Virus record (IMG/VR): IMGVR_UViG_3300033148_005029
Direction: 5' to 3' (one strand)
Length of the DNA: 64,000 bases
From: an uncultured virus (IMG/VR IMGVR_UViG_3300033148_005029)
Taxonomy: Duplodnaviria; Heunggongvirae; Uroviricota; Caudoviricetes
Part shown: positions 1 to 64,000 of the stretch, one piece after another
Layout of the letters: every line of letters starts with the position of its first letter
Numbering within the stretch: the stretch's first letter is position 1
Program-made: the position numbers and the translations under genes
The notes under the pieces: model-generated
What the model was told of the DNA's origin: nothing
The model's database searches: none
Seen by the model: only the letters and a program-made list of their open reading frames with translations

Positions 1-543
1 ACGCATCTGCGCTGCGCGGAGATCGCGGGGCAGAAGACCATCCTGCTCAAGCCGACCACGGACAGCCGGGCGTTGCAGCTCGTGAGCACGCACGATGGGC
101 TCACGAAGCCGGCGACCGAGGTGGACCCCACCGAGGCGCTCTCTCCGACTGCGCTCGCGAAGTACGACGTCATCGGCATCGACGAGGGGCAGTTCCTCGA
201 CGGGATGTGGATCGACGTCATCGAAGACCTCGCCGACGGTGGTACCGAGGTCATCGTCGCCTGTCTCAATCAGGACTTCCGTGGTAACCCCTTCGGTATC
301 GCACCGCACTTGATGGCGATTGCGGACCGCATCGAAGCGCTTCGCGCGGTGTGCGTGGACTGCGGGAAGAAGGACAGCGCGACGCGCAGCTATCGCACGT
401 CCGAGGGTGATGATCAGGTAGAGGTCGGTGGCTCGGAGCGCTACATTGCGTTGTGCCGTCCGTGTTGGGTGGACAGGTGGGCAGAGCGACAGCGGGATGG
501 CGAGGCCGCCCCGCGCGCGACACAAGCTCAGGCGGCTGTGTAG
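1..543 (+). CDS. tdk: Thymidine kinase (5'-truncated by the window edge)
   Basis: The frame is open from base 1 (..KTILLKPTTDSR..VSTHDG). It shows the Walker B motif IGIDEGQF, VIVACLNQDFRGNPF, Zn ligands CVDC and CRPC, and VEVGGSERYIALCR, all typical of type II thymidine kinases. Confidence 0.95.
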   Translation, partial: THLRCAEIAGQKTILLKPTTDSRALQLVSTHDGLTKPATEVDPTEALSPTALAKYDVIGIDEGQFLDGMWIDVIEDLADGGTEVIVACLNQDFRGNPFGIAPHLMAIADRIEALRAVCVDCGKKDSATRSYRTSEGDDQVEVGGSERYIALCRPCWVDRWAERQRDGEAAPRATQAQAAV

Positions 544-574
544 AATAGGCGTACCGCTTGAGAAGGAGCACACG

Positions 575-3500
575 ATGGTCAACCTCGCGCAGTACCTCGC
601 CGGCAGTGTATCGCTCGAAGAGCTTGAGGAGTCGCTGCCCGTCAGCGGGGCCGGCGGCTTGATGCTGCCGAAGCCGATGACGACGCGGCACGAGAGGCTG
701 CAGCTCGCATGGCAGGATTTCAGCACGAAGCTGGAAGCCCTGTGGCTCGACGTGATGGAGACGTCCGAAGAGCTGTACATCGATGCCGCGCAGACCATCG
801 ACGAGCTGCGCAACGTCGGCTTTCAGAACCCGCGGCACGGGGTGCCAATCTTCAAGCGCTTGCAGCAGAAGGTCGCTGCGTACGCGATGAAGCCGAGCGA
901 AGAGCAGAATGCCATCCAGGTGATTGCCGCACGTCTCGGAGCGCTGAACGCTGAGCTTCTCTACATCTGCGACGAGCACGACCCGCAGATGCCGAAGCCT
1001 CCGGAGCTGCCCGCCCGCGACATGAAGACGTGGCAGAAGGATAGCGGCGTGGAGCGCTTCCCCGGCGAGCTGGGGATGTCTGATCCCGGCATCGAGGGGA
1101 TGGAACCGGAGCCCGACGACGAGGATTTGCCTCAGGATCAGCAGGTTATCTCGGCGGAGCCCGGCGAGGAGCCCGAGGGGGAGATGCCGCCCGAAGGCGA
1201 AGAGGTGCCGGGCGAGGAGCCCGACGAAGACGAGGTGCCCTACGATGCCGCCGAAGAGGAACCACAGGATGCGGAGGGAGAGCTTGCAGGAGAGGATGGA
1301 GAGGATCCGCTGGCTCCTGGGGACGAAGAGGAAGGCGCCCCGGTCGAGCCTGGTATGGAGGATCCTGACGGTGGTGAGGTGGCTCCTGAGGATGGAGAAG
1401 AGGAAGCCCCCGACGTCGAACCCGGCGAAGCACCCGACGAGGTTCCCGGAACAGAGCCCGAGCTTGCGCCTGAGCCCGGAACAGAGCCCGAGCCCGGAGT
1501 AGAGCCCGACGCCGAAGCTCCGCCCGGGGCCGAGCCCGGCGAAGAGGAGCCCGAGGCACCTCCCGAGAAGGCGGCACCGGATGGTGAGGAGCCCGAGGCG
1601 CCTCCTGAGAAGCTGAAGCCGGAGGATGGAGCGCCCGAGCCACCGTCGGGCATGGAGCCCGAGGGGATGGAGCCCGAGGGGATGCCGAAGGAGAAGCCCG
1701 AGGTACCGCCGAAGGAGAAGCCCGAGGTACCGCCGAAGGAGAAGGGCGACGAGAAGGGCGAGAAGCCCGACATAGCTCAGGTCGCGGACAAGGAACGGGG
1801 AGACGCGGACGACGCGAAGCAGGACTTCGCCGACGCGGCAGCGAAGACCGACGACGAGGAAGGGGAAGCAGAGGAGGTCGAGGGCGACCCGAAGGCTTCC
1901 CCGGAGAAGAAGGCGGACGAGAAGGACGACGTCGAGCGCGCGAAGGGTGAGGAAGTCGACGCTGCGGCGGAGGTCGAGGGTGAGGACGACGAAGCCGACT
2001 CGGCGGAGCGGTCGCTCGGGCAACAGCCGCGTGACTGGGACACCGACCGCCTGAAGAAAGCCTACGATCAGGTCAAGTCGGACCTCGGGGGCAAGGTGCC
2101 CGCGGACGAGATGCCGAAAACACCTGAGGAGCTGATCCAGCTCATCGCGCCCGACGACGGCGACGCCGGCATCATGCAGCAGGGAGCCGACGCGGACACG
2201 GGGAAGGTTGACCCGCAGCTCGCGCAGTACCTGCAGCGCGAGATCAAGAAGGGCACGCTTGGGAAGGAGCCCGACGAGGATGAGCAGCTCGGGGCTCCGC
2301 CGTCGAAGCCGAAGTCGAAGATGCCCCCGCCTGGGAAAGACATCAAGGCGGCGATGAAGATCAAGGCGAAGCGCAAGCCGGGTCGCCGGATGGAGGGGGA
2401 GCCGAAGCTCGGGGAGACGGTGAAGGCAGCTGACCCCGCGAAGGTGGATCAGGACGAGCTGGCGATGGGCACGAAGGAGGAGATGGAGCACACGACCGAC
2501 GTGAAGGTCGCGGAGCGCATCGCCTTGGAGCACCTCGCTGAAGACCCGAGCTACTACAGCAAGCTCAAGAAGGCCGGACTTGCGGAGTTCTACCGCTCTC
2601 CCGACTACTTCGGGCCGAAGGCGGAGCAGTACCTCGACGAAGTAGCGCTCGACGAGCGGGGCCTGCCCGGGGCCATGAAGGCAAAGAAGGTGCTCAAGCG
2701 TCTGCTCAAAGCCGGATGGGAGATCATTCGACAGACCGGATCGCACAAGATCCTGAAGAAGGCCACGAAGACCATCATCTTCGCGTTTCATTCAGGCGTC
2801 GAGATCGGCCGCCGGATGCTCGCGAAGCTGCAGAAGCAGACCGGCGTGAAGTTCATGGAGAACTACGCGGCGGTTGACGCTCTGCGCTACGCCATCGTCG
2901 AAGAGCAGGGTGACGTGGAGGCGTCTTTCCAGCTGGCAGCGGAGACGATCGCGGAAGCCGTGCGGCGCTACACTGACGCGAGTGATGTTCGTGGGGAGTT
3001 GGGCGTGGTTGCTCCCGGGCGTCCACCGTCCATCAACGTGTTCGCGGAGTGGCGGAGCAACGGCCGCCCGAGCGACAGCTTCGGCTTCACGCGTGTCATC
3101 CCGATCGAGGGGGCGGTGTACTTCGCGAACGCAGACGGCGTGGTCAGCGAGTCGTGGGATATCGACGAACACATCACGAACACGGAACTCGCGAACCGCG
3201 TATATGGCGCTATGAGCGAGGTTTACGACGTCTGCCCGACGCGCGTGACAGAGGATGAGAGGGTCGTACCGGCGCTCTACCGCGTCATGGAGCGAGAGCA
3301 GCGCGGAGAGAGCATCTCCGGCTACGCCTACGGTGGACTCCTTAACAGCCTTCGTTCGTCGCTGAGCATCGCAGAGGGTGTGGCTACCGCGCCTCAGCGC
3401 ATCCACGTGACGATGGCAGGCCCGCGCCGCTACTACTTCGAGTGGACGGTCCCGGCCCCCAAGAAGATCCCCGCTGTTGTGGGGACACCGGACGGCATGC

Positions 3501-4243
3501 TTGCTGAGATGCAGGACGTGCTTGGCGCTGGAAAGCTGGCGCTCAACGAGGACGCGACGGTCACGCTCGGCGGCGCGAGGGTGGGCCTCCTGAAGCATCG
3601 CCCGATGACGCCGGAGACCGTGCGGCAGGTCGCGATGTTCAAGACGCCGACCCGGGCTCAGTTCGCTGCGGGGAAGCTCGGAAGCGACTGGACTCCGGTT
3701 CACGTCTACGTTGACGACGGGTCGGAGGGCTGGGTCGTCGGCGACAAGCGGAAGGACGCGCTGTCGAAGATCGGAGCCCGGCGTATGGGTGTTGAGGAGG
3801 GGGTCATCGGGCTCTCTGCAATAGGTGGTGCCGCGTCTACGGTGTGGTGCTCACCGCCGATCAGCATCTCTCCGTCAGAGGGCTCCGTGCTGATCGGCGA
3901 CTCCGTGCTCGACAGGGACTGCTCCGATAGGGCGTTTGCCGATATCATCTCGACGCTCTCCGAGCAGCAGGACGACACGGCACACGGCTACCTGTTCGAG
4001 GACGGCCCCACCGTCCAGGTGGATCGCAAGACGCGCCTACGTGTGCAGGAGACGGGTGTGGGCGATGTGCTGGTGTCGCCGCTCGACGAGGACGAGGACG
4101 AGAGGATCCGGGAGGCGAAGGCGGCGAAGCAGAAGCTCGACCCGTACGACGTCATTCGTGCAATCGCGAACATGGAGTTCATCCCGCGTGGGCCGTTTGC
4201 GGTCCTGAGGGTGAAGCGTCACGGGACGGGACAAGGGAAGTAG
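575..4243 (+). CDS. Large modular head-associated polyprotein: acidic Pro/Glu-rich region, DUF5661-like module and HicA-like RNase module
   Basis: RBS GAAGGAG precedes ATG at 575. E/P/D low-complexity tract at about 1090-2330; ELAMGTKEEMEHT..IALEHLAEDPSYYSKL at about 2444-2580; MKAKKVLKRLLKAGWEIIRQTGSHKILKK..FAFHSGVEIGRRMLAKLQKQTG at about 2675-2850. Confidence 0.8.
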   Translation: MVNLAQYLAGSVSLEELEESLPVSGAGGLMLPKPMTTRHERLQLAWQDFSTKLEALWLDVMETSEELYIDAAQTIDELRNVGFQNPRHGVPIFKRLQQKVAAYAMKPSEEQNAIQVIAARLGALNAELLYICDEHDPQMPKPPELPARDMKTWQKDSGVERFPGELGMSDPGIEGMEPEPDDEDLPQDQQVISAEPGEEPEGEMPPEGEEVPGEEPDEDEVPYDAAEEEPQDAEGELAGEDGEDPLAPGDEEEGAPVEPGMEDPDGGEVAPEDGEEEAPDVEPGEAPDEVPGTEPELAPEPGTEPEPGVEPDAEAPPGAEPGEEEPEAPPEKAAPDGEEPEAPPEKLKPEDGAPEPPSGMEPEGMEPEGMPKEKPEVPPKEKPEVPPKEKGDEKGEKPDIAQVADKERGDADDAKQDFADAAAKTDDEEGEAEEVEGDPKASPEKKADEKDDVERAKGEEVDAAAEVEGEDDEADSAERSLGQQPRDWDTDRLKKAYDQVKSDLGGKVPADEMPKTPEELIQLIAPDDGDAGIMQQGADADTGKVDPQLAQYLQREIKKGTLGKEPDEDEQLGAPPSKPKSKMPPPGKDIKAAMKIKAKRKPGRRMEGEPKLGETVKAADPAKVDQDELAMGTKEEMEHTTDVKVAERIALEHLAEDPSYYSKLKKAGLAEFYRSPDYFGPKAEQYLDEVALDERGLPGAMKAKKVLKRLLKAGWEIIRQTGSHKILKKATKTIIFAFHSGVEIGRRMLAKLQKQTGVKFMENYAAVDALRYAIVEEQGDVEASFQLAAETIAEAVRRYTDASDVRGELGVVAPGRPPSINVFAEWRSNGRPSDSFGFTRVIPIEGAVYFANADGVVSESWDIDEHITNTELANRVYGAMSEVYDVCPTRVTEDERVVPALYRVMEREQRGESISGYAYGGLLNSLRSSLSIAEGVATAPQRIHVTMAGPRRYYFEWTVPAPKKIPAVVGTPDGMLAEMQDVLGAGKLALNEDATVTLGGARVGLLKHRPMTPETVRQVAMFKTPTRAQFAAGKLGSDWTPVHVYVDDGSEGWVVGDKRKDALSKIGARRMGVEEGVIGLSAIGGAASTVWCSPPISISPSEGSVLIGDSVLDRDCSDRAFADIISTLSEQQDDTAHGYLFEDGPTVQVDRKTRLRVQETGVGDVLVSPLDEDEDERIREAKAAKQKLDPYDVIRAIANMEFIPRGPFAVLRVKRHGTGQGK
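1684..1744 (+). repeat. 24-bp in-frame tandem repeat (about 2.5 copies, encoding PKEKPEVP)
   Basis: GCCGAAGGAGAAGCCCGAGGTACC is directly repeated; adjacent MEPEG and GTEPE repeats are also visible. Confidence 0.85.
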
Positions 4244-4337
4244 TGCTGACAGCAGTCGCGGTGCTACTCGCCGCCTCGACGGGCGCGATGTCGATGCTCG
4301 TCGTGGTGGTGGTAGCCGATCAGAAGAGGGCGCGCAG

Positions 4338-4613
4338 GTGCAGATAAGACAGCGGACCGAACCGGAGGACCGCTCGCAGCAGCTGAAGCTCGCCATCATG
4401 TCCGGCAACGTGTGGAGCGACGAGAAGCGTGCAGCCTTTGCGGAGGTACAGCAGGAGATGGCTGAACAGCACCTACCGCAGAGACGGCCGCCGACGTTCA
4501 TCTCCGTCGTGCTCTTTTTGGTCGTTCCGATTCTGGCGCTCATAGGTGTGGGCGTCACCATCACTTCCATAATGCGTGTGATAGCTTCATGTAGCGGCGC
4601 TCCGGGTCTGTAG
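4338..4613 (+). CDS. Small predicted membrane protein
   Basis: C-terminal hydrophobic stretch FISVVLFLVVPILALIGVGVTITSIM; the start codon is uncertain. Confidence 0.5.
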   Translation: MQIRQRTEPEDRSQQLKLAIMSGNVWSDEKRAAFAEVQQEMAEQHLPQRRPPTFISVVLFLVVPILALIGVGVTITSIMRVIASCSGAPGL

Positions 4614-4651
4614 GCCCACATCGCCGATTGCTTGTTTGCTCTCAATTTTCC

Positions 4652-4699
4652 ACTTGATTCTGTGGCCCCATGTGGTAGTATTCTTATGGAGCAAGTGAG
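4652..4699 (+). promoter_or_regulatory. Sigma70-like (early-type) promoter, repeat copy 1
   Basis: TTGATT-16 nt-TAGTAT followed by TCTTATGGAGCAAGTGAG; near-identical copies occur at about 6004 and 6967. Confidence 0.7.
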
Positions 4700-4719
4700 T
4701 CAACCACGGGGGCAAAACG

Positions 4720-5952
4720 GTGCTGGTAACAAGAAAGAACCTGTCGGCTGCGGACGTCGCGGAAGTCGAAAAGCGTGTCAAGCGCTTCGCGAAGGCCGCC
4801 GCGAAGGCAGGCCGTCCGGAGGACGCGCCGGCTGTCGAGTCGGTTGTCGAGGGCACGCGGGAGAAGTCCCCGGGCCGGCTGGTCAGGGTCTTCACCGTCA
4901 CGTTGAGCGTGCCGGCCGAGAACATGTGCCGCGAAGGGTACGCGCTCGGCGGGCTGGTTCAGACGGCCTTCAACGAGGACGTGAACTCGGGCGACGCTCG
5001 GATTGTCACGATTCTGGCGGCAGGGGAGAAGGTGGGGCTCGCCTCCGCGGACTACCGCGAGGGTAACCTGCGCTGCGACGGCTGCGGCAAGAAGCGTCGC
5101 CGCAAGACTGTCCTGCTCGTGATCGAGGAAGCGACAGGCCGCGTCCTGACGCTCGGCACCGAGTGCGCCGCGGAGTTCGTTCCCTCCCTCAAGAACAGCA
5201 CGAAGGTGCTGGAGTATGTGGCCTTCACCTTCCTCGACCGCAACCCGGAGACGGACGGCTACGAGCGGTACGAGGACGTGCTCGAACTGGGTCACGTGCT
5301 CTCCCTCGCTCTCTTCGTCTTCGGCGAGGACGGCGGTTACCGCCCGAAGGGCAGTCCGGACGGCTCGACCGCGAGCAGTGTCCTCTATATGCTGCACCCG
5401 CCCGGCGTCTCCGCCAACCCCGAGTCGAAGCGGGCCTACCGCGAAGCAGCGGCGCGCTACGAAGTGAAGGTTGACGCGCTCAACGAGGAAGCCGCCAAGG
5501 TCACGACCTGGGTGCGGGACGGCAGCGCCGGCACGAGCGACTACGCGCTGAACCTCGCCGCTGCCTTCACCCGCGACGAAGTGAGCGACCGGACCTTCGG
5601 CCTGGTCGTCTCCGCGACCTACGCCTGGAAGCGGGAGCTGGTCAAGGCTGCTGAGCGTAAGGCTGGTGCCGGGTTCGGAACCGCCTACGTCGGCGCGAAA
5701 GGCGAGCGGAAGACCTGGAAGGGCACGCTCCTCCGGCAGGCGGGACACGAAGGTTACTACGGCCTGACGACACGGGTCGAGGTCGCAACGCCCGAGGGCG
5801 GACTGCTCGTCTGGTGGAAGTCCGGCTCCGCGCTCGACCTCGACGAGGGCACCGAGGTCACGCTGACCGGCCGCGTCAAGAAGCTCGACAGCTTCAACGA
5901 CAAGAAGCAGACGGTCGTCACCCGCTGCACAGTCAAGAAGGTCGCCGCGTAA
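4720..5952 (+). CDS. Hypothetical protein with a Cys/Zn motif and a probable C-terminal OB-fold nucleic-acid-binding domain
   Basis: CDGC...LGTEC motif; C-terminus YVGAKGER...GYYGLTT...LLVWWKSG...VTLTGRVKK..FNDKKQTVVTR has an OB-like pattern. The gene has its own promoter and terminator. Confidence 0.7.
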   Translation: MLVTRKNLSAADVAEVEKRVKRFAKAAAKAGRPEDAPAVESVVEGTREKSPGRLVRVFTVTLSVPAENMCREGYALGGLVQTAFNEDVNSGDARIVTILAAGEKVGLASADYREGNLRCDGCGKKRRRKTVLLVIEEATGRVLTLGTECAAEFVPSLKNSTKVLEYVAFTFLDRNPETDGYERYEDVLELGHVLSLALFVFGEDGGYRPKGSPDGSTASSVLYMLHPPGVSANPESKRAYREAAARYEVKVDALNEEAAKVTTWVRDGSAGTSDYALNLAAAFTRDEVSDRTFGLVVSATYAWKRELVKAAERKAGAGFGTAYVGAKGERKTWKGTLLRQAGHEGYYGLTTRVEVATPEGGLLVWWKSGSALDLDEGTEVTLTGRVKKLDSFNDKKQTVVTRCTVKKVAA

Positions 5953-5965
5953 GCGACTCGCTCCG

Positions 5966-6001
5966 GCGCCCCGGGCTTCAACGCTCGGGGCGCTTCCTTT
6001 T
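5966..6001 (+). terminator. Rho-independent terminator
   Basis: GCGCCCCGGGC-ttcaac-GCTCGGGGCGC stem followed by TTCCTTTT just after the stop at 5952. Confidence 0.8.
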
Positions 6002-6003
6002 GT

Positions 6004-6052
6004 ACTTGATTATGTGACCTCAATATCGTAGTATTCTTATGGAGCAAGTGAG
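6004..6052 (+). promoter_or_regulatory. Sigma70-like promoter, repeat copy 2
   Basis: TTGATT-17 nt-TAGTAT-TCTTATGGAGCAAGTGAG. Confidence 0.7.
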
Positions 6053-6071
6053 CGACTCGAAGGAGACAAGG

Positions 6072-6281
6072 ATGCTGGGTCGGAAGGAACGAGAAAAGGC
6101 GGAGCGGTGGGCGAAGCGCCTATGGGACGGACTCGGCAACTCGGAGCGGCACCAGCTCGGGGACGACCTCGTGTTCGGGTGCTTCGACTGGGGCGAGTGG
6201 TATACGCGCAAGCCCCCGCCCGGGACGTTGAACGCACTCGATAAAATGCGCTTGCACTGGGAGATCATGACGGGTGGGTGA
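6072..6281 (+). CDS. Small hypothetical protein
   Basis: RBS AAGGAG precedes ATG at 6072 (alternative in-frame ATG at 6039); overlaps the start of the next gene. Confidence 0.6.
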   Translation: MLGRKEREKAERWAKRLWDGLGNSERHQLGDDLVFGCFDWGEWYTRKPPPGTLNALDKMRLHWEIMTGG

Positions 6282-6951
6282 GAAGCAACCGCAGGGGAGC
6301 AAGACCCTACGGAACATACAAACGATGGCGGCTGCGATGCTGCCATCGTTCGCGCTTGTAGGTGGCAAGCGCGGTACGAAGGCCGTCACCGACCGCGTCT
6401 TCACCTGTCAGTACCCGAAATGCGCGGCGAGGGCAGCTCACTCGTGCGGCATTGGCAAAAGCTACCAGAGTGATCGCTACTTGGACGGGTGGCTCCTGTG
6501 CCGGAGTCACTACATGACCGTTAGGAGCATGTACCTCTACGACAGGAATTTGAAGCGCAACCGATGGTGGAAGAGCTGCGTGTCGCTCTCTGATGACGTC
6601 GTTCGTGAGGAGGCGGAGAGCATCGGTTTTTCTGACGAGCGGTTTCGCGAGATAGACTGCGACGACGTCATGAACGCCGTTGATGAGGCCCTACTCGACT
6701 GCTTATCTCGGCGGGACGCGTTCATCGTGTCCGAGCGCCTGTTCGGTAGCTTGAAGCTATGGCAGGTTGGCAACAGGACAGCCATAAGCCGTGAGCGGGT
6801 TCGACAGGTCGAGATCGCGGGGTACGAGAAGCTCAAATGGTGGCTGCGGAGCCATCGGCCGGACCTCTACTTGGTGCTTTGCGAGCCGGGCATGGAACGA
6901 GATCGCATGGAGGATCAGATCGTGCGGAGGCGGGTGCCTGAACTTGAGTAG
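6274..6951 (+). CDS. Sigma-factor region-4-like HTH protein with a Cys/His-rich N-terminus
   Basis: LSRRDAFIVSERL..LWQVG..ISRERVRQVEIAGYEKLK matches the sigma70 region 4.2 pattern; no region 2 is evident. Confidence 0.7.
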   Translation: MGEKQPQGSKTLRNIQTMAAAMLPSFALVGGKRGTKAVTDRVFTCQYPKCAARAAHSCGIGKSYQSDRYLDGWLLCRSHYMTVRSMYLYDRNLKRNRWWKSCVSLSDDVVREEAESIGFSDERFREIDCDDVMNAVDEALLDCLSRRDAFIVSERLFGSLKLWQVGNRTAISRERVRQVEIAGYEKLKWWLRSHRPDLYLVLCEPGMERDRMEDQIVRRRVPELE

Positions 6952-6966
6952 ATTTCATGCTTTTCT

Positions 6967-7015
6967 ACTTGATTTCGTGGCCTCAACATCGTACTATAAT
7001 AGTGGAGCGAGTGAG
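6967..7015 (+). promoter_or_regulatory. Sigma70-like promoter, repeat copy 3
   Basis: TTGATT-17 nt-TACTAT(AAT)...GGAGCGAGTGAG. Confidence 0.7.
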
Positions 7016-7030
7016 TTACGGGGGCAAGAA

Positions 7031-7273
7031 ATGAAGCGAGCGGTTGTTCTGGTTCTGGTTGCGCTGGCGGCGGTGCTCGGTGAGACGAGCTATCGCATCG
7101 TGGTGCAGGGACCGGTTGCGCTTCAGGTGTTCGTGCTCGTCACGGTTGTCCGGTACGCTGTGGAGCGTGTCAGGTTGGAAGTTACTGTTCGTGGTTCGTT
7201 CGGGGCGGTTCTCGCCGCCGAGTGGGCGAAGACGGTTGGGCGGGAGCCGGAGCCGGTTCTCACCGTGGCATGA
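7031..7273 (+). CDS. Small hydrophobic hypothetical protein
   Basis: ATG downstream of promoter copy 3; MKRAVVLVLVALAAVLG resembles a signal or TM segment. Confidence 0.5.
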   Translation: MKRAVVLVLVALAAVLGETSYRIVVQGPVALQVFVLVTVVRYAVERVRLEVTVRGSFGAVLAAEWAKTVGREPEPVLTVA

Positions 7274-7284
7274 GAAGGTGCAAA

Positions 7285-7509
7285 ATGAGTGACGCTAAGG
7301 ACGACAAGGTTTCTTTCGCGGGGGCCGCGGAGCTGGCTGCGGAGCTGGCAGACGAAGCAGTCTTCGGGCACTGCGACGGCCCGCCGCCGACTGAGGAGGA
7401 CAAGGCGAGACGGCAGAAGCTGGAAGCAGAAGTGAGGGCGCGCGGGCTGTCTGCGTACGACGAAATGGTCGTGGAAGCCGAGAAGAACAGGCCGCGGTAC
7501 GGGTTTTAG
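7285..7509 (+). CDS. Small hypothetical protein
   Basis: RBS GAAGG then ATG (MSDAKDDKVSF..); codon usage matches neighbouring genes. Confidence 0.55.
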   Translation: MSDAKDDKVSFAGAAELAAELADEAVFGHCDGPPPTEEDKARRQKLEAEVRARGLSAYDEMVVEAEKNRPRYGF

Positions 7510-7654
7510 GGCGTGTAGTGTGATAGACCGAAGCATTCCTGCGTGGTACGCTACGATCTGACGGTAGTACGGCATCCCGACACATACGTGTGTGGTCATA
7601 AGGTGCGTGTCTGTATGTGTTAGAGTAGGGTGACAACCACGTAGGGGGCTTTCC

Positions 7655-10141
7655 ATGCGACCGGAGCATCTCGACGTCATTCTTGAGCGTGTCGGTGCGG
7701 CGATGCAGGGCAACGCTGTAGCCGAAGCGCAGCAGAGCGTCGATGAGGTAGACAGAGGCTTCGAGTCGTTTGAGGAAGGCACGCGGGCGGAGCAGTTTCG
7801 CTGCAAAGCGCTGTTTTCTGGGGGTGGGTCTGGCTCTGGTAAGGGTTTTGTTCTGGACAACACCGTCCGCGGCCTCGGGCTTCGTATCCTCAACTCCGAT
7901 GACGTCCTTGAGGCGCTTGCGGCAAGCCCGGTCACGCGTGAGCGCTTGCAGAAGAAGCGCGACGCGAAGGGTGCAGAGGGCGACATCACCGGGAAAGGCT
8001 ACGGTCGTCGTGGCGCCGTGATCGACCTCAAGACCGAGCTGATGGGCAAGTTCGTCCAGAAGGAGCTGCGCCCCTACTCGAAGCGTCGGTACAAGAACAA
8101 AGCGCATATGACGATGGACCGCCGCAACGGTCTCGTCTTCGACGTGACCGGTGCCAACCTCGGGACCATCCAGAAGTTCTATAAGGAGCTTACTGAGCGG
8201 GGTTACGACTGCGGGATGATCTTCGTCAGTGTGAAGATTCCGACTGCGCAGACGCGTGACCTCAAGCGTAAGCGTTCGCTCGGCCCGGAAGAGGTCGAGA
8301 AAGTTCACATCAAGGCTAACGCCAACGTCTCGAAGCTGGCTCAGCTGTTCGGTGCGGAGAATTTTCGCATCGTGGTGAACGAGAATGTCAGGGGTACGAA
8401 GCGGCCGACGGCGAAGAAGGACCGCTCCCTTCCCGAGGCAATCCGTAGCGGCGCGACGATGATGCGTGCTGTCAAAGGGCGGAAAGCGCAGCAGCAGGCT
8501 ACGGTCAGCTCCGACCAGTGGACCATCAACCAGCAGCTCATACTGCAGAAGTTCAAGGACGCTCGTAGTTGGGCGACGAAGTGGCTCAAGAGGCCCATCC
8601 GGAACCCCGTCGGCAAGGCGTACCTTGCGAGCCTGAAGGAGGCGGTTGCCGCGGACGCGGGGCTCGTCGAGAAGGCGGAGATGTACGTCGTCTACCGCAA
8701 GGACGGCACCGGCTTCATCTACGAGCAGATGTTCTACGACCAGCTGACTGCTCGGGCGTTCGCACGTCGCATCAAGGGCTCCGTCATCATGGACCCGGCG
8801 AAGGTGCCCGACAGGATCGGCAACCTCTCGCAGCTCGGCGGGAGCGTGGTCGAGGGGGCGGGGGTGCTCAACGAGTGGGGGTATCGGCAGCAGCGTCGCA
8901 CGAAGACCCTCAGCCGTCCGGCCGACGAGATCGCGAAGGCTCTCTCGTTTGAGGCCGCTGTCGTGTTGTTCGGGAGCACGCAGTTCAAGTCTCCCAAGTA
9001 CAAGCTCGCGCAGGAAAGCTTTCGTCTACGCATCTCGAAGGCTGAGTGGGAGAAGGGTCGTAAGGAGCTGACGGGTCACGGCATAGCCAACAAGGCGGGG
9101 AACGTCACCTACAAGCTCGCAACTCCGGTGCGCACCGAGTTGGAGAAGATCGTCGGGGCGCGGACGGACTTCCGGCTTGGGATGGCGCTGACGAAGCACT
9201 ACAACCGCTCGAAGGCGTTCATGGGCGACCCGTGGGATAATGCCGAGAAGCGTCGGTTCGACCTGAGGGACGGTCACTGGTACAGCACCGGCGACTACAA
9301 GCCCCTCCCGGAGGCGGCCGACATCGACGAGCGCGGCTACAAGGCCAACCCGAAGGCATACGCGCAGGCGATGGCGAAGGCCGGAGCGAAGCCTTCCCGT
9401 GTTTGGTTGACCGTCGCAAACCTCGTGCAGTCGGCGGCGAAGAAGATGGGGAACGCTGTTCGCAACATGTCAGACGAGAAGGAGCGTGCCGCGTCGCTCG
9501 GACCCCTGAACACGATTCTGGACCTGACCGATGTTTCTATGGCTACTCAGGCATCGCGCTCGCATCGTGCTGAGACGGTCAAGCAGGTAGCTGCAGCGCG
9601 GGACGCAGCGCAGCGTAGTGGTTCACCGCTCTACTCCGCGCTCAACGACCTCTATCGCAAGATCCGCGCGACGACGTACAACGAGTCGGCCGAAGACCTC
9701 GACGAGTTCTTCTGGCGGAAGCGCGACAAGGGCAAGTTCGCGGCGAAGGGGCAGGGTCAGGAGCCCGCGCCACGCAAGAAGGTACGCTCGAACATCGCCA
9801 GCGACGACTACGCGAAGGCGCTTGCTCAGGCGAAGTCCGACCCGCGCTACAAGGACGAGCTGAAGCACAAGCTCGCGAAGGCGGAGAGCGCGAACGACCG
9901 CACCGGCGTCGAGCTGACGGAGCCGGCGGGACTCGTCAAGCCCGGTCAGGAAGGCGAGTGGAAGCGCGCGAAGGCGGCAGCTTCCCAGCAGTACCCGGGC
10001 ATGGAGGCGAAGGACAAGGACCGCTTCTACGCCGTCACGAACACGATCTTCGGATCGATGACCGGGCGGAGGAAAGAGGAGAGCATGACAGAGCGCACTG
10101 CCAACCTCCTCACCGAGCGGATGACCGGCATCCGGGGGTAG
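7655..10141 (+). CDS. Modular polyprotein with an N-terminal zeta-toxin/AAA_33-like P-loop kinase and several small basic modules
   Basis: KALFSGGGSGSGKG (Walker A), ILNSDD, LVFDVTG and GYDCGMIFVSVKIPTAQTRDLKRKRSL; downstream modules are bounded by acidic xxE linkers. Confidence 0.8.
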   Translation: MRPEHLDVILERVGAAMQGNAVAEAQQSVDEVDRGFESFEEGTRAEQFRCKALFSGGGSGSGKGFVLDNTVRGLGLRILNSDDVLEALAASPVTRERLQKKRDAKGAEGDITGKGYGRRGAVIDLKTELMGKFVQKELRPYSKRRYKNKAHMTMDRRNGLVFDVTGANLGTIQKFYKELTERGYDCGMIFVSVKIPTAQTRDLKRKRSLGPEEVEKVHIKANANVSKLAQLFGAENFRIVVNENVRGTKRPTAKKDRSLPEAIRSGATMMRAVKGRKAQQQATVSSDQWTINQQLILQKFKDARSWATKWLKRPIRNPVGKAYLASLKEAVAADAGLVEKAEMYVVYRKDGTGFIYEQMFYDQLTARAFARRIKGSVIMDPAKVPDRIGNLSQLGGSVVEGAGVLNEWGYRQQRRTKTLSRPADEIAKALSFEAAVVLFGSTQFKSPKYKLAQESFRLRISKAEWEKGRKELTGHGIANKAGNVTYKLATPVRTELEKIVGARTDFRLGMALTKHYNRSKAFMGDPWDNAEKRRFDLRDGHWYSTGDYKPLPEAADIDERGYKANPKAYAQAMAKAGAKPSRVWLTVANLVQSAAKKMGNAVRNMSDEKERAASLGPLNTILDLTDVSMATQASRSHRAETVKQVAAARDAAQRSGSPLYSALNDLYRKIRATTYNESAEDLDEFFWRKRDKGKFAAKGQGQEPAPRKKVRSNIASDDYAKALAQAKSDPRYKDELKHKLAKAESANDRTGVELTEPAGLVKPGQEGEWKRAKAAASQQYPGMEAKDKDRFYAVTNTIFGSMTGRRKEESMTERTANLLTERMTGIRG

Positions 10142-10145
10142 TGCG

Positions 10146-13100
10146 ATGCCCGAGCTGACCGAACGACAGGAAGTTCTCGACGACGCCGCGATCAAGCGGA
10201 TGCGGAAGGACTACCTGATGCTGATGCGGAACATCGACCGCGTCACGTCTCCGCGGGCGCACGCGGTCCTGAAGAAAGGCGCGAAGACCTTCGCTCAGCA
10301 CCTCGTAGAACTCATCGTCGGTGACTGGTTCGACACGGCCGACGCGCCTATCAAGACGATCCTCCTGAAGCACAACGTCCCGGAGCGGGAAGCGAAGGCG
10401 GTGCAGCAGCTTGCTCAGAAAGCGCTGTACATGCTGGAACACGAGCTGACGATGATCCCGGATTGGCAGGATTGGGGGGAGGCGTCGCGCAAGGGGGCGA
10501 AAGCGTCAGACTCAGTCCGATGGCGGAAGCGGGTCGATAAGCACGCTCGTCAGGTCTGGAAGGACTTGGACTACGTCTCCAAGTACGTCAAGCGCGTCAG
10601 CGGGTCCACGCCGGTCGTCGGGAAGGCAGAGACGAGCTTCGACGTCGCGGGCATCCCGGTTCGCGTCACGGGGACGCTGAAGTACCCGGATGCGTTCCGT
10701 ACGGGGATGAAGGACGCGGTTCAGCGGATCAAGAAGGTACTCCCGTGGGCGATGCGGTACCGCCTCCCGGTACAGATCATCGACATGGACATGAGGGCAG
10801 ACGGCACGTACAACCGTGCAACGAAGCTCATCCGTATGTCGCACTGGTTGCACGAACCGCGCCGCGTGTCTCAGGTGTACGTTCACGAGATGGGGCATCA
10901 CCTCTGGCAGCAGCTCGGGCAGGACGCGAAGGACTACTACCGCGCGGCCGGGAACGCGAACGCGAAGAAGCTGAGCGTCCGCAAGCTGCTCGATGAGTGG
11001 CCCGAGGGCGCTCTCGGTCTGCTCGGGTACGCGAGGCAGCTTGAGAACTCTGATCCCATCCTCTCCGTGCAGCTGCAGTCGATCGAGATGGGTTACGCGT
11101 CGCGCTCTGCGTCGGACAAGACAAGCCTATTGACGCTTCTCGATCGTGGTGTAGAGCACATTACGGTCGACGGGCACCCGGTGACGTACTACGCCGCAAA
11201 GAACTCGGAAGAGAACTTCTGCGAGGTACTCGGGGCGCTCATCTCGTTCGGTCCGCGCACCGTTCACCCGCTCGTCAAGGCGCTCATGAAGCACGTACTC
11301 GGCTCCCGCTTGAAGCTCTCGGAGGCGACGATGGACACAACCGCGCCCACGAAGGCTCCGTGGCATTCCTGCACGGATTGCGACTACGGTATTCCCAAGT
11401 ACGTGGGCCGCTACCCCCAACATTGCCCGAACTGCGGATGCAAGCTCGGGGGCCAGTCGGGCTACCCGAGCATGAAGCGGCGCCTCCCGACGCGCACCGC
11501 GGACCCGGGGCCGGGCATTCCCCTTGAGGAGCGCGCAGCCTTCGAGGCGTGCATGCACGACGTAGCGCGTGGGGTGAGCTTCCCCGGCGTCACTTACACG
11601 CTCACGGAGGGCGGCGTTGCGGCGTTCCGCTACGCGCCCGACCACCTCGCGATCACGCCGACGGTCATCCGCGTCTCGCTCGACGAGGTCAGCATCCCGG
11701 CAGTCGAGGCGGAGGTCATCAAGCTCGCCGAGACGGTCGACACGCTGATGGTTGATAGCGCCATCGATGAGGGCACGCTGTCAGAGAGAAGGCAGGCCGT
11801 ACTGTCGACGAAGCACTTCGACAAGATGCGCACCGAGTGGAAGCGTATGTTGAAGCCACTCTTCACGAAGGGGCGCGGTACGCTTGAGACCGAGGCGGCG
11901 GACTCCGTCTACGCGGGAAAGTTCGAGGAGTTCGTGCGGGCGTCGTTCGAGTTTCTGGCGCACGAAGTTCCGGTTCTCCCTTCGTTGATATGGTGGTACG
12001 AAAAAGCCGACAACATCACGGGGCCGGCGAAGGCGATAGCGGATAAGTTCGCGGGCGCTTACCTGTGGTCCGAGACGTTCTACAAGCGCAAGTCTGTTCG
12101 TCCCGCGGAGGACTACAAGAAGTTCTACGGAGGCAAGGCGGAGAAGTTCCTGGAGATGTTCGTGAAGCTCCGCAGGGCTGTCGAACACTCGGGGTTTACG
12201 CTCGACAGCTGTAGGCTTATGGGAAAGGCTTCGACCCGCAACATCGATCTCGACATCAAGTACAACAACGTCTTTCGTGAGCACCTTTGGAAACTGTGGC
12301 AGGAACGCGACCCGAGCAGCTTCGATAAGAACGTGAAGAACTTCTTCGCCGGCCCGCACGACGAATCTGCACGTGAGCCGATGGCGGAGTACGCGAAGAC
12401 GCTACCTCGCGAGCTGACCGACTTGAAGTACCAGGACGTTGAGACGAGGCACGTAGACCTTGAGCACGCGGGGAAAGCGGTTCTCGCGAAGCTCGACAAG
12501 GTTCTCAAGTTCTTGAAGGGTGGCGTTGCGACTGCGAGCTATCCCGAGTACATGATGAAGCAGATCGCTACGCAGAACCTCGGTCGTGAGAAAGTGCGTG
12601 GTGAGAAGCTTGCGGTAACGGCGGACGTCGTGCGCGGGAACGACAACGTCGCCGGCTTCCGTGTCGAGAACGACATAGGGCTTCCGCGTCACGCTTGGGA
12701 GAGCTTTGCGAAGGTAGTAGCTCTCGTAGCACGTGGGTTGAAGCGTAAGGGTCTCGGCTTCCTCATCAAGCGCGTGGTCGTTCACGTCAAACCAAAAACC
12801 ATGCGCACGTTCACCGTCAAGGATACTGGAGAGAAGAGCCTGTATGGTGGCTCCTACAACCTGTCTCCCGGGTACGACATGTTGGATCTCAAGTATGGAA
12901 TGAGAACAGATCCGAGTTCAAAGCAGAAGCTCAGTAAGAGCACGCCGACGGCGAAGGGCAAGGGCGTCGTCGTCATGAACTACGACACCGCCAGCATACC
13001 GTCTGAGCAGGACGTGGCGCGCATCTTCACACACGAGATCGGGCATCACTACTACTTCGCTTTCCTGCCGCCGAAGGCTCGCGCCGCCTACCGGCACTTC

Positions 13101-16100
13101 TTTGGTTTGGCAACCAGCTTCCCGTCAGCCTACGCGAAGAGCCAGGCGATCGAGGACTTCGCCGAAATCTTCACGGCATGGGTGCTGAAGGGCACTGGGC
13201 TGATGAAGACCGGCGAGTACAAGCCGCTCGACGACGACATGATGCAACGCTTCCGCGGTGCGATTCGTCTCGATCCGGCCGCGAAGGGCGTCAAGCTCGC
13301 CGAAACGGTCGGCACGCTGATGGTGGACGACGTCACCGATGAGGACATGCTGCTCGACCCGCGCACGAAGCTGCCGGTCCCGTCGGCGGAGCCGCTTGCA
13401 GAGAGGGCGGCGCTGTCGACCACGTTCTTCAACAAGGTGCGGACCCTGTGGAAGCAGGAGCTGAAGCCGCTGCTCATGAAGGGGCACGGCACGACGCACA
13501 CCGCGGACGAAGATGACGCGGCGGCATCCGGCTTGAAGTCGTTCTCGGCGACGGCGTTTGCGTTTCTCACGCATGAGGCTCCGATCCTGCCTACGCTTTC
13601 ATGGTGGTACGACGACTACACAAGCAAGGCTGCGCTGACGGCCATCCATGACAAGTTCGCCGGGGAGAACCTGTGGTACACCAAGATGCGTGGCGATGCG
13701 GACAAGTTCTACGCGGATAAGGCGAAGCGCTTCACCGAGCTATTCCAGCAGTTCCGCGAGGCGCTCAACAGCGGGTTGACGCAGCTGCAGTATGCGAAGG
13801 GCTCGACGCGTCCGCAGGTACTCGCTTACTTCGCGAAGCAGGCGATGAGCGACAACGAGCAGCGCAAGAAGGCATGGGCGTTTTGGAAGCGGGCGCATCC
13901 GAAGCGCTTCGCGCGAGAGACTGCCGTCTTGGACGGACCGATGGATGAGACGCAGGATCATCTGTTCATCGACTACATGATCGAGATGTTCAGGGAGCAG
14001 ACACGCTCTGCACTCGACGACTCCGATCGCCGGCACACAGAGCTGAAGACCGCGGGCGACGTCATCCTCAGCTCGATCGACGTGCTCTTCAAGTTCCTGA
14101 AGGACGGCATCGCTACGTCCGGCTATCACACGGGCGCGCAGGCGGAGATCGCGCAGAAGTTCCTGGGCCGGGACGTGAAGAAGGGCGAGAAGCTCGCGGT
14201 TACGAGCGACGTCGTGCGTGGGAACGACAACGTCGCCGGCTTCCGTGTCGAGAACGACGCCGGTTTGGAGAAGTCCACTTGGGAGGGCTTCTCCAAGGTG
14301 TTGGCTCTCATCGCTCGCGGGCTGAAGCGCAGAGGGCTGGGCTTCTTGGTGAAGCGCGCGACCGTGACCGTTCGCCCGCGCAAGGGGAAGACGGTCAACG
14401 TGATGGCGACCGGCGATGACTCGGCTCAGGGGGGCTCCTACAAGTTTGGCGGGCTTGACGCTCCTTCGGCAACGGCTCCTGCGAAGGCGCGGCCGTACCG
14501 TCCGAGCAGCCCGACGACTACGGGGAAGGGCGCCATCTCGCTGTTCGTTGACGAGGTGTACCGGATGCCCGCGCGCGACATAGCGGTCGTCTTCACGCAT
14601 GAGCTTGGGCACCACTACTACTTCGCCTTCCTGCCGCCGAAGTCGCGTGAGGCGTACAAGGTCTTCTTCCAGCGTGCGACGAGCTTCCCGACCGCGTACG
14701 CGAAGAACAACGCAGGCGAGGACTTCGCCGAAATCTTCACAGCGCTGGTGCTGAAGGGCACCGGATTGATGAAGACGGGTCACTACAAGCCGCTCGACAA
14801 CGACATGATGCAGCGCTTTAAGGCTGCCATCGACATGGACCCGAAGGCGAAGAGCGTCAAGCTGGGCGAGTCCTTCGAGGAAAGTCTCTGGGAGCGCGTG
14901 AAGGATTCGCTTGGGATGCCGCGCTCCAAGATGCCGCAGATTCGCTCGGATCTCGTGCCGGAGTTCCTGGAGTTCCTGGGCGGGAACGACGTCAAGGTCA
15001 CGCGCAGGACGATGCCGGCAAACCGTCTCAAGCCGACGCAGAACGAGCTGAACAAGTCGAAGCTCGACTACATGGTGACGAAGGGGGTGAAGCAGCTTCT
15101 CAAGCCGATGATCGTGTCGTCTGACCACTACGTCCTTGACGGACACCATCGGCTTGGCGCTCTGCGGGTGAAGAATCCGAAGGCAGAGGTGCCGGTCATC
15201 GTGGTCGACCTGCACATCATGCGGCTGCTTCAGGTCGCGCACAAGTTCGCGAAGGTCGGGTACAAGAAGCTTAGCGAGGCGATCGGCGGACCGAACCCGG
15301 TTCCGACGGTGAACCCGAAGGCGGACTCGGCGGACGTCCCGGTTGCTCCGACGGACAGCACCGGCGTCGGCTCGTCGTTCAACGCAGCGCTTGGCGTGAA
15401 CGAAGCGGAAGGCATCTTGCAGAGGCTCAAGAGCAAGACGAAGTTCGTGCTCAAGGTGCTCCGGAACGCGAAGATCGGCTTCGCGAGTGTGACGCCGACG
15501 GCTCGCGCCGACAACCCGGCCGACAAACCGCTGCAGCTCAACTTCTTCAGCCCGCAGATGAAGCCGAACCCGATCCCGCACATCTACGTCGCGAACGCGG
15601 CCGACGCTTTCCGTCAGCTGCTCGGGCTGGGCATCCGGGAGCCGCAGCTCGCCGTCCACATGGTGACGGAAGCGGCGACGATGGCGTTCCTTCGTGACGC
15701 GTGGCTGCTGGAGAGCAAGCGTACGAAGTACAAGTCGGCCATCGCGGTCGTCGTGAAGAACCGCGTGAAGGGGCCGGCGGAAGTGCTCATCGGCAAGGCG
15801 TCGGACACCGGAGACGACCGCACCGGTACGTGGTGTCTCCCTGGCGGGGGCATCTCCCCGGACGACGATGACGAGCACGACGCCGCCGCGCGCGAGGCGT
15901 GGGAAGAGATGGGTGTCACGGCAACGCCCACCGGCAAGAGCGTCGAGATGCCGGGGCGGCCGGGCATCATCTTCTGCTACCTCGATTACGTCGAAGGCGA
16001 CCCGAAACCGAACGCGGAGTTCACGGCGGCGAAATGGCTGCCGGTCGCGGACGCGTGGAAGACGAAGGGGCTCTACAGCACGACGGAGCCCCTCATTCAG

Positions 16101-16640
16101 CGCCTCAGCGGCGAGATGAAGGTGACGGAAGCTTTCCCGACACGTAAGAGCAAGCCGGCGAACACGGGCGGCCGGTCGCTCGTCGGCGGGGAGCCGGCTG
16201 CGACGGAAAAGAAGCCCGGCAACAGCTTCGAGACGGACGACAAGAAGGACAACGCCTTCGACCCCGCGGACCGCGACAAGACGGGGACCGTATCGCAGGA
16301 CGACGCGCGTGCGGAGAAGAAGCTCGACATGCCGGATCAGGCGAGCGACGAGCTTGACCCGGCGGAGAGCGACGAGATGCAACAGGACGGACAGCAGCCC
16401 GGCGAGGAAGGACCGCCGCAGCCGGGGCAGCCGGCGACTCCGACCGGGCCGAAGAGCATCATGTTGCGCTTCCCTGACATGTCGATGGCGTCTGACGCTG
16501 ACCAGTGGTTCAAGTCAATGAACGTCGATACGCAGCTTGACGGTATCGAACTCACGGCCACAGCTAAGGATGCGACCGATCTGGAGGTCATTTCTCGTAC
16601 TGCGACAGCGTACGGGTTGGAGCTTTCGGACGCGGCGTAG
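10146..16640 (+). CDS. 2164-aa polyvalent protein: three HExxH zincin metallopeptidase-like modules, a Zn ribbon, a ParB/Srx-like module and a Nudix hydrolase
   Basis: HEMGHH..EENFCE, HEIGHH..EDFAE and HELGHH..EDFAE; CTDC..CPNCG; LKPTQNE..MIVSSDHYVLDGHHR; WCLPGGG..AAAREAWEEMG. Confidence 0.88.
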   Translation: MPELTERQEVLDDAAIKRMRKDYLMLMRNIDRVTSPRAHAVLKKGAKTFAQHLVELIVGDWFDTADAPIKTILLKHNVPEREAKAVQQLAQKALYMLEHELTMIPDWQDWGEASRKGAKASDSVRWRKRVDKHARQVWKDLDYVSKYVKRVSGSTPVVGKAETSFDVAGIPVRVTGTLKYPDAFRTGMKDAVQRIKKVLPWAMRYRLPVQIIDMDMRADGTYNRATKLIRMSHWLHEPRRVSQVYVHEMGHHLWQQLGQDAKDYYRAAGNANAKKLSVRKLLDEWPEGALGLLGYARQLENSDPILSVQLQSIEMGYASRSASDKTSLLTLLDRGVEHITVDGHPVTYYAAKNSEENFCEVLGALISFGPRTVHPLVKALMKHVLGSRLKLSEATMDTTAPTKAPWHSCTDCDYGIPKYVGRYPQHCPNCGCKLGGQSGYPSMKRRLPTRTADPGPGIPLEERAAFEACMHDVARGVSFPGVTYTLTEGGVAAFRYAPDHLAITPTVIRVSLDEVSIPAVEAEVIKLAETVDTLMVDSAIDEGTLSERRQAVLSTKHFDKMRTEWKRMLKPLFTKGRGTLETEAADSVYAGKFEEFVRASFEFLAHEVPVLPSLIWWYEKADNITGPAKAIADKFAGAYLWSETFYKRKSVRPAEDYKKFYGGKAEKFLEMFVKLRRAVEHSGFTLDSCRLMGKASTRNIDLDIKYNNVFREHLWKLWQERDPSSFDKNVKNFFAGPHDESAREPMAEYAKTLPRELTDLKYQDVETRHVDLEHAGKAVLAKLDKVLKFLKGGVATASYPEYMMKQIATQNLGREKVRGEKLAVTADVVRGNDNVAGFRVENDIGLPRHAWESFAKVVALVARGLKRKGLGFLIKRVVVHVKPKTMRTFTVKDTGEKSLYGGSYNLSPGYDMLDLKYGMRTDPSSKQKLSKSTPTAKGKGVVVMNYDTASIPSEQDVARIFTHEIGHHYYFAFLPPKARAAYRHFFGLATSFPSAYAKSQAIEDFAEIFTAWVLKGTGLMKTGEYKPLDDDMMQRFRGAIRLDPAAKGVKLAETVGTLMVDDVTDEDMLLDPRTKLPVPSAEPLAERAALSTTFFNKVRTLWKQELKPLLMKGHGTTHTADEDDAAASGLKSFSATAFAFLTHEAPILPTLSWWYDDYTSKAALTAIHDKFAGENLWYTKMRGDADKFYADKAKRFTELFQQFREALNSGLTQLQYAKGSTRPQVLAYFAKQAMSDNEQRKKAWAFWKRAHPKRFARETAVLDGPMDETQDHLFIDYMIEMFREQTRSALDDSDRRHTELKTAGDVILSSIDVLFKFLKDGIATSGYHTGAQAEIAQKFLGRDVKKGEKLAVTSDVVRGNDNVAGFRVENDAGLEKSTWEGFSKVLALIARGLKRRGLGFLVKRATVTVRPRKGKTVNVMATGDDSAQGGSYKFGGLDAPSATAPAKARPYRPSSPTTTGKGAISLFVDEVYRMPARDIAVVFTHELGHHYYFAFLPPKSREAYKVFFQRATSFPTAYAKNNAGEDFAEIFTALVLKGTGLMKTGHYKPLDNDMMQRFKAAIDMDPKAKSVKLGESFEESLWERVKDSLGMPRSKMPQIRSDLVPEFLEFLGGNDVKVTRRTMPANRLKPTQNELNKSKLDYMVTKGVKQLLKPMIVSSDHYVLDGHHRLGALRVKNPKAEVPVIVVDLHIMRLLQVAHKFAKVGYKKLSEAIGGPNPVPTVNPKADSADVPVAPTDSTGVGSSFNAALGVNEAEGILQRLKSKTKFVLKVLRNAKIGFASVTPTARADNPADKPLQLNFFSPQMKPNPIPHIYVANAADAFRQLLGLGIREPQLAVHMVTEAATMAFLRDAWLLESKRTKYKSAIAVVVKNRVKGPAEVLIGKASDTGDDRTGTWCLPGGGISPDDDDEHDAAAREAWEEMGVTATPTGKSVEMPGRPGIIFCYLDYVEGDPKPNAEFTAAKWLPVADAWKTKGLYSTTEPLIQRLSGEMKVTEAFPTRKSKPANTGGRSLVGGEPAATEKKPGNSFETDDKKDNAFDPADRDKTGTVSQDDARAEKKLDMPDQASDELDPAESDEMQQDGQQPGEEGPPQPGQPATPTGPKSIMLRFPDMSMASDADQWFKSMNVDTQLDGIELTATAKDATDLEVISRTATAYGLELSDAA
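11721..14870 (+). repeat. Intragenic tandem duplication of two units of about 1.57 kb (11721-13292 and 13293-14870)
   Basis: Both units begin KLAETV(D/G)TLMVD and share DVVRGNDNVAGFRVEND, FTHE(I/L)GHHYYFAFLPPK and EDFAEIFTA.VLKGTGLMKTG.YKPLD.DMMQRF. Confidence 0.9.
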
Positions 16641-16663
16641 TGGGGACTCTTTTTCGAGAGTAT

Positions 16664-16692
16664 TTGACAAGTCCTGGCGGGTGCAGTAACTT
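16664..16692 (+). promoter_or_regulatory. Sigma70-like promoter
   Basis: TTGACA-17 nt-TAACTT upstream of a small ORF. Confidence 0.6.
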
Positions 16693-16725
16693 AGGAGTGT
16701 AAGGCACCTGTAAGGAGGGCTTGTC

Positions 16726-16893
16726 ATGGAGCTACGTCAGGAGGTCGAAGCGCTACGGGAGAAGCTCGAAGCGATGCAAGGCGTGTACGCGCGGACCATC
16801 GTTGAGAACAAGTTCCTCAAGCAGGAGTTGACGTTCCGTCGGCAACAGCGTACGAACGCTGTCCCCACGTCGGTGCGGCTGAGCGCAGCGTAG
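16726..16893 (+). CDS. 55-aa coiled-coil protein (not in the ORF track)
   Basis: RBS TAAGGAGG; MELRQEVEALREKLEAMQGVYARTIVENKFLKQELTFRRQ..; flanked by a promoter and a terminator. Confidence 0.7.
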   Translation: MELRQEVEALREKLEAMQGVYARTIVENKFLKQELTFRRQQRTNAVPTSVRLSAA

Positions 16894-16918
16894 AAAAGCA
16901 TTGTTCCCTCTCTCCTCG

Positions 16919-16956
16919 GCCCTCCCTCACCTAACGTGGGGGAGGGCTTTCCTTTT
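16919..16956 (+). terminator. Rho-independent terminator
   Basis: GCCCTCCCTCAC-ctaac-GTGGGGGAGGGC stem followed by TTTCCTTTT. Confidence 0.8.
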
Positions 16957-17011
16957 CACCCTTGTCGCAGTCGGCTATGATCGGAGGTAACCCCGACCGA
17001 GGAGGAACCCC

Positions 17012-17422
17012 GTGGCCGCCGGAAACATGACGCTTGTCGATACCGGGAAGCCTATTCTCAACAACCTCGTCTTCAAGGGGTTGTCTGAAGCCTTCACGAT
17101 GCACTTGTTCACCGTGGTCGCGGGCGGTACCGTCACGGAGGCGACGGCGCTCGGCGATCTCACCGAGGCAGACTTCCCTGGCTATGTCGCTCAGGCGATG
17201 GTCTCCGGCGACTGGACCGTTGCGGCTGCTTCGGTGTCGTCAGCTACGATGACGTTCACACACTCCGGCGGCGCTCCTCCCAACACTATCATCGGGTTCT
17301 ACCTCGTCGCGACCAGCGGCGGGGAGCTTGTGTGGATCGGTGAGCTTTCGTCGTCGGTGACACTGACGAACATCGGGGACAAGCTGGAGGTGCTCGCGAA
17401 TCCGACGGTGGACAACATTTGA
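17012..17422 (+). CDS. Putative virion structural protein
   Basis: RBS GAGGAGG; beta-rich, A/T/V/G-rich sequence (TEADFPGY, IIGFYLV) resembling fibre-associated proteins. Confidence 0.6.
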   Translation: MAAGNMTLVDTGKPILNNLVFKGLSEAFTMHLFTVVAGGTVTEATALGDLTEADFPGYVAQAMVSGDWTVAAASVSSATMTFTHSGGAPPNTIIGFYLVATSGGELVWIGELSSSVTLTNIGDKLEVLANPTVDNI

Positions 17423-17551
17423 GCGAGACGGGCGTGAGACGTGGGCTGTCATCCGATTCAGCTGGTGGCTCGGCGTTGCTAATCTGGTCCTCTGGTTCCT
17501 GATGTTGTTGCTGCTGTTCGATGCCATCCGTGCTTGTGCAGGAGACCCACT

Positions 17552-18883
17552 GTGACGATCTACTACGTCAACAAGTCAGGTGATGATGCAAACGGCGGGA
17601 CGAACGCGACGACAGACGCGAAGCTGACGATCAAGTCGGGGGTGCCTCTTTGCAGCGATGGAGATACGCTGAAGGTCGGCAGCGGCGTGTACGAAGAGGA
17701 TACTATCCCCTGGACGGGCTATAGTGGTGTCACTGTTGAGGGAGATCGGAACGTCATCATAGACGGTGGTGGGGCCAACATTTTCTCGCAGTCCGCCATC
17801 GAGATGGCCGACTACTTCACTATCAAGAATGTACGCTTCCGCGACTGTAGTTATGCGGTCTATTACAGCGGTGAATTCACTACCCGCATCAGTTTTGAGC
17901 GATGTTGGTTCGAGGCTTGCCGCTACGCGACCGGTGGGTCTCAGTCGAACAACAACCAGCGTCGGTATGTCAAGGCACACGAGTGTGTACTCATCGGTTT
18001 GGTTCATCTTTGCACCTACGGCAGCACAGGTTCTCCTATCTTCTACATGACCAACAACCTCTTCTATGACTTCTCCGGCGAGGTATATTATTCTGTTACC
18101 GGCGATAGCTATATTGGACTGGCACTGCACAAGGGTAACATCTACCACACGATAGGCGGCGCTCAGGGTCTGTGGGATCAGGCGGACGCGAATGCCAATG
18201 GTATGGGTTCAGCCCTCAGCATCGGGGATAATTACTACTACAACTTTGCGGGCAACTTCTTCAAGTGGAAGAATATCGTCTACGCTACGCTCGCTGACTT
18301 CAAGGCTGCGTTCCCTGGCTACGAGGCGGGTAGCTACGAGGGCGTGGACCCGCTCCTGGCAGACATACCGAATGGCATCTACTACCCGCGTGCGGACTCT
18401 CCTGTCGTCGGGCCTGGCACCTATGTCGAGAAGGTCGGCCCGTGGGCTCGCGTTCTCAATTTCAGCGATGGCCAGCAGTTCTTCGGTACGTGGGATATCG
18501 TCTCTTCTCCAGCCGCCGACGCAGGAACAGCATGGGCTCGCACAGCTGGGAGTGTGTCCAAGGTTGGGACGACATTCTTAGGAAACGGGACGATCGTCTC
18601 GCCTGTTATACCGTTGGCTGGCGGCAGCGTAGTACGCCTGACGCGTGTCATGCTGCGATCGAAGGAGTCCTACCCGCTCGACGTCATCGACTACGACAAC
18701 TCCGACAGCGCGCCTAACCGGAAGAACTACAGGTACCGTATCTCAGACACACCGTTCAACCAGGACGGTACTGGAGGTGGTCCTACGTGGTCATCGTACG
18801 AGATCGAGGAAGAGCTGGTAGGGCAGACAGGCGCATACGTCCAGCTTGAGTTGACGTTCCGCATTGACGGCGTTGCAGCATAG
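17552..18883 (+). CDS. Putative virion appendage protein with a right-handed beta-helix-like N-terminal region
   Basis: GTG start with RBS AGGAGA; TIYYVNKSGDDANGGT..AKLTI..GDTLKVGSGVYEE is a typical beta-helix start; MTNNLFY; VDPLLAD..Y.PRADSP. Confidence 0.65.
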   Translation: MTIYYVNKSGDDANGGTNATTDAKLTIKSGVPLCSDGDTLKVGSGVYEEDTIPWTGYSGVTVEGDRNVIIDGGGANIFSQSAIEMADYFTIKNVRFRDCSYAVYYSGEFTTRISFERCWFEACRYATGGSQSNNNQRRYVKAHECVLIGLVHLCTYGSTGSPIFYMTNNLFYDFSGEVYYSVTGDSYIGLALHKGNIYHTIGGAQGLWDQADANANGMGSALSIGDNYYYNFAGNFFKWKNIVYATLADFKAAFPGYEAGSYEGVDPLLADIPNGIYYPRADSPVVGPGTYVEKVGPWARVLNFSDGQQFFGTWDIVSSPAADAGTAWARTAGSVSKVGTTFLGNGTIVSPVIPLAGGSVVRLTRVMLRSKESYPLDVIDYDNSDSAPNRKNYRYRISDTPFNQDGTGGGPTWSSYEIEEELVGQTGAYVQLELTFRIDGVAA

Positions 18884-18892
18884 GTTGCCATC

Positions 18893-20134
18893 ATGCCGAT
18901 GCTAACTGATCCTACGCCCGTAAGTTCGTCATACGCTGTCAAGGGGACTGACGGTCCGACGCTGGCGTTGATGCACAGCACGCCGGTCAGCACCACTCCC
19001 ACCTACTTCTACAGTCCCGCCTATTCAAACCGGCTGCTTGTTCTCGTTGTGCATTCTGTACAGCCGGAGACGGAGGAATGCGCCTTCAGTGTTAAATGCG
19101 ACGGTGACTGGATGTCTTTCGCATGCCAGGCTCGCTACGTTATATGGGGTTACGTAGTAGTCACGCAGATTCACTATAAGGCGAACCCTAAGGAGGGCGG
19201 AAACGCAATCCTGATTAGCTCTGCTCCTGATATGAGGGCTCAACGCACCATCGCGATGGCTGCCTCCTTTGAGGGGGTTTCGGCACTAAACGACACGAGA
19301 TTCGGCCACGTCTACAATACTACCGGCATAAATCCAAGAGCTGACGTCACCTTCAGGGGTAACTGCCTGAACGTGCAAGCTGCTACGCGGTTCAATGCAG
19401 CCGGTTACTGGCGAGAGATACACGACCAGCTGGAGATCATGGAGGTGGCCTCTACCGCTACCCGTGGTGTCCTGGGATCGAAAATCTACGGTGCGGGAAT
19501 CAATCAGGATGCTGGTTGGTATGCTAATACAAAAACGCACCTGACAGCGGCCACCGCGACGTTCGAGCCAGCAGATTTTGACGACGGCCTGTACGGAGTC
19601 GTCATCGAGACATCGGCTTTTTCCGTTCTTGGTGGTGTATCGGTTGAGACATCGGCTCCGCCCGTCGTCGGCGGAATTGCGATCGAGACGTCTCTTCCTC
19701 CCGCGCTCGTCACTGGGCGTTGGGGCTACTCAGGCACGGTCACTGGGTCGCTTGTGGTCCCGACGACTTCGACGCGTTCGGTGTCCGGGCGGTGGGGCTA
19801 TTACGGACGCGCGTCCGGCCTGCTCGCTCCGTACGTCGTCACGACCTACGACTACTATGTCGGGTGCTCATACTGCCGCACCGGCATCTTGCTGGAGACG
19901 GACATTGCAGCGCTCCGTGCGCAGGGCTTCCGTGTCGAGCTGATCGACACGGCCGCGGGACACACGTGGGTGACGATTTCCGGTCCGCTGTCCGCGACCA
20001 TCGCCGCGCGCGAGTCGATTGTGTGGCATTCTCGCCCGACGTGGTTCTTCGGCCCAGTGCCCAACGGCACGGTGTTGACGGAATCGTTCCTGCGTCAGTG
20101 GGCGCCTCGTGGTCGGGTGATGGGCATATGGTGA
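18893..20134 (+). CDS. Hypothetical virion-associated protein
   Basis: Long ORF in the operon; contains GV.IETSA and GRWGY.G micro-repeats. Confidence 0.6.
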   Translation: MPMLTDPTPVSSSYAVKGTDGPTLALMHSTPVSTTPTYFYSPAYSNRLLVLVVHSVQPETEECAFSVKCDGDWMSFACQARYVIWGYVVVTQIHYKANPKEGGNAILISSAPDMRAQRTIAMAASFEGVSALNDTRFGHVYNTTGINPRADVTFRGNCLNVQAATRFNAAGYWREIHDQLEIMEVASTATRGVLGSKIYGAGINQDAGWYANTKTHLTAATATFEPADFDDGLYGVVIETSAFSVLGGVSVETSAPPVVGGIAIETSLPPALVTGRWGYSGTVTGSLVVPTTSTRSVSGRWGYYGRASGLLAPYVVTTYDYYVGCSYCRTGILLETDIAALRAQGFRVELIDTAAGHTWVTISGPLSATIAARESIVWHSRPTWFFGPVPNGTVLTESFLRQWAPRGRVMGIW

Positions 20135-20250
20135 GCTTGAGGTAGTATAGCCTGACCGACTATACTGGTGCGTTGAGCATCAGCACAAGCCGTTGCAGCA
20201 ATAGACCTTCGCAAAATGTCCGTTGCTGTAAGGTCGAAAACGGGGGCGTC

Positions 20251-20427
20251 ATGGAAGTTCTGGAGAACGGGGACTACCGACTTGCCGACGGGCGGGTCAT
20301 CAACAGGGCAGACGTCGCCGGCCTTCACCGGACGGTTCCGGTGGACGAGAGCATGAAGAAGCAGACAGCGGACCGGCCGCCGCTGAAGGAAGGGCACAGC
20401 AGCGGTCCCATGACCCTGCTCGGTTAG
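20251..20427 (+). CDS. Small hypothetical protein
   Basis: RBS GGGGG then ATG (MEVLENGDYRLADGR..). Confidence 0.5.
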   Translation: MEVLENGDYRLADGRVINRADVAGLHRTVPVDESMKKQTADRPPLKEGHSSGPMTLLG

Positions 20428-20436
20428 GAGATACCG

Positions 20437-21699
20437 ATGGAAGACCTTCGCGAGGCGGTTGTGGGTGCGCTGGCGCACAAGACGGAGTGCTACGAGAGCG
20501 TGCAGGTGGAGCGGTCGCTTCTCGACGAGTCCGACATCGAAGCGCTTGCTGCGGTGAAGCGTTCGCCGATGTTCGAGGGGTACAAGGGGGACATGGACTA
20601 CCACGTGCTGCGCGGTCTGCTCAGCAGCACGAACCACGATCCCATCTCGGTGAACGAGGTGCGTGCGCGTCGCTACGCTCGTCTCATCCTGGAAGGGCGG
20701 ATCACCGAGGACTTCGAGATCGACACCGACATCCTCGCGGAAGACGGCGACCCGTGCCTCCACGACGGGATGAAGGCGATGGGCAGCTTCCCCAACGTCG
20801 ATCCCTCCATGCCGAAGGGTGACGCGGACAGCGGCGTGAGCCAGAACCAGAACGGTCACGGCGACACCGCGGAGAAGCCCGGCAAGGGGTACATGGAGGA
20901 GCACCTCGACCGCGTATTCGCCATCGAGGCGTTGCTGCTCGGTGAAGAGGTCGGCACGACCCCGAAGGAGAAGTTCGGCAACTCGATGCCTTCCGGCGTC
21001 GACACTTCGGCCGACACCTCCGACGTGACCGAGGACGACAAGAAGCTCCCGAACGAGACGCACGTCGCCGCGGGTTCTCCCGACTACGACAAGATCGAGA
21101 AGAACGATGGCGGCGACCTCGACGTCGGCCCCGGTCCGATCTTCGATGAGTCGAGGCTCGCCGAGAAGGACTGGAAGCCGAAGGCGGAAGACCCGGGCGA
21201 GGGCAGTCAGGGACAGGAAGGCCGCATCCCGAAGGACAACCCCGCGCTCGACAACGTCCGTGAGGCGGAGTGGAAGCCGCAGGCGCAGGATCCGGGTGAG
21301 GAGTCTCCCGCGATGTCGCTGCCGACCGAGGATGGGTTCATCGGCGATGACGGTGTCAAGCAGCACGAAGCTCTGCAGCCCTACGAGCGGGACGCCATTC
21401 GCTACCTGGAGGCATGCGGCTACACCCCGGGCACAACTGAGTGGCGCAAAGCCTTCGCCGGCTACCTGCACGAGGTCGGCAGCTTCACCGAGAAGGCCGA
21501 CCCGGGCGGCTCCGTCTTCGTGCCCAAGGGTGGCACCGGCATCAAGACGGACAAGGACGCGGCGAAGCGGTTCGGCAAGGGTGCGACCGTGTGTGGCGCA
21601 TGCAAGGGCTCCGGCAAGGGCTCCGGCGGCAAGGGCTGTCAGCAGTGCTGGGGTGCTGGTGCGCTCGATGCACGCGGTGACAGCCCCTACTCGGATTAG
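20437..21699 (+). CDS. Acidic head-associated protein with a C-terminal DnaJ-like CxxCxGxG Zn motif
   Basis: RBS AGGAG; internal repeat E(K/A)(D/E)WKP(K/Q)A(E/Q)DPGE; C-terminal CGACKGSG..CQQCWGAG. Confidence 0.7.
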   Translation: MEDLREAVVGALAHKTECYESVQVERSLLDESDIEALAAVKRSPMFEGYKGDMDYHVLRGLLSSTNHDPISVNEVRARRYARLILEGRITEDFEIDTDILAEDGDPCLHDGMKAMGSFPNVDPSMPKGDADSGVSQNQNGHGDTAEKPGKGYMEEHLDRVFAIEALLLGEEVGTTPKEKFGNSMPSGVDTSADTSDVTEDDKKLPNETHVAAGSPDYDKIEKNDGGDLDVGPGPIFDESRLAEKDWKPKAEDPGEGSQGQEGRIPKDNPALDNVREAEWKPQAQDPGEESPAMSLPTEDGFIGDDGVKQHEALQPYERDAIRYLEACGYTPGTTEWRKAFAGYLHEVGSFTEKADPGGSVFVPKGGTGIKTDKDAAKRFGKGATVCGACKGSGKGSGGKGCQQCWGAGALDARGDSPYSD

Positions 21700-21707
21700 G
21701 GGTACTC

Positions 21708-22112
21708 ATGTTCATCGACGTACTTCAGCTGGCGGAACGTCGCGAGGTTTCGGACAAAGAGAAGCGCCAAGGCGCAGCTCTCGCGAAGCGTGCGGCCTAC
21801 GCCGGCTTTGGTGGTGGTGACGAAGAGAGTGACGCCCCCGGTCTGCGTCGTCAGGCGTCGAAGCAGTTTGGCCGCGAGCGCTACGAGTCCGAAGAGTCGC
21901 TCGACGAGAAGGGTCTTCCCAAGGGCAAGTGGTGGGCATCGCAGGGGAAGACCCCCTGGGGCGCGAAGCCTTCGTCCGGTTCATCGAAGGGCGACGCTGC
22001 GAAGACAGCCGCTCAGACCAAAGCGGTGAACAAGGCGATGCGCAAGGGCTTCAAGGAGGCACGCTTCGTCGCTGTCGAGACGCTTGAGGCTCGCGCGAGT
22101 CACAAGAGCTGA
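21708..22112 (+). CDS. Small basic protein, putative internal head protein
   Basis: Leader MFIDVLQLAE followed by basic segments separated by xxE linkers. Confidence 0.65.
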   Translation: MFIDVLQLAERREVSDKEKRQGAALAKRAAYAGFGGGDEESDAPGLRRQASKQFGRERYESEESLDEKGLPKGKWWASQGKTPWGAKPSSGSSKGDAAKTAAQTKAVNKAMRKGFKEARFVAVETLEARASHKS

Positions 22113-22145
22113 GAAAAGCAGAAACTCTGTGAGGGAGTGAGATAG

Positions 22146-22913
22146 ATGGCAACGACAGCGGTTCTCGCGCGGCAGCGCCTCAACCTTGGGCAGTACGTAA
22201 CTTCGGCGGAGGTCGACGTCTCGCTCTCGCGTCAGGAGACGTACCATCTCGTCGTCACGAAGCAGAACGCGAACGACGGCCTCGGCGACCCGCAGGTGCA
22301 GATGCTCGTCTTCAACAGGTCCAACGCGGAAGACGACATCCGCATGGACGGCACCGTGCTGAACGGTGTGGGCACGCACGCGGTGCGCTTTGGCAAGCTG
22401 CCGAATGCGATCTCGCTTCAGGTTGCGGCTGTCTACGGCAACGTGTGGATCACGGTCAACCGCGTCAGTGGTGGCGAGTCGGTCGACCTTGTCGGTGGGG
22501 TTCAGACCGTTGACCTCGCGGACGACGCGGTGACGACCGCGAAGATCCTCGACGCGAACGTGACGGCGGCGAAGCTGGCTGCCACGGTCAACCAGCTGTC
22601 CAACGTCATCGCTGACCCCGGCACCGGCGTCGCCATCCCGGTGACGGCCTCCGGCAGCATCATGATCGAGACGGCGGCGGCTGAGACGAACACGATGGCC
22701 ATCCCGACCTTCCAGGGTCAGATGATCATGCTGTACTGCGACACCTACGCAGTCGGTGATCGTGTCGTCACGGTGGCCTCGGCAATCAACGTCGCTGGCA
22801 ACACGCAGATCACCATTCCGGCTGCGAGGGCGCACATCACGCTCCTCGGTGTCACCGTGGGCGGCACGCTCGCGTGGGAAGTCTACGTGAACGTCGCCTG
22901 CACCTTGGCGTAG
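22146..22913 (+). CDS. Putative head fibre or decoration protein
   Basis: DLADDAVTTAKILDANVTAAKL fibre-type repeat; beta-rich C-terminus. Confidence 0.6.
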   Translation: MATTAVLARQRLNLGQYVTSAEVDVSLSRQETYHLVVTKQNANDGLGDPQVQMLVFNRSNAEDDIRMDGTVLNGVGTHAVRFGKLPNAISLQVAAVYGNVWITVNRVSGGESVDLVGGVQTVDLADDAVTTAKILDANVTAAKLAATVNQLSNVIADPGTGVAIPVTASGSIMIETAAAETNTMAIPTFQGQMIMLYCDTYAVGDRVVTVASAINVAGNTQITIPAARAHITLLGVTVGGTLAWEVYVNVACTLA

Positions 22914-22925
22914 TCGAGGGATCGT

Positions 22926-24188
22926 ATGCCCGACATCATCGCCTTCCGGGCCGGCCGCACGCTCCTGCGGGGGACACTCCGCGAGACGCGGGGAAGCGTG
23001 CATCGCGTCGAGATGCCGGAGGGCGATGTCGTCGAGGTCGATGACCGTTTCCGCCTTCGGGCTCCGGCAATGCTGCACGAGGTGACGCAGCGTAGCCTCT
23101 TCACCGCTCTGACGGACAGCATCATTCCCGCACTTCTCGCGGGTCAGAAGCTGCGCACGGAGTCGGTTTGGCTCCGTGGTCTCGACCGTACGAACAACGG
23201 ACCGCGTCTCCGTCTTCGTGAGGGGAACCGCGACCTCTCCGCATCGCTCTTCTCCGTGCTGTCGGAGCACGCGCAGCTTGGGGAGCACATGGCGCTCGAC
23301 GCGCATCGTCCGATGCTCACGCGTCTCGGTTTCATCGAGGGTGAAGGCTCGCCTCTCATCGACGGCGACGGCGTGCTCACACGGCCCGTCAACGTCTATC
23401 TCAAGCGTGACCTGTTCCGCGACGTCGGCCGCATCCACGAAGGTACCTCGGTCAGCGTGATGGGCTACTTTCGCGGGTGCGCGGTTGTTGAAGCGGACGG
23501 CGAGGAGTGCTGGCTTCCCGTCGAGCACAACTACTTCATCGAGTCGCTCGTGAAGGATCCCGACTACTATTTCAACCTCGACGCGGATGGGAACCTTGTG
23601 CCCGACCCGCTCGACTTCTTACCCAGCAAATCAGGGCTGGCGATGAAACCTGGCGACACATCGGCGGACGACAACTGGAACGCGCAGCCTGAGCTGACAC
23701 ACGTCTCGGGACACTTCGCGCCGTTGCCACAGCTCGGCGACCCGATGCATGATTTCCTGCACGGGAAGAAGGGCAGCATCGGGGAGAGCTACGCACCGCT
23801 CTTCTACCACCACGACTACCAGCACGCGTACCCCGAGCTTCATGGGCTTGGCGGCAGGGCAGTTCATCATCGCGATTTCAGCTCGCAGGAGCACGATGAC
23901 GCGGACGTGGAACAGCTCGTGAAGGGCGCGCCGTTGGGAGTGCGACCGGGGCGGCCGGCGGTGGAGTGCATGAAGCACGATTTCAGCCCGCAGGAGCAGG
24001 GCGCGATGGACCTCGCCTCGCTTTCGTCGGGCGCACCACTCGGGAGCGTCTTCGACCGCGCACCATCGATGGACAACTTCGCGGAGGTTTTCCGCGAAAT
24101 GTACGAGCGCATCGTCGGCATGCCGCCTACGGAGGCGGTCGTTCGCGCGTGCTACGCGGATGCATCACGGAGGCACGACTGTGGGTGA
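22926..24188 (+). CDS. Hypothetical protein with a duplicated DFSxQE..GAPLG motif
   Basis: HRDFSSQEHDDADVEQLVKGAPLG and KHDFSPQEQGAMDLASLSSGAPLG. Confidence 0.65.
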   Translation: MPDIIAFRAGRTLLRGTLRETRGSVHRVEMPEGDVVEVDDRFRLRAPAMLHEVTQRSLFTALTDSIIPALLAGQKLRTESVWLRGLDRTNNGPRLRLREGNRDLSASLFSVLSEHAQLGEHMALDAHRPMLTRLGFIEGEGSPLIDGDGVLTRPVNVYLKRDLFRDVGRIHEGTSVSVMGYFRGCAVVEADGEECWLPVEHNYFIESLVKDPDYYFNLDADGNLVPDPLDFLPSKSGLAMKPGDTSADDNWNAQPELTHVSGHFAPLPQLGDPMHDFLHGKKGSIGESYAPLFYHHDYQHAYPELHGLGGRAVHHRDFSSQEHDDADVEQLVKGAPLGVRPGRPAVECMKHDFSPQEQGAMDLASLSSGAPLGSVFDRAPSMDNFAEVFREMYERIVGMPPTEAVVRACYADASRRHDCG

Positions 24189-24546
24189 GTTCATCGACGT
24201 CTTCGATCTGATCGAAGCGAAGAAGGGTGGCCTTCATAAGCTCACGGCGAAGGAGCGGAAGGCCGTCAATGCTTCGTTCAGGAAGGGCGGACTCGACGGC
24301 AATACCGTCTTTCGTTCGCCCAACGAGGGCGTCAGTGTAGCCGCGGAGGTTATGGAAAAGCACGGGTTCGAGTTCATGGCGTCCGGTGGTTTCAGGCCGA
24401 AGAACAACGGTCGGACGAATTACGACTTCGATCGCTCGAACAAGGCGGATGCGTTCTCGCCAGCGTACATTGAGAACTCGTCCATCTGGTTCAGCTGGTA
24501 TCAGCATCGCGAAGGCGCTTTCGAGTGCCTTGCATATCTGTCGTAG
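24181..24546 (+). CDS. Small protein, putative internal head protein
   Basis: RBS GGAGG and GTG start; leader MGEFIDVFDLIE followed by a compact domain. Confidence 0.65.
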   Translation: MGEFIDVFDLIEAKKGGLHKLTAKERKAVNASFRKGGLDGNTVFRSPNEGVSVAAEVMEKHGFEFMASGGFRPKNNGRTNYDFDRSNKADAFSPAYIENSSIWFSWYQHREGAFECLAYLS

Positions 24547-24584
24547 TGGCCTTGGCAGGCACTGCTACGACGGAGGGAGAGGAC

Positions 24585-25148
24585 ATGATCGACAGCTACG
24601 GAGGAGACTGGCAAGCGATTCAGGGTATGACCTGGGAGGAGATCCAAGCGCTTCAGACCGAGTACGGACGGCCGGTCAGCGCATTCCGCATGACGAACGG
24701 GAACAACCTCGTCATGAAGGTCGAGATCGAAGCGATGACGGACGGGACGCATGGGGAGTCGATTGCCTTGGCAGGCACGACGATGAGGAAGAGCGTAGGC
24801 AACCTGCACGCGGTGCGAGGTCTCGTATTGCGTAACTCGGCGCCGTTCGTCGTGAAGAGTGCTCGGAAGAAGCATCGGTGGAAGTGGGGCTGGGCCGGGA
24901 AGATGCACGTGCGGGAGAAGCGCGAGCACTACTGGGTACCCTACCGGATCGCGGTAACGGAGCCAGCGTTGCACGAGAACGAAGGGATCGTTTACACCTC
25001 GTACAACGTCGGCAAAATTGCCGTCGAAGGACTTCGTGATCCGCTTGTCATCGTGCGCGAGATGGATGTGGTTGCCGCGTTCGACCGCGAGTACATGGCT
25101 GACGTAGACTTGACGGACTTGGCGATGAGGGAATCAGCCGCGGCATGA
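24585..25148 (+). CDS. Putative GroES/Cpn10-like co-chaperonin (functional analogue of T4 gp31)
   Basis: FRMTNGNNLVMKV..GESIALAG..AVRGLVL and GIVYTSYNVGKIAVEG..LVIVREMDVVAAF parallel the GroES N- and C-terminal motifs; the gene lies near the capsid genes. Confidence 0.55.
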   Translation: MIDSYGGDWQAIQGMTWEEIQALQTEYGRPVSAFRMTNGNNLVMKVEIEAMTDGTHGESIALAGTTMRKSVGNLHAVRGLVLRNSAPFVVKSARKKHRWKWGWAGKMHVREKREHYWVPYRIAVTEPALHENEGIVYTSYNVGKIAVEGLRDPLVIVREMDVVAAFDREYMADVDLTDLAMRESAAA

Positions 25149-25855
25149 AGTCGGTGACGTACGAGTTTGCACCCGCTCCGACGCGCCACGACGCCATATG
25201 TGCGCGGCAGCGCTGGTTGTGCGACTACACCGGCATGCCGGAGGCGCCCATCCATCTGCTGTGGGAAGACGAGGACACGCTGCAGAAGGAGCGCACGGAG
25301 CTGGCGGACCTTAGCGACGCTGCCTTCTTGCAGGTGTCTGCGCAGCTCGGTACGTTTCTCCTCCGCCGCGAGACGGAGAGCTACGACTACTACGGTGGGT
25401 TGTGCCGCGCGCTTCGTCTCTGCAAGGGTGTGCAGAAGGGCGCGCCGGTTCTCTTCCTCGGGCCGACTGCGGGCTCAGAGGTCGAGGTCATCGCGGCAGC
25501 AGGCGGCACACCGCATCTGTGCATGCCTCACGGAAGCGCACGGCTACTGTGCGAAGAGCGCCTCTTCGACAGTCGCGTCGACTGGACGAGCGTGCGGTAC
25601 GAGACGGACGTCCGGTCTGGGGCATACTTCTATGTCGTCGTGTCGGATGCCTCGCTTGACCATTGCGGAGAGGCACGCGACGCTCGCCGCTTCGTCGCGC
25701 CGGGTGGGCTCATCTTCGGGCGCAAGGGCAGCGCGGTGAGCCGGATGCTGGAAGAGCTGAACCTGCTGCGGCGGAACGTCAACTCGCAGCACGTCGATGT
25801 CTGGGGACGTCTGCCCGAACACGCTGAGAGCGAGGAGCATCATGTTCAGGTTTGA
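25145..25855 (+). CDS. Hypothetical protein, possibly a degenerate class I SAM-methyltransferase fold
   Basis: VLFLGPTAGSE (motif-I-like) and RRFVAPGGLIF. Confidence 0.4.
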   Translation: MKSVTYEFAPAPTRHDAICARQRWLCDYTGMPEAPIHLLWEDEDTLQKERTELADLSDAAFLQVSAQLGTFLLRRETESYDYYGGLCRALRLCKGVQKGAPVLFLGPTAGSEVEVIAAAGGTPHLCMPHGSARLLCEERLFDSRVDWTSVRYETDVRSGAYFYVVVSDASLDHCGEARDARRFVAPGGLIFGRKGSAVSRMLEELNLLRRNVNSQHVDVWGRLPEHAESEEHHVQV

Positions 25856-26177
25856 GGTAGAGCCAGAGATCGCGGCCGGCGTTTCCGAGGCGACGCTCTT
25901 CACGCTGATCGGCACCGACGCCATCGGCAAGATGGTCATCGTCGAGAACTTGGACCAGGCCAACACGCTGACCTACAAGTGGCAGTGGTCCAACGATCAG
26001 GTGACGTGGACGGACATCGCCGCTGCGACGACGCTTTCGGCGGGCGACTCCATCGGCTTCTTGCGGACGGAGGTCTATCAGTACCTCCGCCTGCGCGGTT
26101 CCGGCAACCTCAACGTCGCGGTTGCGGTGTTGAGGGTGCAGTCGTTCTCCGGGAACTTCTCACACGCGGTGCTGTAA
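25842..26177 (+). CDS. Small beta-rich structural protein
   Basis: RBS GAGGAG; YKWQWSNDQVTWTDI..YQYLRLRG. Confidence 0.6.
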   Translation: MFRFEVEPEIAAGVSEATLFTLIGTDAIGKMVIVENLDQANTLTYKWQWSNDQVTWTDIAAATTLSAGDSIGFLRTEVYQYLRLRGSGNLNVAVAVLRVQSFSGNFSHAVL

Positions 26178-26692
26178 TGCTAACGCTGCACGTGACATCG
26201 GGACGGGAGCTGCGCGAGAGCGACGTAGTGCGTGTCCCCTCGTCGGGGCGTGTCGGGACCGTGGTCGGCATAGACTACGGCTCGGCGGATACGCTCGTCG
26301 TGCAGTACCCCGGCGACGGCACACGTGAGCAGGTCGGCGTGAACGAGGTCGAGCTGCTCAGGACGGAGCACTACGAGCTACCTCAGCCTGCGCCATCAGT
26401 ACAAGCGCTCGCTGAGTCCATCACGTCCGGGCCGATCAGGTGTGGGGCGATGGCGTGCTACGTGTCGCGCGACGGGAGCCGGATCACCTTCGTCCCGAAG
26501 AATGGTATCGCGGTCGACCAGCTGGCGGAATCGTGGTCGAAAGGCACGACACGCGAGGCGGTCGAGAGGCTGGTCGAGGTCGCGTACGTCACACGGCTGC
26601 CACACCTCGTGCGGGTAGGCAGCCCGTGGTTGGAAGTCACGGTACTTGAGAGACTTAGTCCCGAGGCGGTAGCACGCTGCCTCGACGAATAG
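26177..26692 (+). CDS. Hypothetical protein with an SH3/KOW-like N-terminus
   Basis: TAATG coupling with the upstream gene; DVVRVPSSGRVGTVVGIDY. Confidence 0.55.
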   Translation: MLTLHVTSGRELRESDVVRVPSSGRVGTVVGIDYGSADTLVVQYPGDGTREQVGVNEVELLRTEHYELPQPAPSVQALAESITSGPIRCGAMACYVSRDGSRITFVPKNGIAVDQLAESWSKGTTREAVERLVEVAYVTRLPHLVRVGSPWLEVTVLERLSPEAVARCLDE

Positions 26693-26707
26693 ATGGAGGA
26701 GTGAGAG

Positions 26708-27820
26708 ATGGCAACTGTTTCGACTCTCTACGAGGCGGCCACCGGCATCGAGGTCGGCAAGGTCGATGAGGGCGACGGTCTCCGGCAGAAGACGTGGCTC
26801 GACGAGCTGTCTCGCTGGGCGATGGAGATGGCGACCGAGCGCGGTCTCGGCAGCGCCGGAACCGGAATCCTCGCCAACTTCCCCTCCATCGTCGAGGGGG
26901 CGGTCCCGTACATGGGCTCGAAGGCCATCGGCGAGACCTATTCGGCTCCGGCCTTCTTCGGCTGGGAGCTGTACGAGGCGTCGCAGCAGAGCGGTTCGCT
27001 CGGCACCGGCGACGCGGCGATTCTGGAGTGGGGCGACGTCGTGCTCGCGGAGCCGGACCCGACGCATCAGGACTTCTACAACGCCACGACCGATCCCGAC
27101 GACGCGGTCAACCCGCTCGGTGCGACGGCTCCGGCCTTCCTGCAGACCGTCGTCGACGCCTGGAACCTCACCGGTCTCCTGACGCTGACCATCGTGGTCA
27201 ACGGCGCGACGCACGCCATCCCGGTCACGACGGCCAACGCTGCTGCGGTCACTGCGGAGGAGCTGCAGGAGTCGATCCTCGCGGCAGGCGCTCCGGTGAA
27301 CTGCTTCCTCGAAGGCGGCGACACGATCCGCCTCATGGCGATCGGCAACGGCGTCAGCAGGAACATCATGGCGGTCAACGCGAGTGCCGCGACCGTTCTC
27401 TTCACGGGTGCTGGTCAGTCTTCGCAGCCGGGCGTCATGTACTACGGTACCGGCGGCCCCCTCGGGCAGATGGACAACACCAGCAACGTCGTCGGCGCCA
27501 AGCCGCAGCGGCGCATCCTGCCGGGGTCCATCAGCATCGACATCACGATGGGCGGCGAGGTCGTCGTCGTCACGGACAGCACCATCACGACCGGTAACAC
27601 GGGTGTGCTCGCCGGGCAGAACGCGGCCGGCACCGCGACCGTCAACGGCACCATCAACTACGTGACTGGTCTCATCAGCGTCACGACCGTGGGTGATGCG
27701 GCCGACGCTGCGACGAACCTCGTCGCTTCGTGGCGGGCTCTCGTGCCGATCAACCTGCACGAGCCTGTTCGGCGTTCGCCGGCAGGTCGTCACTACGCGC
27801 TGCTGCTCGCGAGCGCGTAG
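26708..27820 (+). CDS. Virion structural or decoration protein sharing domains with the capsid and sheath insertions
   Basis: RBS GGAGGAG; ILPGSISI..GTINYVTGLISVT resembles the MCP insert, and LTIVVNG..AAVTAEEL resembles the sheath insert. Confidence 0.7.
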   Translation: MATVSTLYEAATGIEVGKVDEGDGLRQKTWLDELSRWAMEMATERGLGSAGTGILANFPSIVEGAVPYMGSKAIGETYSAPAFFGWELYEASQQSGSLGTGDAAILEWGDVVLAEPDPTHQDFYNATTDPDDAVNPLGATAPAFLQTVVDAWNLTGLLTLTIVVNGATHAIPVTTANAAAVTAEELQESILAAGAPVNCFLEGGDTIRLMAIGNGVSRNIMAVNASAATVLFTGAGQSSQPGVMYYGTGGPLGQMDNTSNVVGAKPQRRILPGSISIDITMGGEVVVVTDSTITTGNTGVLAGQNAAGTATVNGTINYVTGLISVTTVGDAADAATNLVASWRALVPINLHEPVRRSPAGRHYALLLASA

Positions 27821-27835
27821 GCGAAGGAGACTGAC

Positions 27836-28222
27836 ATGGGCGTTCGGCGTATTCTTCAGCGGTTTGTCGGCAGCGGCTCGGCACGCATCGAAGAGTGCGT
27901 CGATCAGCTCATTGACGGGCACTGGACGGTTGACGACCTCATCGAAACCTGTGTCGACGAGGTCTCAACCGCTTCTTCTGCAGGCTCCGGGCTCGACCGT
28001 GGGCTCGGGGGAGATCGCATAGGGGCGGGCGCACAGCCGCCGCTCACGACGAAGAAGCGTAAACGGGAGCAGAATGAACGACTGCTTCAGCGCTTCGAGG
28101 AATGGAGACGACGCAAGGGTTCAGGGAGCATCAGTGCTTTCCTTGAGGACTATGCGCCCGACCTTACACCGCCACAGCTGCGTCACTTTCGGCGGGTTGT
28201 GTTGAGGGGACTGGCAGGATGA
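27836..28222 (+). CDS. Hypothetical protein
   Basis: RBS GAAGGAG; coupled to the next ORF. Confidence 0.6.
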   Translation: MGVRRILQRFVGSGSARIEECVDQLIDGHWTVDDLIETCVDEVSTASSAGSGLDRGLGGDRIGAGAQPPLTTKKRKREQNERLLQRFEEWRRRKGSGSISAFLEDYAPDLTPPQLRHFRRVVLRGLAG

Positions 28223-28674
28223 TCGGCCGACGCGCGGCACGACCGGCGACTGCGTTCATCGACCCGAAGGCGAAGAGCCAAGGTCGCCGACCGCATCAGA
28301 GGCATGAAGGGGTGTATCTTTTCAAGCGTGCTGCGCACGACACGACCATCGACATGTACGAGCCTCCGACGGCGGACGGCTTTGTCGAGAGCTACGTGCT
28401 GGAGCACTTCGACGCGGAGCTGCTTCTGGCGATCGTGCTCAAGCTGACAGAGCAAGAGATCATCGACTTGATGGACCGCTTGTACAACTTCCGCGCGGTC
28501 ACGTTCAACACGCGGACACGGGCTATCGTCGTGCGACGTGACACGTGGGCGCGGCCCCACAACGAGGACTTGCTCGCTCTGCCTCCGGTTGACGTGTCGG
28601 AGCGTCTCGATCGGTCGCTTACCGGACTTGTGAGTCACATGCAGGCGCTCGCGCCACAGAAGGAGACAGCGTGA
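28219..28674 (+). CDS. Hypothetical protein
   Basis: ATGA and GTGA overlaps with the two neighbouring genes. Confidence 0.6.
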   Translation: MIGRRAARPATAFIDPKAKSQGRRPHQRHEGVYLFKRAAHDTTIDMYEPPTADGFVESYVLEHFDAELLLAIVLKLTEQEIIDLMDRLYNFRAVTFNTRTRAIVVRRDTWARPHNEDLLALPPVDVSERLDRSLTGLVSHMQALAPQKETA

Positions 28675-31298
28675 TGCAGGTGCTCGACGGTCGCAACCTC
28701 TACGAGAACGGGACGAGCCTCGGGCTGCTTCAGCTCGAAGAGGGTCAGCGCTCCAACAAGATGATCATCATCGAGCGCTTCTCGGGCGAGTGGTGCGATC
28801 TCAAGCAGGTCGAGCTGACGGAGATGGACCGGACGAACGCGTCGCAGCTCTTCGAGGCCGGCGGAAACAAGGCCCCTCGCATCCTCATGGCGATGGAGGG
28901 GCGTTTTCAGGCGTCGGACATGAAGAACGCGAACGGGCGGATCTACCCCGGGACCATCTGGGAGAAGATCATTCCGAACGCCGGCACGTCGCCGGTACTC
29001 GGCCGCATCGCTCGCGGGGAGATGCTCGGCGAGGTCGATCACCCCGGCGACGGGCAGACGCTGCTCAAGCGCGTCGGGTGCATGACGACGAACATCCTGC
29101 GCGAAGGCAGCGACGTCCGCGGGCGGATGATCGTGTTCGACACCGCGGTCGGCCGGGATGTGAAGGCCATCGTTGAGGGCGGCGGACGTGTTGGCGTCAG
29201 CTCGCGGGGACAGGGGAGCGTCGTCCGGCTCGAAGGTACGGACGTCGTGCAGGACGATTACCAGCTCGAAACGTGGGATGTCGTCCACAATCCGAGCACG
29301 CCGGGAGCCTACCCGGACATCACGATACAGGAGAGCGCGGCGCCGTCGCAGCCGCAACAGGAGGAGCGGATGGGCATGCTGGCGGACCTCCGGGAGCGGT
29401 TCGAGAGGCTGAAGAAGCATATCGAGGGGCCGGATGCTGACCTCACGGAGAGCGTCTTCACGATCCTCAACGACGAAGCGAAGGGGATGGCGACGGAGCT
29501 GACGGAGGGCAAGTTCGGGGGCTCGCCCGCGGAGGTCGCCGCCATCGCTGCCGACGTGCAGTATTTCCTCAACCGCATCGGGCAGCTGCGCGCGAACCCG
29601 ATCAAGGGCATCCCGCTCGGCGAGGAGGACGACCCGCTGCCGACGGCCGCCGCGACGGGCGGAACGGTGCAGCTCGCGGAGAGAGACTACAAGGGCGACC
29701 CGAAGGCGTACGCGAAGGCGATGGGAAAGGCGCAGAAGAGGGCGGGCATCAAGACGCTGAGCACCGACGTGAGCACCGGGCCATTCTCGGACGCTCGGTC
29801 GAACGCTATTTGGGACGCGCGGATGGAACTGGAGGATGTGCTTGGTCTATGGCACCCGATCACGAAGAAACTCAGGGTGATCTACGACGCCTTGAAGATG
29901 CAAGGCGGTTCGTCCTCGAAGAAGGAAAAGGCGCTGAAGGATTTGGCGCGACTCCGTGATAGTGCACAGCGTGCTGATGGCGACGAGGGTAAGGTTTACT
30001 CTGCTCTCCGTGATGCCTACCGCCGGGCTCGCGCGTCGATGTACAACGAGGCTCGCATGGGGGCTCACGCGGGGCAGAACGAGCCGGGGCGGGACTGGGA
30101 TGACGCAGGTGACGTCGAGGACGTCCGCGCCCGCTTCAAGGGCAAGCCGAAGCGTACGCCCGGTCGCCACAAGGCGGACAAGGCGCTCGTGAAGGGCGCA
30201 GCGAAGCAGCTTGCTCGGTACAACGAGAACGACGACGACGATGACGATACGGAAGAGGAGTGCAACGAGACTTTCCAGCGTGCAACGACCGCGGGTGAGA
30301 CGGTCGAGGTTCTGGAGAACGTCGCCGGCCTGCGCGAGAAGGCGCTGACCGTGCCGATGACCCGCTTCGTTCATGAGGCGCGCAAGGCGTACCGGGACGC
30401 GGCGCAGGTCGATGGCATGATCCATCGGCACGAGCTGGACGGCATCTCTTCCTTCGTGCGGGACACCTACGAAGCGGTCGAGAAGGACGAGATCACGGAG
30501 ACGATGGAGACGCCCGCCGGACGGCGGCGCTTGGAGATCATCGTTCCCAACGCGGGCAAGCTCGACGAGAACACGAAGCAGCTGGTGGCCCCCATCGGCG
30601 GACTCACGCAGACGGCGCCGGGCCGCTACCACACCTCGGTGCCCATCGACAAGGTCAGCGACGTGCTGGAGAGCCTTGCGCGTGGGGGCATGTCTCTCGT
30701 GTACACCGAGTCGACCGAGGCTTTCGACGACGCGGCGGAGCGCTTTCAGCCGCTGCTCGACAGGCAGATGAGCCTCACGCAGGCAGCGCTCACCGAAGCA
30801 GCGACGGGTAAGGCGTGGGTCACGGAGATGTCCGCGATCATCGCCAACGTGAAGCAGGCGATGCAGATGCTCACGGAGAAGGCTCGCGAGCGCGGTGCGG
30901 CGCTGCAGGAGACGGAGAAGAAGGTCAGCGCAGCTACGGCTCTCATCGAAGCGTTCGCTCGTGAGTTCGGCGTTGAGCGGGTTCGCGGTGCGGTGCAGGC
31001 GGTCGCTCAGCTTCATCCGAGCGCCAACGCGCTGCCGGAGAAGCTCTCGGAGGCCCGTAGCGTCGAGGACTGTGTCAGGCTGACACGTGGGGAGGTGTAC
31101 CTGGAGAACCTGCCCATCGTCGAGCGGAACGAGACGCGCATCACGGAAGCGGTGCAGACGTCTCAGCGCGCGAGACAGAAGCGCATCGAGGAGAGCGCGA
31201 AGAAGCCCGGAGCGGGCAGCTTCAAGCGCAGCATCGTCGAGACGACCGAGCAGGTTGTCGGAGCGATGGACAAGAAGTACGGCCGGAAGGATCGGTAA
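28671..31298 (+). CDS. Prohead maturation protease (T4 gp21-like) fused to a long scaffold/core-like region
   Basis: EGRFQASDMKNANGRIYP, GEVDHP (His), VGVSSRGQGS (Ser) and WDVVHNPSTPGAY (Asp); C-terminal coiled coil; lies directly upstream of the MCP. Confidence 0.92.
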   Translation: MMQVLDGRNLYENGTSLGLLQLEEGQRSNKMIIIERFSGEWCDLKQVELTEMDRTNASQLFEAGGNKAPRILMAMEGRFQASDMKNANGRIYPGTIWEKIIPNAGTSPVLGRIARGEMLGEVDHPGDGQTLLKRVGCMTTNILREGSDVRGRMIVFDTAVGRDVKAIVEGGGRVGVSSRGQGSVVRLEGTDVVQDDYQLETWDVVHNPSTPGAYPDITIQESAAPSQPQQEERMGMLADLRERFERLKKHIEGPDADLTESVFTILNDEAKGMATELTEGKFGGSPAEVAAIAADVQYFLNRIGQLRANPIKGIPLGEEDDPLPTAAATGGTVQLAERDYKGDPKAYAKAMGKAQKRAGIKTLSTDVSTGPFSDARSNAIWDARMELEDVLGLWHPITKKLRVIYDALKMQGGSSSKKEKALKDLARLRDSAQRADGDEGKVYSALRDAYRRARASMYNEARMGAHAGQNEPGRDWDDAGDVEDVRARFKGKPKRTPGRHKADKALVKGAAKQLARYNENDDDDDDTEEECNETFQRATTAGETVEVLENVAGLREKALTVPMTRFVHEARKAYRDAAQVDGMIHRHELDGISSFVRDTYEAVEKDEITETMETPAGRRRLEIIVPNAGKLDENTKQLVAPIGGLTQTAPGRYHTSVPIDKVSDVLESLARGGMSLVYTESTEAFDDAAERFQPLLDRQMSLTQAALTEAATGKAWVTEMSAIIANVKQAMQMLTEKARERGAALQETEKKVSAATALIEAFAREFGVERVRGAVQAVAQLHPSANALPEKLSEARSVEDCVRLTRGEVYLENLPIVERNETRITEAVQTSQRARQKRIEESAKKPGAGSFKRSIVETTEQVVGAMDKKYGRKDR

Positions 31299-31343
31299 CG
31301 CAGGCGCGTAAGCGCTCAACTTGAGATAGATAGGAGTTGCAAC

Positions 31344-32735
31344 ATGGGTGACAACCCGTACGCCACGATGGAGGACGTCGTTGCGAAGGGGGAGATGCTT
31401 GCCGAGAGCAAGTGGGCTCCGCTCGTCAAGGGGCTCGAAGGGCTCGACAAGGCGCACACGGCGGTGCTGCTGGAGAACACCGCGAGGTGGGTCAACAGCA
31501 TCGACGAGACCACGCGCGCTGTCAACGTGGGCAACTTCGACCGCTTCGCCTTCCCGCTCGTCCGCGCCGTCGTCCCGAGTCTCGTCTCGCAGGATCTCGT
31601 CAGCGTCCAGCCGATGGACGGACCTGTCGGGCTCATCTTCTACTTCGACCTGATCTACGGGTCCAACAAGGGCCGCATCCGCGCCGGCACCCCCGTCTTC
31701 AGCTCGCTGACGGGACACCCCGGTGACGATTTCTACAGCTCGCCGCGGATCGAGGAGGAGGCCATTGCCACGGGCAACGGCGCCACCGCGAACTACACCG
31801 GCACGCTCGACTACACCCCGTGTGTCCCCGGAACGCTGCAGATCACTGACGGCGCGCTCAGTGCGCAGGACGACGGTCAGGGCAACCTGATCGGCGACAT
31901 CGTCGCTGGCGGCGTGAACACCGTCAACTACAGCACGGGCGCCTTCGATGTCACCTTCTCGGCGAACATCGCGGCCAACAACCCGATCGTCGCGAACTAC
32001 GAGTACGACAACGAAGCGAACAGCCAGGTTCCCGAGATCGACTTCCAGCTGACGTCGGCCCCGGTCGTCGCCAAGATTTTCAAGCTCCGCACCCGCTACA
32101 GCCTGGAGGCTGCTCAGAACCTCCGCGCGCTGCACGGGCTCTCCGCGGAGACCGAGCTGGTCGTCGCGCTCGCGCAGGATCTCCGCTTCGAGATCGACCG
32201 TACCATCATCAAGGAAGTCAACCAGTTCGCGCAGGCCACCTCGGTCAGCTGGCCCCTCACCCCGTCGGCGGGCGTGTCGTGGACGGAGCACAAGCTCAGC
32301 TTCGTCGACAAGCTCATCGAGGGCTCGAACAACGTGTTCGAGCTGACGCGGCGCGGCAACCCGAACTGGTGCGTGGTCGGGCTCAAGGTCTCCAACGTCA
32401 TCGAGAGCCTCCCCGGCTTCAAGCCCTCGGGCGCGATGTCGAACCCGGTCGGCGTCATCTACGCGGGTGACCTCAACGGCCGGTGGAGGATCTACAAGGA
32501 TCCGTACAACATCGACGGCACCGCGACGCAGCGCAACTTCCTCATCGGCTACAAGGGCTCGACGTTCCTGGAGGCCGGCTTCGTGTACGCGCCCTACATC
32601 CCGTTCTACACGACGCCGACCGTCATCCTCGACGACTTCCTCGCGAGGAAGGGCATGGCGACGCAGTGGGCGCGCCGGAAGGTCAACGGGCGCTTCTACT
32701 GCCGCGGCACCGTCTCCGGCAACTTCGCCCCGTAG
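31344..32735 (+). CDS. Major capsid protein (T4 gp23-like)
   Basis: KWAPL..TAVLLEN, PLVRAVVP.LV..DLVSVQPMDGPVGLIFY, LRTRYSLEAAQNLRALHG, EIDRTII and LIGYKG..AGFVYAPYIP. Confidence 0.96.
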   Translation: MGDNPYATMEDVVAKGEMLAESKWAPLVKGLEGLDKAHTAVLLENTARWVNSIDETTRAVNVGNFDRFAFPLVRAVVPSLVSQDLVSVQPMDGPVGLIFYFDLIYGSNKGRIRAGTPVFSSLTGHPGDDFYSSPRIEEEAIATGNGATANYTGTLDYTPCVPGTLQITDGALSAQDDGQGNLIGDIVAGGVNTVNYSTGAFDVTFSANIAANNPIVANYEYDNEANSQVPEIDFQLTSAPVVAKIFKLRTRYSLEAAQNLRALHGLSAETELVVALAQDLRFEIDRTIIKEVNQFAQATSVSWPLTPSAGVSWTEHKLSFVDKLIEGSNNVFELTRRGNPNWCVVGLKVSNVIESLPGFKPSGAMSNPVGVIYAGDLNGRWRIYKDPYNIDGTATQRNFLIGYKGSTFLEAGFVYAPYIPFYTTPTVILDDFLARKGMATQWARRKVNGRFYCRGTVSGNFAP

Positions 32736-32782
32736 TTCGGGGATCGTAGCCCGACGAGAGGTTGGGCACGCTATGCCGATTG

Positions 32783-32821
32783 AAGCCCTCCCGCCCTCTC
32801 TCGGAGGGTCGGAGGGCTTTT
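32783..32821 (+). terminator. Rho-independent terminator after the MCP
   Basis: AAGCCCTCC..CCCTC-tctcg-GAGGG..GGAGGGCTT stem followed by a T run. Confidence 0.75.
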
Positions 32822-32837
32822 CAGTAGGGGACAGACA

Positions 32838-33992
32838 ATGGCGCGTATACGCCGCGCAGACATTGAAGCGCTGCTTAGCAAACCGTCGCCGAAGGCAGCG
32901 GTTTGGGGCTTTCAAGCGAACGCACTTGGGCAAGGGCTCGACTCAGCGCTCGCCGGAAACCATAGCAAACGTCAGAGATGGGTGCGGGGTCTTCTGAAGA
33001 CTTCATCTGCGGACACCTTCACGACCCGGCAGCAGTCCGTATGGTACCGCGGCATACCGCGTAAAACCCACAGGGTAGTGATTATCTCCGAGCTGAACGG
33101 CGCAGACGTCTACCACTACTTTCCGAAGGGCGGAGAGCACGGACCGATTGCTAAGCTCTGGAAGTCCTACGGCGAGGGCACAACGCCTCCGCTTAAGAAG
33201 GGGAAGAAGCACGCGAGGACGAACTCACGTCCGACGATGGAAGCGACAATGAGCGAGCGGCGTAGCGCGAAGGAGCTTCTCGGCGCGACGCACGCTATGA
33301 CGGGCATTTCGTGGTACCACAAGGAAACCGACAAGAAGCTTGCGCATCTATCCTACGCGACGCTCAAGCTCACGGTCATGCCACGCGTGTCCAAGGCGTT
33401 CGAGAAACTCATCCGCGCCGACGCGACGCAGTACAAGAAGGGTCAGGTTCACACGAACCCGAGCGGGCAGTCGACCACGTGGGGCCACGAGCTGAAGGAG
33501 GCGACACCCGATCGGCAGGTTCAACTCATAGAGACGCTCGTCTCTCACCTCGACGAAGCACGGATGAGTAAGTCCGAGTTCGCGAAGGAGTGCCGGCGTC
33601 GTCGGGACCACGGGCTCGTGCTGTCGGGCAACACGTACCCCATCAAGGAAAAGATCAAGGCGCAGGGTGGTATCTGGGATTCTCGTCTGCGGGCGTGGTT
33701 GGTTCCGGACGTCACCGTGATGAACAAGCTCGACAGCTTGATGTCTGGCTCGTCTCGCAGCTCGTCCCGTACTTCTTCGTGGGATGCCAGCGACGCCGCT
33801 GCTACCAGTGTCGCCGCTGGCAGCGGTGCATCTCGCAGCACGATAAAAACTCGTGCTGGAGGTTGCGCAGAATGCGGGGCAAGCCTTCAAGGTCGCGGTC
33901 GCAGCACGTTACGTCACGACTCGTCCGGCCTCCCGGGCTACGTGTGCAGGCGCTGCTCGTCAACTTCAAGCTACGAACTGAGCTTTGCATAG
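32838..33992 (+). CDS. Modular basic protein (about three modules, C-terminal Zn finger)
   Basis: Modules are separated by TMEATMSE and LKEATPDRQVQLIETLVSHLDE; the last module has LSGNTYPIKEKIKAQGGIWD and CAEC..CRRC. Confidence 0.7.
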   Translation: MARIRRADIEALLSKPSPKAAVWGFQANALGQGLDSALAGNHSKRQRWVRGLLKTSSADTFTTRQQSVWYRGIPRKTHRVVIISELNGADVYHYFPKGGEHGPIAKLWKSYGEGTTPPLKKGKKHARTNSRPTMEATMSERRSAKELLGATHAMTGISWYHKETDKKLAHLSYATLKLTVMPRVSKAFEKLIRADATQYKKGQVHTNPSGQSTTWGHELKEATPDRQVQLIETLVSHLDEARMSKSEFAKECRRRRDHGLVLSGNTYPIKEKIKAQGGIWDSRLRAWLVPDVTVMNKLDSLMSGSSRSSSRTSSWDASDAAATSVAAGSGASRSTIKTRAGGCAECGASLQGRGRSTLRHDSSGLPGYVCRRCSSTSSYELSFA

Positions 33993-33998
33993 GAGCTT

Positions 33999-34292
33999 GT
34001 GATGAGCGTCGCCAAAGACTACGAAATGTACCTTCAGGGTAAGGATGGCGACCGTCCGATGAAGGAGTCAACATCCGTGGAGAGCGCGCCCGACCGGCAG
34101 GTTCAGCTCGCAGAAGCACTCGTCGAGCATTTCACGCATTTCGACGAGGCGCGCAAGCCGAAGCCGAAGAAGAAGAAGCCGTTCGCGAAGTGCATGGAGT
34201 GCGGTCGCGGCTTTGCGTCTGTGCGGGCGGCGGAGCGGGCGATGTCTGTAGGTTGTCCGGGCTGCGGTGGGTCTGACATCGACATGGCGTAG
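33999..34292 (+). CDS. Small Zn-ribbon protein
   Basis: RBS AGGAG; CMECG..CPGCGGSD follows the PDRQVQL..DEAR linker. Confidence 0.7.
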   Translation: MMSVAKDYEMYLQGKDGDRPMKESTSVESAPDRQVQLAEALVEHFTHFDEARKPKPKKKKPFAKCMECGRGFASVRAAERAMSVGCPGCGGSDIDMA

Positions 34293-34301
34293 GAGAACAC
34301 G

Positions 34302-34646
34302 ATGGATCGGCAGAGTCGTCTTGCATCTTACCTCCGCGAGTCGCGGCAGCCGCAGCAGCCGGTCGAGGAGGCGAAAGATCCGAACGACGTCGCCGTTCGG
34401 ATGCTGCAGAACCCGAAGAGGCCGCTCGATCTGATCCGAAAGCGGCTGTCCGCGCTGGAGAAGGCGTTCAAGGCTCGGGCGCAGGAGTTGGAGGGGCTCA
34501 AGAAGCTCGGGTCGGCCAACATCTCAGCTCCTGACCTTTTGGGCCGTATCGAAGCGGAGGAGCTGTACGACCTGGGCGTTGCGGTGAAGGACATGGAGTA
34601 CGGCGTGTCGCAAGTGCTCAGCGCTGCGCGGCGCAGTAGAGGATAG
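34302..34646 (+). CDS. Small helical protein, putative internal head protein
   Basis: RBS AGGAG; leader MDRQSRLASYLRE. Confidence 0.65.
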   Translation: MDRQSRLASYLRESRQPQQPVEEAKDPNDVAVRMLQNPKRPLDLIRKRLSALEKAFKARAQELEGLKKLGSANISAPDLLGRIEAEELYDLGVAVKDMEYGVSQVLSAARRSRG

Positions 34647-34662
34647 GGGGAGTCCTCTCCCC

Positions 34663-34710
34663 GGGTGGCTCTCCCGCCTGCCCTTGTCACGGGGAGAGCC
34701 ACCCACCTTT
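34663..34710 (+). terminator. Strong intergenic hairpin (terminator or processing site)
   Basis: 13-bp stem GGGTGGCTCTCCC / GGGAGAGCCACCC with a short T tail. Confidence 0.55.
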
Positions 34711-34726
34711 CACGGAGGAGCGAGCG

Positions 34727-35095
34727 ATGTCAGGGATCACGCCGGATAAGCCTGTGGCGCGGCCGACGAGCGGGCTTGCGCAGCGCGTCACTGAGCTGGA
34801 GGAGCAGGTCGAGAAGCTGCAGTCTGACGTTGCTCGGCTCGCGAATGCAACCGCGCAGCAGCAGGCGAACATCATCGACCTCGACACGCGCGTTGAGAAG
34901 CTGGAGGGTGCCCCTCCGACACCGATCCCGCCCATCGAGCTGCCGGGCATGGTGAAGTGCGACCACAAACCCTTCAGCTACCCGGACGGGCAGCCTTATG
35001 TCGTACCCGCTCCGTTGGCAGGAACGCGAGCAGCACCGGTGTCGCACCTCTACATGTGCTCCATGTGTGGGGTACTCTACGGGGGGAATGCGTGA
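34727..35095 (+). CDS. Coiled-coil and Cys-containing hypothetical protein
   Basis: RBS GGAGGAG; heptad pattern LAQRVTELEEQVEKLQ; C-terminal CSMC. Confidence 0.65.
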   Translation: MSGITPDKPVARPTSGLAQRVTELEEQVEKLQSDVARLANATAQQQANIIDLDTRVEKLEGAPPTPIPPIELPGMVKCDHKPFSYPDGQPYVVPAPLAGTRAAPVSHLYMCSMCGVLYGGNA

Positions 35096-35358
35096 TGCCG
35101 TTCGTCCCGGTCGAGAGGCTCGTGGAGAAGAAGGCGAGCTATCGCGCGGTCGTTCGCGGACGCGGGGATGGGTTGCAGTCCGCGGACGTGTTCAAGGGTG
35201 ACGTCATTCACGACGGTACGCACGGCTCGCAGGGGGCCGTGCAGGCATGGCTGCTGCGCCACTACCCGAGCGTTGACGTCGAGGATCACTCTCGCTTCGC
35301 GTCGCCCGAGGTTGACGACGATGACGACGGGGAGATGGTCGAGGAGGGATTGGCGTAG
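35095..35358 (+). CDS. Small hypothetical protein
   Basis: TGATG coupling; leader MPFVPVERLVE. Confidence 0.55.
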   Translation: MPFVPVERLVEKKASYRAVVRGRGDGLQSADVFKGDVIHDGTHGSQGAVQAWLLRHYPSVDVEDHSRFASPEVDDDDDGEMVEEGLA

Positions 35359-35460
35359 ACCCGGATACGATTGAGCGTTATCTTCAACCAGGACTTGTGA
35401 CTGTCGAGTAGCAACGTGCGGCCCGTTGGCAGGCAACCGCACACACTCTGAGGAGAGGAC

Positions 35461-36003
35461 ATGGACCAGAAGGAAATCACGCCGGACCAGGAGACGGACC
35501 TGTTCTACTACTGGAACCCGCACACGAACAACATCGACCTCACGCTGCCGCAGCCGATCGGTACCGTTCGCGTCGGGCCGCGCGGTAGCGGGCATGAGTT
35601 CATCCCGACGCCGCACCACAAGGAAGACGGCGTCACGGCGAAGATGCTGCGGGACTTCGAGGGGCCGTCATTCCTCTCGCCGACTCCGCCCGAAGTCCGG
35701 AGGTCGCTTCTTGAGAAGGCAGGCAAGGGGGTGCCTTCGTGGATGGCTGATCGTACGCGACATCTTCCTCAGTTTCAGGTTGATGCTGGCGTGCTGGCGC
35801 AAGCGGCGACAGCTGCAGCGGGCGCGCCTCTCACGCCTCGCGCGGGAAGCCTCGACGGCGCAACGCGTGCATCGGTGGATGGAAGCGCGAAGGTCGGAGC
35901 GGTAAAGGGCACGGAAGGACCGAGTTCAGGCCAGTCGATGGCGGAGTCGCTGCAGGTCATCGCTGACGCGCGGTGTAGCGGACGGTCCGTCAAGAAGGGC
36001 TAA
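35461..36003 (+). CDS. Hypothetical protein
   Basis: RBS GAGGAG; codon usage matches neighbouring genes. Confidence 0.6.
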   Translation: MDQKEITPDQETDLFYYWNPHTNNIDLTLPQPIGTVRVGPRGSGHEFIPTPHHKEDGVTAKMLRDFEGPSFLSPTPPEVRRSLLEKAGKGVPSWMADRTRHLPQFQVDAGVLAQAATAAAGAPLTPRAGSLDGATRASVDGSAKVGAVKGTEGPSSGQSMAESLQVIADARCSGRSVKKG

Positions 36004-36018
36004 CCGCGGGGGAACCTC

Positions 36019-36816
36019 ATGTCAGGCGAGAACGTCAACCGGCATGCCTCCAACTACCGGCGGAACGAGAGCGAAGGCGTTCGTCGGCGGGGACTGACCG
36101 AGGACGAGGTTTACGCGTACGTTCTCACCGCTATGGGGTTCCCCAACGTCGATGTCGAGACCTCACGTGAGCAGCTTCGTATCTTCTGGCAGAAGACGCT
36201 TGATGTCTACAACACGTACCTCCCGCACCAGAAACGCGGCGTCCTGGATATCCAAGCGCAAGCGCACGAGTACGACTTTGAACAGCTGAACAAGGCGTAT
36301 GGGCGCGGTGTCGTTGACGTGCGGCTCGCCCCGCGACGTGACTTCTTCTCGCCCATCTCCGGCGTCTTCGCGCTCGGCATCCCGCATCCGATCTCACCGC
36401 TCAGCCCAGACCAGTACGACCTTGCGTTGCGGTACATCGACATGGCGAAGCGGGTCTACAGCGCGGGCTTTGACTGGGAGTGGCATGAGCCCGTGCTGTG
36501 GGTCTTCGCTCCGCCCGGCTACGGAGGACCATACATCGCAGCGTACACGTACTTTGTCGAGGCGACAGAGGCGAACGACATCCCGAGTCATGACATCCGC
36601 TGGATCAAGGACTACATGCTCAACATCGTGCGCATTGCTGTTGGTGAAGCGCGAGGTAAGTTCGGCATCGTTCCCGGTCCGTCGCAGGCGAACCTCAACG
36701 GCTCTGAGCTGATTCAGCGGGGTGAGGCGCAGATCGAGAAGCTGGAAGAAGAGCTGCGGATGCGGTCGTTCGCTCTCACGCCGCCTCTCGGACCGGGTGC
36801 GAGGGCCAGCGGATGA
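36019..36816 (+). CDS. Neck protein (T4 gp13-like)
   Basis: YVLTAMGFPNVDVE..QL, WIKDY..VGEARGKF..LNGSELI..G..IEKLEEEL are hallmark gp13 motifs. Confidence 0.85.
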   Translation: MSGENVNRHASNYRRNESEGVRRRGLTEDEVYAYVLTAMGFPNVDVETSREQLRIFWQKTLDVYNTYLPHQKRGVLDIQAQAHEYDFEQLNKAYGRGVVDVRLAPRRDFFSPISGVFALGIPHPISPLSPDQYDLALRYIDMAKRVYSAGFDWEWHEPVLWVFAPPGYGGPYIAAYTYFVEATEANDIPSHDIRWIKDYMLNIVRIAVGEARGKFGIVPGPSQANLNGSELIQRGEAQIEKLEEELRMRSFALTPPLGPGARASG

Positions 36817-37433
36817 CGGACGTCCACCAGGACATTCTCATCGAGTTCGAGGCGCGACGGGCGCGCGCAAACCCGCAGCTCTTCCAGGGCATGCGGGATC
36901 AAGACCGTCAGGACGCTTTCGTTAAGGAGTTCGTCCTGCGGCAGGGCGCTGCCGTCATCCTCGCGCCACGCGTGAACCGTTTGCATCCCGAGGGCGAGAA
37001 CATCTTCGCAGGTGTCGATCCGATCGACGTGGATCGCCTCGATATCGAGTACATAGACGGGATGCTGCAGGTCAACGTGCGGGCGCTCATCGAGCACGAG
37101 CCATCGCGGCAGCTGCTGACGAAGTACGGCGTTGAGGAGGAGCGCGACGTTGTCTTTTACGTCCCGTTCTCGGAGCTGAACCGGCTCGGGCTCGTCAACG
37201 ACGACCGCTTCCGTGGGCTCATACTCGGCGACCTCTTCGAGTGGGATGGGACGTGGTACATCGTCCGCGAGGCACATCGCACGAGCTACCACGGGCTCAC
37301 AGACCGCTATCACCTCACGGCGGGGTTCTGCACACGGTACTACCACACTGCAACACCTCGGGACTGCGATGGGGCGAACTCGGATCTCGTACCGATGGCG
37401 CCGCCTCCGAGTCCGTCAACGAGCGGAGCGTAG
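36813..37433 (+). CDS. Head-tail connector (T4 gp14-like)
   Basis: Follows the gp13-like gene; LLTKYGVEEERDVVFYV..GDLFEWDGTWYIV. Confidence 0.7.
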   Translation: MTDVHQDILIEFEARRARANPQLFQGMRDQDRQDAFVKEFVLRQGAAVILAPRVNRLHPEGENIFAGVDPIDVDRLDIEYIDGMLQVNVRALIEHEPSRQLLTKYGVEEERDVVFYVPFSELNRLGLVNDDRFRGLILGDLFEWDGTWYIVREAHRTSYHGLTDRYHLTAGFCTRYYHTATPRDCDGANSDLVPMAPPPSPSTSGA

Positions 37434-37434
37434 C

Positions 37435-37947
37435 ATGTCACTGCAGCACATGGAGATCGGCGGTCTCAGCTTTGAACGCTACGGGCAGGGCTTAGCAGCA
37501 CGGAAGCCGATCCTGCACGGCGAAGTACACGGTCGGGGTCCGATAGAGGATCCCGTACCGCCGACGACGTCGCTGGAGGCGTTGAAGGAGGGCGCCGGCT
37601 CTGCGCTCTCCGCGTGGCGTGACATCGAGGCGTCATACGGCATCGTCGGGAGTCCCTTCCCGAACAAGGGCACGGGTACGCCGGACCAGGTCGAGCCGAT
37701 GATCAGGTCGGCCCCGGCTCCTGTCATGCAGACGGCGGAGAGCTATGTGCCGCCAGCTGCTGGGTTGCGGTACTCGGACGGCTCGCCGATGCAGGTGGGC
37801 GACGTGGTCGTGCTCGACGAGGTTCTCTACGAGGTGAAGGGTCGCGACTTCGCGGGTGGCATCATCGTCGAAGGGCCGGGCGTCGGTACGCGGACAGTCC
37901 CGATGGTAGCGTTGGGGCAGTGCCGGGTTCTCAAGCGGAAGGTTTAG
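37435..37947 (+). CDS. Hypothetical protein with a C-terminal SH3-like segment
   Basis: ATG immediately after the upstream stop; MQVGDVVVLDEVLYEV. Confidence 0.55.
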   Translation: MSLQHMEIGGLSFERYGQGLAARKPILHGEVHGRGPIEDPVPPTTSLEALKEGAGSALSAWRDIEASYGIVGSPFPNKGTGTPDQVEPMIRSAPAPVMQTAESYVPPAAGLRYSDGSPMQVGDVVVLDEVLYEVKGRDFAGGIIVEGPGVGTRTVPMVALGQCRVLKRKV

Positions 37948-38637
37948 GTGCAAATCAAGCCTGGCAAACGCTTTTGGCAGGCACAGCACTTCATCGAGAC
38001 ACTCCCCGACGAGGTCGCGGAGATCGCGCGAGACGAAGTGTTGGGGGTCTCCGTGTCGATCGCGGCGGAGATCAAGAAGCGCATCTCCCTGCAGCAGTAT
38101 GCCCACCAGCCGCTGAGCCCGCGCTACCTCGCGTGGAAGAAGCGCCGGAAGCTCGACGAACGCATCCTCATCGCCACCGGGCACTACATAAACGCCATCG
38201 GTATTCAGCCGGTCACGCGGCAGGTGCGGACATATAAGCCGGGCACCCCAGTCGGCATGCCGGAAGAGTTCAAGCGCGAAGCGTCGATGAGTAGTGCGAA
38301 GACGAAGGTCGTCGGCTACCGCGTAGGGCTCCCGGACAAGGTTCACCCGCCTTCGGGTCTTCGCTACCATGTCCTGGCGATGATCCACGAGTACGGGTCT
38401 CCGCGGGCGCACATACCGGCACGACCTCACTGGTACCCGGCATGGCGGGACTTCCTTCGCGCCGACAAGCGGAAGACTGTTCGTAATGTGTTCGACCGTA
38501 TAAAGAAGCGTCAATTGAAGCCGAAGCACAGGCTCTCACCGTCGGGTGGCGTCCCTGCGAGCGCAGTTAGGGCTCCGACGCCTCAGCCTTCAGCGGTGCG
38601 GCGGTTCTTCAAGCGCTTCCTCGGTCTCGGGGGATAG
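37948..38637 (+). CDS. Basic neck or tail-completion protein (virion morphogenesis type)
   Basis: PLSPRYLAWK..ILIATGHYINAI and LAMIHEYGS..HIPARPHWYP. Confidence 0.7.
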   Translation: MQIKPGKRFWQAQHFIETLPDEVAEIARDEVLGVSVSIAAEIKKRISLQQYAHQPLSPRYLAWKKRRKLDERILIATGHYINAIGIQPVTRQVRTYKPGTPVGMPEEFKREASMSSAKTKVVGYRVGLPDKVHPPSGLRYHVLAMIHEYGSPRAHIPARPHWYPAWRDFLRADKRKTVRNVFDRIKKRQLKPKHRLSPSGGVPASAVRAPTPQPSAVRRFFKRFLGLGG

Positions 38638-38638
38638 G

Positions 38639-40225
38639 ATGAAGCTCTCCGGCGATCTGGAACTGGACTACGGCTCGCTCAAGAACGCCATCGTCGATCC
38701 TGTGTCGTCGTTGCCGGCGTTCGTTCCCGGGCAGGATGAAGGCCGTCTCATCTACGTCACGACGGGCGTCAACGTCGGGATATGGATCGGCGCGAACGAC
38801 GGTACTGCATCCTACACGCGGATCATCATGGGCGCGGTCATCGGCACGTACAGCACCGTCCAGGTCATCAACAACGGGGTCACGTTCCAGGGCGTGCTCA
38901 CACCAGCGGCGTCTGCACCTCAGCGGGGCTTCCTTGCGCGTGTCTCTCTGTCCGCCGCTGCGATTGGTGCGGGTAAGGTGGTAGTCGAGATCCATGAGGA
39001 CGCAGGACGTTCCAGCCGCGTCTACAAGCGCGTCATCGACCTCGCCGACAACAGCCGCGACGACTATCCCGCGTACTACGAGTCCGACAGCGGAGCAGGC
39101 AACCTCTACATCTCCATCACGAACCTCACCGGGTTCTCCGACACTTTCACCGCCACGCTCAAGTCGATGGCGGTCATTCCCGTCACACCGCCGGCACCTC
39201 CCGGCGCGGGCACGGGGATCAACGCGGGCGTCGCCGGAGACGGTGTTGCTTACGACGGCATCAACGTGCGGTTGGAGGTGGATCTGCTCTCGACCGGCGG
39301 CTTGCAGACGACAGGCGTGACGCCGGATGCAGAGCTGGGCATCAAGCTCGCCCCCAGCTCGGGGCTTGCAGTCGGTGGTACGGGCCTCGACGCCACCGGG
39401 TGCGTGAAGACGACGACGGCCCAGAGCATTGCGGGCATCAAGCGCTTCACGGGCTACGCCATCGCCATTGACCCGGCAGCGGGGACCGGCCCGCCGGCAG
39501 CCGGAACGTGGACGAAGGGGGCCATCTACCAGGACTCGGCGCAGAACTTCTGGCTCTGCTCCGTGGCAGGCACGCCGGGCACGTGGATTCCGTGGTCGTC
39601 TCGGAGCGACAAAGCAGGAGGCGGCGCGATCGGGACGTATACCGGCACGGTGACAGCGGGCAACTCCCTTGACGTCCCGTTGACGACACCCTTCTCCCGG
39701 CGCGGTCGGATCGAGAAGCTCATCGTGTGGGCAGCAGCTCCCACCTTCACGGCGACGCCGATCGACTCACCCTTCCGTGTCGGGATCTACCCGAACAGCA
39801 ACTATGAGGGGCGCGAGCGCATTGGCTACTTCCAGGGTCAGGCTCGCACGGAATTGGTAGTCGCCCCCGGTGCCGCGATCAATGCGACTGTTATCCCCGT
39901 AGCGTCGGTGGACTTCATCAACCTCGACGATCTCGTCAGGCTTCGCGCGCTCGCGGGACCGACGGAGGAGTACGCTGCGGTGACGGTGCGCGCGACTGGC
40001 CCGCCCACGATCGCCGTGGACGAGAACATCGACAACGCGCTCGCAGTGGACGACCTCGTGATGGCCGCGACGGAGTTCACGGGCTTGCCGTGGTGGAACG
40101 ACGACACGACGCCCGCGAACTACTACAAGCTCTACCTGAGGCTCTTCAACGACGACCCCGCACAGGATCTCGTCTTCGGCTATGAGGTCTGGCTTGAGCA
40201 GTCCGGTGGAGGCCAGTCGGTCTAA
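38639..40225 (+). CDS. Virion structural or fibre-like protein
   Basis: G/T/A-rich sequence; QSIAGIKRF and GTWTKGAIYQDSAQNFWLCSVAGTPGTW are fibre-type motifs. Confidence 0.7.
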   Translation: MKLSGDLELDYGSLKNAIVDPVSSLPAFVPGQDEGRLIYVTTGVNVGIWIGANDGTASYTRIIMGAVIGTYSTVQVINNGVTFQGVLTPAASAPQRGFLARVSLSAAAIGAGKVVVEIHEDAGRSSRVYKRVIDLADNSRDDYPAYYESDSGAGNLYISITNLTGFSDTFTATLKSMAVIPVTPPAPPGAGTGINAGVAGDGVAYDGINVRLEVDLLSTGGLQTTGVTPDAELGIKLAPSSGLAVGGTGLDATGCVKTTTAQSIAGIKRFTGYAIAIDPAAGTGPPAAGTWTKGAIYQDSAQNFWLCSVAGTPGTWIPWSSRSDKAGGGAIGTYTGTVTAGNSLDVPLTTPFSRRGRIEKLIVWAAAPTFTATPIDSPFRVGIYPNSNYEGRERIGYFQGQARTELVVAPGAAINATVIPVASVDFINLDDLVRLRALAGPTEEYAAVTVRATGPPTIAVDENIDNALAVDDLVMAATEFTGLPWWNDDTTPANYYKLYLRLFNDDPAQDLVFGYEVWLEQSGGGQSV

Positions 40226-41562
40226 TGCAAGGACCAGCACACGCTTGCGTCAATTTGCTCTCGCGGAACGCTCCGATCTGGACGAAGGGCGCAGTGCTGT
40301 ACTGGGACATCAGGGGTGGTGCGAAGGCTTCAGTCCGAGGGGCGTCTGCATATAGCACTGTGCGGGTACAGTTGGGAAGCGGAGAGTACTGGACGTTCGA
40401 CAGAGGTAAGGGGCAGTACGTTCAGATCACCGCTGCCTCCGGCTCGTTTCCGCTTGACGGGCACTTCGCGGAAGCACGAGCCAACTACTTCAATGACACG
40501 ACGAACGTCATGCGTGGCCCATTTTCGGTAGAAGCCGGGGCGGTTGGCTCGAATCCCGTGCTCGACGCCACCTACATCGTGGACATCTCGACCATTCCGA
40601 TGGCGAACGGCTTCCGTGTTACAAACATGACCGGATCGCTGCGCCGCTTCTACCGCTTGGAGTCGACCTCGGGCACTTACCGCCGCTACTTCTCCCTCCT
40701 GGCGAAGCGGACAGATGGCGGGGTCATTGATGGAACGGTGCTGTCTCTCTACACAGCGTCGTCAGCTGATCCGCTCGGCTCGAACCTCATGGAGGCTGCG
40801 ACAAGGTACAAGAAGATTCGTAGCGACGGGTGGTACCAGCTGTGGGCGGTGCATCCCATCGACGGCGCGAGCGTCTACTTCGGTGGGCTTCTGACCAGTG
40901 GCTTCCCGGTCGACATCGAAGCGCCGATGACCGAGGGGGTTGGGTCGAGTCTTGGCGCTCCGGGGCAGTTCACGGAAAGCCCCGCTGGTGCGCCCACGCC
41001 GCCACTGAGCTACATCGAGATGGCGCGGACGAGCGGAATTGCAGAGCCTTACCCCGCGTGCGGATGGTTCGGTGCGGCCTTCACGAACCGTTGGGCACAC
41101 GACGAGCCTCACGATCAACCCGGGCCACGTTGGAAGACTGCTTACATCGCGAACTGGCAAGTAGACGGGAGCAACAAGGTCTCCATCTACATGAGCCAGA
41201 CGTCACAGGTGTGGGTTGGCTGGATGAGGAAGGCGGGCACGTCAGAGTTGTTCCTGACCGGTCCTGCAACGTGGGCAGAGAACGAAGCGATGGGGATTGT
41301 GATGACGTGGGGCTCGCGCAAGGGCTCGCAGTACGGTGTGCTCGCGGTAAACGGGAAGCAGTACGACGTCGAGACCTTGTTCTCACTTCCGACCGGTACT
41401 CCGAACTTCATCGAGGTCGGGGACATCGGGGGTCTTGGGTACGCGCAGTCGGCGAACTGCCACGTTGAGGCGATGGCGGTCGGACGGCAGGCGCTCACGC
41501 GCCTCGACGCGCGTCATCTCTCCCTGTGGTTCAAGGATCAGGCAGTGGGGGTCATCCGGTGA
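40225..41562 (+). CDS. Virion protein with a ConA/LamG-like C-terminal beta-sandwich
   Basis: TAATG coupling; GIVMTWG..LAVNGKQ..IEVG..VGRQALT pattern. Confidence 0.6.
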   Translation: MQGPAHACVNLLSRNAPIWTKGAVLYWDIRGGAKASVRGASAYSTVRVQLGSGEYWTFDRGKGQYVQITAASGSFPLDGHFAEARANYFNDTTNVMRGPFSVEAGAVGSNPVLDATYIVDISTIPMANGFRVTNMTGSLRRFYRLESTSGTYRRYFSLLAKRTDGGVIDGTVLSLYTASSADPLGSNLMEAATRYKKIRSDGWYQLWAVHPIDGASVYFGGLLTSGFPVDIEAPMTEGVGSSLGAPGQFTESPAGAPTPPLSYIEMARTSGIAEPYPACGWFGAAFTNRWAHDEPHDQPGPRWKTAYIANWQVDGSNKVSIYMSQTSQVWVGWMRKAGTSELFLTGPATWAENEAMGIVMTWGSRKGSQYGVLAVNGKQYDVETLFSLPTGTPNFIEVGDIGGLGYAQSANCHVEAMAVGRQALTRLDARHLSLWFKDQAVGVIR

Positions 41563-44500
41563 CGACGAGCGGACTCGCAACCGGTGGAGCGGGCTCCATC
41601 CTCGTTCCGTTCGGGGACGGCGCGACATCGCGCAACAGCGCAGCGTGGAACCCCTACGACGGCAAAGCCTATCGCAACAACAAGCCGCGCCTCACGGATG
41701 GTCTCCTCTTCAACTGCTCGGTGAAGCCGAAGCTGTTCGACACCTTCCCCGAGCCGACAGCCTTCATGTACTACCATCCGACGCAGGGCACGCCGAATCT
41801 GATCGACCGGGAAGCGATCTTCGAGGCGAACTACCCCGAGTTTGACAAGGTCGCGCTCGGGCAGTCCTACCAGGGGCGGGACATCATCGCGTACCGGCTC
41901 GGTCCGGTCACGCGGAAGCACTTCGTCGTGGACATGGTGGTCCACGGGAACGAAGCGGACGGCGCTCAGGGCACCTTCCGGGCGATGGAGATCCTCGCGC
42001 GCGACCCGATCTTCGCAGCGTTTCGGGCGGAGTGGACGATCTTCTTCATCCCGGCGTTGAACCCCGATGGGTGGTACCTCGACACGCGTAATCTCGCGGA
42101 GATCGGACCCGGCGGGGTGACGATCAACCTAAACCGCAACTGGGATTGGTTTTGGGATGAGTATGTCTCTTCGTCGTACGAGTCAAAAGGCTCGGCGCCG
42201 GAGAGCACACTGGAAGCACAGGCGTTCCTCAACTACTACCGCGACCCGCAGGTGACGTTTGGCTTCCTGCTCGATCAGCATGCGGACCGCGGTGTTGGCG
42301 CGCGATACATGAGCCGCGACCGCATATGGCGAGGTTTGGCATCGGCCCCGGGCGTCGCTGGAGAGGTACCGAACAACTACCGGTCACTGTGGCTTGACTG
42401 GATCATCTGGCGCTATGTTGGGCAGGTGACTCACATCCGGGCTCGGGACGCGGGCGGCTTCGACAATTACTGCCGGTACTACCGCAGCCGTTTCCGTCCG
42501 CACCTTCACAGCTACTTCAGCTCTCTCGGCATCGTGTCGATGGCGATGGAGGACGAGAAGGTCAGCGACGCGGGCGGTCTGGAGACCGTCGCGAGCGCGT
42601 GCAACTTCCGTCTTGACGCGACGCTCGCCGCCGCGTTGTGCTGCACCGAGTCGCTGTGGGTGCACCAATACGAAGAGGGCATCCTCCTCGAAAACGACGC
42701 GGTGACACAGCAGCTACAGAACGCGAGCTTCAACAGCTGGCAGGACGACGAGTACCGCCCTGGCTACTACACGATGAGTCGTATGACGACAGCGCGCGCG
42801 GCGAAGGCGGACAGCTACGTTGAAGACGGCGGCCGGGCGGTCGAGATGACCTCGCAGACGCTTATCGAGCTGTCGCAGGCGGCGGAGTTCAACGCGGGCG
42901 CGATGACGGGCTACACGAGTTTTCTGTTGGTTACCAGCAAGGGGCAGCTGTTCAAGATCCCGACCGCTTCGGCATCTTCGTCAGGTGACGTCATCGACCC
43001 GCTGACGAGCTTCACGAGTTGGGTGGGGGCGGCAGCCTTCCCGGGCAACGTGGATGGCGGCATTCAAGTGTTCGGCGGCGGTTCCTCGGAGAAGGACGCA
43101 GCGCCGACGACGCAATACTACCTGCTCGATGACACGACGGAGACGCCGCTGACGGGCTTCGGTGCGGTCCCGGTCGGGACGCAGCACGCGGGTTTCTGCG
43201 ACAACATGCTGTCGGATCCGCCTTCGCCTTTCCTTCCCGGGCGCGAAGGCTACCTCGTCGGCGGATGGACTGGCATCGCTCCGACGGCAGCGATGTACAC
43301 GCTCGACATTCCGAGCTTCATCTGGACGCTTTCCGCGGCGACGATGCCGACTCCGACGTATGGCGCGCTCGCGGTCTACGATCCGATCAGGGGCTACGTG
43401 TGGATCATCGGGGGCTTCAACGCCGCCGGCACACCGCAGAGCACGGTGGGATATTGGAATCTGGTGGCGGACACCTACACGCCATCGACTCCGCTCCCGC
43501 TCGCTTTGGGTTACGTGGCGGGCGTCTACGCGCGTGTTGACAATCGCATTTACATCTACGGTGGGCAGCTCAACACGGGGAACATGGCGCCGACCATCTA
43601 CCAATTCGACCCGAGCAGCGCGACGTGGGTTCTGCTGGAGGTGACGGCGAACCTCGACGACGACGAGGATCAGCAAGAGCCGGAAGACCCGGTATGGAAC
43701 GTCTTGCTCGGGCGGGCGCAGGCCATTCTTCCGGTCGAGAACGCAACGGACGACGGGGTTATCTACCTGCTCGGCGGACGGCAGACAAGTACTGTGGGGG
43801 CGCTCGCGGACGACTTCTACAAGCACGATCTATTCGACGAAATTATCGGGCGCGTGGCAGATTCCGAATACGGCTACCTTCGCTACTCGTCATCGATCCA
43901 ATCGGGATGGATAGCGTATGTGCTCTCGCAGCAGCCGAGTATCACGGGAGGCGCCTTCGCGGGTACGTGGACGGATACGACACCCGGAAACTGGACCGCG
44001 TACGCGGGCGCTCCGGCAACGGGGACGAAGACGGGCGCGGCACACAGCGCGCTGACGCATAGCGAAACGGCCCCGAACTACGCGAGCCATCGCATGAAGG
44101 TGGACCTCTTCAAGGACGGCGCTGGGACGCTCCTGCTCTTCAGCGCGGTGCTGCGCGGGAGCTACATCGGGGCGAACATTCAGACCGGCTACCGGGTGCG
44201 GAACAACATCGGCGGAACGACATGGGTGTTGGAGCGCTTCGTCGGTGCAGCGGGTACGACGCTCGACACGACGACTGCGGACACCATCGCCGACACGACT
44301 GCTCGCGAGCTTGACTTTCGCGTGCTTGGACAGAGTCCGGTGCGCATCGTCGTCTACTACAATGACGTCGAAATCTTCAACTATGTTGACGCCTCATCTG
44401 CACGACGCCGCAACCCGGGCGTCTCTGGGTTCGAGGGGCAGAGCGGAACGGCGAATCTCGTCGTGTCGAACTACTGGGCCACGGAGACGGCGGCAGGAGA

Positions 44501-46079
44501 AGAGAAGTTCAGCGGTTCGGCGCTCGTGAAATCGAAGCTCGCGTCTTCTACAGGGTATGTGCGCCTCGCCCTTCAACCAGGCGCGCAAGAGGTAGCTGAT
44601 AGCGAGTTCGTCACGCGACGCGTGCGCAACTACTACACCATTCCGCCGTCGGGGTACTGGTTCAACTACCGCGTGCGCGCGTTCCTCCGGCATGGCCCTC
44701 GGGCGTATGTTGAGGACCGTGTTCGCTACTATCACCGTGTGTACAAGGACTCGCAGACGGCGGTCATCGACGGCATCGTGCTCACGAGGGGTACGTTGCT
44801 CGGGCAGACGTTCCTCGACACGGGGCAAGCTCGTGTGGGCGAGAGTCATACCTTCGCGACGCCCGTGCAGATGAATCGCCTTCACGCCTCCTTCACATGG
44901 ATGCCGACCTTCGGCTACCCGGACATAGTTGACGCGGACCTTGAGATCGCGCGCTTCGCGGTCGACGGCAGCAACTACATCCGCGTCATCCTGCTCGCGG
45001 GGAACGACGAAGAGCGCGAGTTCAACCGCGACGACCTCTACGCGCAGCACGACCCGATCATCCGCCTCGACAAGGTGCGCGGCGGGGTTCAGGTCGCGTA
45101 TATCGACCTTGTCTGTTACTACAGCTACATAATGCGAGAGCCGGGGTGCGAGCGTGTTGACGAGTCGCTCCGCTTCACGATCGTTCACATCGAGGACCAG
45201 CTGTTCCGCTTCTCCATCGAGCGCTTCGGCTTCGAGGTCCACAAGTCGCAGGCAGTCGACCTCATCGGCTTCGTGACGACCGCGGGAACGCTGGCGTACA
45301 ACGGGCAAGGGGTCTACGGTAAACCAACTATCAGCTATGACGGCATGCACGCGAACGGTATGCGCGCCATGCTCGGGCGCCGCGACATCGATCAGCGGCT
45401 TGTTGAGCTTGAGAGGACCGGGTTGTTCGTTTCGGGTGAGCGCGACCCGACGCAGGGCGCCATCTCGACCTACAACAAGTACCGTCCCTTCCTCGACGGT
45501 GACGACTTCATCCGCCCGGACGACAGCAACCTCGGGAGCGGGTGGGACGTCATCAAGCAGACCGGGAACGGGTGGGATGTCGTATCCAGCCAGGCCCGAT
45601 GCGTTGAGCTTGGCTTTGAGAGTCGGGAGGGCGACCCGCGGCACGCCGACTACATCATGGCGGCCGACGTCACGGTGCAGAACAACAACGACGTCGTCGG
45701 CCTCATGGGGCGGGTAGATCGCTTCCTGTCGGGGTCATACTCAAGCTACGAACCTCACGGGTACGGGTTTGAGCTGATTCAGACCTCGCCGACGGCGGCG
45801 ACGTTGCGCATCGTCACGTACTGGAACGGCGTACGGGAGATCCTCAACACACAGGCGCTATCATCCTACACTGCGGGTGAGACGCTGCGGATTCAGGTGA
45901 CGCTGACGAACACGACGCTCCGAGCCGAAATCTCGGGGCGGGCGGTCGTTACGACGACGGACTACCTCTTCAAGAGGCCGGGCCGTGCGGGGATCATGGG
46001 AGAGACGGGCGGACCGGCGCAGTACGTCACGGTCGACAACTGGTCGATGACCGAAAACTTCGAGTCGAGCACGGTTTAG
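41559..46079 (+). CDS. Large virion protein: M14 zinc carboxypeptidase, Kelch-like propeller and lectin-like beta-sandwich domains
   Basis: LGQSYQGRDI, VHGNE, IPALNPDG, INLNRNW and LLDQH (M14 motifs); repeated (I/L)xxGG motifs in YLVGG, WIIGG, YIYGG and YLLGG (Kelch-like). Confidence 0.8.
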   Translation: MTTSGLATGGAGSILVPFGDGATSRNSAAWNPYDGKAYRNNKPRLTDGLLFNCSVKPKLFDTFPEPTAFMYYHPTQGTPNLIDREAIFEANYPEFDKVALGQSYQGRDIIAYRLGPVTRKHFVVDMVVHGNEADGAQGTFRAMEILARDPIFAAFRAEWTIFFIPALNPDGWYLDTRNLAEIGPGGVTINLNRNWDWFWDEYVSSSYESKGSAPESTLEAQAFLNYYRDPQVTFGFLLDQHADRGVGARYMSRDRIWRGLASAPGVAGEVPNNYRSLWLDWIIWRYVGQVTHIRARDAGGFDNYCRYYRSRFRPHLHSYFSSLGIVSMAMEDEKVSDAGGLETVASACNFRLDATLAAALCCTESLWVHQYEEGILLENDAVTQQLQNASFNSWQDDEYRPGYYTMSRMTTARAAKADSYVEDGGRAVEMTSQTLIELSQAAEFNAGAMTGYTSFLLVTSKGQLFKIPTASASSSGDVIDPLTSFTSWVGAAAFPGNVDGGIQVFGGGSSEKDAAPTTQYYLLDDTTETPLTGFGAVPVGTQHAGFCDNMLSDPPSPFLPGREGYLVGGWTGIAPTAAMYTLDIPSFIWTLSAATMPTPTYGALAVYDPIRGYVWIIGGFNAAGTPQSTVGYWNLVADTYTPSTPLPLALGYVAGVYARVDNRIYIYGGQLNTGNMAPTIYQFDPSSATWVLLEVTANLDDDEDQQEPEDPVWNVLLGRAQAILPVENATDDGVIYLLGGRQTSTVGALADDFYKHDLFDEIIGRVADSEYGYLRYSSSIQSGWIAYVLSQQPSITGGAFAGTWTDTTPGNWTAYAGAPATGTKTGAAHSALTHSETAPNYASHRMKVDLFKDGAGTLLLFSAVLRGSYIGANIQTGYRVRNNIGGTTWVLERFVGAAGTTLDTTTADTIADTTARELDFRVLGQSPVRIVVYYNDVEIFNYVDASSARRRNPGVSGFEGQSGTANLVVSNYWATETAAGEEKFSGSALVKSKLASSTGYVRLALQPGAQEVADSEFVTRRVRNYYTIPPSGYWFNYRVRAFLRHGPRAYVEDRVRYYHRVYKDSQTAVIDGIVLTRGTLLGQTFLDTGQARVGESHTFATPVQMNRLHASFTWMPTFGYPDIVDADLEIARFAVDGSNYIRVILLAGNDEEREFNRDDLYAQHDPIIRLDKVRGGVQVAYIDLVCYYSYIMREPGCERVDESLRFTIVHIEDQLFRFSIERFGFEVHKSQAVDLIGFVTTAGTLAYNGQGVYGKPTISYDGMHANGMRAMLGRRDIDQRLVELERTGLFVSGERDPTQGAISTYNKYRPFLDGDDFIRPDDSNLGSGWDVIKQTGNGWDVVSSQARCVELGFESREGDPRHADYIMAADVTVQNNNDVVGLMGRVDRFLSGSYSSYEPHGYGFELIQTSPTAATLRIVTYWNGVREILNTQALSSYTAGETLRIQVTLTNTTLRAEISGRAVVTTTDYLFKRPGRAGIMGETGGPAQYVTVDNWSMTENFESSTV

Positions 46080-46087
46080 GGGGCGAC

Positions 46088-46564
46088 ATGGCAGAGCCAT
46101 ACGGGTTCGCAGTGCGGACGGACGGTGCGACGGAGCTGCGCAGCGCCCTCGCTCAGCATGAGGCAGAGTTGGTCATCCTCACGCAGGAGGACCACGGCGT
46201 ACCGATCGCGTCCTTCGACATCGTGCGCGTGTCAGTCCTGAGCGCGGAAAACCTTGCGTGGGATGTCTACTTCTATGACAGTGCGCCCGGGGCGCTCACG
46301 GCGCACGACGACAACCCGGTCGTGGATTGGATCGAGTTCGACGCCACGCAGGGGAAGCAGATCAACGCGACCGGTCCGTTCATCTACTCCCTGTCGGCCT
46401 TCAAGACGCGCTACATCAACCGTAATGGGGAGCCGACCATCTACGTCCGCCTCTGTCAGCGGGACGCAGCGGGGAAGACGGCGAACGATCCGGGGCGGGT
46501 GGTCGTCATCGTCGAAGGCACCTCAACGGGTAACGACTACCCGGCGCAGCATCCGGAGACGTAG
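46088..46564 (+). CDS. Hypothetical structural protein
   Basis: RBS AGGGGG; beta-rich sequence. Confidence 0.6.
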   Translation: MAEPYGFAVRTDGATELRSALAQHEAELVILTQEDHGVPIASFDIVRVSVLSAENLAWDVYFYDSAPGALTAHDDNPVVDWIEFDATQGKQINATGPFIYSLSAFKTRYINRNGEPTIYVRLCQRDAAGKTANDPGRVVVIVEGTSTGNDYPAQHPET

Positions 46565-46566
46565 GC

Positions 46567-46704
46567 ATGAGTGGTTGGTGGAATTGGTATGACAGGACAC
46601 CGGGGAAGCAGCTGAGCGACATGGACGTAGGGCTGAAAGTACTCTACGTCTCCGTCGGTCTGATGGTTCTTCTCGTGTTGCTCGTGACTATCGACGTCTG
46701 TTGA
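46567..46704 (+). CDS. 45-aa single-TM peptide (not in the ORF track)
   Basis: MSGWWNWYDRTPGKQLSDMDVGLKVLYVSVGLMVLLVLLVTIDVC fills the intergenic gap. Confidence 0.5.
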   Translation: MSGWWNWYDRTPGKQLSDMDVGLKVLYVSVGLMVLLVLLVTIDVC

Positions 46705-46713
46705 GGGGACAAC

Positions 46714-47214
46714 ATGCCGCCTGCAGGATCAGTAGTCGTTGGTGGTAGTGGTGGTGGTACCACGCCATCGACAGCTGCGGAGGACACAAACGTGTGGGTC
46801 ATCACGGGATCGAAAGCGCTTCAGACCTACGGCACGTCCGGGCAGACGTACACGCCGATGGACGTGGCCGACACGCTTCGCATGCAGAAGCGCGTGCTGA
46901 CGGCCGGTGACTACACGGTCAGCATCAACTACGCGATGGCGTCTGCCTCCGCCAACGCGGTCAAGCTGCAGTGCGACTACCTCGTGACCGACGACGGTGA
47001 CGACCCGGATGCTGCTCTCGGCGCGGCAACTCCGGCGACGTCCGAGTTCTCGCCCGGCAACGACACCGACATGCACCAGCACGAGACTTTCGTGGTGACG
47101 GTCGCCGCCGACGGTGAGAACCTCGTCATCGTGCTGACCCGGATCGCCCCCGGTGCTGCTGCTCACCCGGGCCTGCTGCGCGTCATCGACGTCAACCTCG
47201 ACCCCGTGCCGTAG
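46714..47214 (+). CDS. Hypothetical structural protein
   Basis: RBS GAGGGG; beta-sandwich-like sequence. Confidence 0.6.
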   Translation: MPPAGSVVVGGSGGGTTPSTAAEDTNVWVITGSKALQTYGTSGQTYTPMDVADTLRMQKRVLTAGDYTVSINYAMASASANAVKLQCDYLVTDDGDDPDAALGAATPATSEFSPGNDTDMHQHETFVVTVAADGENLVIVLTRIAPGAAAHPGLLRVIDVNLDPVP

Positions 47215-47222
47215 GAGCTGAC

Positions 47223-47990
47223 GTGGCCTTCAACACTGCTGTCATCGCTGGCGTCGAGGAGTACACCTCGTGGGATGACGTGCTTGCTCGTCCCGCCTCG
47301 GACGGCGACAAGGTCATGTTCATGGGATTGAAGTGGCGGTACGACGGTACCGCTTCAATATGGGTTCCTGCTTGGGTCTACGGGGAGACCATATTAGACA
47401 AGCTGTTGGTTGATGGCGACGAAGCTAACGACGCTGCACTTGTCGCGAAGGGCTGGACTGTCAACAAGGCAGCCGGTGGCACCGTCACGTATGACGGCGT
47501 GCGGGTGAGGTTCAAGGGCGATTCCGCAGATGCCGACATCAGCAACGTAGCATTTACTCATACGGGCGACCAGGACGATAAGTACTTCTTCTATGGTCGG
47601 GTGCGAGCTGACAACTGGAGGGGTACTCCCTACTGGGCCGGATGTATAGCTGGTCTTGACGATGGCACGCACTCCAGACAATTCAGTTTTCTCTACACGT
47701 CTGCCACCGACTATGCTGGGTTCATTGGCAACATGGCAAAGAAGGGGGAGGCGGACGTATCAATTGATTTCACGACTGAGCGGTTCGTGCTGATCTTCTG
47801 GAGAAAGACGACCGGAGAAAAAGCAAGCTATGCGTGGGTGCAAGGCGGAGCATGGCTGCCTGCTCCAAACTACGCTTACACGGGAACGACCTTTACGGGC
47901 ACGGCCTCAAAGCGGCTCGGTATTGGTGTTTTGAGTAGCGGAGCCGGTAGTGACGTTCACGTTCGTGACGTAGTATTCGCGAGGTATTGA
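47223..47990 (+). CDS. Paralog array member 1 (putative receptor-binding or lectin-like protein)
   Basis: MAFNTAVIAGVEEYTSWDD..MFMGLKWRYDG..WVYGET; ends VRDVVFARY. Confidence 0.75.
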   Translation: MAFNTAVIAGVEEYTSWDDVLARPASDGDKVMFMGLKWRYDGTASIWVPAWVYGETILDKLLVDGDEANDAALVAKGWTVNKAAGGTVTYDGVRVRFKGDSADADISNVAFTHTGDQDDKYFFYGRVRADNWRGTPYWAGCIAGLDDGTHSRQFSFLYTSATDYAGFIGNMAKKGEADVSIDFTTERFVLIFWRKTTGEKASYAWVQGGAWLPAPNYAYTGTTFTGTASKRLGIGVLSSGAGSDVHVRDVVFARY

Positions 47991-48760
47991 TGGCCGCCAA
48001 CACAACGTACCCATCGCTCGGTGTTGAGGAAGTTACTTCCTGGGACGACATGCCCTCCAGCCCCCTGGATGGTCAGGCTGTCATGTTCATGGGGATGAAA
48101 TGGCGGTACAGCACTACAGACGGGCTCTGGCTCCCGGCATGGGTCTACGGAGAGACTCTACTCGACGTCGGACAGATTGTTGGGGATGAGTCGAACGATG
48201 CAGCCCTCGTGGCGAATGGCTGGGGCGTCACCAAGTCCGGGAGTGGCGCTACGTACTATGACGGGACACGGGTCAAGCTCGATGGTGGCAGTATAAATGC
48301 GAACTTCGCGAGTGCAAACTTTGTTCACGGTGGGAATCAAGCAAGTCATTACATCGCCTATGGACGTGTGACTGCTCATAGCTACACCAGCGGTGGTGCG
48401 CAGGCCGCTTGTGTCCTCACAAATCAGGACGGGACGGAAGACAGAGCCTTCATGTTCCGCTACGATCCCGCGCATACGTACAACGCCTTTGGTGGTTTCG
48501 GTGGCATCTACGGGCAAGTCAATGACCTTGCTTCTTTCGCTACCGAGAGGTTTTTTCTTGTGTACTGGCACCCTCATGCTGGGAGCGGTATCGCTCAAAG
48601 CGCTTGGGTGGAAGGTGCTGCATGCATCCCATCGCCTACGTCCTTCTACGCCGGAACGGCGATGCCTGCATCTGCTTCGCAACGCTGGTATATCGGTGAC
48701 TGGACCGGTAATGCTGGTGGTTCGTTGTCCGTTCGCAATCTCGTCGTCGCGAGGTACTAA
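47990..48760 (+). CDS. Paralog array member 2
   Basis: MAANTTYPSLGVEEVTSWDDMP..; ends VRNLVVARY. Confidence 0.78.
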   Translation: MAANTTYPSLGVEEVTSWDDMPSSPLDGQAVMFMGMKWRYSTTDGLWLPAWVYGETLLDVGQIVGDESNDAALVANGWGVTKSGSGATYYDGTRVKLDGGSINANFASANFVHGGNQASHYIAYGRVTAHSYTSGGAQAACVLTNQDGTEDRAFMFRYDPAHTYNAFGGFGGIYGQVNDLASFATERFFLVYWHPHAGSGIAQSAWVEGAACIPSPTSFYAGTAMPASASQRWYIGDWTGNAGGSLSVRNLVVARY

Positions 48761-49533
48761 TGGCAGCCAACACGACCTACCCATCGCTTGTCGTGGAAGA
48801 GGTCACCTCGTGGGACGACATGCCCGTCAGCCCTCTCGATGGGCAGGCTGTCATGTTCATGGGGATGAAATGGCAGTACGACGGTACCGCTTCAATATGG
48901 GTGCCTGCTTGGGTCTACGGAGAGACTCTACTCGACGTCGGACAGATTGTTGGGGATGAGGCGAACGACGCGGCCCTCGTGACGAATGGTTGGGCCATTA
49001 CTAAGGCAGGCGCTGGTGCTACGTCCTATGACGGGACGCGAGTCAAGTTCGATAGTAGCGGCGCGAATGCGAACTTTTGCAATGCGCTCTTCCCTCACGG
49101 TGGGAATCAAGCAAGCCATTACATCGCCTACGGTCGTGTAAATTCTCACAGCTACACCGGCAGTGTCAAGCAATCCGCTTGTGTTCTTGCAAATCAGGAC
49201 GGGACGGAAGACAGAACCTTCATGTTCCGCTACGATCCCGCGAATGCATACAACTCCTTCGCGGGTTCAGGTAGTACCTTTGGACAAGTCAATGCTCTTG
49301 CCACCTTCTTCGCTACCGAGCGTTTTTTCCTCGCATATTGGCGCCCTCATGCTGGTAGTGGAATCGCCCAAAGTGCTTGGGTGGAAGGTGCCGCGTGTCT
49401 CCCGTCACCCACGTCCTTCTATGCCGGTACAGGGATGTCTGGAACTGCGGTGCAGCGCTGGTATATCGGTGACTGCACCGGCAATGCCGCCGGTTCGCTG
49501 TCTGTTCGCAATCTCGTCGTCGCGAGGTACTAA
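48760..49533 (+). CDS. Paralog array member 3 (close duplicate of member 2)
   Basis: Colinear with and highly similar to member 2 over its full length. Confidence 0.78.
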   Translation: MAANTTYPSLVVEEVTSWDDMPVSPLDGQAVMFMGMKWQYDGTASIWVPAWVYGETLLDVGQIVGDEANDAALVTNGWAITKAGAGATSYDGTRVKFDSSGANANFCNALFPHGGNQASHYIAYGRVNSHSYTGSVKQSACVLANQDGTEDRTFMFRYDPANAYNSFAGSGSTFGQVNALATFFATERFFLAYWRPHAGSGIAQSAWVEGAACLPSPTSFYAGTGMSGTAVQRWYIGDCTGNAAGSLSVRNLVVARY

Positions 49534-50330
49534 TGGCCTTCAACACCGCCGTCATTGCTGGGGTTCAGGAGTACCTCTGGGCTGACCGTCCTCTTGTGGG
49601 GGCGGTGGATGGGGACATGGCTGTTATCAGGGAGTTCGGCACACGTCCCTACCTGCGGATCTACGACGCCTCGCTTGGGGAGTTCGTACCTGCTGTAGTC
49701 CACGGGCGCTTCTCTGATTGGGTGCAGACAGCGCAAGTGGTGGGGACAGAGGTGGACGCTGCCGCTCTGCTTGCAAACGGGACCAGCGTCAACGCTTACG
49801 CTGGTACGCCTACCATTGGCTACAACGATAGCGGCAAGCTGCACCTTACCAATACCGGCGGCTCGGACGGTATTGCTATCGAGGCAAACACTGCTCCATC
49901 CAATGGCTTCTCAGCCTACTTCCGTGGTCTGATTAGAGTCATTCAGATCGGCGGCAAGGAAGACATCTACTTCATTGCGAGCGACGGTTCGCATGAGGCG
50001 TCGAAGGCGGCCTTCGCATTGCACGGCGGGAACCTCTACCCATTCCCGATGACGGGTACGGCACACGCCGGGACACAGACCGCTGTCAACAGCGGCATCG
50101 CAACGCTGTATGCTGCTGAAGGTCTGTTGGAAATCTTCTACATAGGCAACAACGATGACCGGTCCCTACCTGACGCTGCAATGATGTTCTGGCTCAATGG
50201 GGTCTTTGCGGGATTCCAGACTAAGAGTGAGATGACGGGTGGTAGCTCGAATTACTGCAACCTCGTCCAGCTCATCAGCAGTACGAACGAGATCACGATG
50301 CGTAATGTGTCGCTGTGGGTGAGGGACTAA
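49533..50330 (+). CDS. Paralog array member 4 (divergent)
   Basis: Shares the N-terminus MAFNTAVIAGV and the QVVG.E..AAL..NG pattern; ends MRNVSLWVRD. Confidence 0.72.
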   Translation: MAFNTAVIAGVQEYLWADRPLVGAVDGDMAVIREFGTRPYLRIYDASLGEFVPAVVHGRFSDWVQTAQVVGTEVDAAALLANGTSVNAYAGTPTIGYNDSGKLHLTNTGGSDGIAIEANTAPSNGFSAYFRGLIRVIQIGGKEDIYFIASDGSHEASKAAFALHGGNLYPFPMTGTAHAGTQTAVNSGIATLYAAEGLLEIFYIGNNDDRSLPDAAMMFWLNGVFAGFQTKSEMTGGSSNYCNLVQLISSTNEITMRNVSLWVRD

Positions 50331-50331
50331 C

Positions 50332-50913
50332 ATGGCAGCCAACACGACCTACCCCAGCCTCGGCGTTGAGGAAGTCACCTCGTGGGATGACATGCCGGCG
50401 TCTCCCCTGGATGGGCAGGCTGTCATGTTCATGGGGATGAAGTGGCGGTATCAAACAGCCGATTCTATTTGGCTCCCTGATTGGATCTACGGGGAGACGC
50501 TGGTCGAGAAGCACACCATCGATGGCGATGAGGCCAACGACGGTGCTCTGACCGGCAAGGGTTGGACGATTCAGGAGGCCGGATCCGGGAACATCACATA
50601 TGATGGTACTCGTGTCGGGTGCACCACGACAGCCAACGCTGACCGCGCCCAGATTGGGTATCTCCACACAGGGGACGAGGACGACAGCTACTTCCTATAT
50701 GGCCGATTCGACTTGGCAGCTCTAAGGAGATCGCATGCCTCCCTTGAAGCAAGTCATCGCAGCCGGCGGTGGTGGCGCTACGCCCGCGACGTACTCGTGG
50801 TCGAAGAACCTCGTCACCGATCAGACCTTCACGGACATCTTCGGTTTGCTCGACATGACGACCGCATGGGCGTTCGACGCGGTGGAGGGGCTCGGCAACG
50901 GTGCGGTCGCTGA
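50332..50913 (+). pseudogene. Paralog array member 5, apparently 3'-truncated
   Basis: Homology to member 1 stops after YFLYGRF (about 50710); the remaining tail is an off-frame overlap of the next gene. Confidence 0.6.
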
Positions 50914-51367
50914 CTCGGCGGTAGCGGTGTTGCCGACCGTCGCCCCCAACTCGACGCTCAAGGATCAGAAGATCATCGTCGAGCTGAAGGCTCCGAACGC
51001 GACGCTTGAGTGTGGCGTCATCCTTCGTATGACAGGCTTCAGCTCACCCGATGCGAATTACTACTGGGCTCGCATCACCGGCGGTCGTGCGCGCATCACC
51101 AAAACGCTCGCAGGTGTGTCGACGACTATTGCTGGTGGAGCGAACCCTGCTGATCTCTTTCCGCACAACGCAGGAGAGGTCATCAAGATCACGTTTCAGG
51201 TCGTGGGTGGCGACCTCACTGCCGATTTCGAGAACTTGACTACCCCGGACACGCACAACCTGACCGTTACCGACACGGACATCGCCGGTCCGGGGCAGGT
51301 TGGTATGCGCACAGGCTTCACGAACTCGCAGATTTGGTGGCGCAGCGTCAGCATTCAGTCGCTGTAG
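50735..51367 (+). CDS. ConA/lectin-like beta-sandwich virion protein
   Basis: RBS TAAGGAG; GVILR..NYYWARI..GPGQVGMR resembles the beta-sandwich domains of the 41559-46079 protein. Confidence 0.7.
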   Translation: MPPLKQVIAAGGGGATPATYSWSKNLVTDQTFTDIFGLLDMTTAWAFDAVEGLGNGAVADSAVAVLPTVAPNSTLKDQKIIVELKAPNATLECGVILRMTGFSSPDANYYWARITGGRARITKTLAGVSTTIAGGANPADLFPHNAGEVIKITFQVVGGDLTADFENLTTPDTHNLTVTDTDIAGPGQVGMRTGFTNSQIWWRSVSIQSL

Positions 51368-51376
51368 GGGCAGAGC

Positions 51377-52201
51377 ATGCCGAACATCCCGCAAGGTCCA
51401 ACGAAGAACGAGAGCTTCGCGGGGCTCTCGGAGCACGCGCCGGCATACTCCGACATCGCACCGGAGACGTGCCTGCGGATCATGGACAAGGCGATGCTGG
51501 AGTGGCTGCAGAGCCTGCGCTTCCGCGGGCAGAAGCCGACCGTAGTCGCGGGGTGGAAATCACGCTACTTCAGCTCCGTGAAGGAGATGCATGGCGACAA
51601 GCGGCTTGGCGACAAGCAGCAGGTGCCGTTGCCGATGATCGCGCTCCTCAACCAGGGACTCGCGGTCGATCCTTCGCGATTCGTCTTCGGGAACGTGCGG
51701 CGTCTCGGACCTGGCGCTGCGAGCGAAACGAACACCATCTACCACGGCACACCACCGAACGAGGATGGCGTGCTCTTCCTCCCGTGGCCGATGCCGGTCG
51801 ACATCACGTACCAGATCGAAATGTGGACGAAGGAGATGCAGGATATGCGGTACCTCCGCACTGCCCTCCTCATGCAGTGGTCTACGCACCCGACAGAGGC
51901 ATACCTCCGGGTTGTCTTCCCCGCGCCGTACGGAGAGAAGCTCATCCCGCTGCTCATCGAGCGGGACGACAACATCAGCGACTTGGAGCCCGGGGATCAG
52001 GAGCGACGTCTTCGGCATGCGCTCACGGTGACGATGAAGGGCTGGATCTTCCGCATGCCCATCCTGCAAAAGACGATCAAGAACGCTCACGCCGTATTCA
52101 TTGAAGGCAACTACGACGAGCTGGTGGACTGGTACTGCGACATCGATCACTACCACTTCAACGAGGACTATTCGGTGCTCGAAAGCATCGACGAGCCGTA
52201 A
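51377..52201 (+). CDS. Tail terminator or sheath stabiliser (T4 gp15-like)
   Basis: VPLPMIAL, PMPVDITYQIEMWTK..DM and LTVTMKGWIF; lies upstream of the sheath gene. Confidence 0.8.
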   Translation: MPNIPQGPTKNESFAGLSEHAPAYSDIAPETCLRIMDKAMLEWLQSLRFRGQKPTVVAGWKSRYFSSVKEMHGDKRLGDKQQVPLPMIALLNQGLAVDPSRFVFGNVRRLGPGAASETNTIYHGTPPNEDGVLFLPWPMPVDITYQIEMWTKEMQDMRYLRTALLMQWSTHPTEAYLRVVFPAPYGEKLIPLLIERDDNISDLEPGDQERRLRHALTVTMKGWIFRMPILQKTIKNAHAVFIEGNYDELVDWYCDIDHYHFNEDYSVLESIDEP

Positions 52202-52209
52202 GGTGACAC

Positions 52210-52587
52210 ATGGCAGCCCCGACCGTACCCCCGCAGCTGCTCGCTTCGACGCAGGACGAGTCGAGCGTCACGGTGACACACATCCCGCCCGTCGGAGACG
52301 CGGAGTATGTCCTGAGTCGGGTGTACTACGGGCTACCAGGGGAATCGGGTACACTGTGGGGTACGTCGGACGCGCATGAGGCGCTGGCTATCACAGGTCT
52401 TGAGGCGTCCACGACCTACTTCGTGTACGCGGTCCCTGAGGACGTGGCAGGGATCTTAGGGCCTGCAAGCGAGGTCGTCGTCATGGAGACGACGGTAGAG
52501 ACGCCGAGTGTCGTGAGCGACCCGCAGACGCGGATTCTTCTGACGCTGAGCTTTTCAGACGGAGCGCTGACGAGGGTCGGCCCATAG
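52210..52587 (+). CDS. Fibronectin type III-like small protein
   Basis: ITGLEASTTYFVYAVPED..GPASE is an FN3 signature. Confidence 0.65.
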   Translation: MAAPTVPPQLLASTQDESSVTVTHIPPVGDAEYVLSRVYYGLPGESGTLWGTSDAHEALAITGLEASTTYFVYAVPEDVAGILGPASEVVVMETTVETPSVVSDPQTRILLTLSFSDGALTRVGP

Positions 52588-52605
52588 ATAGGGAGGAGCG
52601 GGAGC

Positions 52606-54879
52606 GTGGCAGTCTACATCTCTGCTGGTGTCTACATTCAGGAGCGTGATAACTCCCTGTACGCCCCCGCGATTGCTCCGACGGTCATGGGACTCGTCGG
52701 TACCGCGACGAAGGGGCCTCTCAACACTGCGACCCTCGTGACGACCGAGGCGCAGATGACCGACATCTTCGGCGTCCCGCGCACGAAGGACATGGGCATG
52801 CACACGGCGCTCGAAGCGCTGAAGGAGTGCAGGCTCATGTACTACTGCCGGATCGCCGGTGCGAGCGCCGCGAAGGGTGTCATCACTGTCGCGGACGACG
52901 GCTCCGGGGCGACCTCGGGATGCACACCACAAGCTGCGAATAACGAATACTACAACTTGGAGCCGAACGCGACGATCGTCTTCACGGACAGCGTCACCGG
53001 CACCGCGACCTTCACGGCGACGGCAGCGAACATCACGTCGGGTAGCGCGGAGACGTACAACCTGACCGCCATTGCAGCTGCTGCTCCGGTCACGCTGACC
53101 ATTAGCGTCGATCAGGGGCCGACGCAGACCTGTACGATCGCGTCCGGTGACGTCTCGAACTTCGCCGCGGTGACAGCGCTGGAGGTCATAACCCTCCTGA
53201 ACGCCCAGATTTTCGGTATCCAGGCGACGGTCTCCGCGACCTCGGTGAAGATTGCGAGCGACACACGCGGTACCGGCAGCTACGTCGAGATCACCGGCGG
53301 TACGGCGAACGACGTTGTCAACGGCCTCAACTTCTCGACGACGCCTGTGCAGGGTACCGGCAACGTCGTCAGCATCGACGCGGTGACGGGCGCAGAGATC
53401 AAGACGATCGTCGAGCTTGCCATCGCGACGATTTCGGTCAGCCTCAGCGTCAACGGCGCGCCGACCTTCTGTACCGTTGCCGTCGGCATAGCGGCGGACA
53501 TCGGCATCAGCGCGACCTCGACGGCGATCGGAGCAGCTCCTCTCATCTCCGTGCCGACAGGAATCACCTACACGGGCCTCGCGGCAGCGCTGTCGCAGAA
53601 CACCATCAGCTTCACGGCGTCGTCGGAAGGCTCTCATTCCAGCGAGATCGACGTCGTCATCTCGACCTCGACGGTTCACGCGAGCCTCAAGAAGATCGTC
53701 GTCATGTACCGGGACGCGGTCGTCGAGACGTACGACGCTCTGTACAAGGGTACGGACCCGGCTCCGTCAGGCGTCACGTACTACGAGATGATCACGACGC
53801 TCAACGCCGGTTCGACGGACGGCGCCTTTCCCGCGTCGGAGTACATCGTTGCGGCGGACCTCAACGCGGCGGCCGAAGACCCGACGGACGGCACGAACAC
53901 GCTCTCCGCAGGTGACGACGGTGACAACTGGACGACCGGCACCGTCATCGGCACCGTCATCGGCCAGACTCGCACCGGCATGCAGGTGTTCGGCGACCCC
54001 GAGCTGATCTACATCACGCTGCTCGCGACGCCGGGAATCGCCTACCCCGCGGTCATCGCTGAGGGGCTCAGCATGTGCGCAGAGCGCGCGGACTGCTTCT
54101 ACATCGCGGACCCGCCGCAGAGCCTCACGCCCGCGGAGGTGGTCGACTGGCACAACGGCAACGCGGGCGGCGCCTACGTGGTCGATCAGGAGGGCCGGAG
54201 CGAGGCTGGCGCGAACACGACGTACTTCAACAGCTCGTACGGTGGGCTGTGGCACGACTACTTCACCGCGTTCGACGCCTTCAACGACGCGAACATCACG
54301 CTACCACCGTCGGCGACCGTGCTGCGCACCGTCGGCTACACCGACAACGTCGCGGATCCGTGGTGGGCGCCGGCCGGGCCGAACCGCTCACAGACGAGCG
54401 CCGTCATCGCGCTGGCTTCCTCGCCGACGCAGGGCGAGCGTGACCTCATGCAGATGCAGGGGAACAACGTCAACCCGATCGCGCTCATCAGCGGAGCGGG
54501 CATCGTCATCATGGGGCAGAAGACGATGCAGAAAGCGCCGACGGCGCTCGACCGCGTCAACGTCCGCCGGCTCATGCTCTACGCGGAGAAGATCGTCGCG
54601 ACGACGGTGCTCTTCCTGACGTTCGAGCCGAACGACCCGACGATGTGGCGGCGCTTCATCAACCTCGTGCAGCCCGTCTTCGATGACATCGCGGCGAGAC
54701 GTGGTCTCGAAGACTTCCGCGTGATCGCGGACAGCTCGACGAACACGGATGTGCTCATCAATCAGAACACCTTCCTGGGCAAGATATTTCTCACGCCAAC
54801 CAAAAGCGCAGAGAAGGTAATCGCCGAGTTCAATCTTTTGCCTTCAGGAGCGGATTTCACAGAGTACGCGCAGGCTTAG
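52606..54879 (+). CDS. Contractile tail sheath protein (T4 gp18-like)
   Basis: SAGVYIQERDNS, GTATKGP, PWWAPAGPNR, NVNPI, GQKT..ALDRVNVRRL and FEPND. Confidence 0.96.
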   Translation: MAVYISAGVYIQERDNSLYAPAIAPTVMGLVGTATKGPLNTATLVTTEAQMTDIFGVPRTKDMGMHTALEALKECRLMYYCRIAGASAAKGVITVADDGSGATSGCTPQAANNEYYNLEPNATIVFTDSVTGTATFTATAANITSGSAETYNLTAIAAAAPVTLTISVDQGPTQTCTIASGDVSNFAAVTALEVITLLNAQIFGIQATVSATSVKIASDTRGTGSYVEITGGTANDVVNGLNFSTTPVQGTGNVVSIDAVTGAEIKTIVELAIATISVSLSVNGAPTFCTVAVGIAADIGISATSTAIGAAPLISVPTGITYTGLAAALSQNTISFTASSEGSHSSEIDVVISTSTVHASLKKIVVMYRDAVVETYDALYKGTDPAPSGVTYYEMITTLNAGSTDGAFPASEYIVAADLNAAAEDPTDGTNTLSAGDDGDNWTTGTVIGTVIGQTRTGMQVFGDPELIYITLLATPGIAYPAVIAEGLSMCAERADCFYIADPPQSLTPAEVVDWHNGNAGGAYVVDQEGRSEAGANTTYFNSSYGGLWHDYFTAFDAFNDANITLPPSATVLRTVGYTDNVADPWWAPAGPNRSQTSAVIALASSPTQGERDLMQMQGNNVNPIALISGAGIVIMGQKTMQKAPTALDRVNVRRLMLYAEKIVATTVLFLTFEPNDPTMWRRFINLVQPVFDDIAARRGLEDFRVIADSSTNTDVLINQNTFLGKIFLTPTKSAEKVIAEFNLLPSGADFTEYAQA

Positions 54880-54950
54880 GGTTACGCAAGATGTGCGTTA
54901 TATGACTGTCTCGATGCTATACTCTCCCTATTGCTTGAAGGGAGGAAGGT

Positions 54951-55733
54951 ATGATCGAGATGGTCGTAGTGTATGGTCTGTCGGAGACGCCGGAGCGAGC
55001 AGGGATTCACTATGTTGGAGTCACATCCGATCCGCGTCAGCGCCTGTATCAACACCTAAGCGAGGCTCGCTGTACAACACACCGCGGGTACGACAGCCGA
55101 AAAAGTCAATGGCTCAGAGGTCTAACGCAGTCGCCGCACATTTTGTCCTTGGAGCGTGTGTCTGCCGAAGACGGGCGGGATGCGGAGCAACGTTGGATCA
55201 TGTTCTTGCATACGAAGGGGAACGCACTCTTCAACAAGCTTTGGTTCGCAGCAACGTGCCCGTGGACGCGCGAAATTCGTGCGAATATGTCGTTTGCTGC
55301 CAAGAAGCGGTATCAGGATCTTGGGCAGCGGCAAGCGTTGTCTTTGCGCGCGCAAGAACGAGCGAAGACAGACGAAGGGCGCGCTCATCTCAAGCGCATC
55401 AGCGCGCTCGGCGTCGCAACGATGAAGAACGACGAGAGCGCGCGTCAGCGGCAACGGGCGGGGCTCAAACACTCGTGGAACGAGATGCCCCCGGAGCAAC
55501 GCGCCGCCCGCGTCGCGAACGCGACAGCGGGTCTGAACGCTCCGGGCGTTCAGGAGCGGAAGGGAGCAGCCATCTCAGCTGCGAAGTTCCGACGTTGGGC
55601 ACGGAAGGGATGGACGAAGGGGCACGTCGAGGTGATTATCAGTGAGAGTCGGAACCTCGACAGCGCTGCGGCGATACTTGGTTGTACTCGACCAACCCTT
55701 CGCCAGCTCCGCAAGCACTACGGTATCGGTTGA
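54951..55733 (+). mobile_element. Free-standing GIY-YIG homing endonuclease
   Basis: VVYGL..IHYVGVTSDPRQRLYQH..AEQRWI..LFN; inserted between sheath and tube genes; extended -10 TGcTATACT at about 54915-54923. Confidence 0.8.
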
Positions 55734-55785
55734 CGGGATGATGAAGCGCCTCCTGTCCGGGGGCAGACGATAGAAGGAGGCAGCA

Positions 55786-56349
55786 ATGACGCTCATCAAT
55801 GCTCAGCACCTCGCCCCGGCGCTCGGCTTCTTCGAGCCGCAGCGCACGTTCTCGTGGGTGCTGGAGATCGGCCTCGACGATGTTGGGGATCAGATCCTCA
55901 TCATGCAGTCGTTGGAGTCGTTCGGCGCCCCGAAGGAGTCGAACGAGACCATCGAGTTGCACCACGGTAACGAGGTGCGGAAGGTCGCGGGTAAGGTGTC
56001 GTTCGAGGACATCACCCTCGTCCTGAAGGACTTTGTCGACTCCAAAACGGCGCAGGCGGTCGCGAAGTGGAGGAGGCTTGTCTACAACCCCGAGACGGGC
56101 TCCGTCGGTCTCGCACGCGACTACAAGAAGTCCGCCGACCTCATCATGTTTGCACCCGACTTGTCGAGTGCACGTGTCTGGAAGCTCTTCGGCGTGTGGC
56201 CGAAGGATGTCGACTACGGCACGCTTGACATGACGTCATCCGACAAGGTGACGCTCTCGCTCACTCTGAGCATCGACCGGGTTATGCCGGGCTTCGCCAT
56301 CGCCATTCCGGCGGGCATCAATCAGGGGATGTCGCAGCTCCCGATCTGA
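55786..56349 (+). CDS. Tail tube protein (T4 gp19-like)
   Basis: FEPQRTFSW, RKVAGKVSFEDITL, WRRLVYNPETG..DYKK and WKLFGVWP..VDYGTLD. Confidence 0.92.
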   Translation: MTLINAQHLAPALGFFEPQRTFSWVLEIGLDDVGDQILIMQSLESFGAPKESNETIELHHGNEVRKVAGKVSFEDITLVLKDFVDSKTAQAVAKWRRLVYNPETGSVGLARDYKKSADLIMFAPDLSSARVWKLFGVWPKDVDYGTLDMTSSDKVTLSLTLSIDRVMPGFAIAIPAGINQGMSQLPI

Positions 56350-56366
56350 TCTACGGTTGGACAATG

Positions 56367-56404
56367 AGCCTACCGCGCCTGTGGCAGGGGATGCGGTAGG
56401 CTTT
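56367..56404 (+). terminator. Rho-independent terminator
   Basis: AGCCTACCGC..GCGGTAGGCT stem followed by TT. Confidence 0.65.
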
Positions 56405-56423
56405 CGCACAGGAGGAGAGGACA

Positions 56424-57257
56424 GTGCTTGAGCAGCTCCAGGCTATGCAAGCGGACGTGCTGCGGGAGTGGATGCCCGTCACGCTACCGTCTCGTGGGTT
56501 CTACTACGGCGACAAGTGTCCGATGGGCGAGGTGCATATCACCCCGTGGACGACTGCGCAGGAGGAGGCCATTGCGCGACACACGAGCGGGAAGGCAAGT
56601 CTGCTCATCCAGCAGCTCATGACTGGCAACATCAAGCTGGGCGAAGGCGGGTTGGCATACGACGACCTTCTTGTCACGGATCACTTCTATCTGCTGTTTC
56701 AGCTTCGACGTGTCAGTCTCACGTCGCACTACACCATCGAGCGGAATTGCTCGTCGTGCGGGTTCGCGCACAAGATCAGCGTCGACCTCGGCACTGACCT
56801 CCCCATCAAGGATCTCTCCGACGAACCGGTGATAGAGCCGTTCGAGGCGTTTCTTCCGCGTGCGAAGCAGACCGTCACGTTGCAATTTCTGCGCGTCAGG
56901 GACGAAGCGGCCATGAACAACTACGCGGAGCGGAAGCTGCGGGAGGTGACAGAGACAGGTTCTCCGGCGACGCGTTTCCGTCACGCGCGCCGCATCGTTG
57001 CCATCGACGGGAAGGATGAGCCGTTTCAGGAGCGTATGCAGTTCGTGGCAGGCTTACGGATGCTCGATCTGCAGGTCATGGACATGGTGATTGAAGAGCA
57101 CGAGACGGGACTCGTTCCCGAGATGACCAGCACGTGCCCCCGCTGCAACCATGTGGACGAGTGGGGCGTGCCGATGTCGGCGGAGTTCTTTCGTCCTTCA
57201 GCAGATGACATCAGAGCAGAGATCGCAGCTGCTAAGCTCGCTCATGGCGGAGACTGA
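56424..57257 (+). CDS. Baseplate hub or tail assembly chaperone (T4 gp26-like)
   Basis: VTLPSRGFYY, DLLVTDHFYLLFQLR, CSSCG, CPRC..EFF; positioned after the tube gene. Confidence 0.78.
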   Translation: MLEQLQAMQADVLREWMPVTLPSRGFYYGDKCPMGEVHITPWTTAQEEAIARHTSGKASLLIQQLMTGNIKLGEGGLAYDDLLVTDHFYLLFQLRRVSLTSHYTIERNCSSCGFAHKISVDLGTDLPIKDLSDEPVIEPFEAFLPRAKQTVTLQFLRVRDEAAMNNYAERKLREVTETGSPATRFRHARRIVAIDGKDEPFQERMQFVAGLRMLDLQVMDMVIEEHETGLVPEMTSTCPRCNHVDEWGVPMSAEFFRPSADDIRAEIAAAKLAHGGD

Positions 57258-57396
57258 TTTTCTCGTAGGCGAAGGTTACAGCTTCACCGAGGTCATGCTC
57301 ATGTCGTCGTCACGACGACGCCGGATCTGTCAGGCGAAAATTGAGCGCGCTCGTAAGCGTGACGAGCAGATAAAGCACCAGCGAAAGGGCCGATAA
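57205..57396 (+). CDS. Small tail chaperone C-terminal part (gp51/GT-like), possibly expressed by frameshift
   Basis: FLVGEGYSFTEVMLMSSSRRR..; overlaps the upstream ORF in the +1 frame; TAATG-coupled to the tape measure gene; no clear RBS. Confidence 0.6.
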   Translation: MTSEQRSQLLSSLMAETDFLVGEGYSFTEVMLMSSSRRRRICQAKIERARKRDEQIKHQRKGR

Positions 57397-59189
57397 TGGG
57401 TGCTGAAGTCGGCGGCTTCAACTTCGTCATCGGTGCGGACATCGAAGAGTTCCGCAAAGGGATTCAGCAGGTCCAGAAGGCGATGAACGGGCTGGCGGGC
57501 CTTGCCGCGAAGCTGACCGAGGACTTCGCGAAAGCAGCTGGAGGTGACGCCCCGGCCAAAGGCTCGGGTGGCGGCAAGAAGAAAAAAGGGAAGTCGACGG
57601 GCGGCCTCATCGGGGCGTGGTTTGGTGATATCGGCGCCAAAGCGCTCGCAGAGGAGACGATCCCGGGGCTGGGCAAGGCGCTAACTGGCCTTCGTTCACC
57701 GATCGTCGGGCTTGGCATGGTAGCCGTCGCGATGACGCGCGAGTGGATGGCGTTCCACAACGAAACCGACAAGTTCCGTCGCTCCGTTGGCATGACACGC
57801 GAGGAGATGTTCGAGACGCAGCAGGACTTGCTCGACGTGTCCATGCGCTATGGCACCAGCGTCAGCAAGCTCGCGAGCATCTTCACGTTCGTTGCTACAG
57901 GTGCAGCGCGCTCCTCCAAAGAGATGGCAAAGATGGCGGGGCACTTCGCGGAGCTGGAGAAAGCCACCGGATCGTCACAGAAGACCATCGTCGACTTCGG
58001 CCTTGCGCTGCGGCAGTCGCTGGAGATGTCTGAGGATCAGGCGAGAGCAACTGAGCTTGCGATCATCCGGTACTCGGGCATGTCGATGATGACTGACGAG
58101 GCGGCTCGCCAGTCAGCTACCGAGTTCATCGGCCAGACGAAGCAGTTCGGAGCAGACAAGCGGAGAAAGCTGTTCGAGCAGTACATCGCGCTCACTCACG
58201 CGGGTAAGCAACTCGGCGGGAAGGAGGAGAGTGAAGCGCTTGGCGCTGCTGCTATTGCTATGTTGACGAAGTCCGGTGGGCTCACTGGCTTGGAGGTTCT
58301 TGAAAAACACGCGTTTGACTTGCAGAAGGCTCTTGAGCCGGTGTTCCTGCGGTTGGATGAAGCTGATAAGGCAGGTAAGGAGCTTGTCTTCGGTGAAATA
58401 GCGCGCGGAGCTGGAATGGAGGGCTTTGCGCGTCAGGCGCTGGAGGGTTGGAGGAAGATCAACGCGGGCATCAACGAGGGTACGAGTGCCCTTCAGAAGT
58501 ACAAGAAGGCGCTCGTAGACACGCAGGGTATGACACCTGAGCAGGTACAGCAGGCGCTCGAAGGCATGAAAGGCCCGTGGCAGAAGGTGGACGACTCTAT
58601 TGGTCGCATCAAGGGCCTCCTGTTCGACATCGTGACTGGACCTCTTCTGCCTGCGATCGAGGGTACGTTCAAGCTCGTTGAGACTGCGCTCTCTGGTATT
58701 CTCAAGCTTGCGGCCTGGTTCAAGGGATCAGACAAAGCGGACGCTGAGACTACGCGCAAGGCTACGCAGGCGAAGCAGTGGAAATCGGGTATCGCTGGTG
58801 AGGTTCAGGTGATCGACGCGCTCATGGAACAGATGCAGGGGCGGTGGGGTGGCCCCTCCGACAAGATGGTGACCGACGCGTTCGCGGACGTGCGACGGGA
58901 TACGGTGCTTACGGCGGGCGACCCGTTCATGACGGGAACGAACGAAATGACGTCGCAGTTCGCTGGTGGTTTTGAGGAGACACCTCTCGAAGCTTTCCCT
59001 TCGTACAACCCTGCCGCTTACAAGCGGGGTACCGAAAGCACGATGCTTCACGCGTACGAGTCCAAGGCGCGAGCGAAAGAAGTCACGAGCGCTATGGATC
59101 GGTTGACGGCAGCGCTCAATGAGGCGAATGCGGTCGATCGTGCTCGCGTGCGGCACGACGAAACTACAGCTGTACTCGGGGGACCGTAG
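57396..59189 (+). CDS. Tape measure protein
   Basis: Helical A/G/L/K-rich protein of 597 aa in the canonical position after tube and chaperones. Confidence 0.75.
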   Translation: MGAEVGGFNFVIGADIEEFRKGIQQVQKAMNGLAGLAAKLTEDFAKAAGGDAPAKGSGGGKKKKGKSTGGLIGAWFGDIGAKALAEETIPGLGKALTGLRSPIVGLGMVAVAMTREWMAFHNETDKFRRSVGMTREEMFETQQDLLDVSMRYGTSVSKLASIFTFVATGAARSSKEMAKMAGHFAELEKATGSSQKTIVDFGLALRQSLEMSEDQARATELAIIRYSGMSMMTDEAARQSATEFIGQTKQFGADKRRKLFEQYIALTHAGKQLGGKEESEALGAAAIAMLTKSGGLTGLEVLEKHAFDLQKALEPVFLRLDEADKAGKELVFGEIARGAGMEGFARQALEGWRKINAGINEGTSALQKYKKALVDTQGMTPEQVQQALEGMKGPWQKVDDSIGRIKGLLFDIVTGPLLPAIEGTFKLVETALSGILKLAAWFKGSDKADAETTRKATQAKQWKSGIAGEVQVIDALMEQMQGRWGGPSDKMVTDAFADVRRDTVLTAGDPFMTGTNEMTSQFAGGFEETPLEAFPSYNPAAYKRGTESTMLHAYESKARAKEVTSAMDRLTAALNEANAVDRARVRHDETTAVLGGP

Positions 59190-59190
59190 C

Positions 59191-59973
59191 GTGAAGCACC
59201 TCGACCGTACTCGGTTCCGTATCAGCCTTGAGCCGGAGTCGCTCATCGCGAGGAACAAGTACGACGCGCGTCTGTTTCTCGCGTTCCCCGAGCTACCGGA
59301 GACGATGAGCATCGCCAAGTCGGTGAACTACGCGGACGAGGTCATTCCGGGCTGGTCTGAGCCGCTCGTCGGATGGTCGAGCTGCGCGGCGACGACCATC
59401 GACTTCACGGTCAAGTTCGTCGCTACAGGTGAGAATACACCGAAGAAGAAACAGGTCAGCCCGCCCGGATCGTTTGAGACAACGGCGGCAGAAGACGTGG
59501 GGCAGGGTGTACTCGATGCTCTGCAGAACTTCCCTCTTGCCGTCCCGATGGTGGGGCAGGACGGCTACCCCTACGACAACACGCAGCCGCTCAGCGATCT
59601 GTCTGCAGTCGTTATCGACGAGGTGCTGACGAAGGCAGAGTGGCTGCTGGCGCTCACGCACCCACAGTATGACAACTCTGGAAAGCCATTCCCGCCGCCG
59701 ATCGTCTGGCTGGAGTACGGGCAGAACTTCCGGCGTCGTGGCGTCCTCAAGAGTGTAACCCTTACGCTGCAAGGCCCCTGGCATCCCGTGACGCTGCTAT
59801 GTCAGCGCATCGACGCTGCTGTGTCGTTTCAGGAGATCAACCGCGGCCCGGTTGGTTACAGCAACGTCAGGCGGGGCATTCATTACCCTGAGTCTAATCT
59901 CAACCAGTCCATCTATGCCGCGTCGCGCCCGAACAAGGACATTTTGGCACTGGCACGGTACAGTCAGGGGTAG
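59191..59973 (+). CDS. Baseplate tube-initiator-like protein
   Basis: PETMSIAKSVNY..IPGWSEPL..W and PPPIVWLEYG..GVLKSV are motifs of contractile-tail tube initiators. Confidence 0.7.
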   Translation: MKHLDRTRFRISLEPESLIARNKYDARLFLAFPELPETMSIAKSVNYADEVIPGWSEPLVGWSSCAATTIDFTVKFVATGENTPKKKQVSPPGSFETTAAEDVGQGVLDALQNFPLAVPMVGQDGYPYDNTQPLSDLSAVVIDEVLTKAEWLLALTHPQYDNSGKPFPPPIVWLEYGQNFRRRGVLKSVTLTLQGPWHPVTLLCQRIDAAVSFQEINRGPVGYSNVRRGIHYPESNLNQSIYAASRPNKDILALARYSQG

Positions 59974-59976
59974 TGC

Positions 59977-60351
59977 ATGGCAACATCGGACGCTACGACG
60001 GTCCGCGTCTCACCGAGGTCGCGGCACCGCTCGACTCCGCTCTTTTTGGAGCGCTACGACGTTTCATCGGGAAGCACTACCGAAACACGCTCTCGTACTT
60101 TTTACGGTACGTGGGAGCCTCCGACGGTGTTCGAGACGCGACAGCCAACTCTCTGGAAGGTGGAGGCGGACGAGGCGGGGCGACCGGACCTGCTCGCGTA
60201 TCGGCTCTACAAGGACTCCACGCTGTGGTGGGCGATCTGCATCCGCAACAACCTCTTCTTCCCTCTCATCGATCTCCGTGCAGGCATGACTGTCATCTGT
60301 CCGCATGTTGAGGATGTCATTGCGGGGCTCAACTCGGCAAAGCGCACATGA
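59977..60351 (+). CDS. Baseplate LysM-like protein (gp53/P2 X-like)
   Basis: GRPDLLAYRLYKDSTLWWAICIRNN..DLRAG..ICP. Confidence 0.82.
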   Translation: MATSDATTVRVSPRSRHRSTPLFLERYDVSSGSTTETRSRTFYGTWEPPTVFETRQPTLWKVEADEAGRPDLLAYRLYKDSTLWWAICIRNNLFFPLIDLRAGMTVICPHVEDVIAGLNSAKRT

Positions 60352-61739
60352 CCGATCGTACAATCGACGTTGGAAACCTGCGCTATCCCTTCGTGGAGCT
60401 GCACGCAGAGACAGGCGACCGGAAGCGTGTACCGATCACGGTCGTGAACACTGCCGAAGAGGCGTTCGCGCAGAACACGCCGAACAAGCTCGCCGTGGCG
60501 GTAGTGGACTTCTCATACACGACGGTGACGGGCGGCGCTGGCAGCACGATTTCCATGCGTGTTATTGACCCGTCATTCGACGGTTTGGAAACTCATTTCC
60601 TTCAAGCTGCAGGTATGCCTGTAGTGTGGTTCCGCTACGGTTGGCGGTTCAGCGACGGCACAGAGATGGCGTCTGAGCTGGCTCCGATGCGGGTCACGAA
60701 CTGGGAAGGCGAGTTCATTGGTAACGCGACCTTTACGGCGGCGGCGCTCACCATCACCGCAATGGACGACTCGGCGCTGCTGGGTTCGCAAGCGACGCAA
60801 ATCGGGCTGAAGTCTACCGACAGCATTACTGCTGGCATCTCTGACATCGTGAACGCAGCAAAGGGGGCAACGGCCGGCAAGAAGCTTGTCGTCGAGGTGC
60901 GCGCACCCACGACGACAACGATGACCGACGCTCTCAACAAGGCGCACGGCCGCACGCCGATCCGCTACATCAGGGATCTTCTCGCATATGCGTCAACAGA
61001 CGAGCTGTTCTTGACCTACTACATGGAGTACAAGGACGGTGCTTGGCATCTGGTCATAGACGCGGTGAAGCCGACAGCCAAGCCGCAACGCGTCTACGTG
61101 TTCTCTCGTGATCGTCAGGGAGAGATGCTGAACTTCCGCCCGAAATACAGCGGACTCCTCATTCGCGGGATTGGGGGCGGGCAGGTGGACAGCGTAGCGA
61201 CGGACTCATCTACGCTGACGGCAACGCCGAAGTCGTCTTCTGCCTCAACTGACGACGATCCGGCACATGGGAACTACTTCCCGCGCGACGACGAGATCGG
61301 CGCTCCGTCACGCATCGTCGCGCTCGCATCCCGGGAGCAGCAGCTCATAGACGCATACATTCGGTCCCGGAGGCGTCGGGCCGACTTGGCGACGTACCCG
61401 GCGACGGCGGACATCGTCGGCGACCCGTTCATTCGTCCTATACGCAACGTGCTGGTCATCGTCTCCAAGGGGGCGCATGCGCTTCAGGCGGCGCAGGATC
61501 TGTTCCGCGAGGGCGACTACCATCACAGCACCGGGCTCTACACCGTCATGCAGATAACCCATTCGATCACGCCGGGCGTCTACCGCACGCAGCTGAACCT
61601 GCAGAGGGGCTCAACCAACGTCGGCGGGATCAAGGCTAAGGTGACGTCAGGAGATGGACCGAAGGGCTGGGTGCGAGAGAGAACAGCGAAGACGGAGAGC
61701 GAAGTGGAACGCGGTGTGAAGTCTGTGGGGGCGGACTGA
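60348..61739 (+). CDS. Baseplate hub protein (gp27/P2 D-like)
   Basis: FRYGW, ADIVGDPFI and TGLYTVMQITHSITPGVYRTQLNL. Confidence 0.72.
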   Translation: MTDRTIDVGNLRYPFVELHAETGDRKRVPITVVNTAEEAFAQNTPNKLAVAVVDFSYTTVTGGAGSTISMRVIDPSFDGLETHFLQAAGMPVVWFRYGWRFSDGTEMASELAPMRVTNWEGEFIGNATFTAAALTITAMDDSALLGSQATQIGLKSTDSITAGISDIVNAAKGATAGKKLVVEVRAPTTTTMTDALNKAHGRTPIRYIRDLLAYASTDELFLTYYMEYKDGAWHLVIDAVKPTAKPQRVYVFSRDRQGEMLNFRPKYSGLLIRGIGGGQVDSVATDSSTLTATPKSSSASTDDDPAHGNYFPRDDEIGAPSRIVALASREQQLIDAYIRSRRRRADLATYPATADIVGDPFIRPIRNVLVIVSKGAHALQAAQDLFREGDYHHSTGLYTVMQITHSITPGVYRTQLNLQRGSTNVGGIKAKVTSGDGPKGWVRERTAKTESEVERGVKSVGAD

Positions 61740-62782
61740 TGGAACCTCTCATGAAGCGGCTGCTGGAAGACGGCCCGGGGAGTCAGACGAGCTTCGGACT
61801 CTTCCGCGGCGACGTCATACGCAACGACGACCCGGAGAAGCGTGCTCGTGTGCAGGTGCGTATCGTCCAGGTTCACGGTGACGGGCTCGACCCGAGTCAG
61901 ACGGTGGCGTCTGACCGCCTGCCGTGGGCGGAGCCATGCTTCCCGATGTCAGGGTTCGCCGACGGCGGGGTCTACTTCGTGCCTCCGGTGCCGTCGACGT
62001 TGTGGTGTGCCTTCGAGAACGGAGACCCGCATCGCCCGGTCTACCTCGGTGGGTGGTGGAAGAACGACGAACCTCCGGCAGAGGTGACGGACCCGGACGA
62101 GCAGCGCGTCATCAAGACTCCGGCCGGGCATGTCCTGCTCTTCGACGACGCGCCTGACGGGATCATCCGCCTCTCGCACGAGGACGGGGACCGTGAGATC
62201 ATCCTCGACGGGAACACCGGCACGACGACGATCAAGAACAAGTCGGGACAGACAATCGTCCTGAACGAAACAGCACAGTCCGTCACCGTTACGAACGGAA
62301 CACAGGTCATCACGCTTGACGGCGCGTCAGGTACGATCAACATTCAGAACGGCGCGACGCAATCCGCGACGATGAACGAGACGGCGCAGACGATCAACAT
62401 CCAGAACGGACCGTTGCAGACCGTGCTCATGAACGCGCTGCTCTCGCAGGTCGTACTGACGAACGGTGTGCTTCAGGTGCTCACGCTCGACGGGCTCCTG
62501 CAGACGACGCTGCTCATCAATGGTCTCGTGCAGGTGCTCACGAACGGTATCCTCGGCAAGGTGCAGATTAACACGCTGACGGTGGACGGGATCGAGCTTG
62601 GAACCGGGGCGGCGGCGGAGACATACGGAATCGTCGTTGGGGCGTTCAAGACGCTGTTCGATGGGCATACGCACGCGAAACCTGCGGGGTGTGCTGGTGG
62701 TGCGGCTACAGGTCCACCAGCTGCTGGAATGGTTGTAGGCACGGACATTTCGACCATCGTCAAGGCGAAGGCGATGCCGTAG
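61739..62782 (+). CDS. Baseplate central spike (gp5/gpV/VgrG-like, no lysozyme domain)
   Basis: OB-fold DDPEKRARVQVR..LPWA..VPPV..AFENGDPHRPVYLG, then IKTPAGH, beta-helix repeats and a C-terminal HTH (HxH) motif. Confidence 0.88.
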   Translation: MEPLMKRLLEDGPGSQTSFGLFRGDVIRNDDPEKRARVQVRIVQVHGDGLDPSQTVASDRLPWAEPCFPMSGFADGGVYFVPPVPSTLWCAFENGDPHRPVYLGGWWKNDEPPAEVTDPDEQRVIKTPAGHVLLFDDAPDGIIRLSHEDGDREIILDGNTGTTTIKNKSGQTIVLNETAQSVTVTNGTQVITLDGASGTINIQNGATQSATMNETAQTINIQNGPLQTVLMNALLSQVVLTNGVLQVLTLDGLLQTTLLINGLVQVLTNGILGKVQINTLTVDGIELGTGAAAETYGIVVGAFKTLFDGHTHAKPAGCAGGAATGPPAAGMVVGTDISTIVKAKAMP

Positions 62783-62791
62783 GGGGCAGAC

Positions 62792-63178
62792 ATGCCGTTC
62801 GTACGGGGTTCGCAGTCGCGCGGGTGCGCTTTCCCTATCATCAAGGGGCGGGAGGGCTACTGGCCGCGTCGGAACAGCGCGGCGCTCCGGCGGTCGAGCA
62901 TCATGATGATCCTCGGCACGTACCCCGGCGAGCGGGTCGGAGAGCCCGAGTTTGGTTCGCGCCTGCCTGAGCTTCTGTTCGAGCAGAATGATGCCCGCGC
63001 GATGGAGCTGGCTCGGCGGTACACTGTAGAGGCTATACAGCGGTGGGATCCGCTCGTCGGCATCGTCGGGGTGGTTGCGGAGCGTAGAGATTACGCCTTG
63101 CGCATCTACATCGACTACATCGACCGGGCTGACGAGAACACGAACGTCCGCCGTGCGACGTTCACTGTGCGGAAGTAG
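62792..63178 (+). CDS. Baseplate wedge protein (gp25/P2 W-like)
   Basis: SIMMILGTYPGERVGEPEFGSRL..LLFE..AIQRWDP. Confidence 0.9.
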   Translation: MPFVRGSQSRGCAFPIIKGREGYWPRRNSAALRRSSIMMILGTYPGERVGEPEFGSRLPELLFEQNDARAMELARRYTVEAIQRWDPLVGIVGVVAERRDYALRIYIDYIDRADENTNVRRATFTVRK

Positions 63179-63878
63179 GGGCAGGGACATGCTTCCAGGT
63201 GCGACCTGTGACGGCCGCGTAGACCGTGCCGGTGGAGACACCGTAGCGCTCGGAGAGCTGCCGTACGGGTACACCGTCAGCATGGCAGGCGCGCATCTCT
63301 GCGACGAGGAAGTCGGTGAGCTTGGCGACGGCGGAGCGGGTGCCGGCGGGACCGCCCGGCATCGGGACCGGGCCGGGCAGATGCTTCCAGGTCTTGCCGA
63401 CGATGGCACAGTGGATGGCATCCTTGGAGACGTCGTAGCGCTTGGCGAGTTCGGGGAGCTGAGCGCCGGAGCGGAAGGCGTCGCGGGCAGCGAGAACGTC
63501 GGTAGCGGTGAGCTTCGCGCTCCCGTTGTGGGAGCCGACGTTGCGATGTGGACTCATCCTCGCAGCATGCTCCGCGTTCTCTTTGCGCGTGCAGTATTCG
63601 AGATTGTCGAGATGGTTGTTGAACGGCCGTCCGTCCCGATGGTTCACTTCGCGCCCGTCCGGTCGTGGACCGACGAACGCCTCCATCACGAGATGGTGGA
63701 CGAGCGCCTTGCGCTTCTTTCCTTGGTAGCACAGTGTGACCCTTCGGTACCCGCTGATATCCTCCAGCTTCAGGAGATCACGTCGCGTGCCGTTGGCGCG
63801 CGCGTCGCGGCGTACGCGACCGTGATCGGAAATAGAGTAGGCACCTTCCCATCCAGGGACGTTCTTCCAATTCTCCAC
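63162..63878 (-). mobile_element. Free-standing NUMOD4-HNH homing endonuclease with two C-terminal DNA-binding repeats
   Basis: ENWKNVPGWEGAYSISDHGRVR, VHHLVMEAFVGPRP..VNHRDG..NN..NLEY..EN..H; two AKLT..TWKH repeats; RBS GGAGG on the minus strand. Confidence 0.9.
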
Positions 63879-63926
63879 GAGTACCTCCGTTTCTGGTATA
63901 CTCCATTCTGCGTGAAGGTGTAGCTC

Positions 63927-64000
63927 ATGTCAAGCACGCTGCCGCCAATAGATTACACAGCCAGAAGTTACGCTGAGATCAAGGCAGCCCTCGAACGCCA
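63927..64000 (+). CDS. Baseplate wedge protein (gp6/J-like), 5' end only
   Basis: MSSTLPPIDYTARSYAEIKAALER resembles gp6-like N-termini and follows gp25. Confidence 0.7.
   Translation, partial: MSSTLPPIDYTARSYAEIKAALER

Follow-up and report, generated by a model that had tools for sequence, protein, structure and literature searches.

Modules of candidate capsid-cargo polyproteins in an uncultured tailed phage appear to be joined by sites for its head-maturation protease

The window analysed here is a stretch of 64,000 nucleotides from an uncultured virus of the Caudoviricetes (IMG/VR record IMGVR_UViG_3300033148_005029). The five open reading frames named in the first-pass annotation as chains of unrelated compact domains are all present on the plus strand (Table 1), and the genes around them on the same strand encode the protease-scaffold, capsid, neck and tail proteins. 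All 16 of its distinct linker motifs lie where it placed them, and its domain calls are borne out by profile matches to DUF5661 (E 3e-9), HicA (1e-11), Nudix (3e-15), zeta/AAA_33 kinase (6e-6), the ParB-like family phrog_2859 (5e-25) and the S77 protease (8e-17). Disparate domains share one chain: zincin, ParB-like and Nudix in ORF 10146, DUF5661 and HicA in ORF 575. Three HExxH motifs are read directly in ORF 10146; its two zincin repeats are 47% identical, neither holds a single [LI]xE, and the ESM Atlas matches of repeat 1 are zincin-like clusters. The HicA-like module scores 44.7 bits with the HicA_toxin profile (cut-off 27) and has the GSH motif, making it a putative RNase by family; the PDB search returned no natural HicA structure among its matches. 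For the window modules the label ‘toxin’ would be based on the HicA and zeta family matches only. The description of basic modules on short acidic linkers holds for most delimited modules (pI 9.2-11.6) and for the linkers (pI about 4.1-4.5), with DUF5661 (pI 4.9) and Nudix (pI 5.1) as acidic exceptions.

Table 1. Features of the window discussed in the text
Feature	Position	Strand	Description
ORF 575	575..4243	+	1222 aa: acidic low-complexity N-terminal ~600 aa, DUF5661, HicA-like, acidic C-terminal part
DUF5661 module	2417..2587	+	aa 615-671 of ORF 575; preceded by KLGE, ends in GLAE
HicA-like module	2657..2860	+	aa 695-762 of ORF 575; preceded by ALDE, ends in KFME; GSH motif, pI 11.6
ORF 7655	7655..10141	+	828-aa candidate polyprotein: acidic leader, zeta/AAA_33-like kinase, ~5 small modules (4 basic)
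P-loop kinase module	7778..8641	+	aa 42-329 of ORF 7655; preceded by SFEE, starts with G, ends in SLKE
Basic helical module	9332..9706	+	in ORF 7655; common to the protease-scaffold insert
ORF 10146	10146..16640	+	2164-aa candidate polyprotein: zincin, Zn ribbon, 2 zincin repeats of ~500 aa, ParB-like, basic module without assigned family, Nudix, acidic tail
Zincin repeat 1	11787..13304	+	aa 548-1053 of ORF 10146; preceded by TLSE, ends in KLAE
Zincin repeat 2	13404..14870	+	aa 1087-1575 of ORF 10146; preceded by PLAE, ends in KLGE
ParB-like module	14895..15278	+	aa 1584-1711 of ORF 10146; preceded by SLWE, ends in KLSE
Nudix module	15714..16130	+	aa 1857-1995 of ORF 10146; preceded by WLLE, ends in KVTE
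Small basic protein	21708..22112	+	10-aa leader ends L-A-E; candidate stand-alone cargo (inferred role)
Small protein	24181..24546	+	12-aa leader ends L-I-E
Protease-scaffold (ORF 28674)	28674..31298	+	gp21-type (S77) prohead protease and scaffold-like region; variable cargo insert
Two inserted basic modules	29682..30233	+	in protease-scaffold, aa 337-460 and 461-520
Major capsid protein	31344..32735	+	gp23-type; three [LI]xE sites within first 55 residues
ORF 32838	32838..33992	+	384 aa, three basic pieces
Linker cassette DRQVQL[IA]E...[LF]DE, copy 1	33510..33557	+	within ORF 32838
97-aa protein	33999..34292	+	cassette copy 2 (from 34092), then Zn-ribbon module
114-aa protein	34302..34646	+	N-terminal leader is a cassette variant, ends L-R-E
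87-aa protein	35095..35358	+	11-aa leader ends L-V-E (L-A-E in relative L318)

Beyond these features, Pfam and PHROG scans give the remaining pieces no firm family other than zincin and DUF5710, and the ESM Atlas search with residues 763-990 of ORF 575 is empty. The single-sequence AlphaFold model of ORF 7655 (mean pLDDT 43.9) is too poor for linker mapping and was left unused. Single-protein searches against viral contigs return the same phage or one distant match and nothing else; for ORF 10146 (against shorter proteins) and residues 330-828 of ORF 7655, the matches listed, from a candidate set limited to 8000, are only pieces of the query's own sequence. No T4-type portal is matched in the window record, which is 44% complete, and no tRNA genes were found.

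The motif [LI]xE gathers at the module borders. Over 22 borders, placed by profile or BLAST matches and each given a 21-residue window, it is found at 15 against 5.0 expected (p 5e-5), and the control motifs remain at the null level (Ex[LI] 4/22, [LI]xD 3/22, hydrophobic-x-K-[SAG] 3/22). Inside the 11 non-protease modules it is rarer than expected, 3 versus 11.4 (p 0.004). Leu stands two residues before Glu 59 times in the five ORFs (32.2 expected, p 1.5e-5) and still 40 times when the protease ORF is excluded (26.3 expected, p 0.008); there is no enrichment in 26 tail and neck proteins (48 versus 40.3) or 14 cytoplasmic proteins (37 versus 32.7). Hence the boundary enrichment that the earlier reading predicted is there, with borders up, interiors down and tail proteins flat. 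The informative signal is the position of the motif relative to the borders, since whole-protein counts alone are weak and lie near expectation in ORF 10146 (18 versus 14.7) and ORF 575 (18 versus 15.9). ORF 575 as a whole, being unenriched, fits the pattern poorly; its residues 78-613 are acidic, of low complexity and without any [LIVFM]xE, and three more pieces, in the range of residues 763-1172, are acidic too. ORF 32838 fares poorly as well, the site being absent from both DUF5710 borders.

A gp21-type protease with an intact triad had also been claimed, and rightly so: ORF 28674 matches PF03420, and its H123, S176 and D202 match the positions of T4 gp21 in 5JBL. T4 gp21 cuts after L/I-x-E (PMC9026906). 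The strongest evidence, as far as sequences go, is comparative, in that joint signal and protease family appear to differ together between phages. In phages with an S77 protease, 74 of 171 borders carry [LI]xE (27.9 expected) and 19 the Lys motif (15.2 expected). The reverse is seen in Lys-type phages, where 20 of 62 borders carry hydrophobic-x-K-[SAG] (6.8 expected) and 10 carry [LI]xE (8.3 expected). The latter are Herelle-like phages with an SPO1/phi812-like capsid and a protease identified via PHROG (phrog_1028). Their scaffold and protease proteins are themselves rich in hydrophobic-x-K-[SAG] (6-10 versus 0.8-1.5), and their chains use modules from the same pool as the S77-phage chains. 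DUF5661 homologs, for example, end in hydrophobic-x-E in S77 phages and in hydrophobic-x-K-S/A in Lys-type phages. S77 accompanies 15 of 22 E-ended ParB modules and 2 of 14 that are K-ended or both (p 0.002); in these border and protease-motif statistics the borders of related proteins are non-independent and kinship is uncorrected. XkdF (PF14550) matched none of 48 records, and S78 matched one, under the cut-off. G002 borders are unenriched in [LI]xE (5/24 versus 3.6), an Ala-ended third class, sought in G038 (120 of 437 kb) and G039, gives a mere hint in G039, and the literature looked at for a Herelleviridae capsid cut site yielded none.

Some of the signal reflects linkers that are simply acidic and hydrophobic, since in no more than 38 of the 63 E-x-[LI] cases is there overlap with a hydrophobic-x-E site; the border windows are Glu-rich (0.121 versus 0.077) and the mirror motif E-x-hydrophobic is likewise enriched at S77-phage borders (91 versus 53). 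Shuffling within the border windows leaves [LI] at position -2 of Glu at 101 versus 51 (z 8). From the signal at the borders, its avoidance of interiors and the Glu-to-Lys switch together with the protease and scaffold motif, we infer that the linkers are head-protease sites, and consider their cleavage by that enzyme likely.

The linkers also appear where modules stand apart or change company. In the close relative L318 the positional counterpart of ORF 32838 has different cargo and keeps the linker (repeated DRQVQLAE), and the Zn-ribbon module of the 97-aa protein ends a 418-aa chain there, directly after I-D-E; the DNA pattern of the DRQVQL linker matched the window phage alone among viral contigs. 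In G005 the homolog of the small protein 24181..24546 lies inside a 2678-aa polyprotein as a module bounded by E, and the kinase module, which the Melnitz phages carry too, stands alone in Pelagibacter phage HTVC008M behind an 8-aa leader ending L-K-E. Stand-alone module homologs begin with short E-ended leaders, so that fusion by itself makes sites. The chains could then be packaged or active intact, or self-cut by their own zincins, with the E motifs as relic leaders of fused small genes. ORF 10146 with its HExxH motifs would fit; in the part of Iyer et al. (PMC5512222) considered here, zincin autoprocessing is proposed and N4 vRNAP is packaged unprocessed. However, profile searches matched no zincin in ORFs 575 and 7655, the motif marks C-terminal module ends too, its Glu gives way to Lys when the protease family is another, and module interiors are depleted of it. 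We regard this explanation as unlikely.

ORF 28674, for which ATG 28674 is the more likely start, had been listed as an effector chain. It is the protease fused to the scaffold-like region itself, and what stands of that listing is a swappable insert. The ORF holds 28 [LI]xE sites against 9.3 expected, and its catalytic core 4 against 0.9; many L/I-x-E sites along the scaffold are the known T4 scaffold pattern. Across 49 protease-scaffold homologs Leu precedes Glu by two residues 766 times (296 expected). The protease-scaffolds of two S77 relatives, G002 (13 versus 9.7) and G005 (11 versus 10.8), show no [LI]xE excess. One insert module matches the ORF 7655 module at 9332..9706 (E 5e-11), each copy starting directly after [IL]xE. 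At this variable insertion site relatives have other E-bounded modules or are empty; by eye, 8 of 23 rows displayed have differing ones. A module within the scaffold, together with the mostly acidic low-complexity sequence of ORF 575, would also suit chains that are disposable core or filler like T4 gp22, gp67 and gp68, cut into pieces that are cleared or fill the head without being effectors; T4 core proteins are cut to many fragments, most of which exit (PMC9026906). Yet the sites avoid modules rather than pepper them, the sequence contains P-loop, HExxH, Nudix and GSH motifs, and most pieces are basic, as T4 internal proteins are, which makes such a role quite unlikely.

Expressed T4 gp21 suffices to activate a host CD-NTase via an LPE-containing loop (PMC12991175), and gp21-type activity can therefore reach substrates outside phage head proteins. 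The protease might in this way cut the chains late in the cytoplasm, freeing enzymes in the producing cell as non-virion cargo. We find this decidedly unlikely given the module common to the scaffold, the early sites of head-region genes and a virion protein among the homologs. Of 24 head-region genes, a set picked by the analyst, 12 have [LI]xE among their first 16 residues, against 9 of 63 others (p 0.001); by motif position alone, such leaders may be candidates for a capsid-targeting sequence like that of T4, which has about 10 residues. The ParB-like module has 3424 relatives, and its stand-alone homolog in LIMEstone1 is a virion protein confirmed by mass spectrometry, itself without an E-leader. 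Hydrophobic-x-E is at the identical C-terminal position in 66 of the 138 homologs that reach that point, and in 41 of 150 it lies inside the domain, 18 residues short of the domain's end. Compositional chance in acidic linkers, for which the shortness of the motif, the Glu-rich windows and the enriched mirror motif would speak, is very improbable with [LI] at -2 surviving the shuffles, [LI]xD flat and the Glu/Lys switch tracking the protease.

Cleavage in the head is our preferred reading. Packaging of the chains into the prohead is plausible because one of their modules also occurs in the protease-scaffold, a protein that has to get into the prohead, and because of the LIMEstone1 homolog; a joint signal that changes with the protease in related phages means that the chains are probably capsid-loaded and cut there. 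Late-made chains would join the prohead core via their acidic leaders and linkers, like T4 internal proteins via the capsid-targeting sequence. We strongly infer that the S77 protease would then cut after hydrophobic-x-Glu in the exposed linkers, so that scaffold and linker peptides would exit and the folded modules, mostly motif-free, would remain with the DNA. If T4 Alt and the internal proteins are a guide, the freed pieces of 50-500 aa would be ejected together with the phage DNA and take effect early in infection, among them RNase-like HicA, kinase, Nudix, ParB-like and zincin domains and many basic proteins. At the linker, chains also gain or exchange modules, lose them to separate genes or fuse with others. 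That polyvalent proteins of this T4-type myophage are built as polyproteins, which enter the prohead and are processed by the head-maturation protease, is rather probable on the sequence evidence; for the whole course through to ejected active effectors our confidence is slightly better than even.

The closest published counterparts are the polyvalent proteins of Iyer et al. 2017 (PMC5512222), which, in the part of that account considered here, likewise join unrelated domains in a chain (zincin, ParB-like, zeta-like kinase), lie among virion genes and are predicted to be delivered with DNA. The window chains draw on this pool with HExxH zincins and a zeta-like kinase, as do the partners of the ParB homologs (InPase, RelA/SpoT, GNAT, ddrB-ParB, LPD). 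Unlike here, that part of the account assigns processing to built-in zincins, describes no linker motif or protease-linked switch, and refers to assemblin-like peptidases solely as domains at the C-terminus that probably retain their function in virion assembly. T4 IPI-III and Alt share with the window the gp21-type protease, L/I-x-E sites, short E-ended leaders and mostly basic products (PMC9026906, PMC5694885), and gp21 trims Alt at both ends (PMC5694885). However, a T4 precursor gives one mature protein, whereas a window precursor would give up to about eight, and the window protease, unlike that of T4, is fused to its own scaffold, which carries cargo modules. With several unrelated domains per chain, the system would work like T4 internal proteins, yet we do not class it as one. 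In phiKZ and SPN3US, according to the passages of PMC7411985 and PMC10052503 used here, the head protease also cuts internal ejection proteins after Glu, often at multiple sites; there it is propeptides that are removed (in SPN3US, 13 of 14 sites are N-terminal), multi-domain release from one chain is unreported in these passages, and about 80% of SPN3US head proteins are uncut (PMC10052503). Head-protein processing varies between homologs (PMC5694885). P1 DarA, DdrB and DarB are large, head-packaged multi-domain proteins, some of them processed, and DarB has an N-terminal targeting signal; P1 differs in being non-T4-like, and the sections of PMC9024508 and PMC5512222 at hand do not give the DarA protease and sites. 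The domain pool and the type of processing are thus already known; what would be new is that linker motifs tie polyvalent proteins to T4 internal-protein processing. Our paper searches found no published account of a head-protease linker code in such chains.

Last but not least, since their first description the guess for how polyvalent proteins become working enzymes was their built-in zincins; a code for the head protease instead defines precisely which sites to test for cutting and suggests a route for proteins of 2000-4000 residues through the tail. If it is true, T4 internal proteins and polyvalent proteins belong to a single cargo system, the former as its split and the latter as its fused form, and one could predict which proteins an uncultured phage injects. 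More tentatively, with somewhat less than even confidence, we suggest a broad polyprotein strategy for the capsid cargo of tailed phages, in which effectors are joined by a ‘cut here’ code for the head protease that is rewritten (Glu, Lys, perhaps Ala) as modules change lineage. On this broad reading the linker would be both loading tag and shuffling joint, and with the code, sequence alone could suffice to list the anti-host proteins that virions deliver.

The linker-motif feature is real: the short acidic linkers that join unrelated small domains mostly end in hydrophobic-x-Glu (phi-x-E), modules are swapped at this motif, and the motif co-varies with the protease family. All 16 distinct motifs quoted by the first-pass annotation are present where it placed them, and profile matches back the domains it named; the modules are mostly basic, as it held, with the exception of the acidic DUF5661 and Nudix pieces. 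Enrichment stands for the five ORFs together, where Leu occurs two residues before Glu 59 times against 32.2 expected (40 against 26.3 with the protease excluded), but not for ORF 575 overall. Control counts are 48 against 40.3 in tail and neck proteins and 37 against 32.7 in cytoplasmic proteins.

The boundary check proposed there was run on 22 borders, placed with the help of Pfam and PHROG projections, of the ends of BLAST alignments and of an internal duplication. [LI]xE lies at 15 of them (21-residue window, null 5.0, p 5e-5), the borders having been picked with the motifs already known and both starts of a shared module placed at the motif; raw BLAST starts of this module (aa 550, aa 321) also adjoin a site. 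Ex[LI], [LI]xD and phi-x-K[SAG] were all at null level at the same 22 borders. Interiors of 11 non-protease modules hold 3 sites versus 11.4 expected, with none in either ~500-aa zincin repeat, and the protease core holds 4 versus 0.9. No [LIVFM]xE was found in the acidic, low-complexity residues 78-613 of ORF 575, nor any site at either DUF5710 border of ORF 32838. Within the first 16 residues, [LI]xE occurs in 12 of 24 head-region genes versus 9 of 63 others.

Profile matches identify a gp23-type capsid protein, an S77 (gp21-type) prohead protease that continues into a scaffold-like region, and neck proteins; genes that look like those for sheath, tape measure and baseplate follow downstream. 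The closest cultured capsids are those of Bacillus SP-15, Listeria LIS04 and HSE3 (37-40% identity). The whole virus record (95.6 kb, 44% complete by CheckV; the window is its first 64 kb) gave no match to a T4-type portal.

Coordinates of the features in the window and in compared virus sequences
Feature	Coordinates	Observation
Other polyprotein ORFs (+ strand)	575-4243; 7655-10141; 10146-16640; 32838-33992	
Acidic stretch of ORF 575	632-2416	~600 residues, Pro/Glu/Gly-rich, short tandem repeats; hydrophobic-x-Glu absent beyond residue 77; not accounted for by the polyprotein reading
AT-rich intergenic motif, 30 nt	4670-4699; 6023-6052; 6986-7015	Three copies, 5' of small genes; likely promoter or operator
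Sigma70 region 4 protein	6274-6951	E 2e-6; just upstream of polyprotein genes
370-aa protein	26708-27820	[LI]xE 9 vs 2.4 expected; one segment similar to baseplate protein; possible head-associated substrate
S77 protease-scaffold	28674-31298	
gp23-type capsid protein	31344-32735	
1517-aa tail-region protein	41526-46079	N-terminal part presumably resembles zinc carboxypeptidase (motif likeness), then repeat-like beta segments
Five tandem paralogous genes	47223-50913	193-265 aa, 29-79% identity over aligned parts; probably tail-fibre accessories
Endonuclease-like gene	L318:4615-5559; L002:4035-4631	Directly 3' of capsid gene; absent in window (by eye)
Lys-type polyproteins of L303	G034 87153-97308	Short GPRGGKWAD-type element repeated directly after phi-x-K-G/A; candidate loading or DNA-binding tag
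Two G039 proteins	42107-44731; 54008-57109	[RK][LIVTF]A 9 times in each, vs 2.0 and 2.6 respectively
PAS histidine kinase candidate	G000:C1:77153-78244	Outside window (by eye)
1732-aa DNA polymerase-like protein	G000:C1:88483-93681	Outside window; seemingly two inteins (by eye)

H123, S176 and D202 of the protease align with the H85, S140 and D168 positions of T4 gp21 in 5JBL, D168 being the number that we take for the third triad residue. The deposited 5JBL chain has Ala at the H85 and S140 positions; PMC12991175 gives H85A/S140A as the dead gp21 mutant. Among 49 protease-scaffold homologs Leu stands at -2 of Glu 766 times versus 296 expected, with other offsets at 0.6-1.3-fold. The site between protease and scaffold parts is variable, and by eye it holds a small E-bounded module in 8 of 23 rows displayed from 46 examined, the remaining rows being without anchor. 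The insert at this site in the window is homologous to ORF 7655 aa 550-678 (E 5e-11), and both copies begin directly after [IL]xE. Hence, the polyproteins share part of their module pool with a protein which, going by T4, has to enter the prohead and undergo cleavage.

Modules are exchanged at the same joints. In the close relative L318 (85% identity in the protease domain), the capsid gene is followed by one endonuclease-like ORF and then by a 418-aa chain whose cargo differs from that of the window; the linker DRQVQLAEAL occurs in it twice, with a variant at the start of the next gene. The Zn-ribbon module ending window ORF 33999 is fused in L318 to the end of this chain, directly after I-D-E. 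In the compared virus G005, the counterpart of window gene 24181 lies inside a 2678-aa protein as an E-bounded module. HTVC008M encodes the kinase module on its own, behind an 8-aa leader that ends in L-K-E, and the kinase start there matches the position of the window's predicted cut site.

Borders were also taken as BLAST alignment ends in 26 polyproteins of S77 phages and 19 of Lys-type phages (Herelle-like, with another protease and phi-x-K-[SAG] joints), dropping matches above 90% identity, below 40 or above 400 aa, end clusters below 3 and ends that lay 25 aa or less from a terminus. Counting related proteins, whose borders are non-independent, [LI]xE lies at 74 of 171 S77 borders (170 once one stray ORF is excluded; null 27.9) and the K-motif at 19 versus 15.2; in the Lys set the K-motif lies at 20 of 62 (null 6.8) and [LI]xE at 10 versus 8.3. 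Taken record by record, [LI]xE reaches significance in 5 of 7 S77 groups (all but G002 and G024), and the K-motif does so in 2 of 6 Lys groups. After within-window shuffling, [LI] at -2 of Glu is still found 101 times versus 51. The mirror motif E-x-phi is enriched too (91 versus 53; 86 versus 51 after shuffling), which counts against the reading; of the 63 E-x-[LI] cases whose full context is available, only 38 share residues with a phi-x-E site.

The ends of the ParB-like module were read in the best 150 of its 3424 relatives. Of these, 138 reach the C-terminal end of the module, and 66 of them have phi-x-E exactly there; it also stands at -18 in 41 of 150, and inside the module at about 2% per position; the remaining ends include phi-x-K-S/A in some homologs. 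From 50 handles chosen with preference for long contigs, 48 were searched for S77, which is present in 15/22 E-ended records, 2/14 K-ended or mixed and 3/12 with neither (7/7, 1/4 and 2/7 in records at least 90% complete). The phrog_1028 protease was found in all three Lys-type phages tested. Lys-type capsids are SPO1/phi812-like, and in the scaffold and protease proteins of these phages phi-x-K[SAG] occurs 6-10 times versus 0.8-1.5 expected. S77 protease-scaffolds carry [LI]xE 22-28 times versus 8-9 in 4 of 6 high-GC records; those of G002 and G005 have no excess, and G018 was likewise not flagged. The phi812 chain in 9ROW equals the 463-aa sequence minus 24 residues, and the cut removing them presumably follows V-V-K. 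ParB homologs P0055, P0058, P0061 and P0071 have [RK]-x-A borders, and S77 had no match in G038 or G039; a third, Ala-ended linker class is possible.

In T4, gp21 cuts after L/I-x-E (PMC9026906), trims Alt at both ends (PMC5694885) and takes off targeting leaders, IPs and Alt being ejected (PMC5694885, PMC7411985, PMC9026906). We suggest that the chains would similarly join the prohead core and be cut into 50-500-aa pieces, which would then be injected. In Dickeya phage LIMEstone1, the ParB-like module has a stand-alone homolog that carries the annotation 'confirmed structural protein'; its 17.3 kDa agrees with an entry of 17.31 kDa, backed by 5 peptides, in the table of virion proteins of PMC3296691, ORF numbers being one apart. 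This homolog is without an E-leader and thus backs packaging of the module, not cleavage. Alternatively, polyvalent proteins may stay uncut or be cut by zincins. The chains might also be disposable core filler, or be cut in the cytoplasm. Processing by the head protease is probably the real mechanism.

Head-protease linkers in polyvalent proteins and a Glu/Lys switch were not found in the literature searched, which was mostly non-subscription (PMC5512222, PMC7824862, PMC9024508, PMC13728456, PMC10052503, PMC3601020, PMC3170307). The feature and its probable mechanism join two known systems in a combination that we did not find in print.
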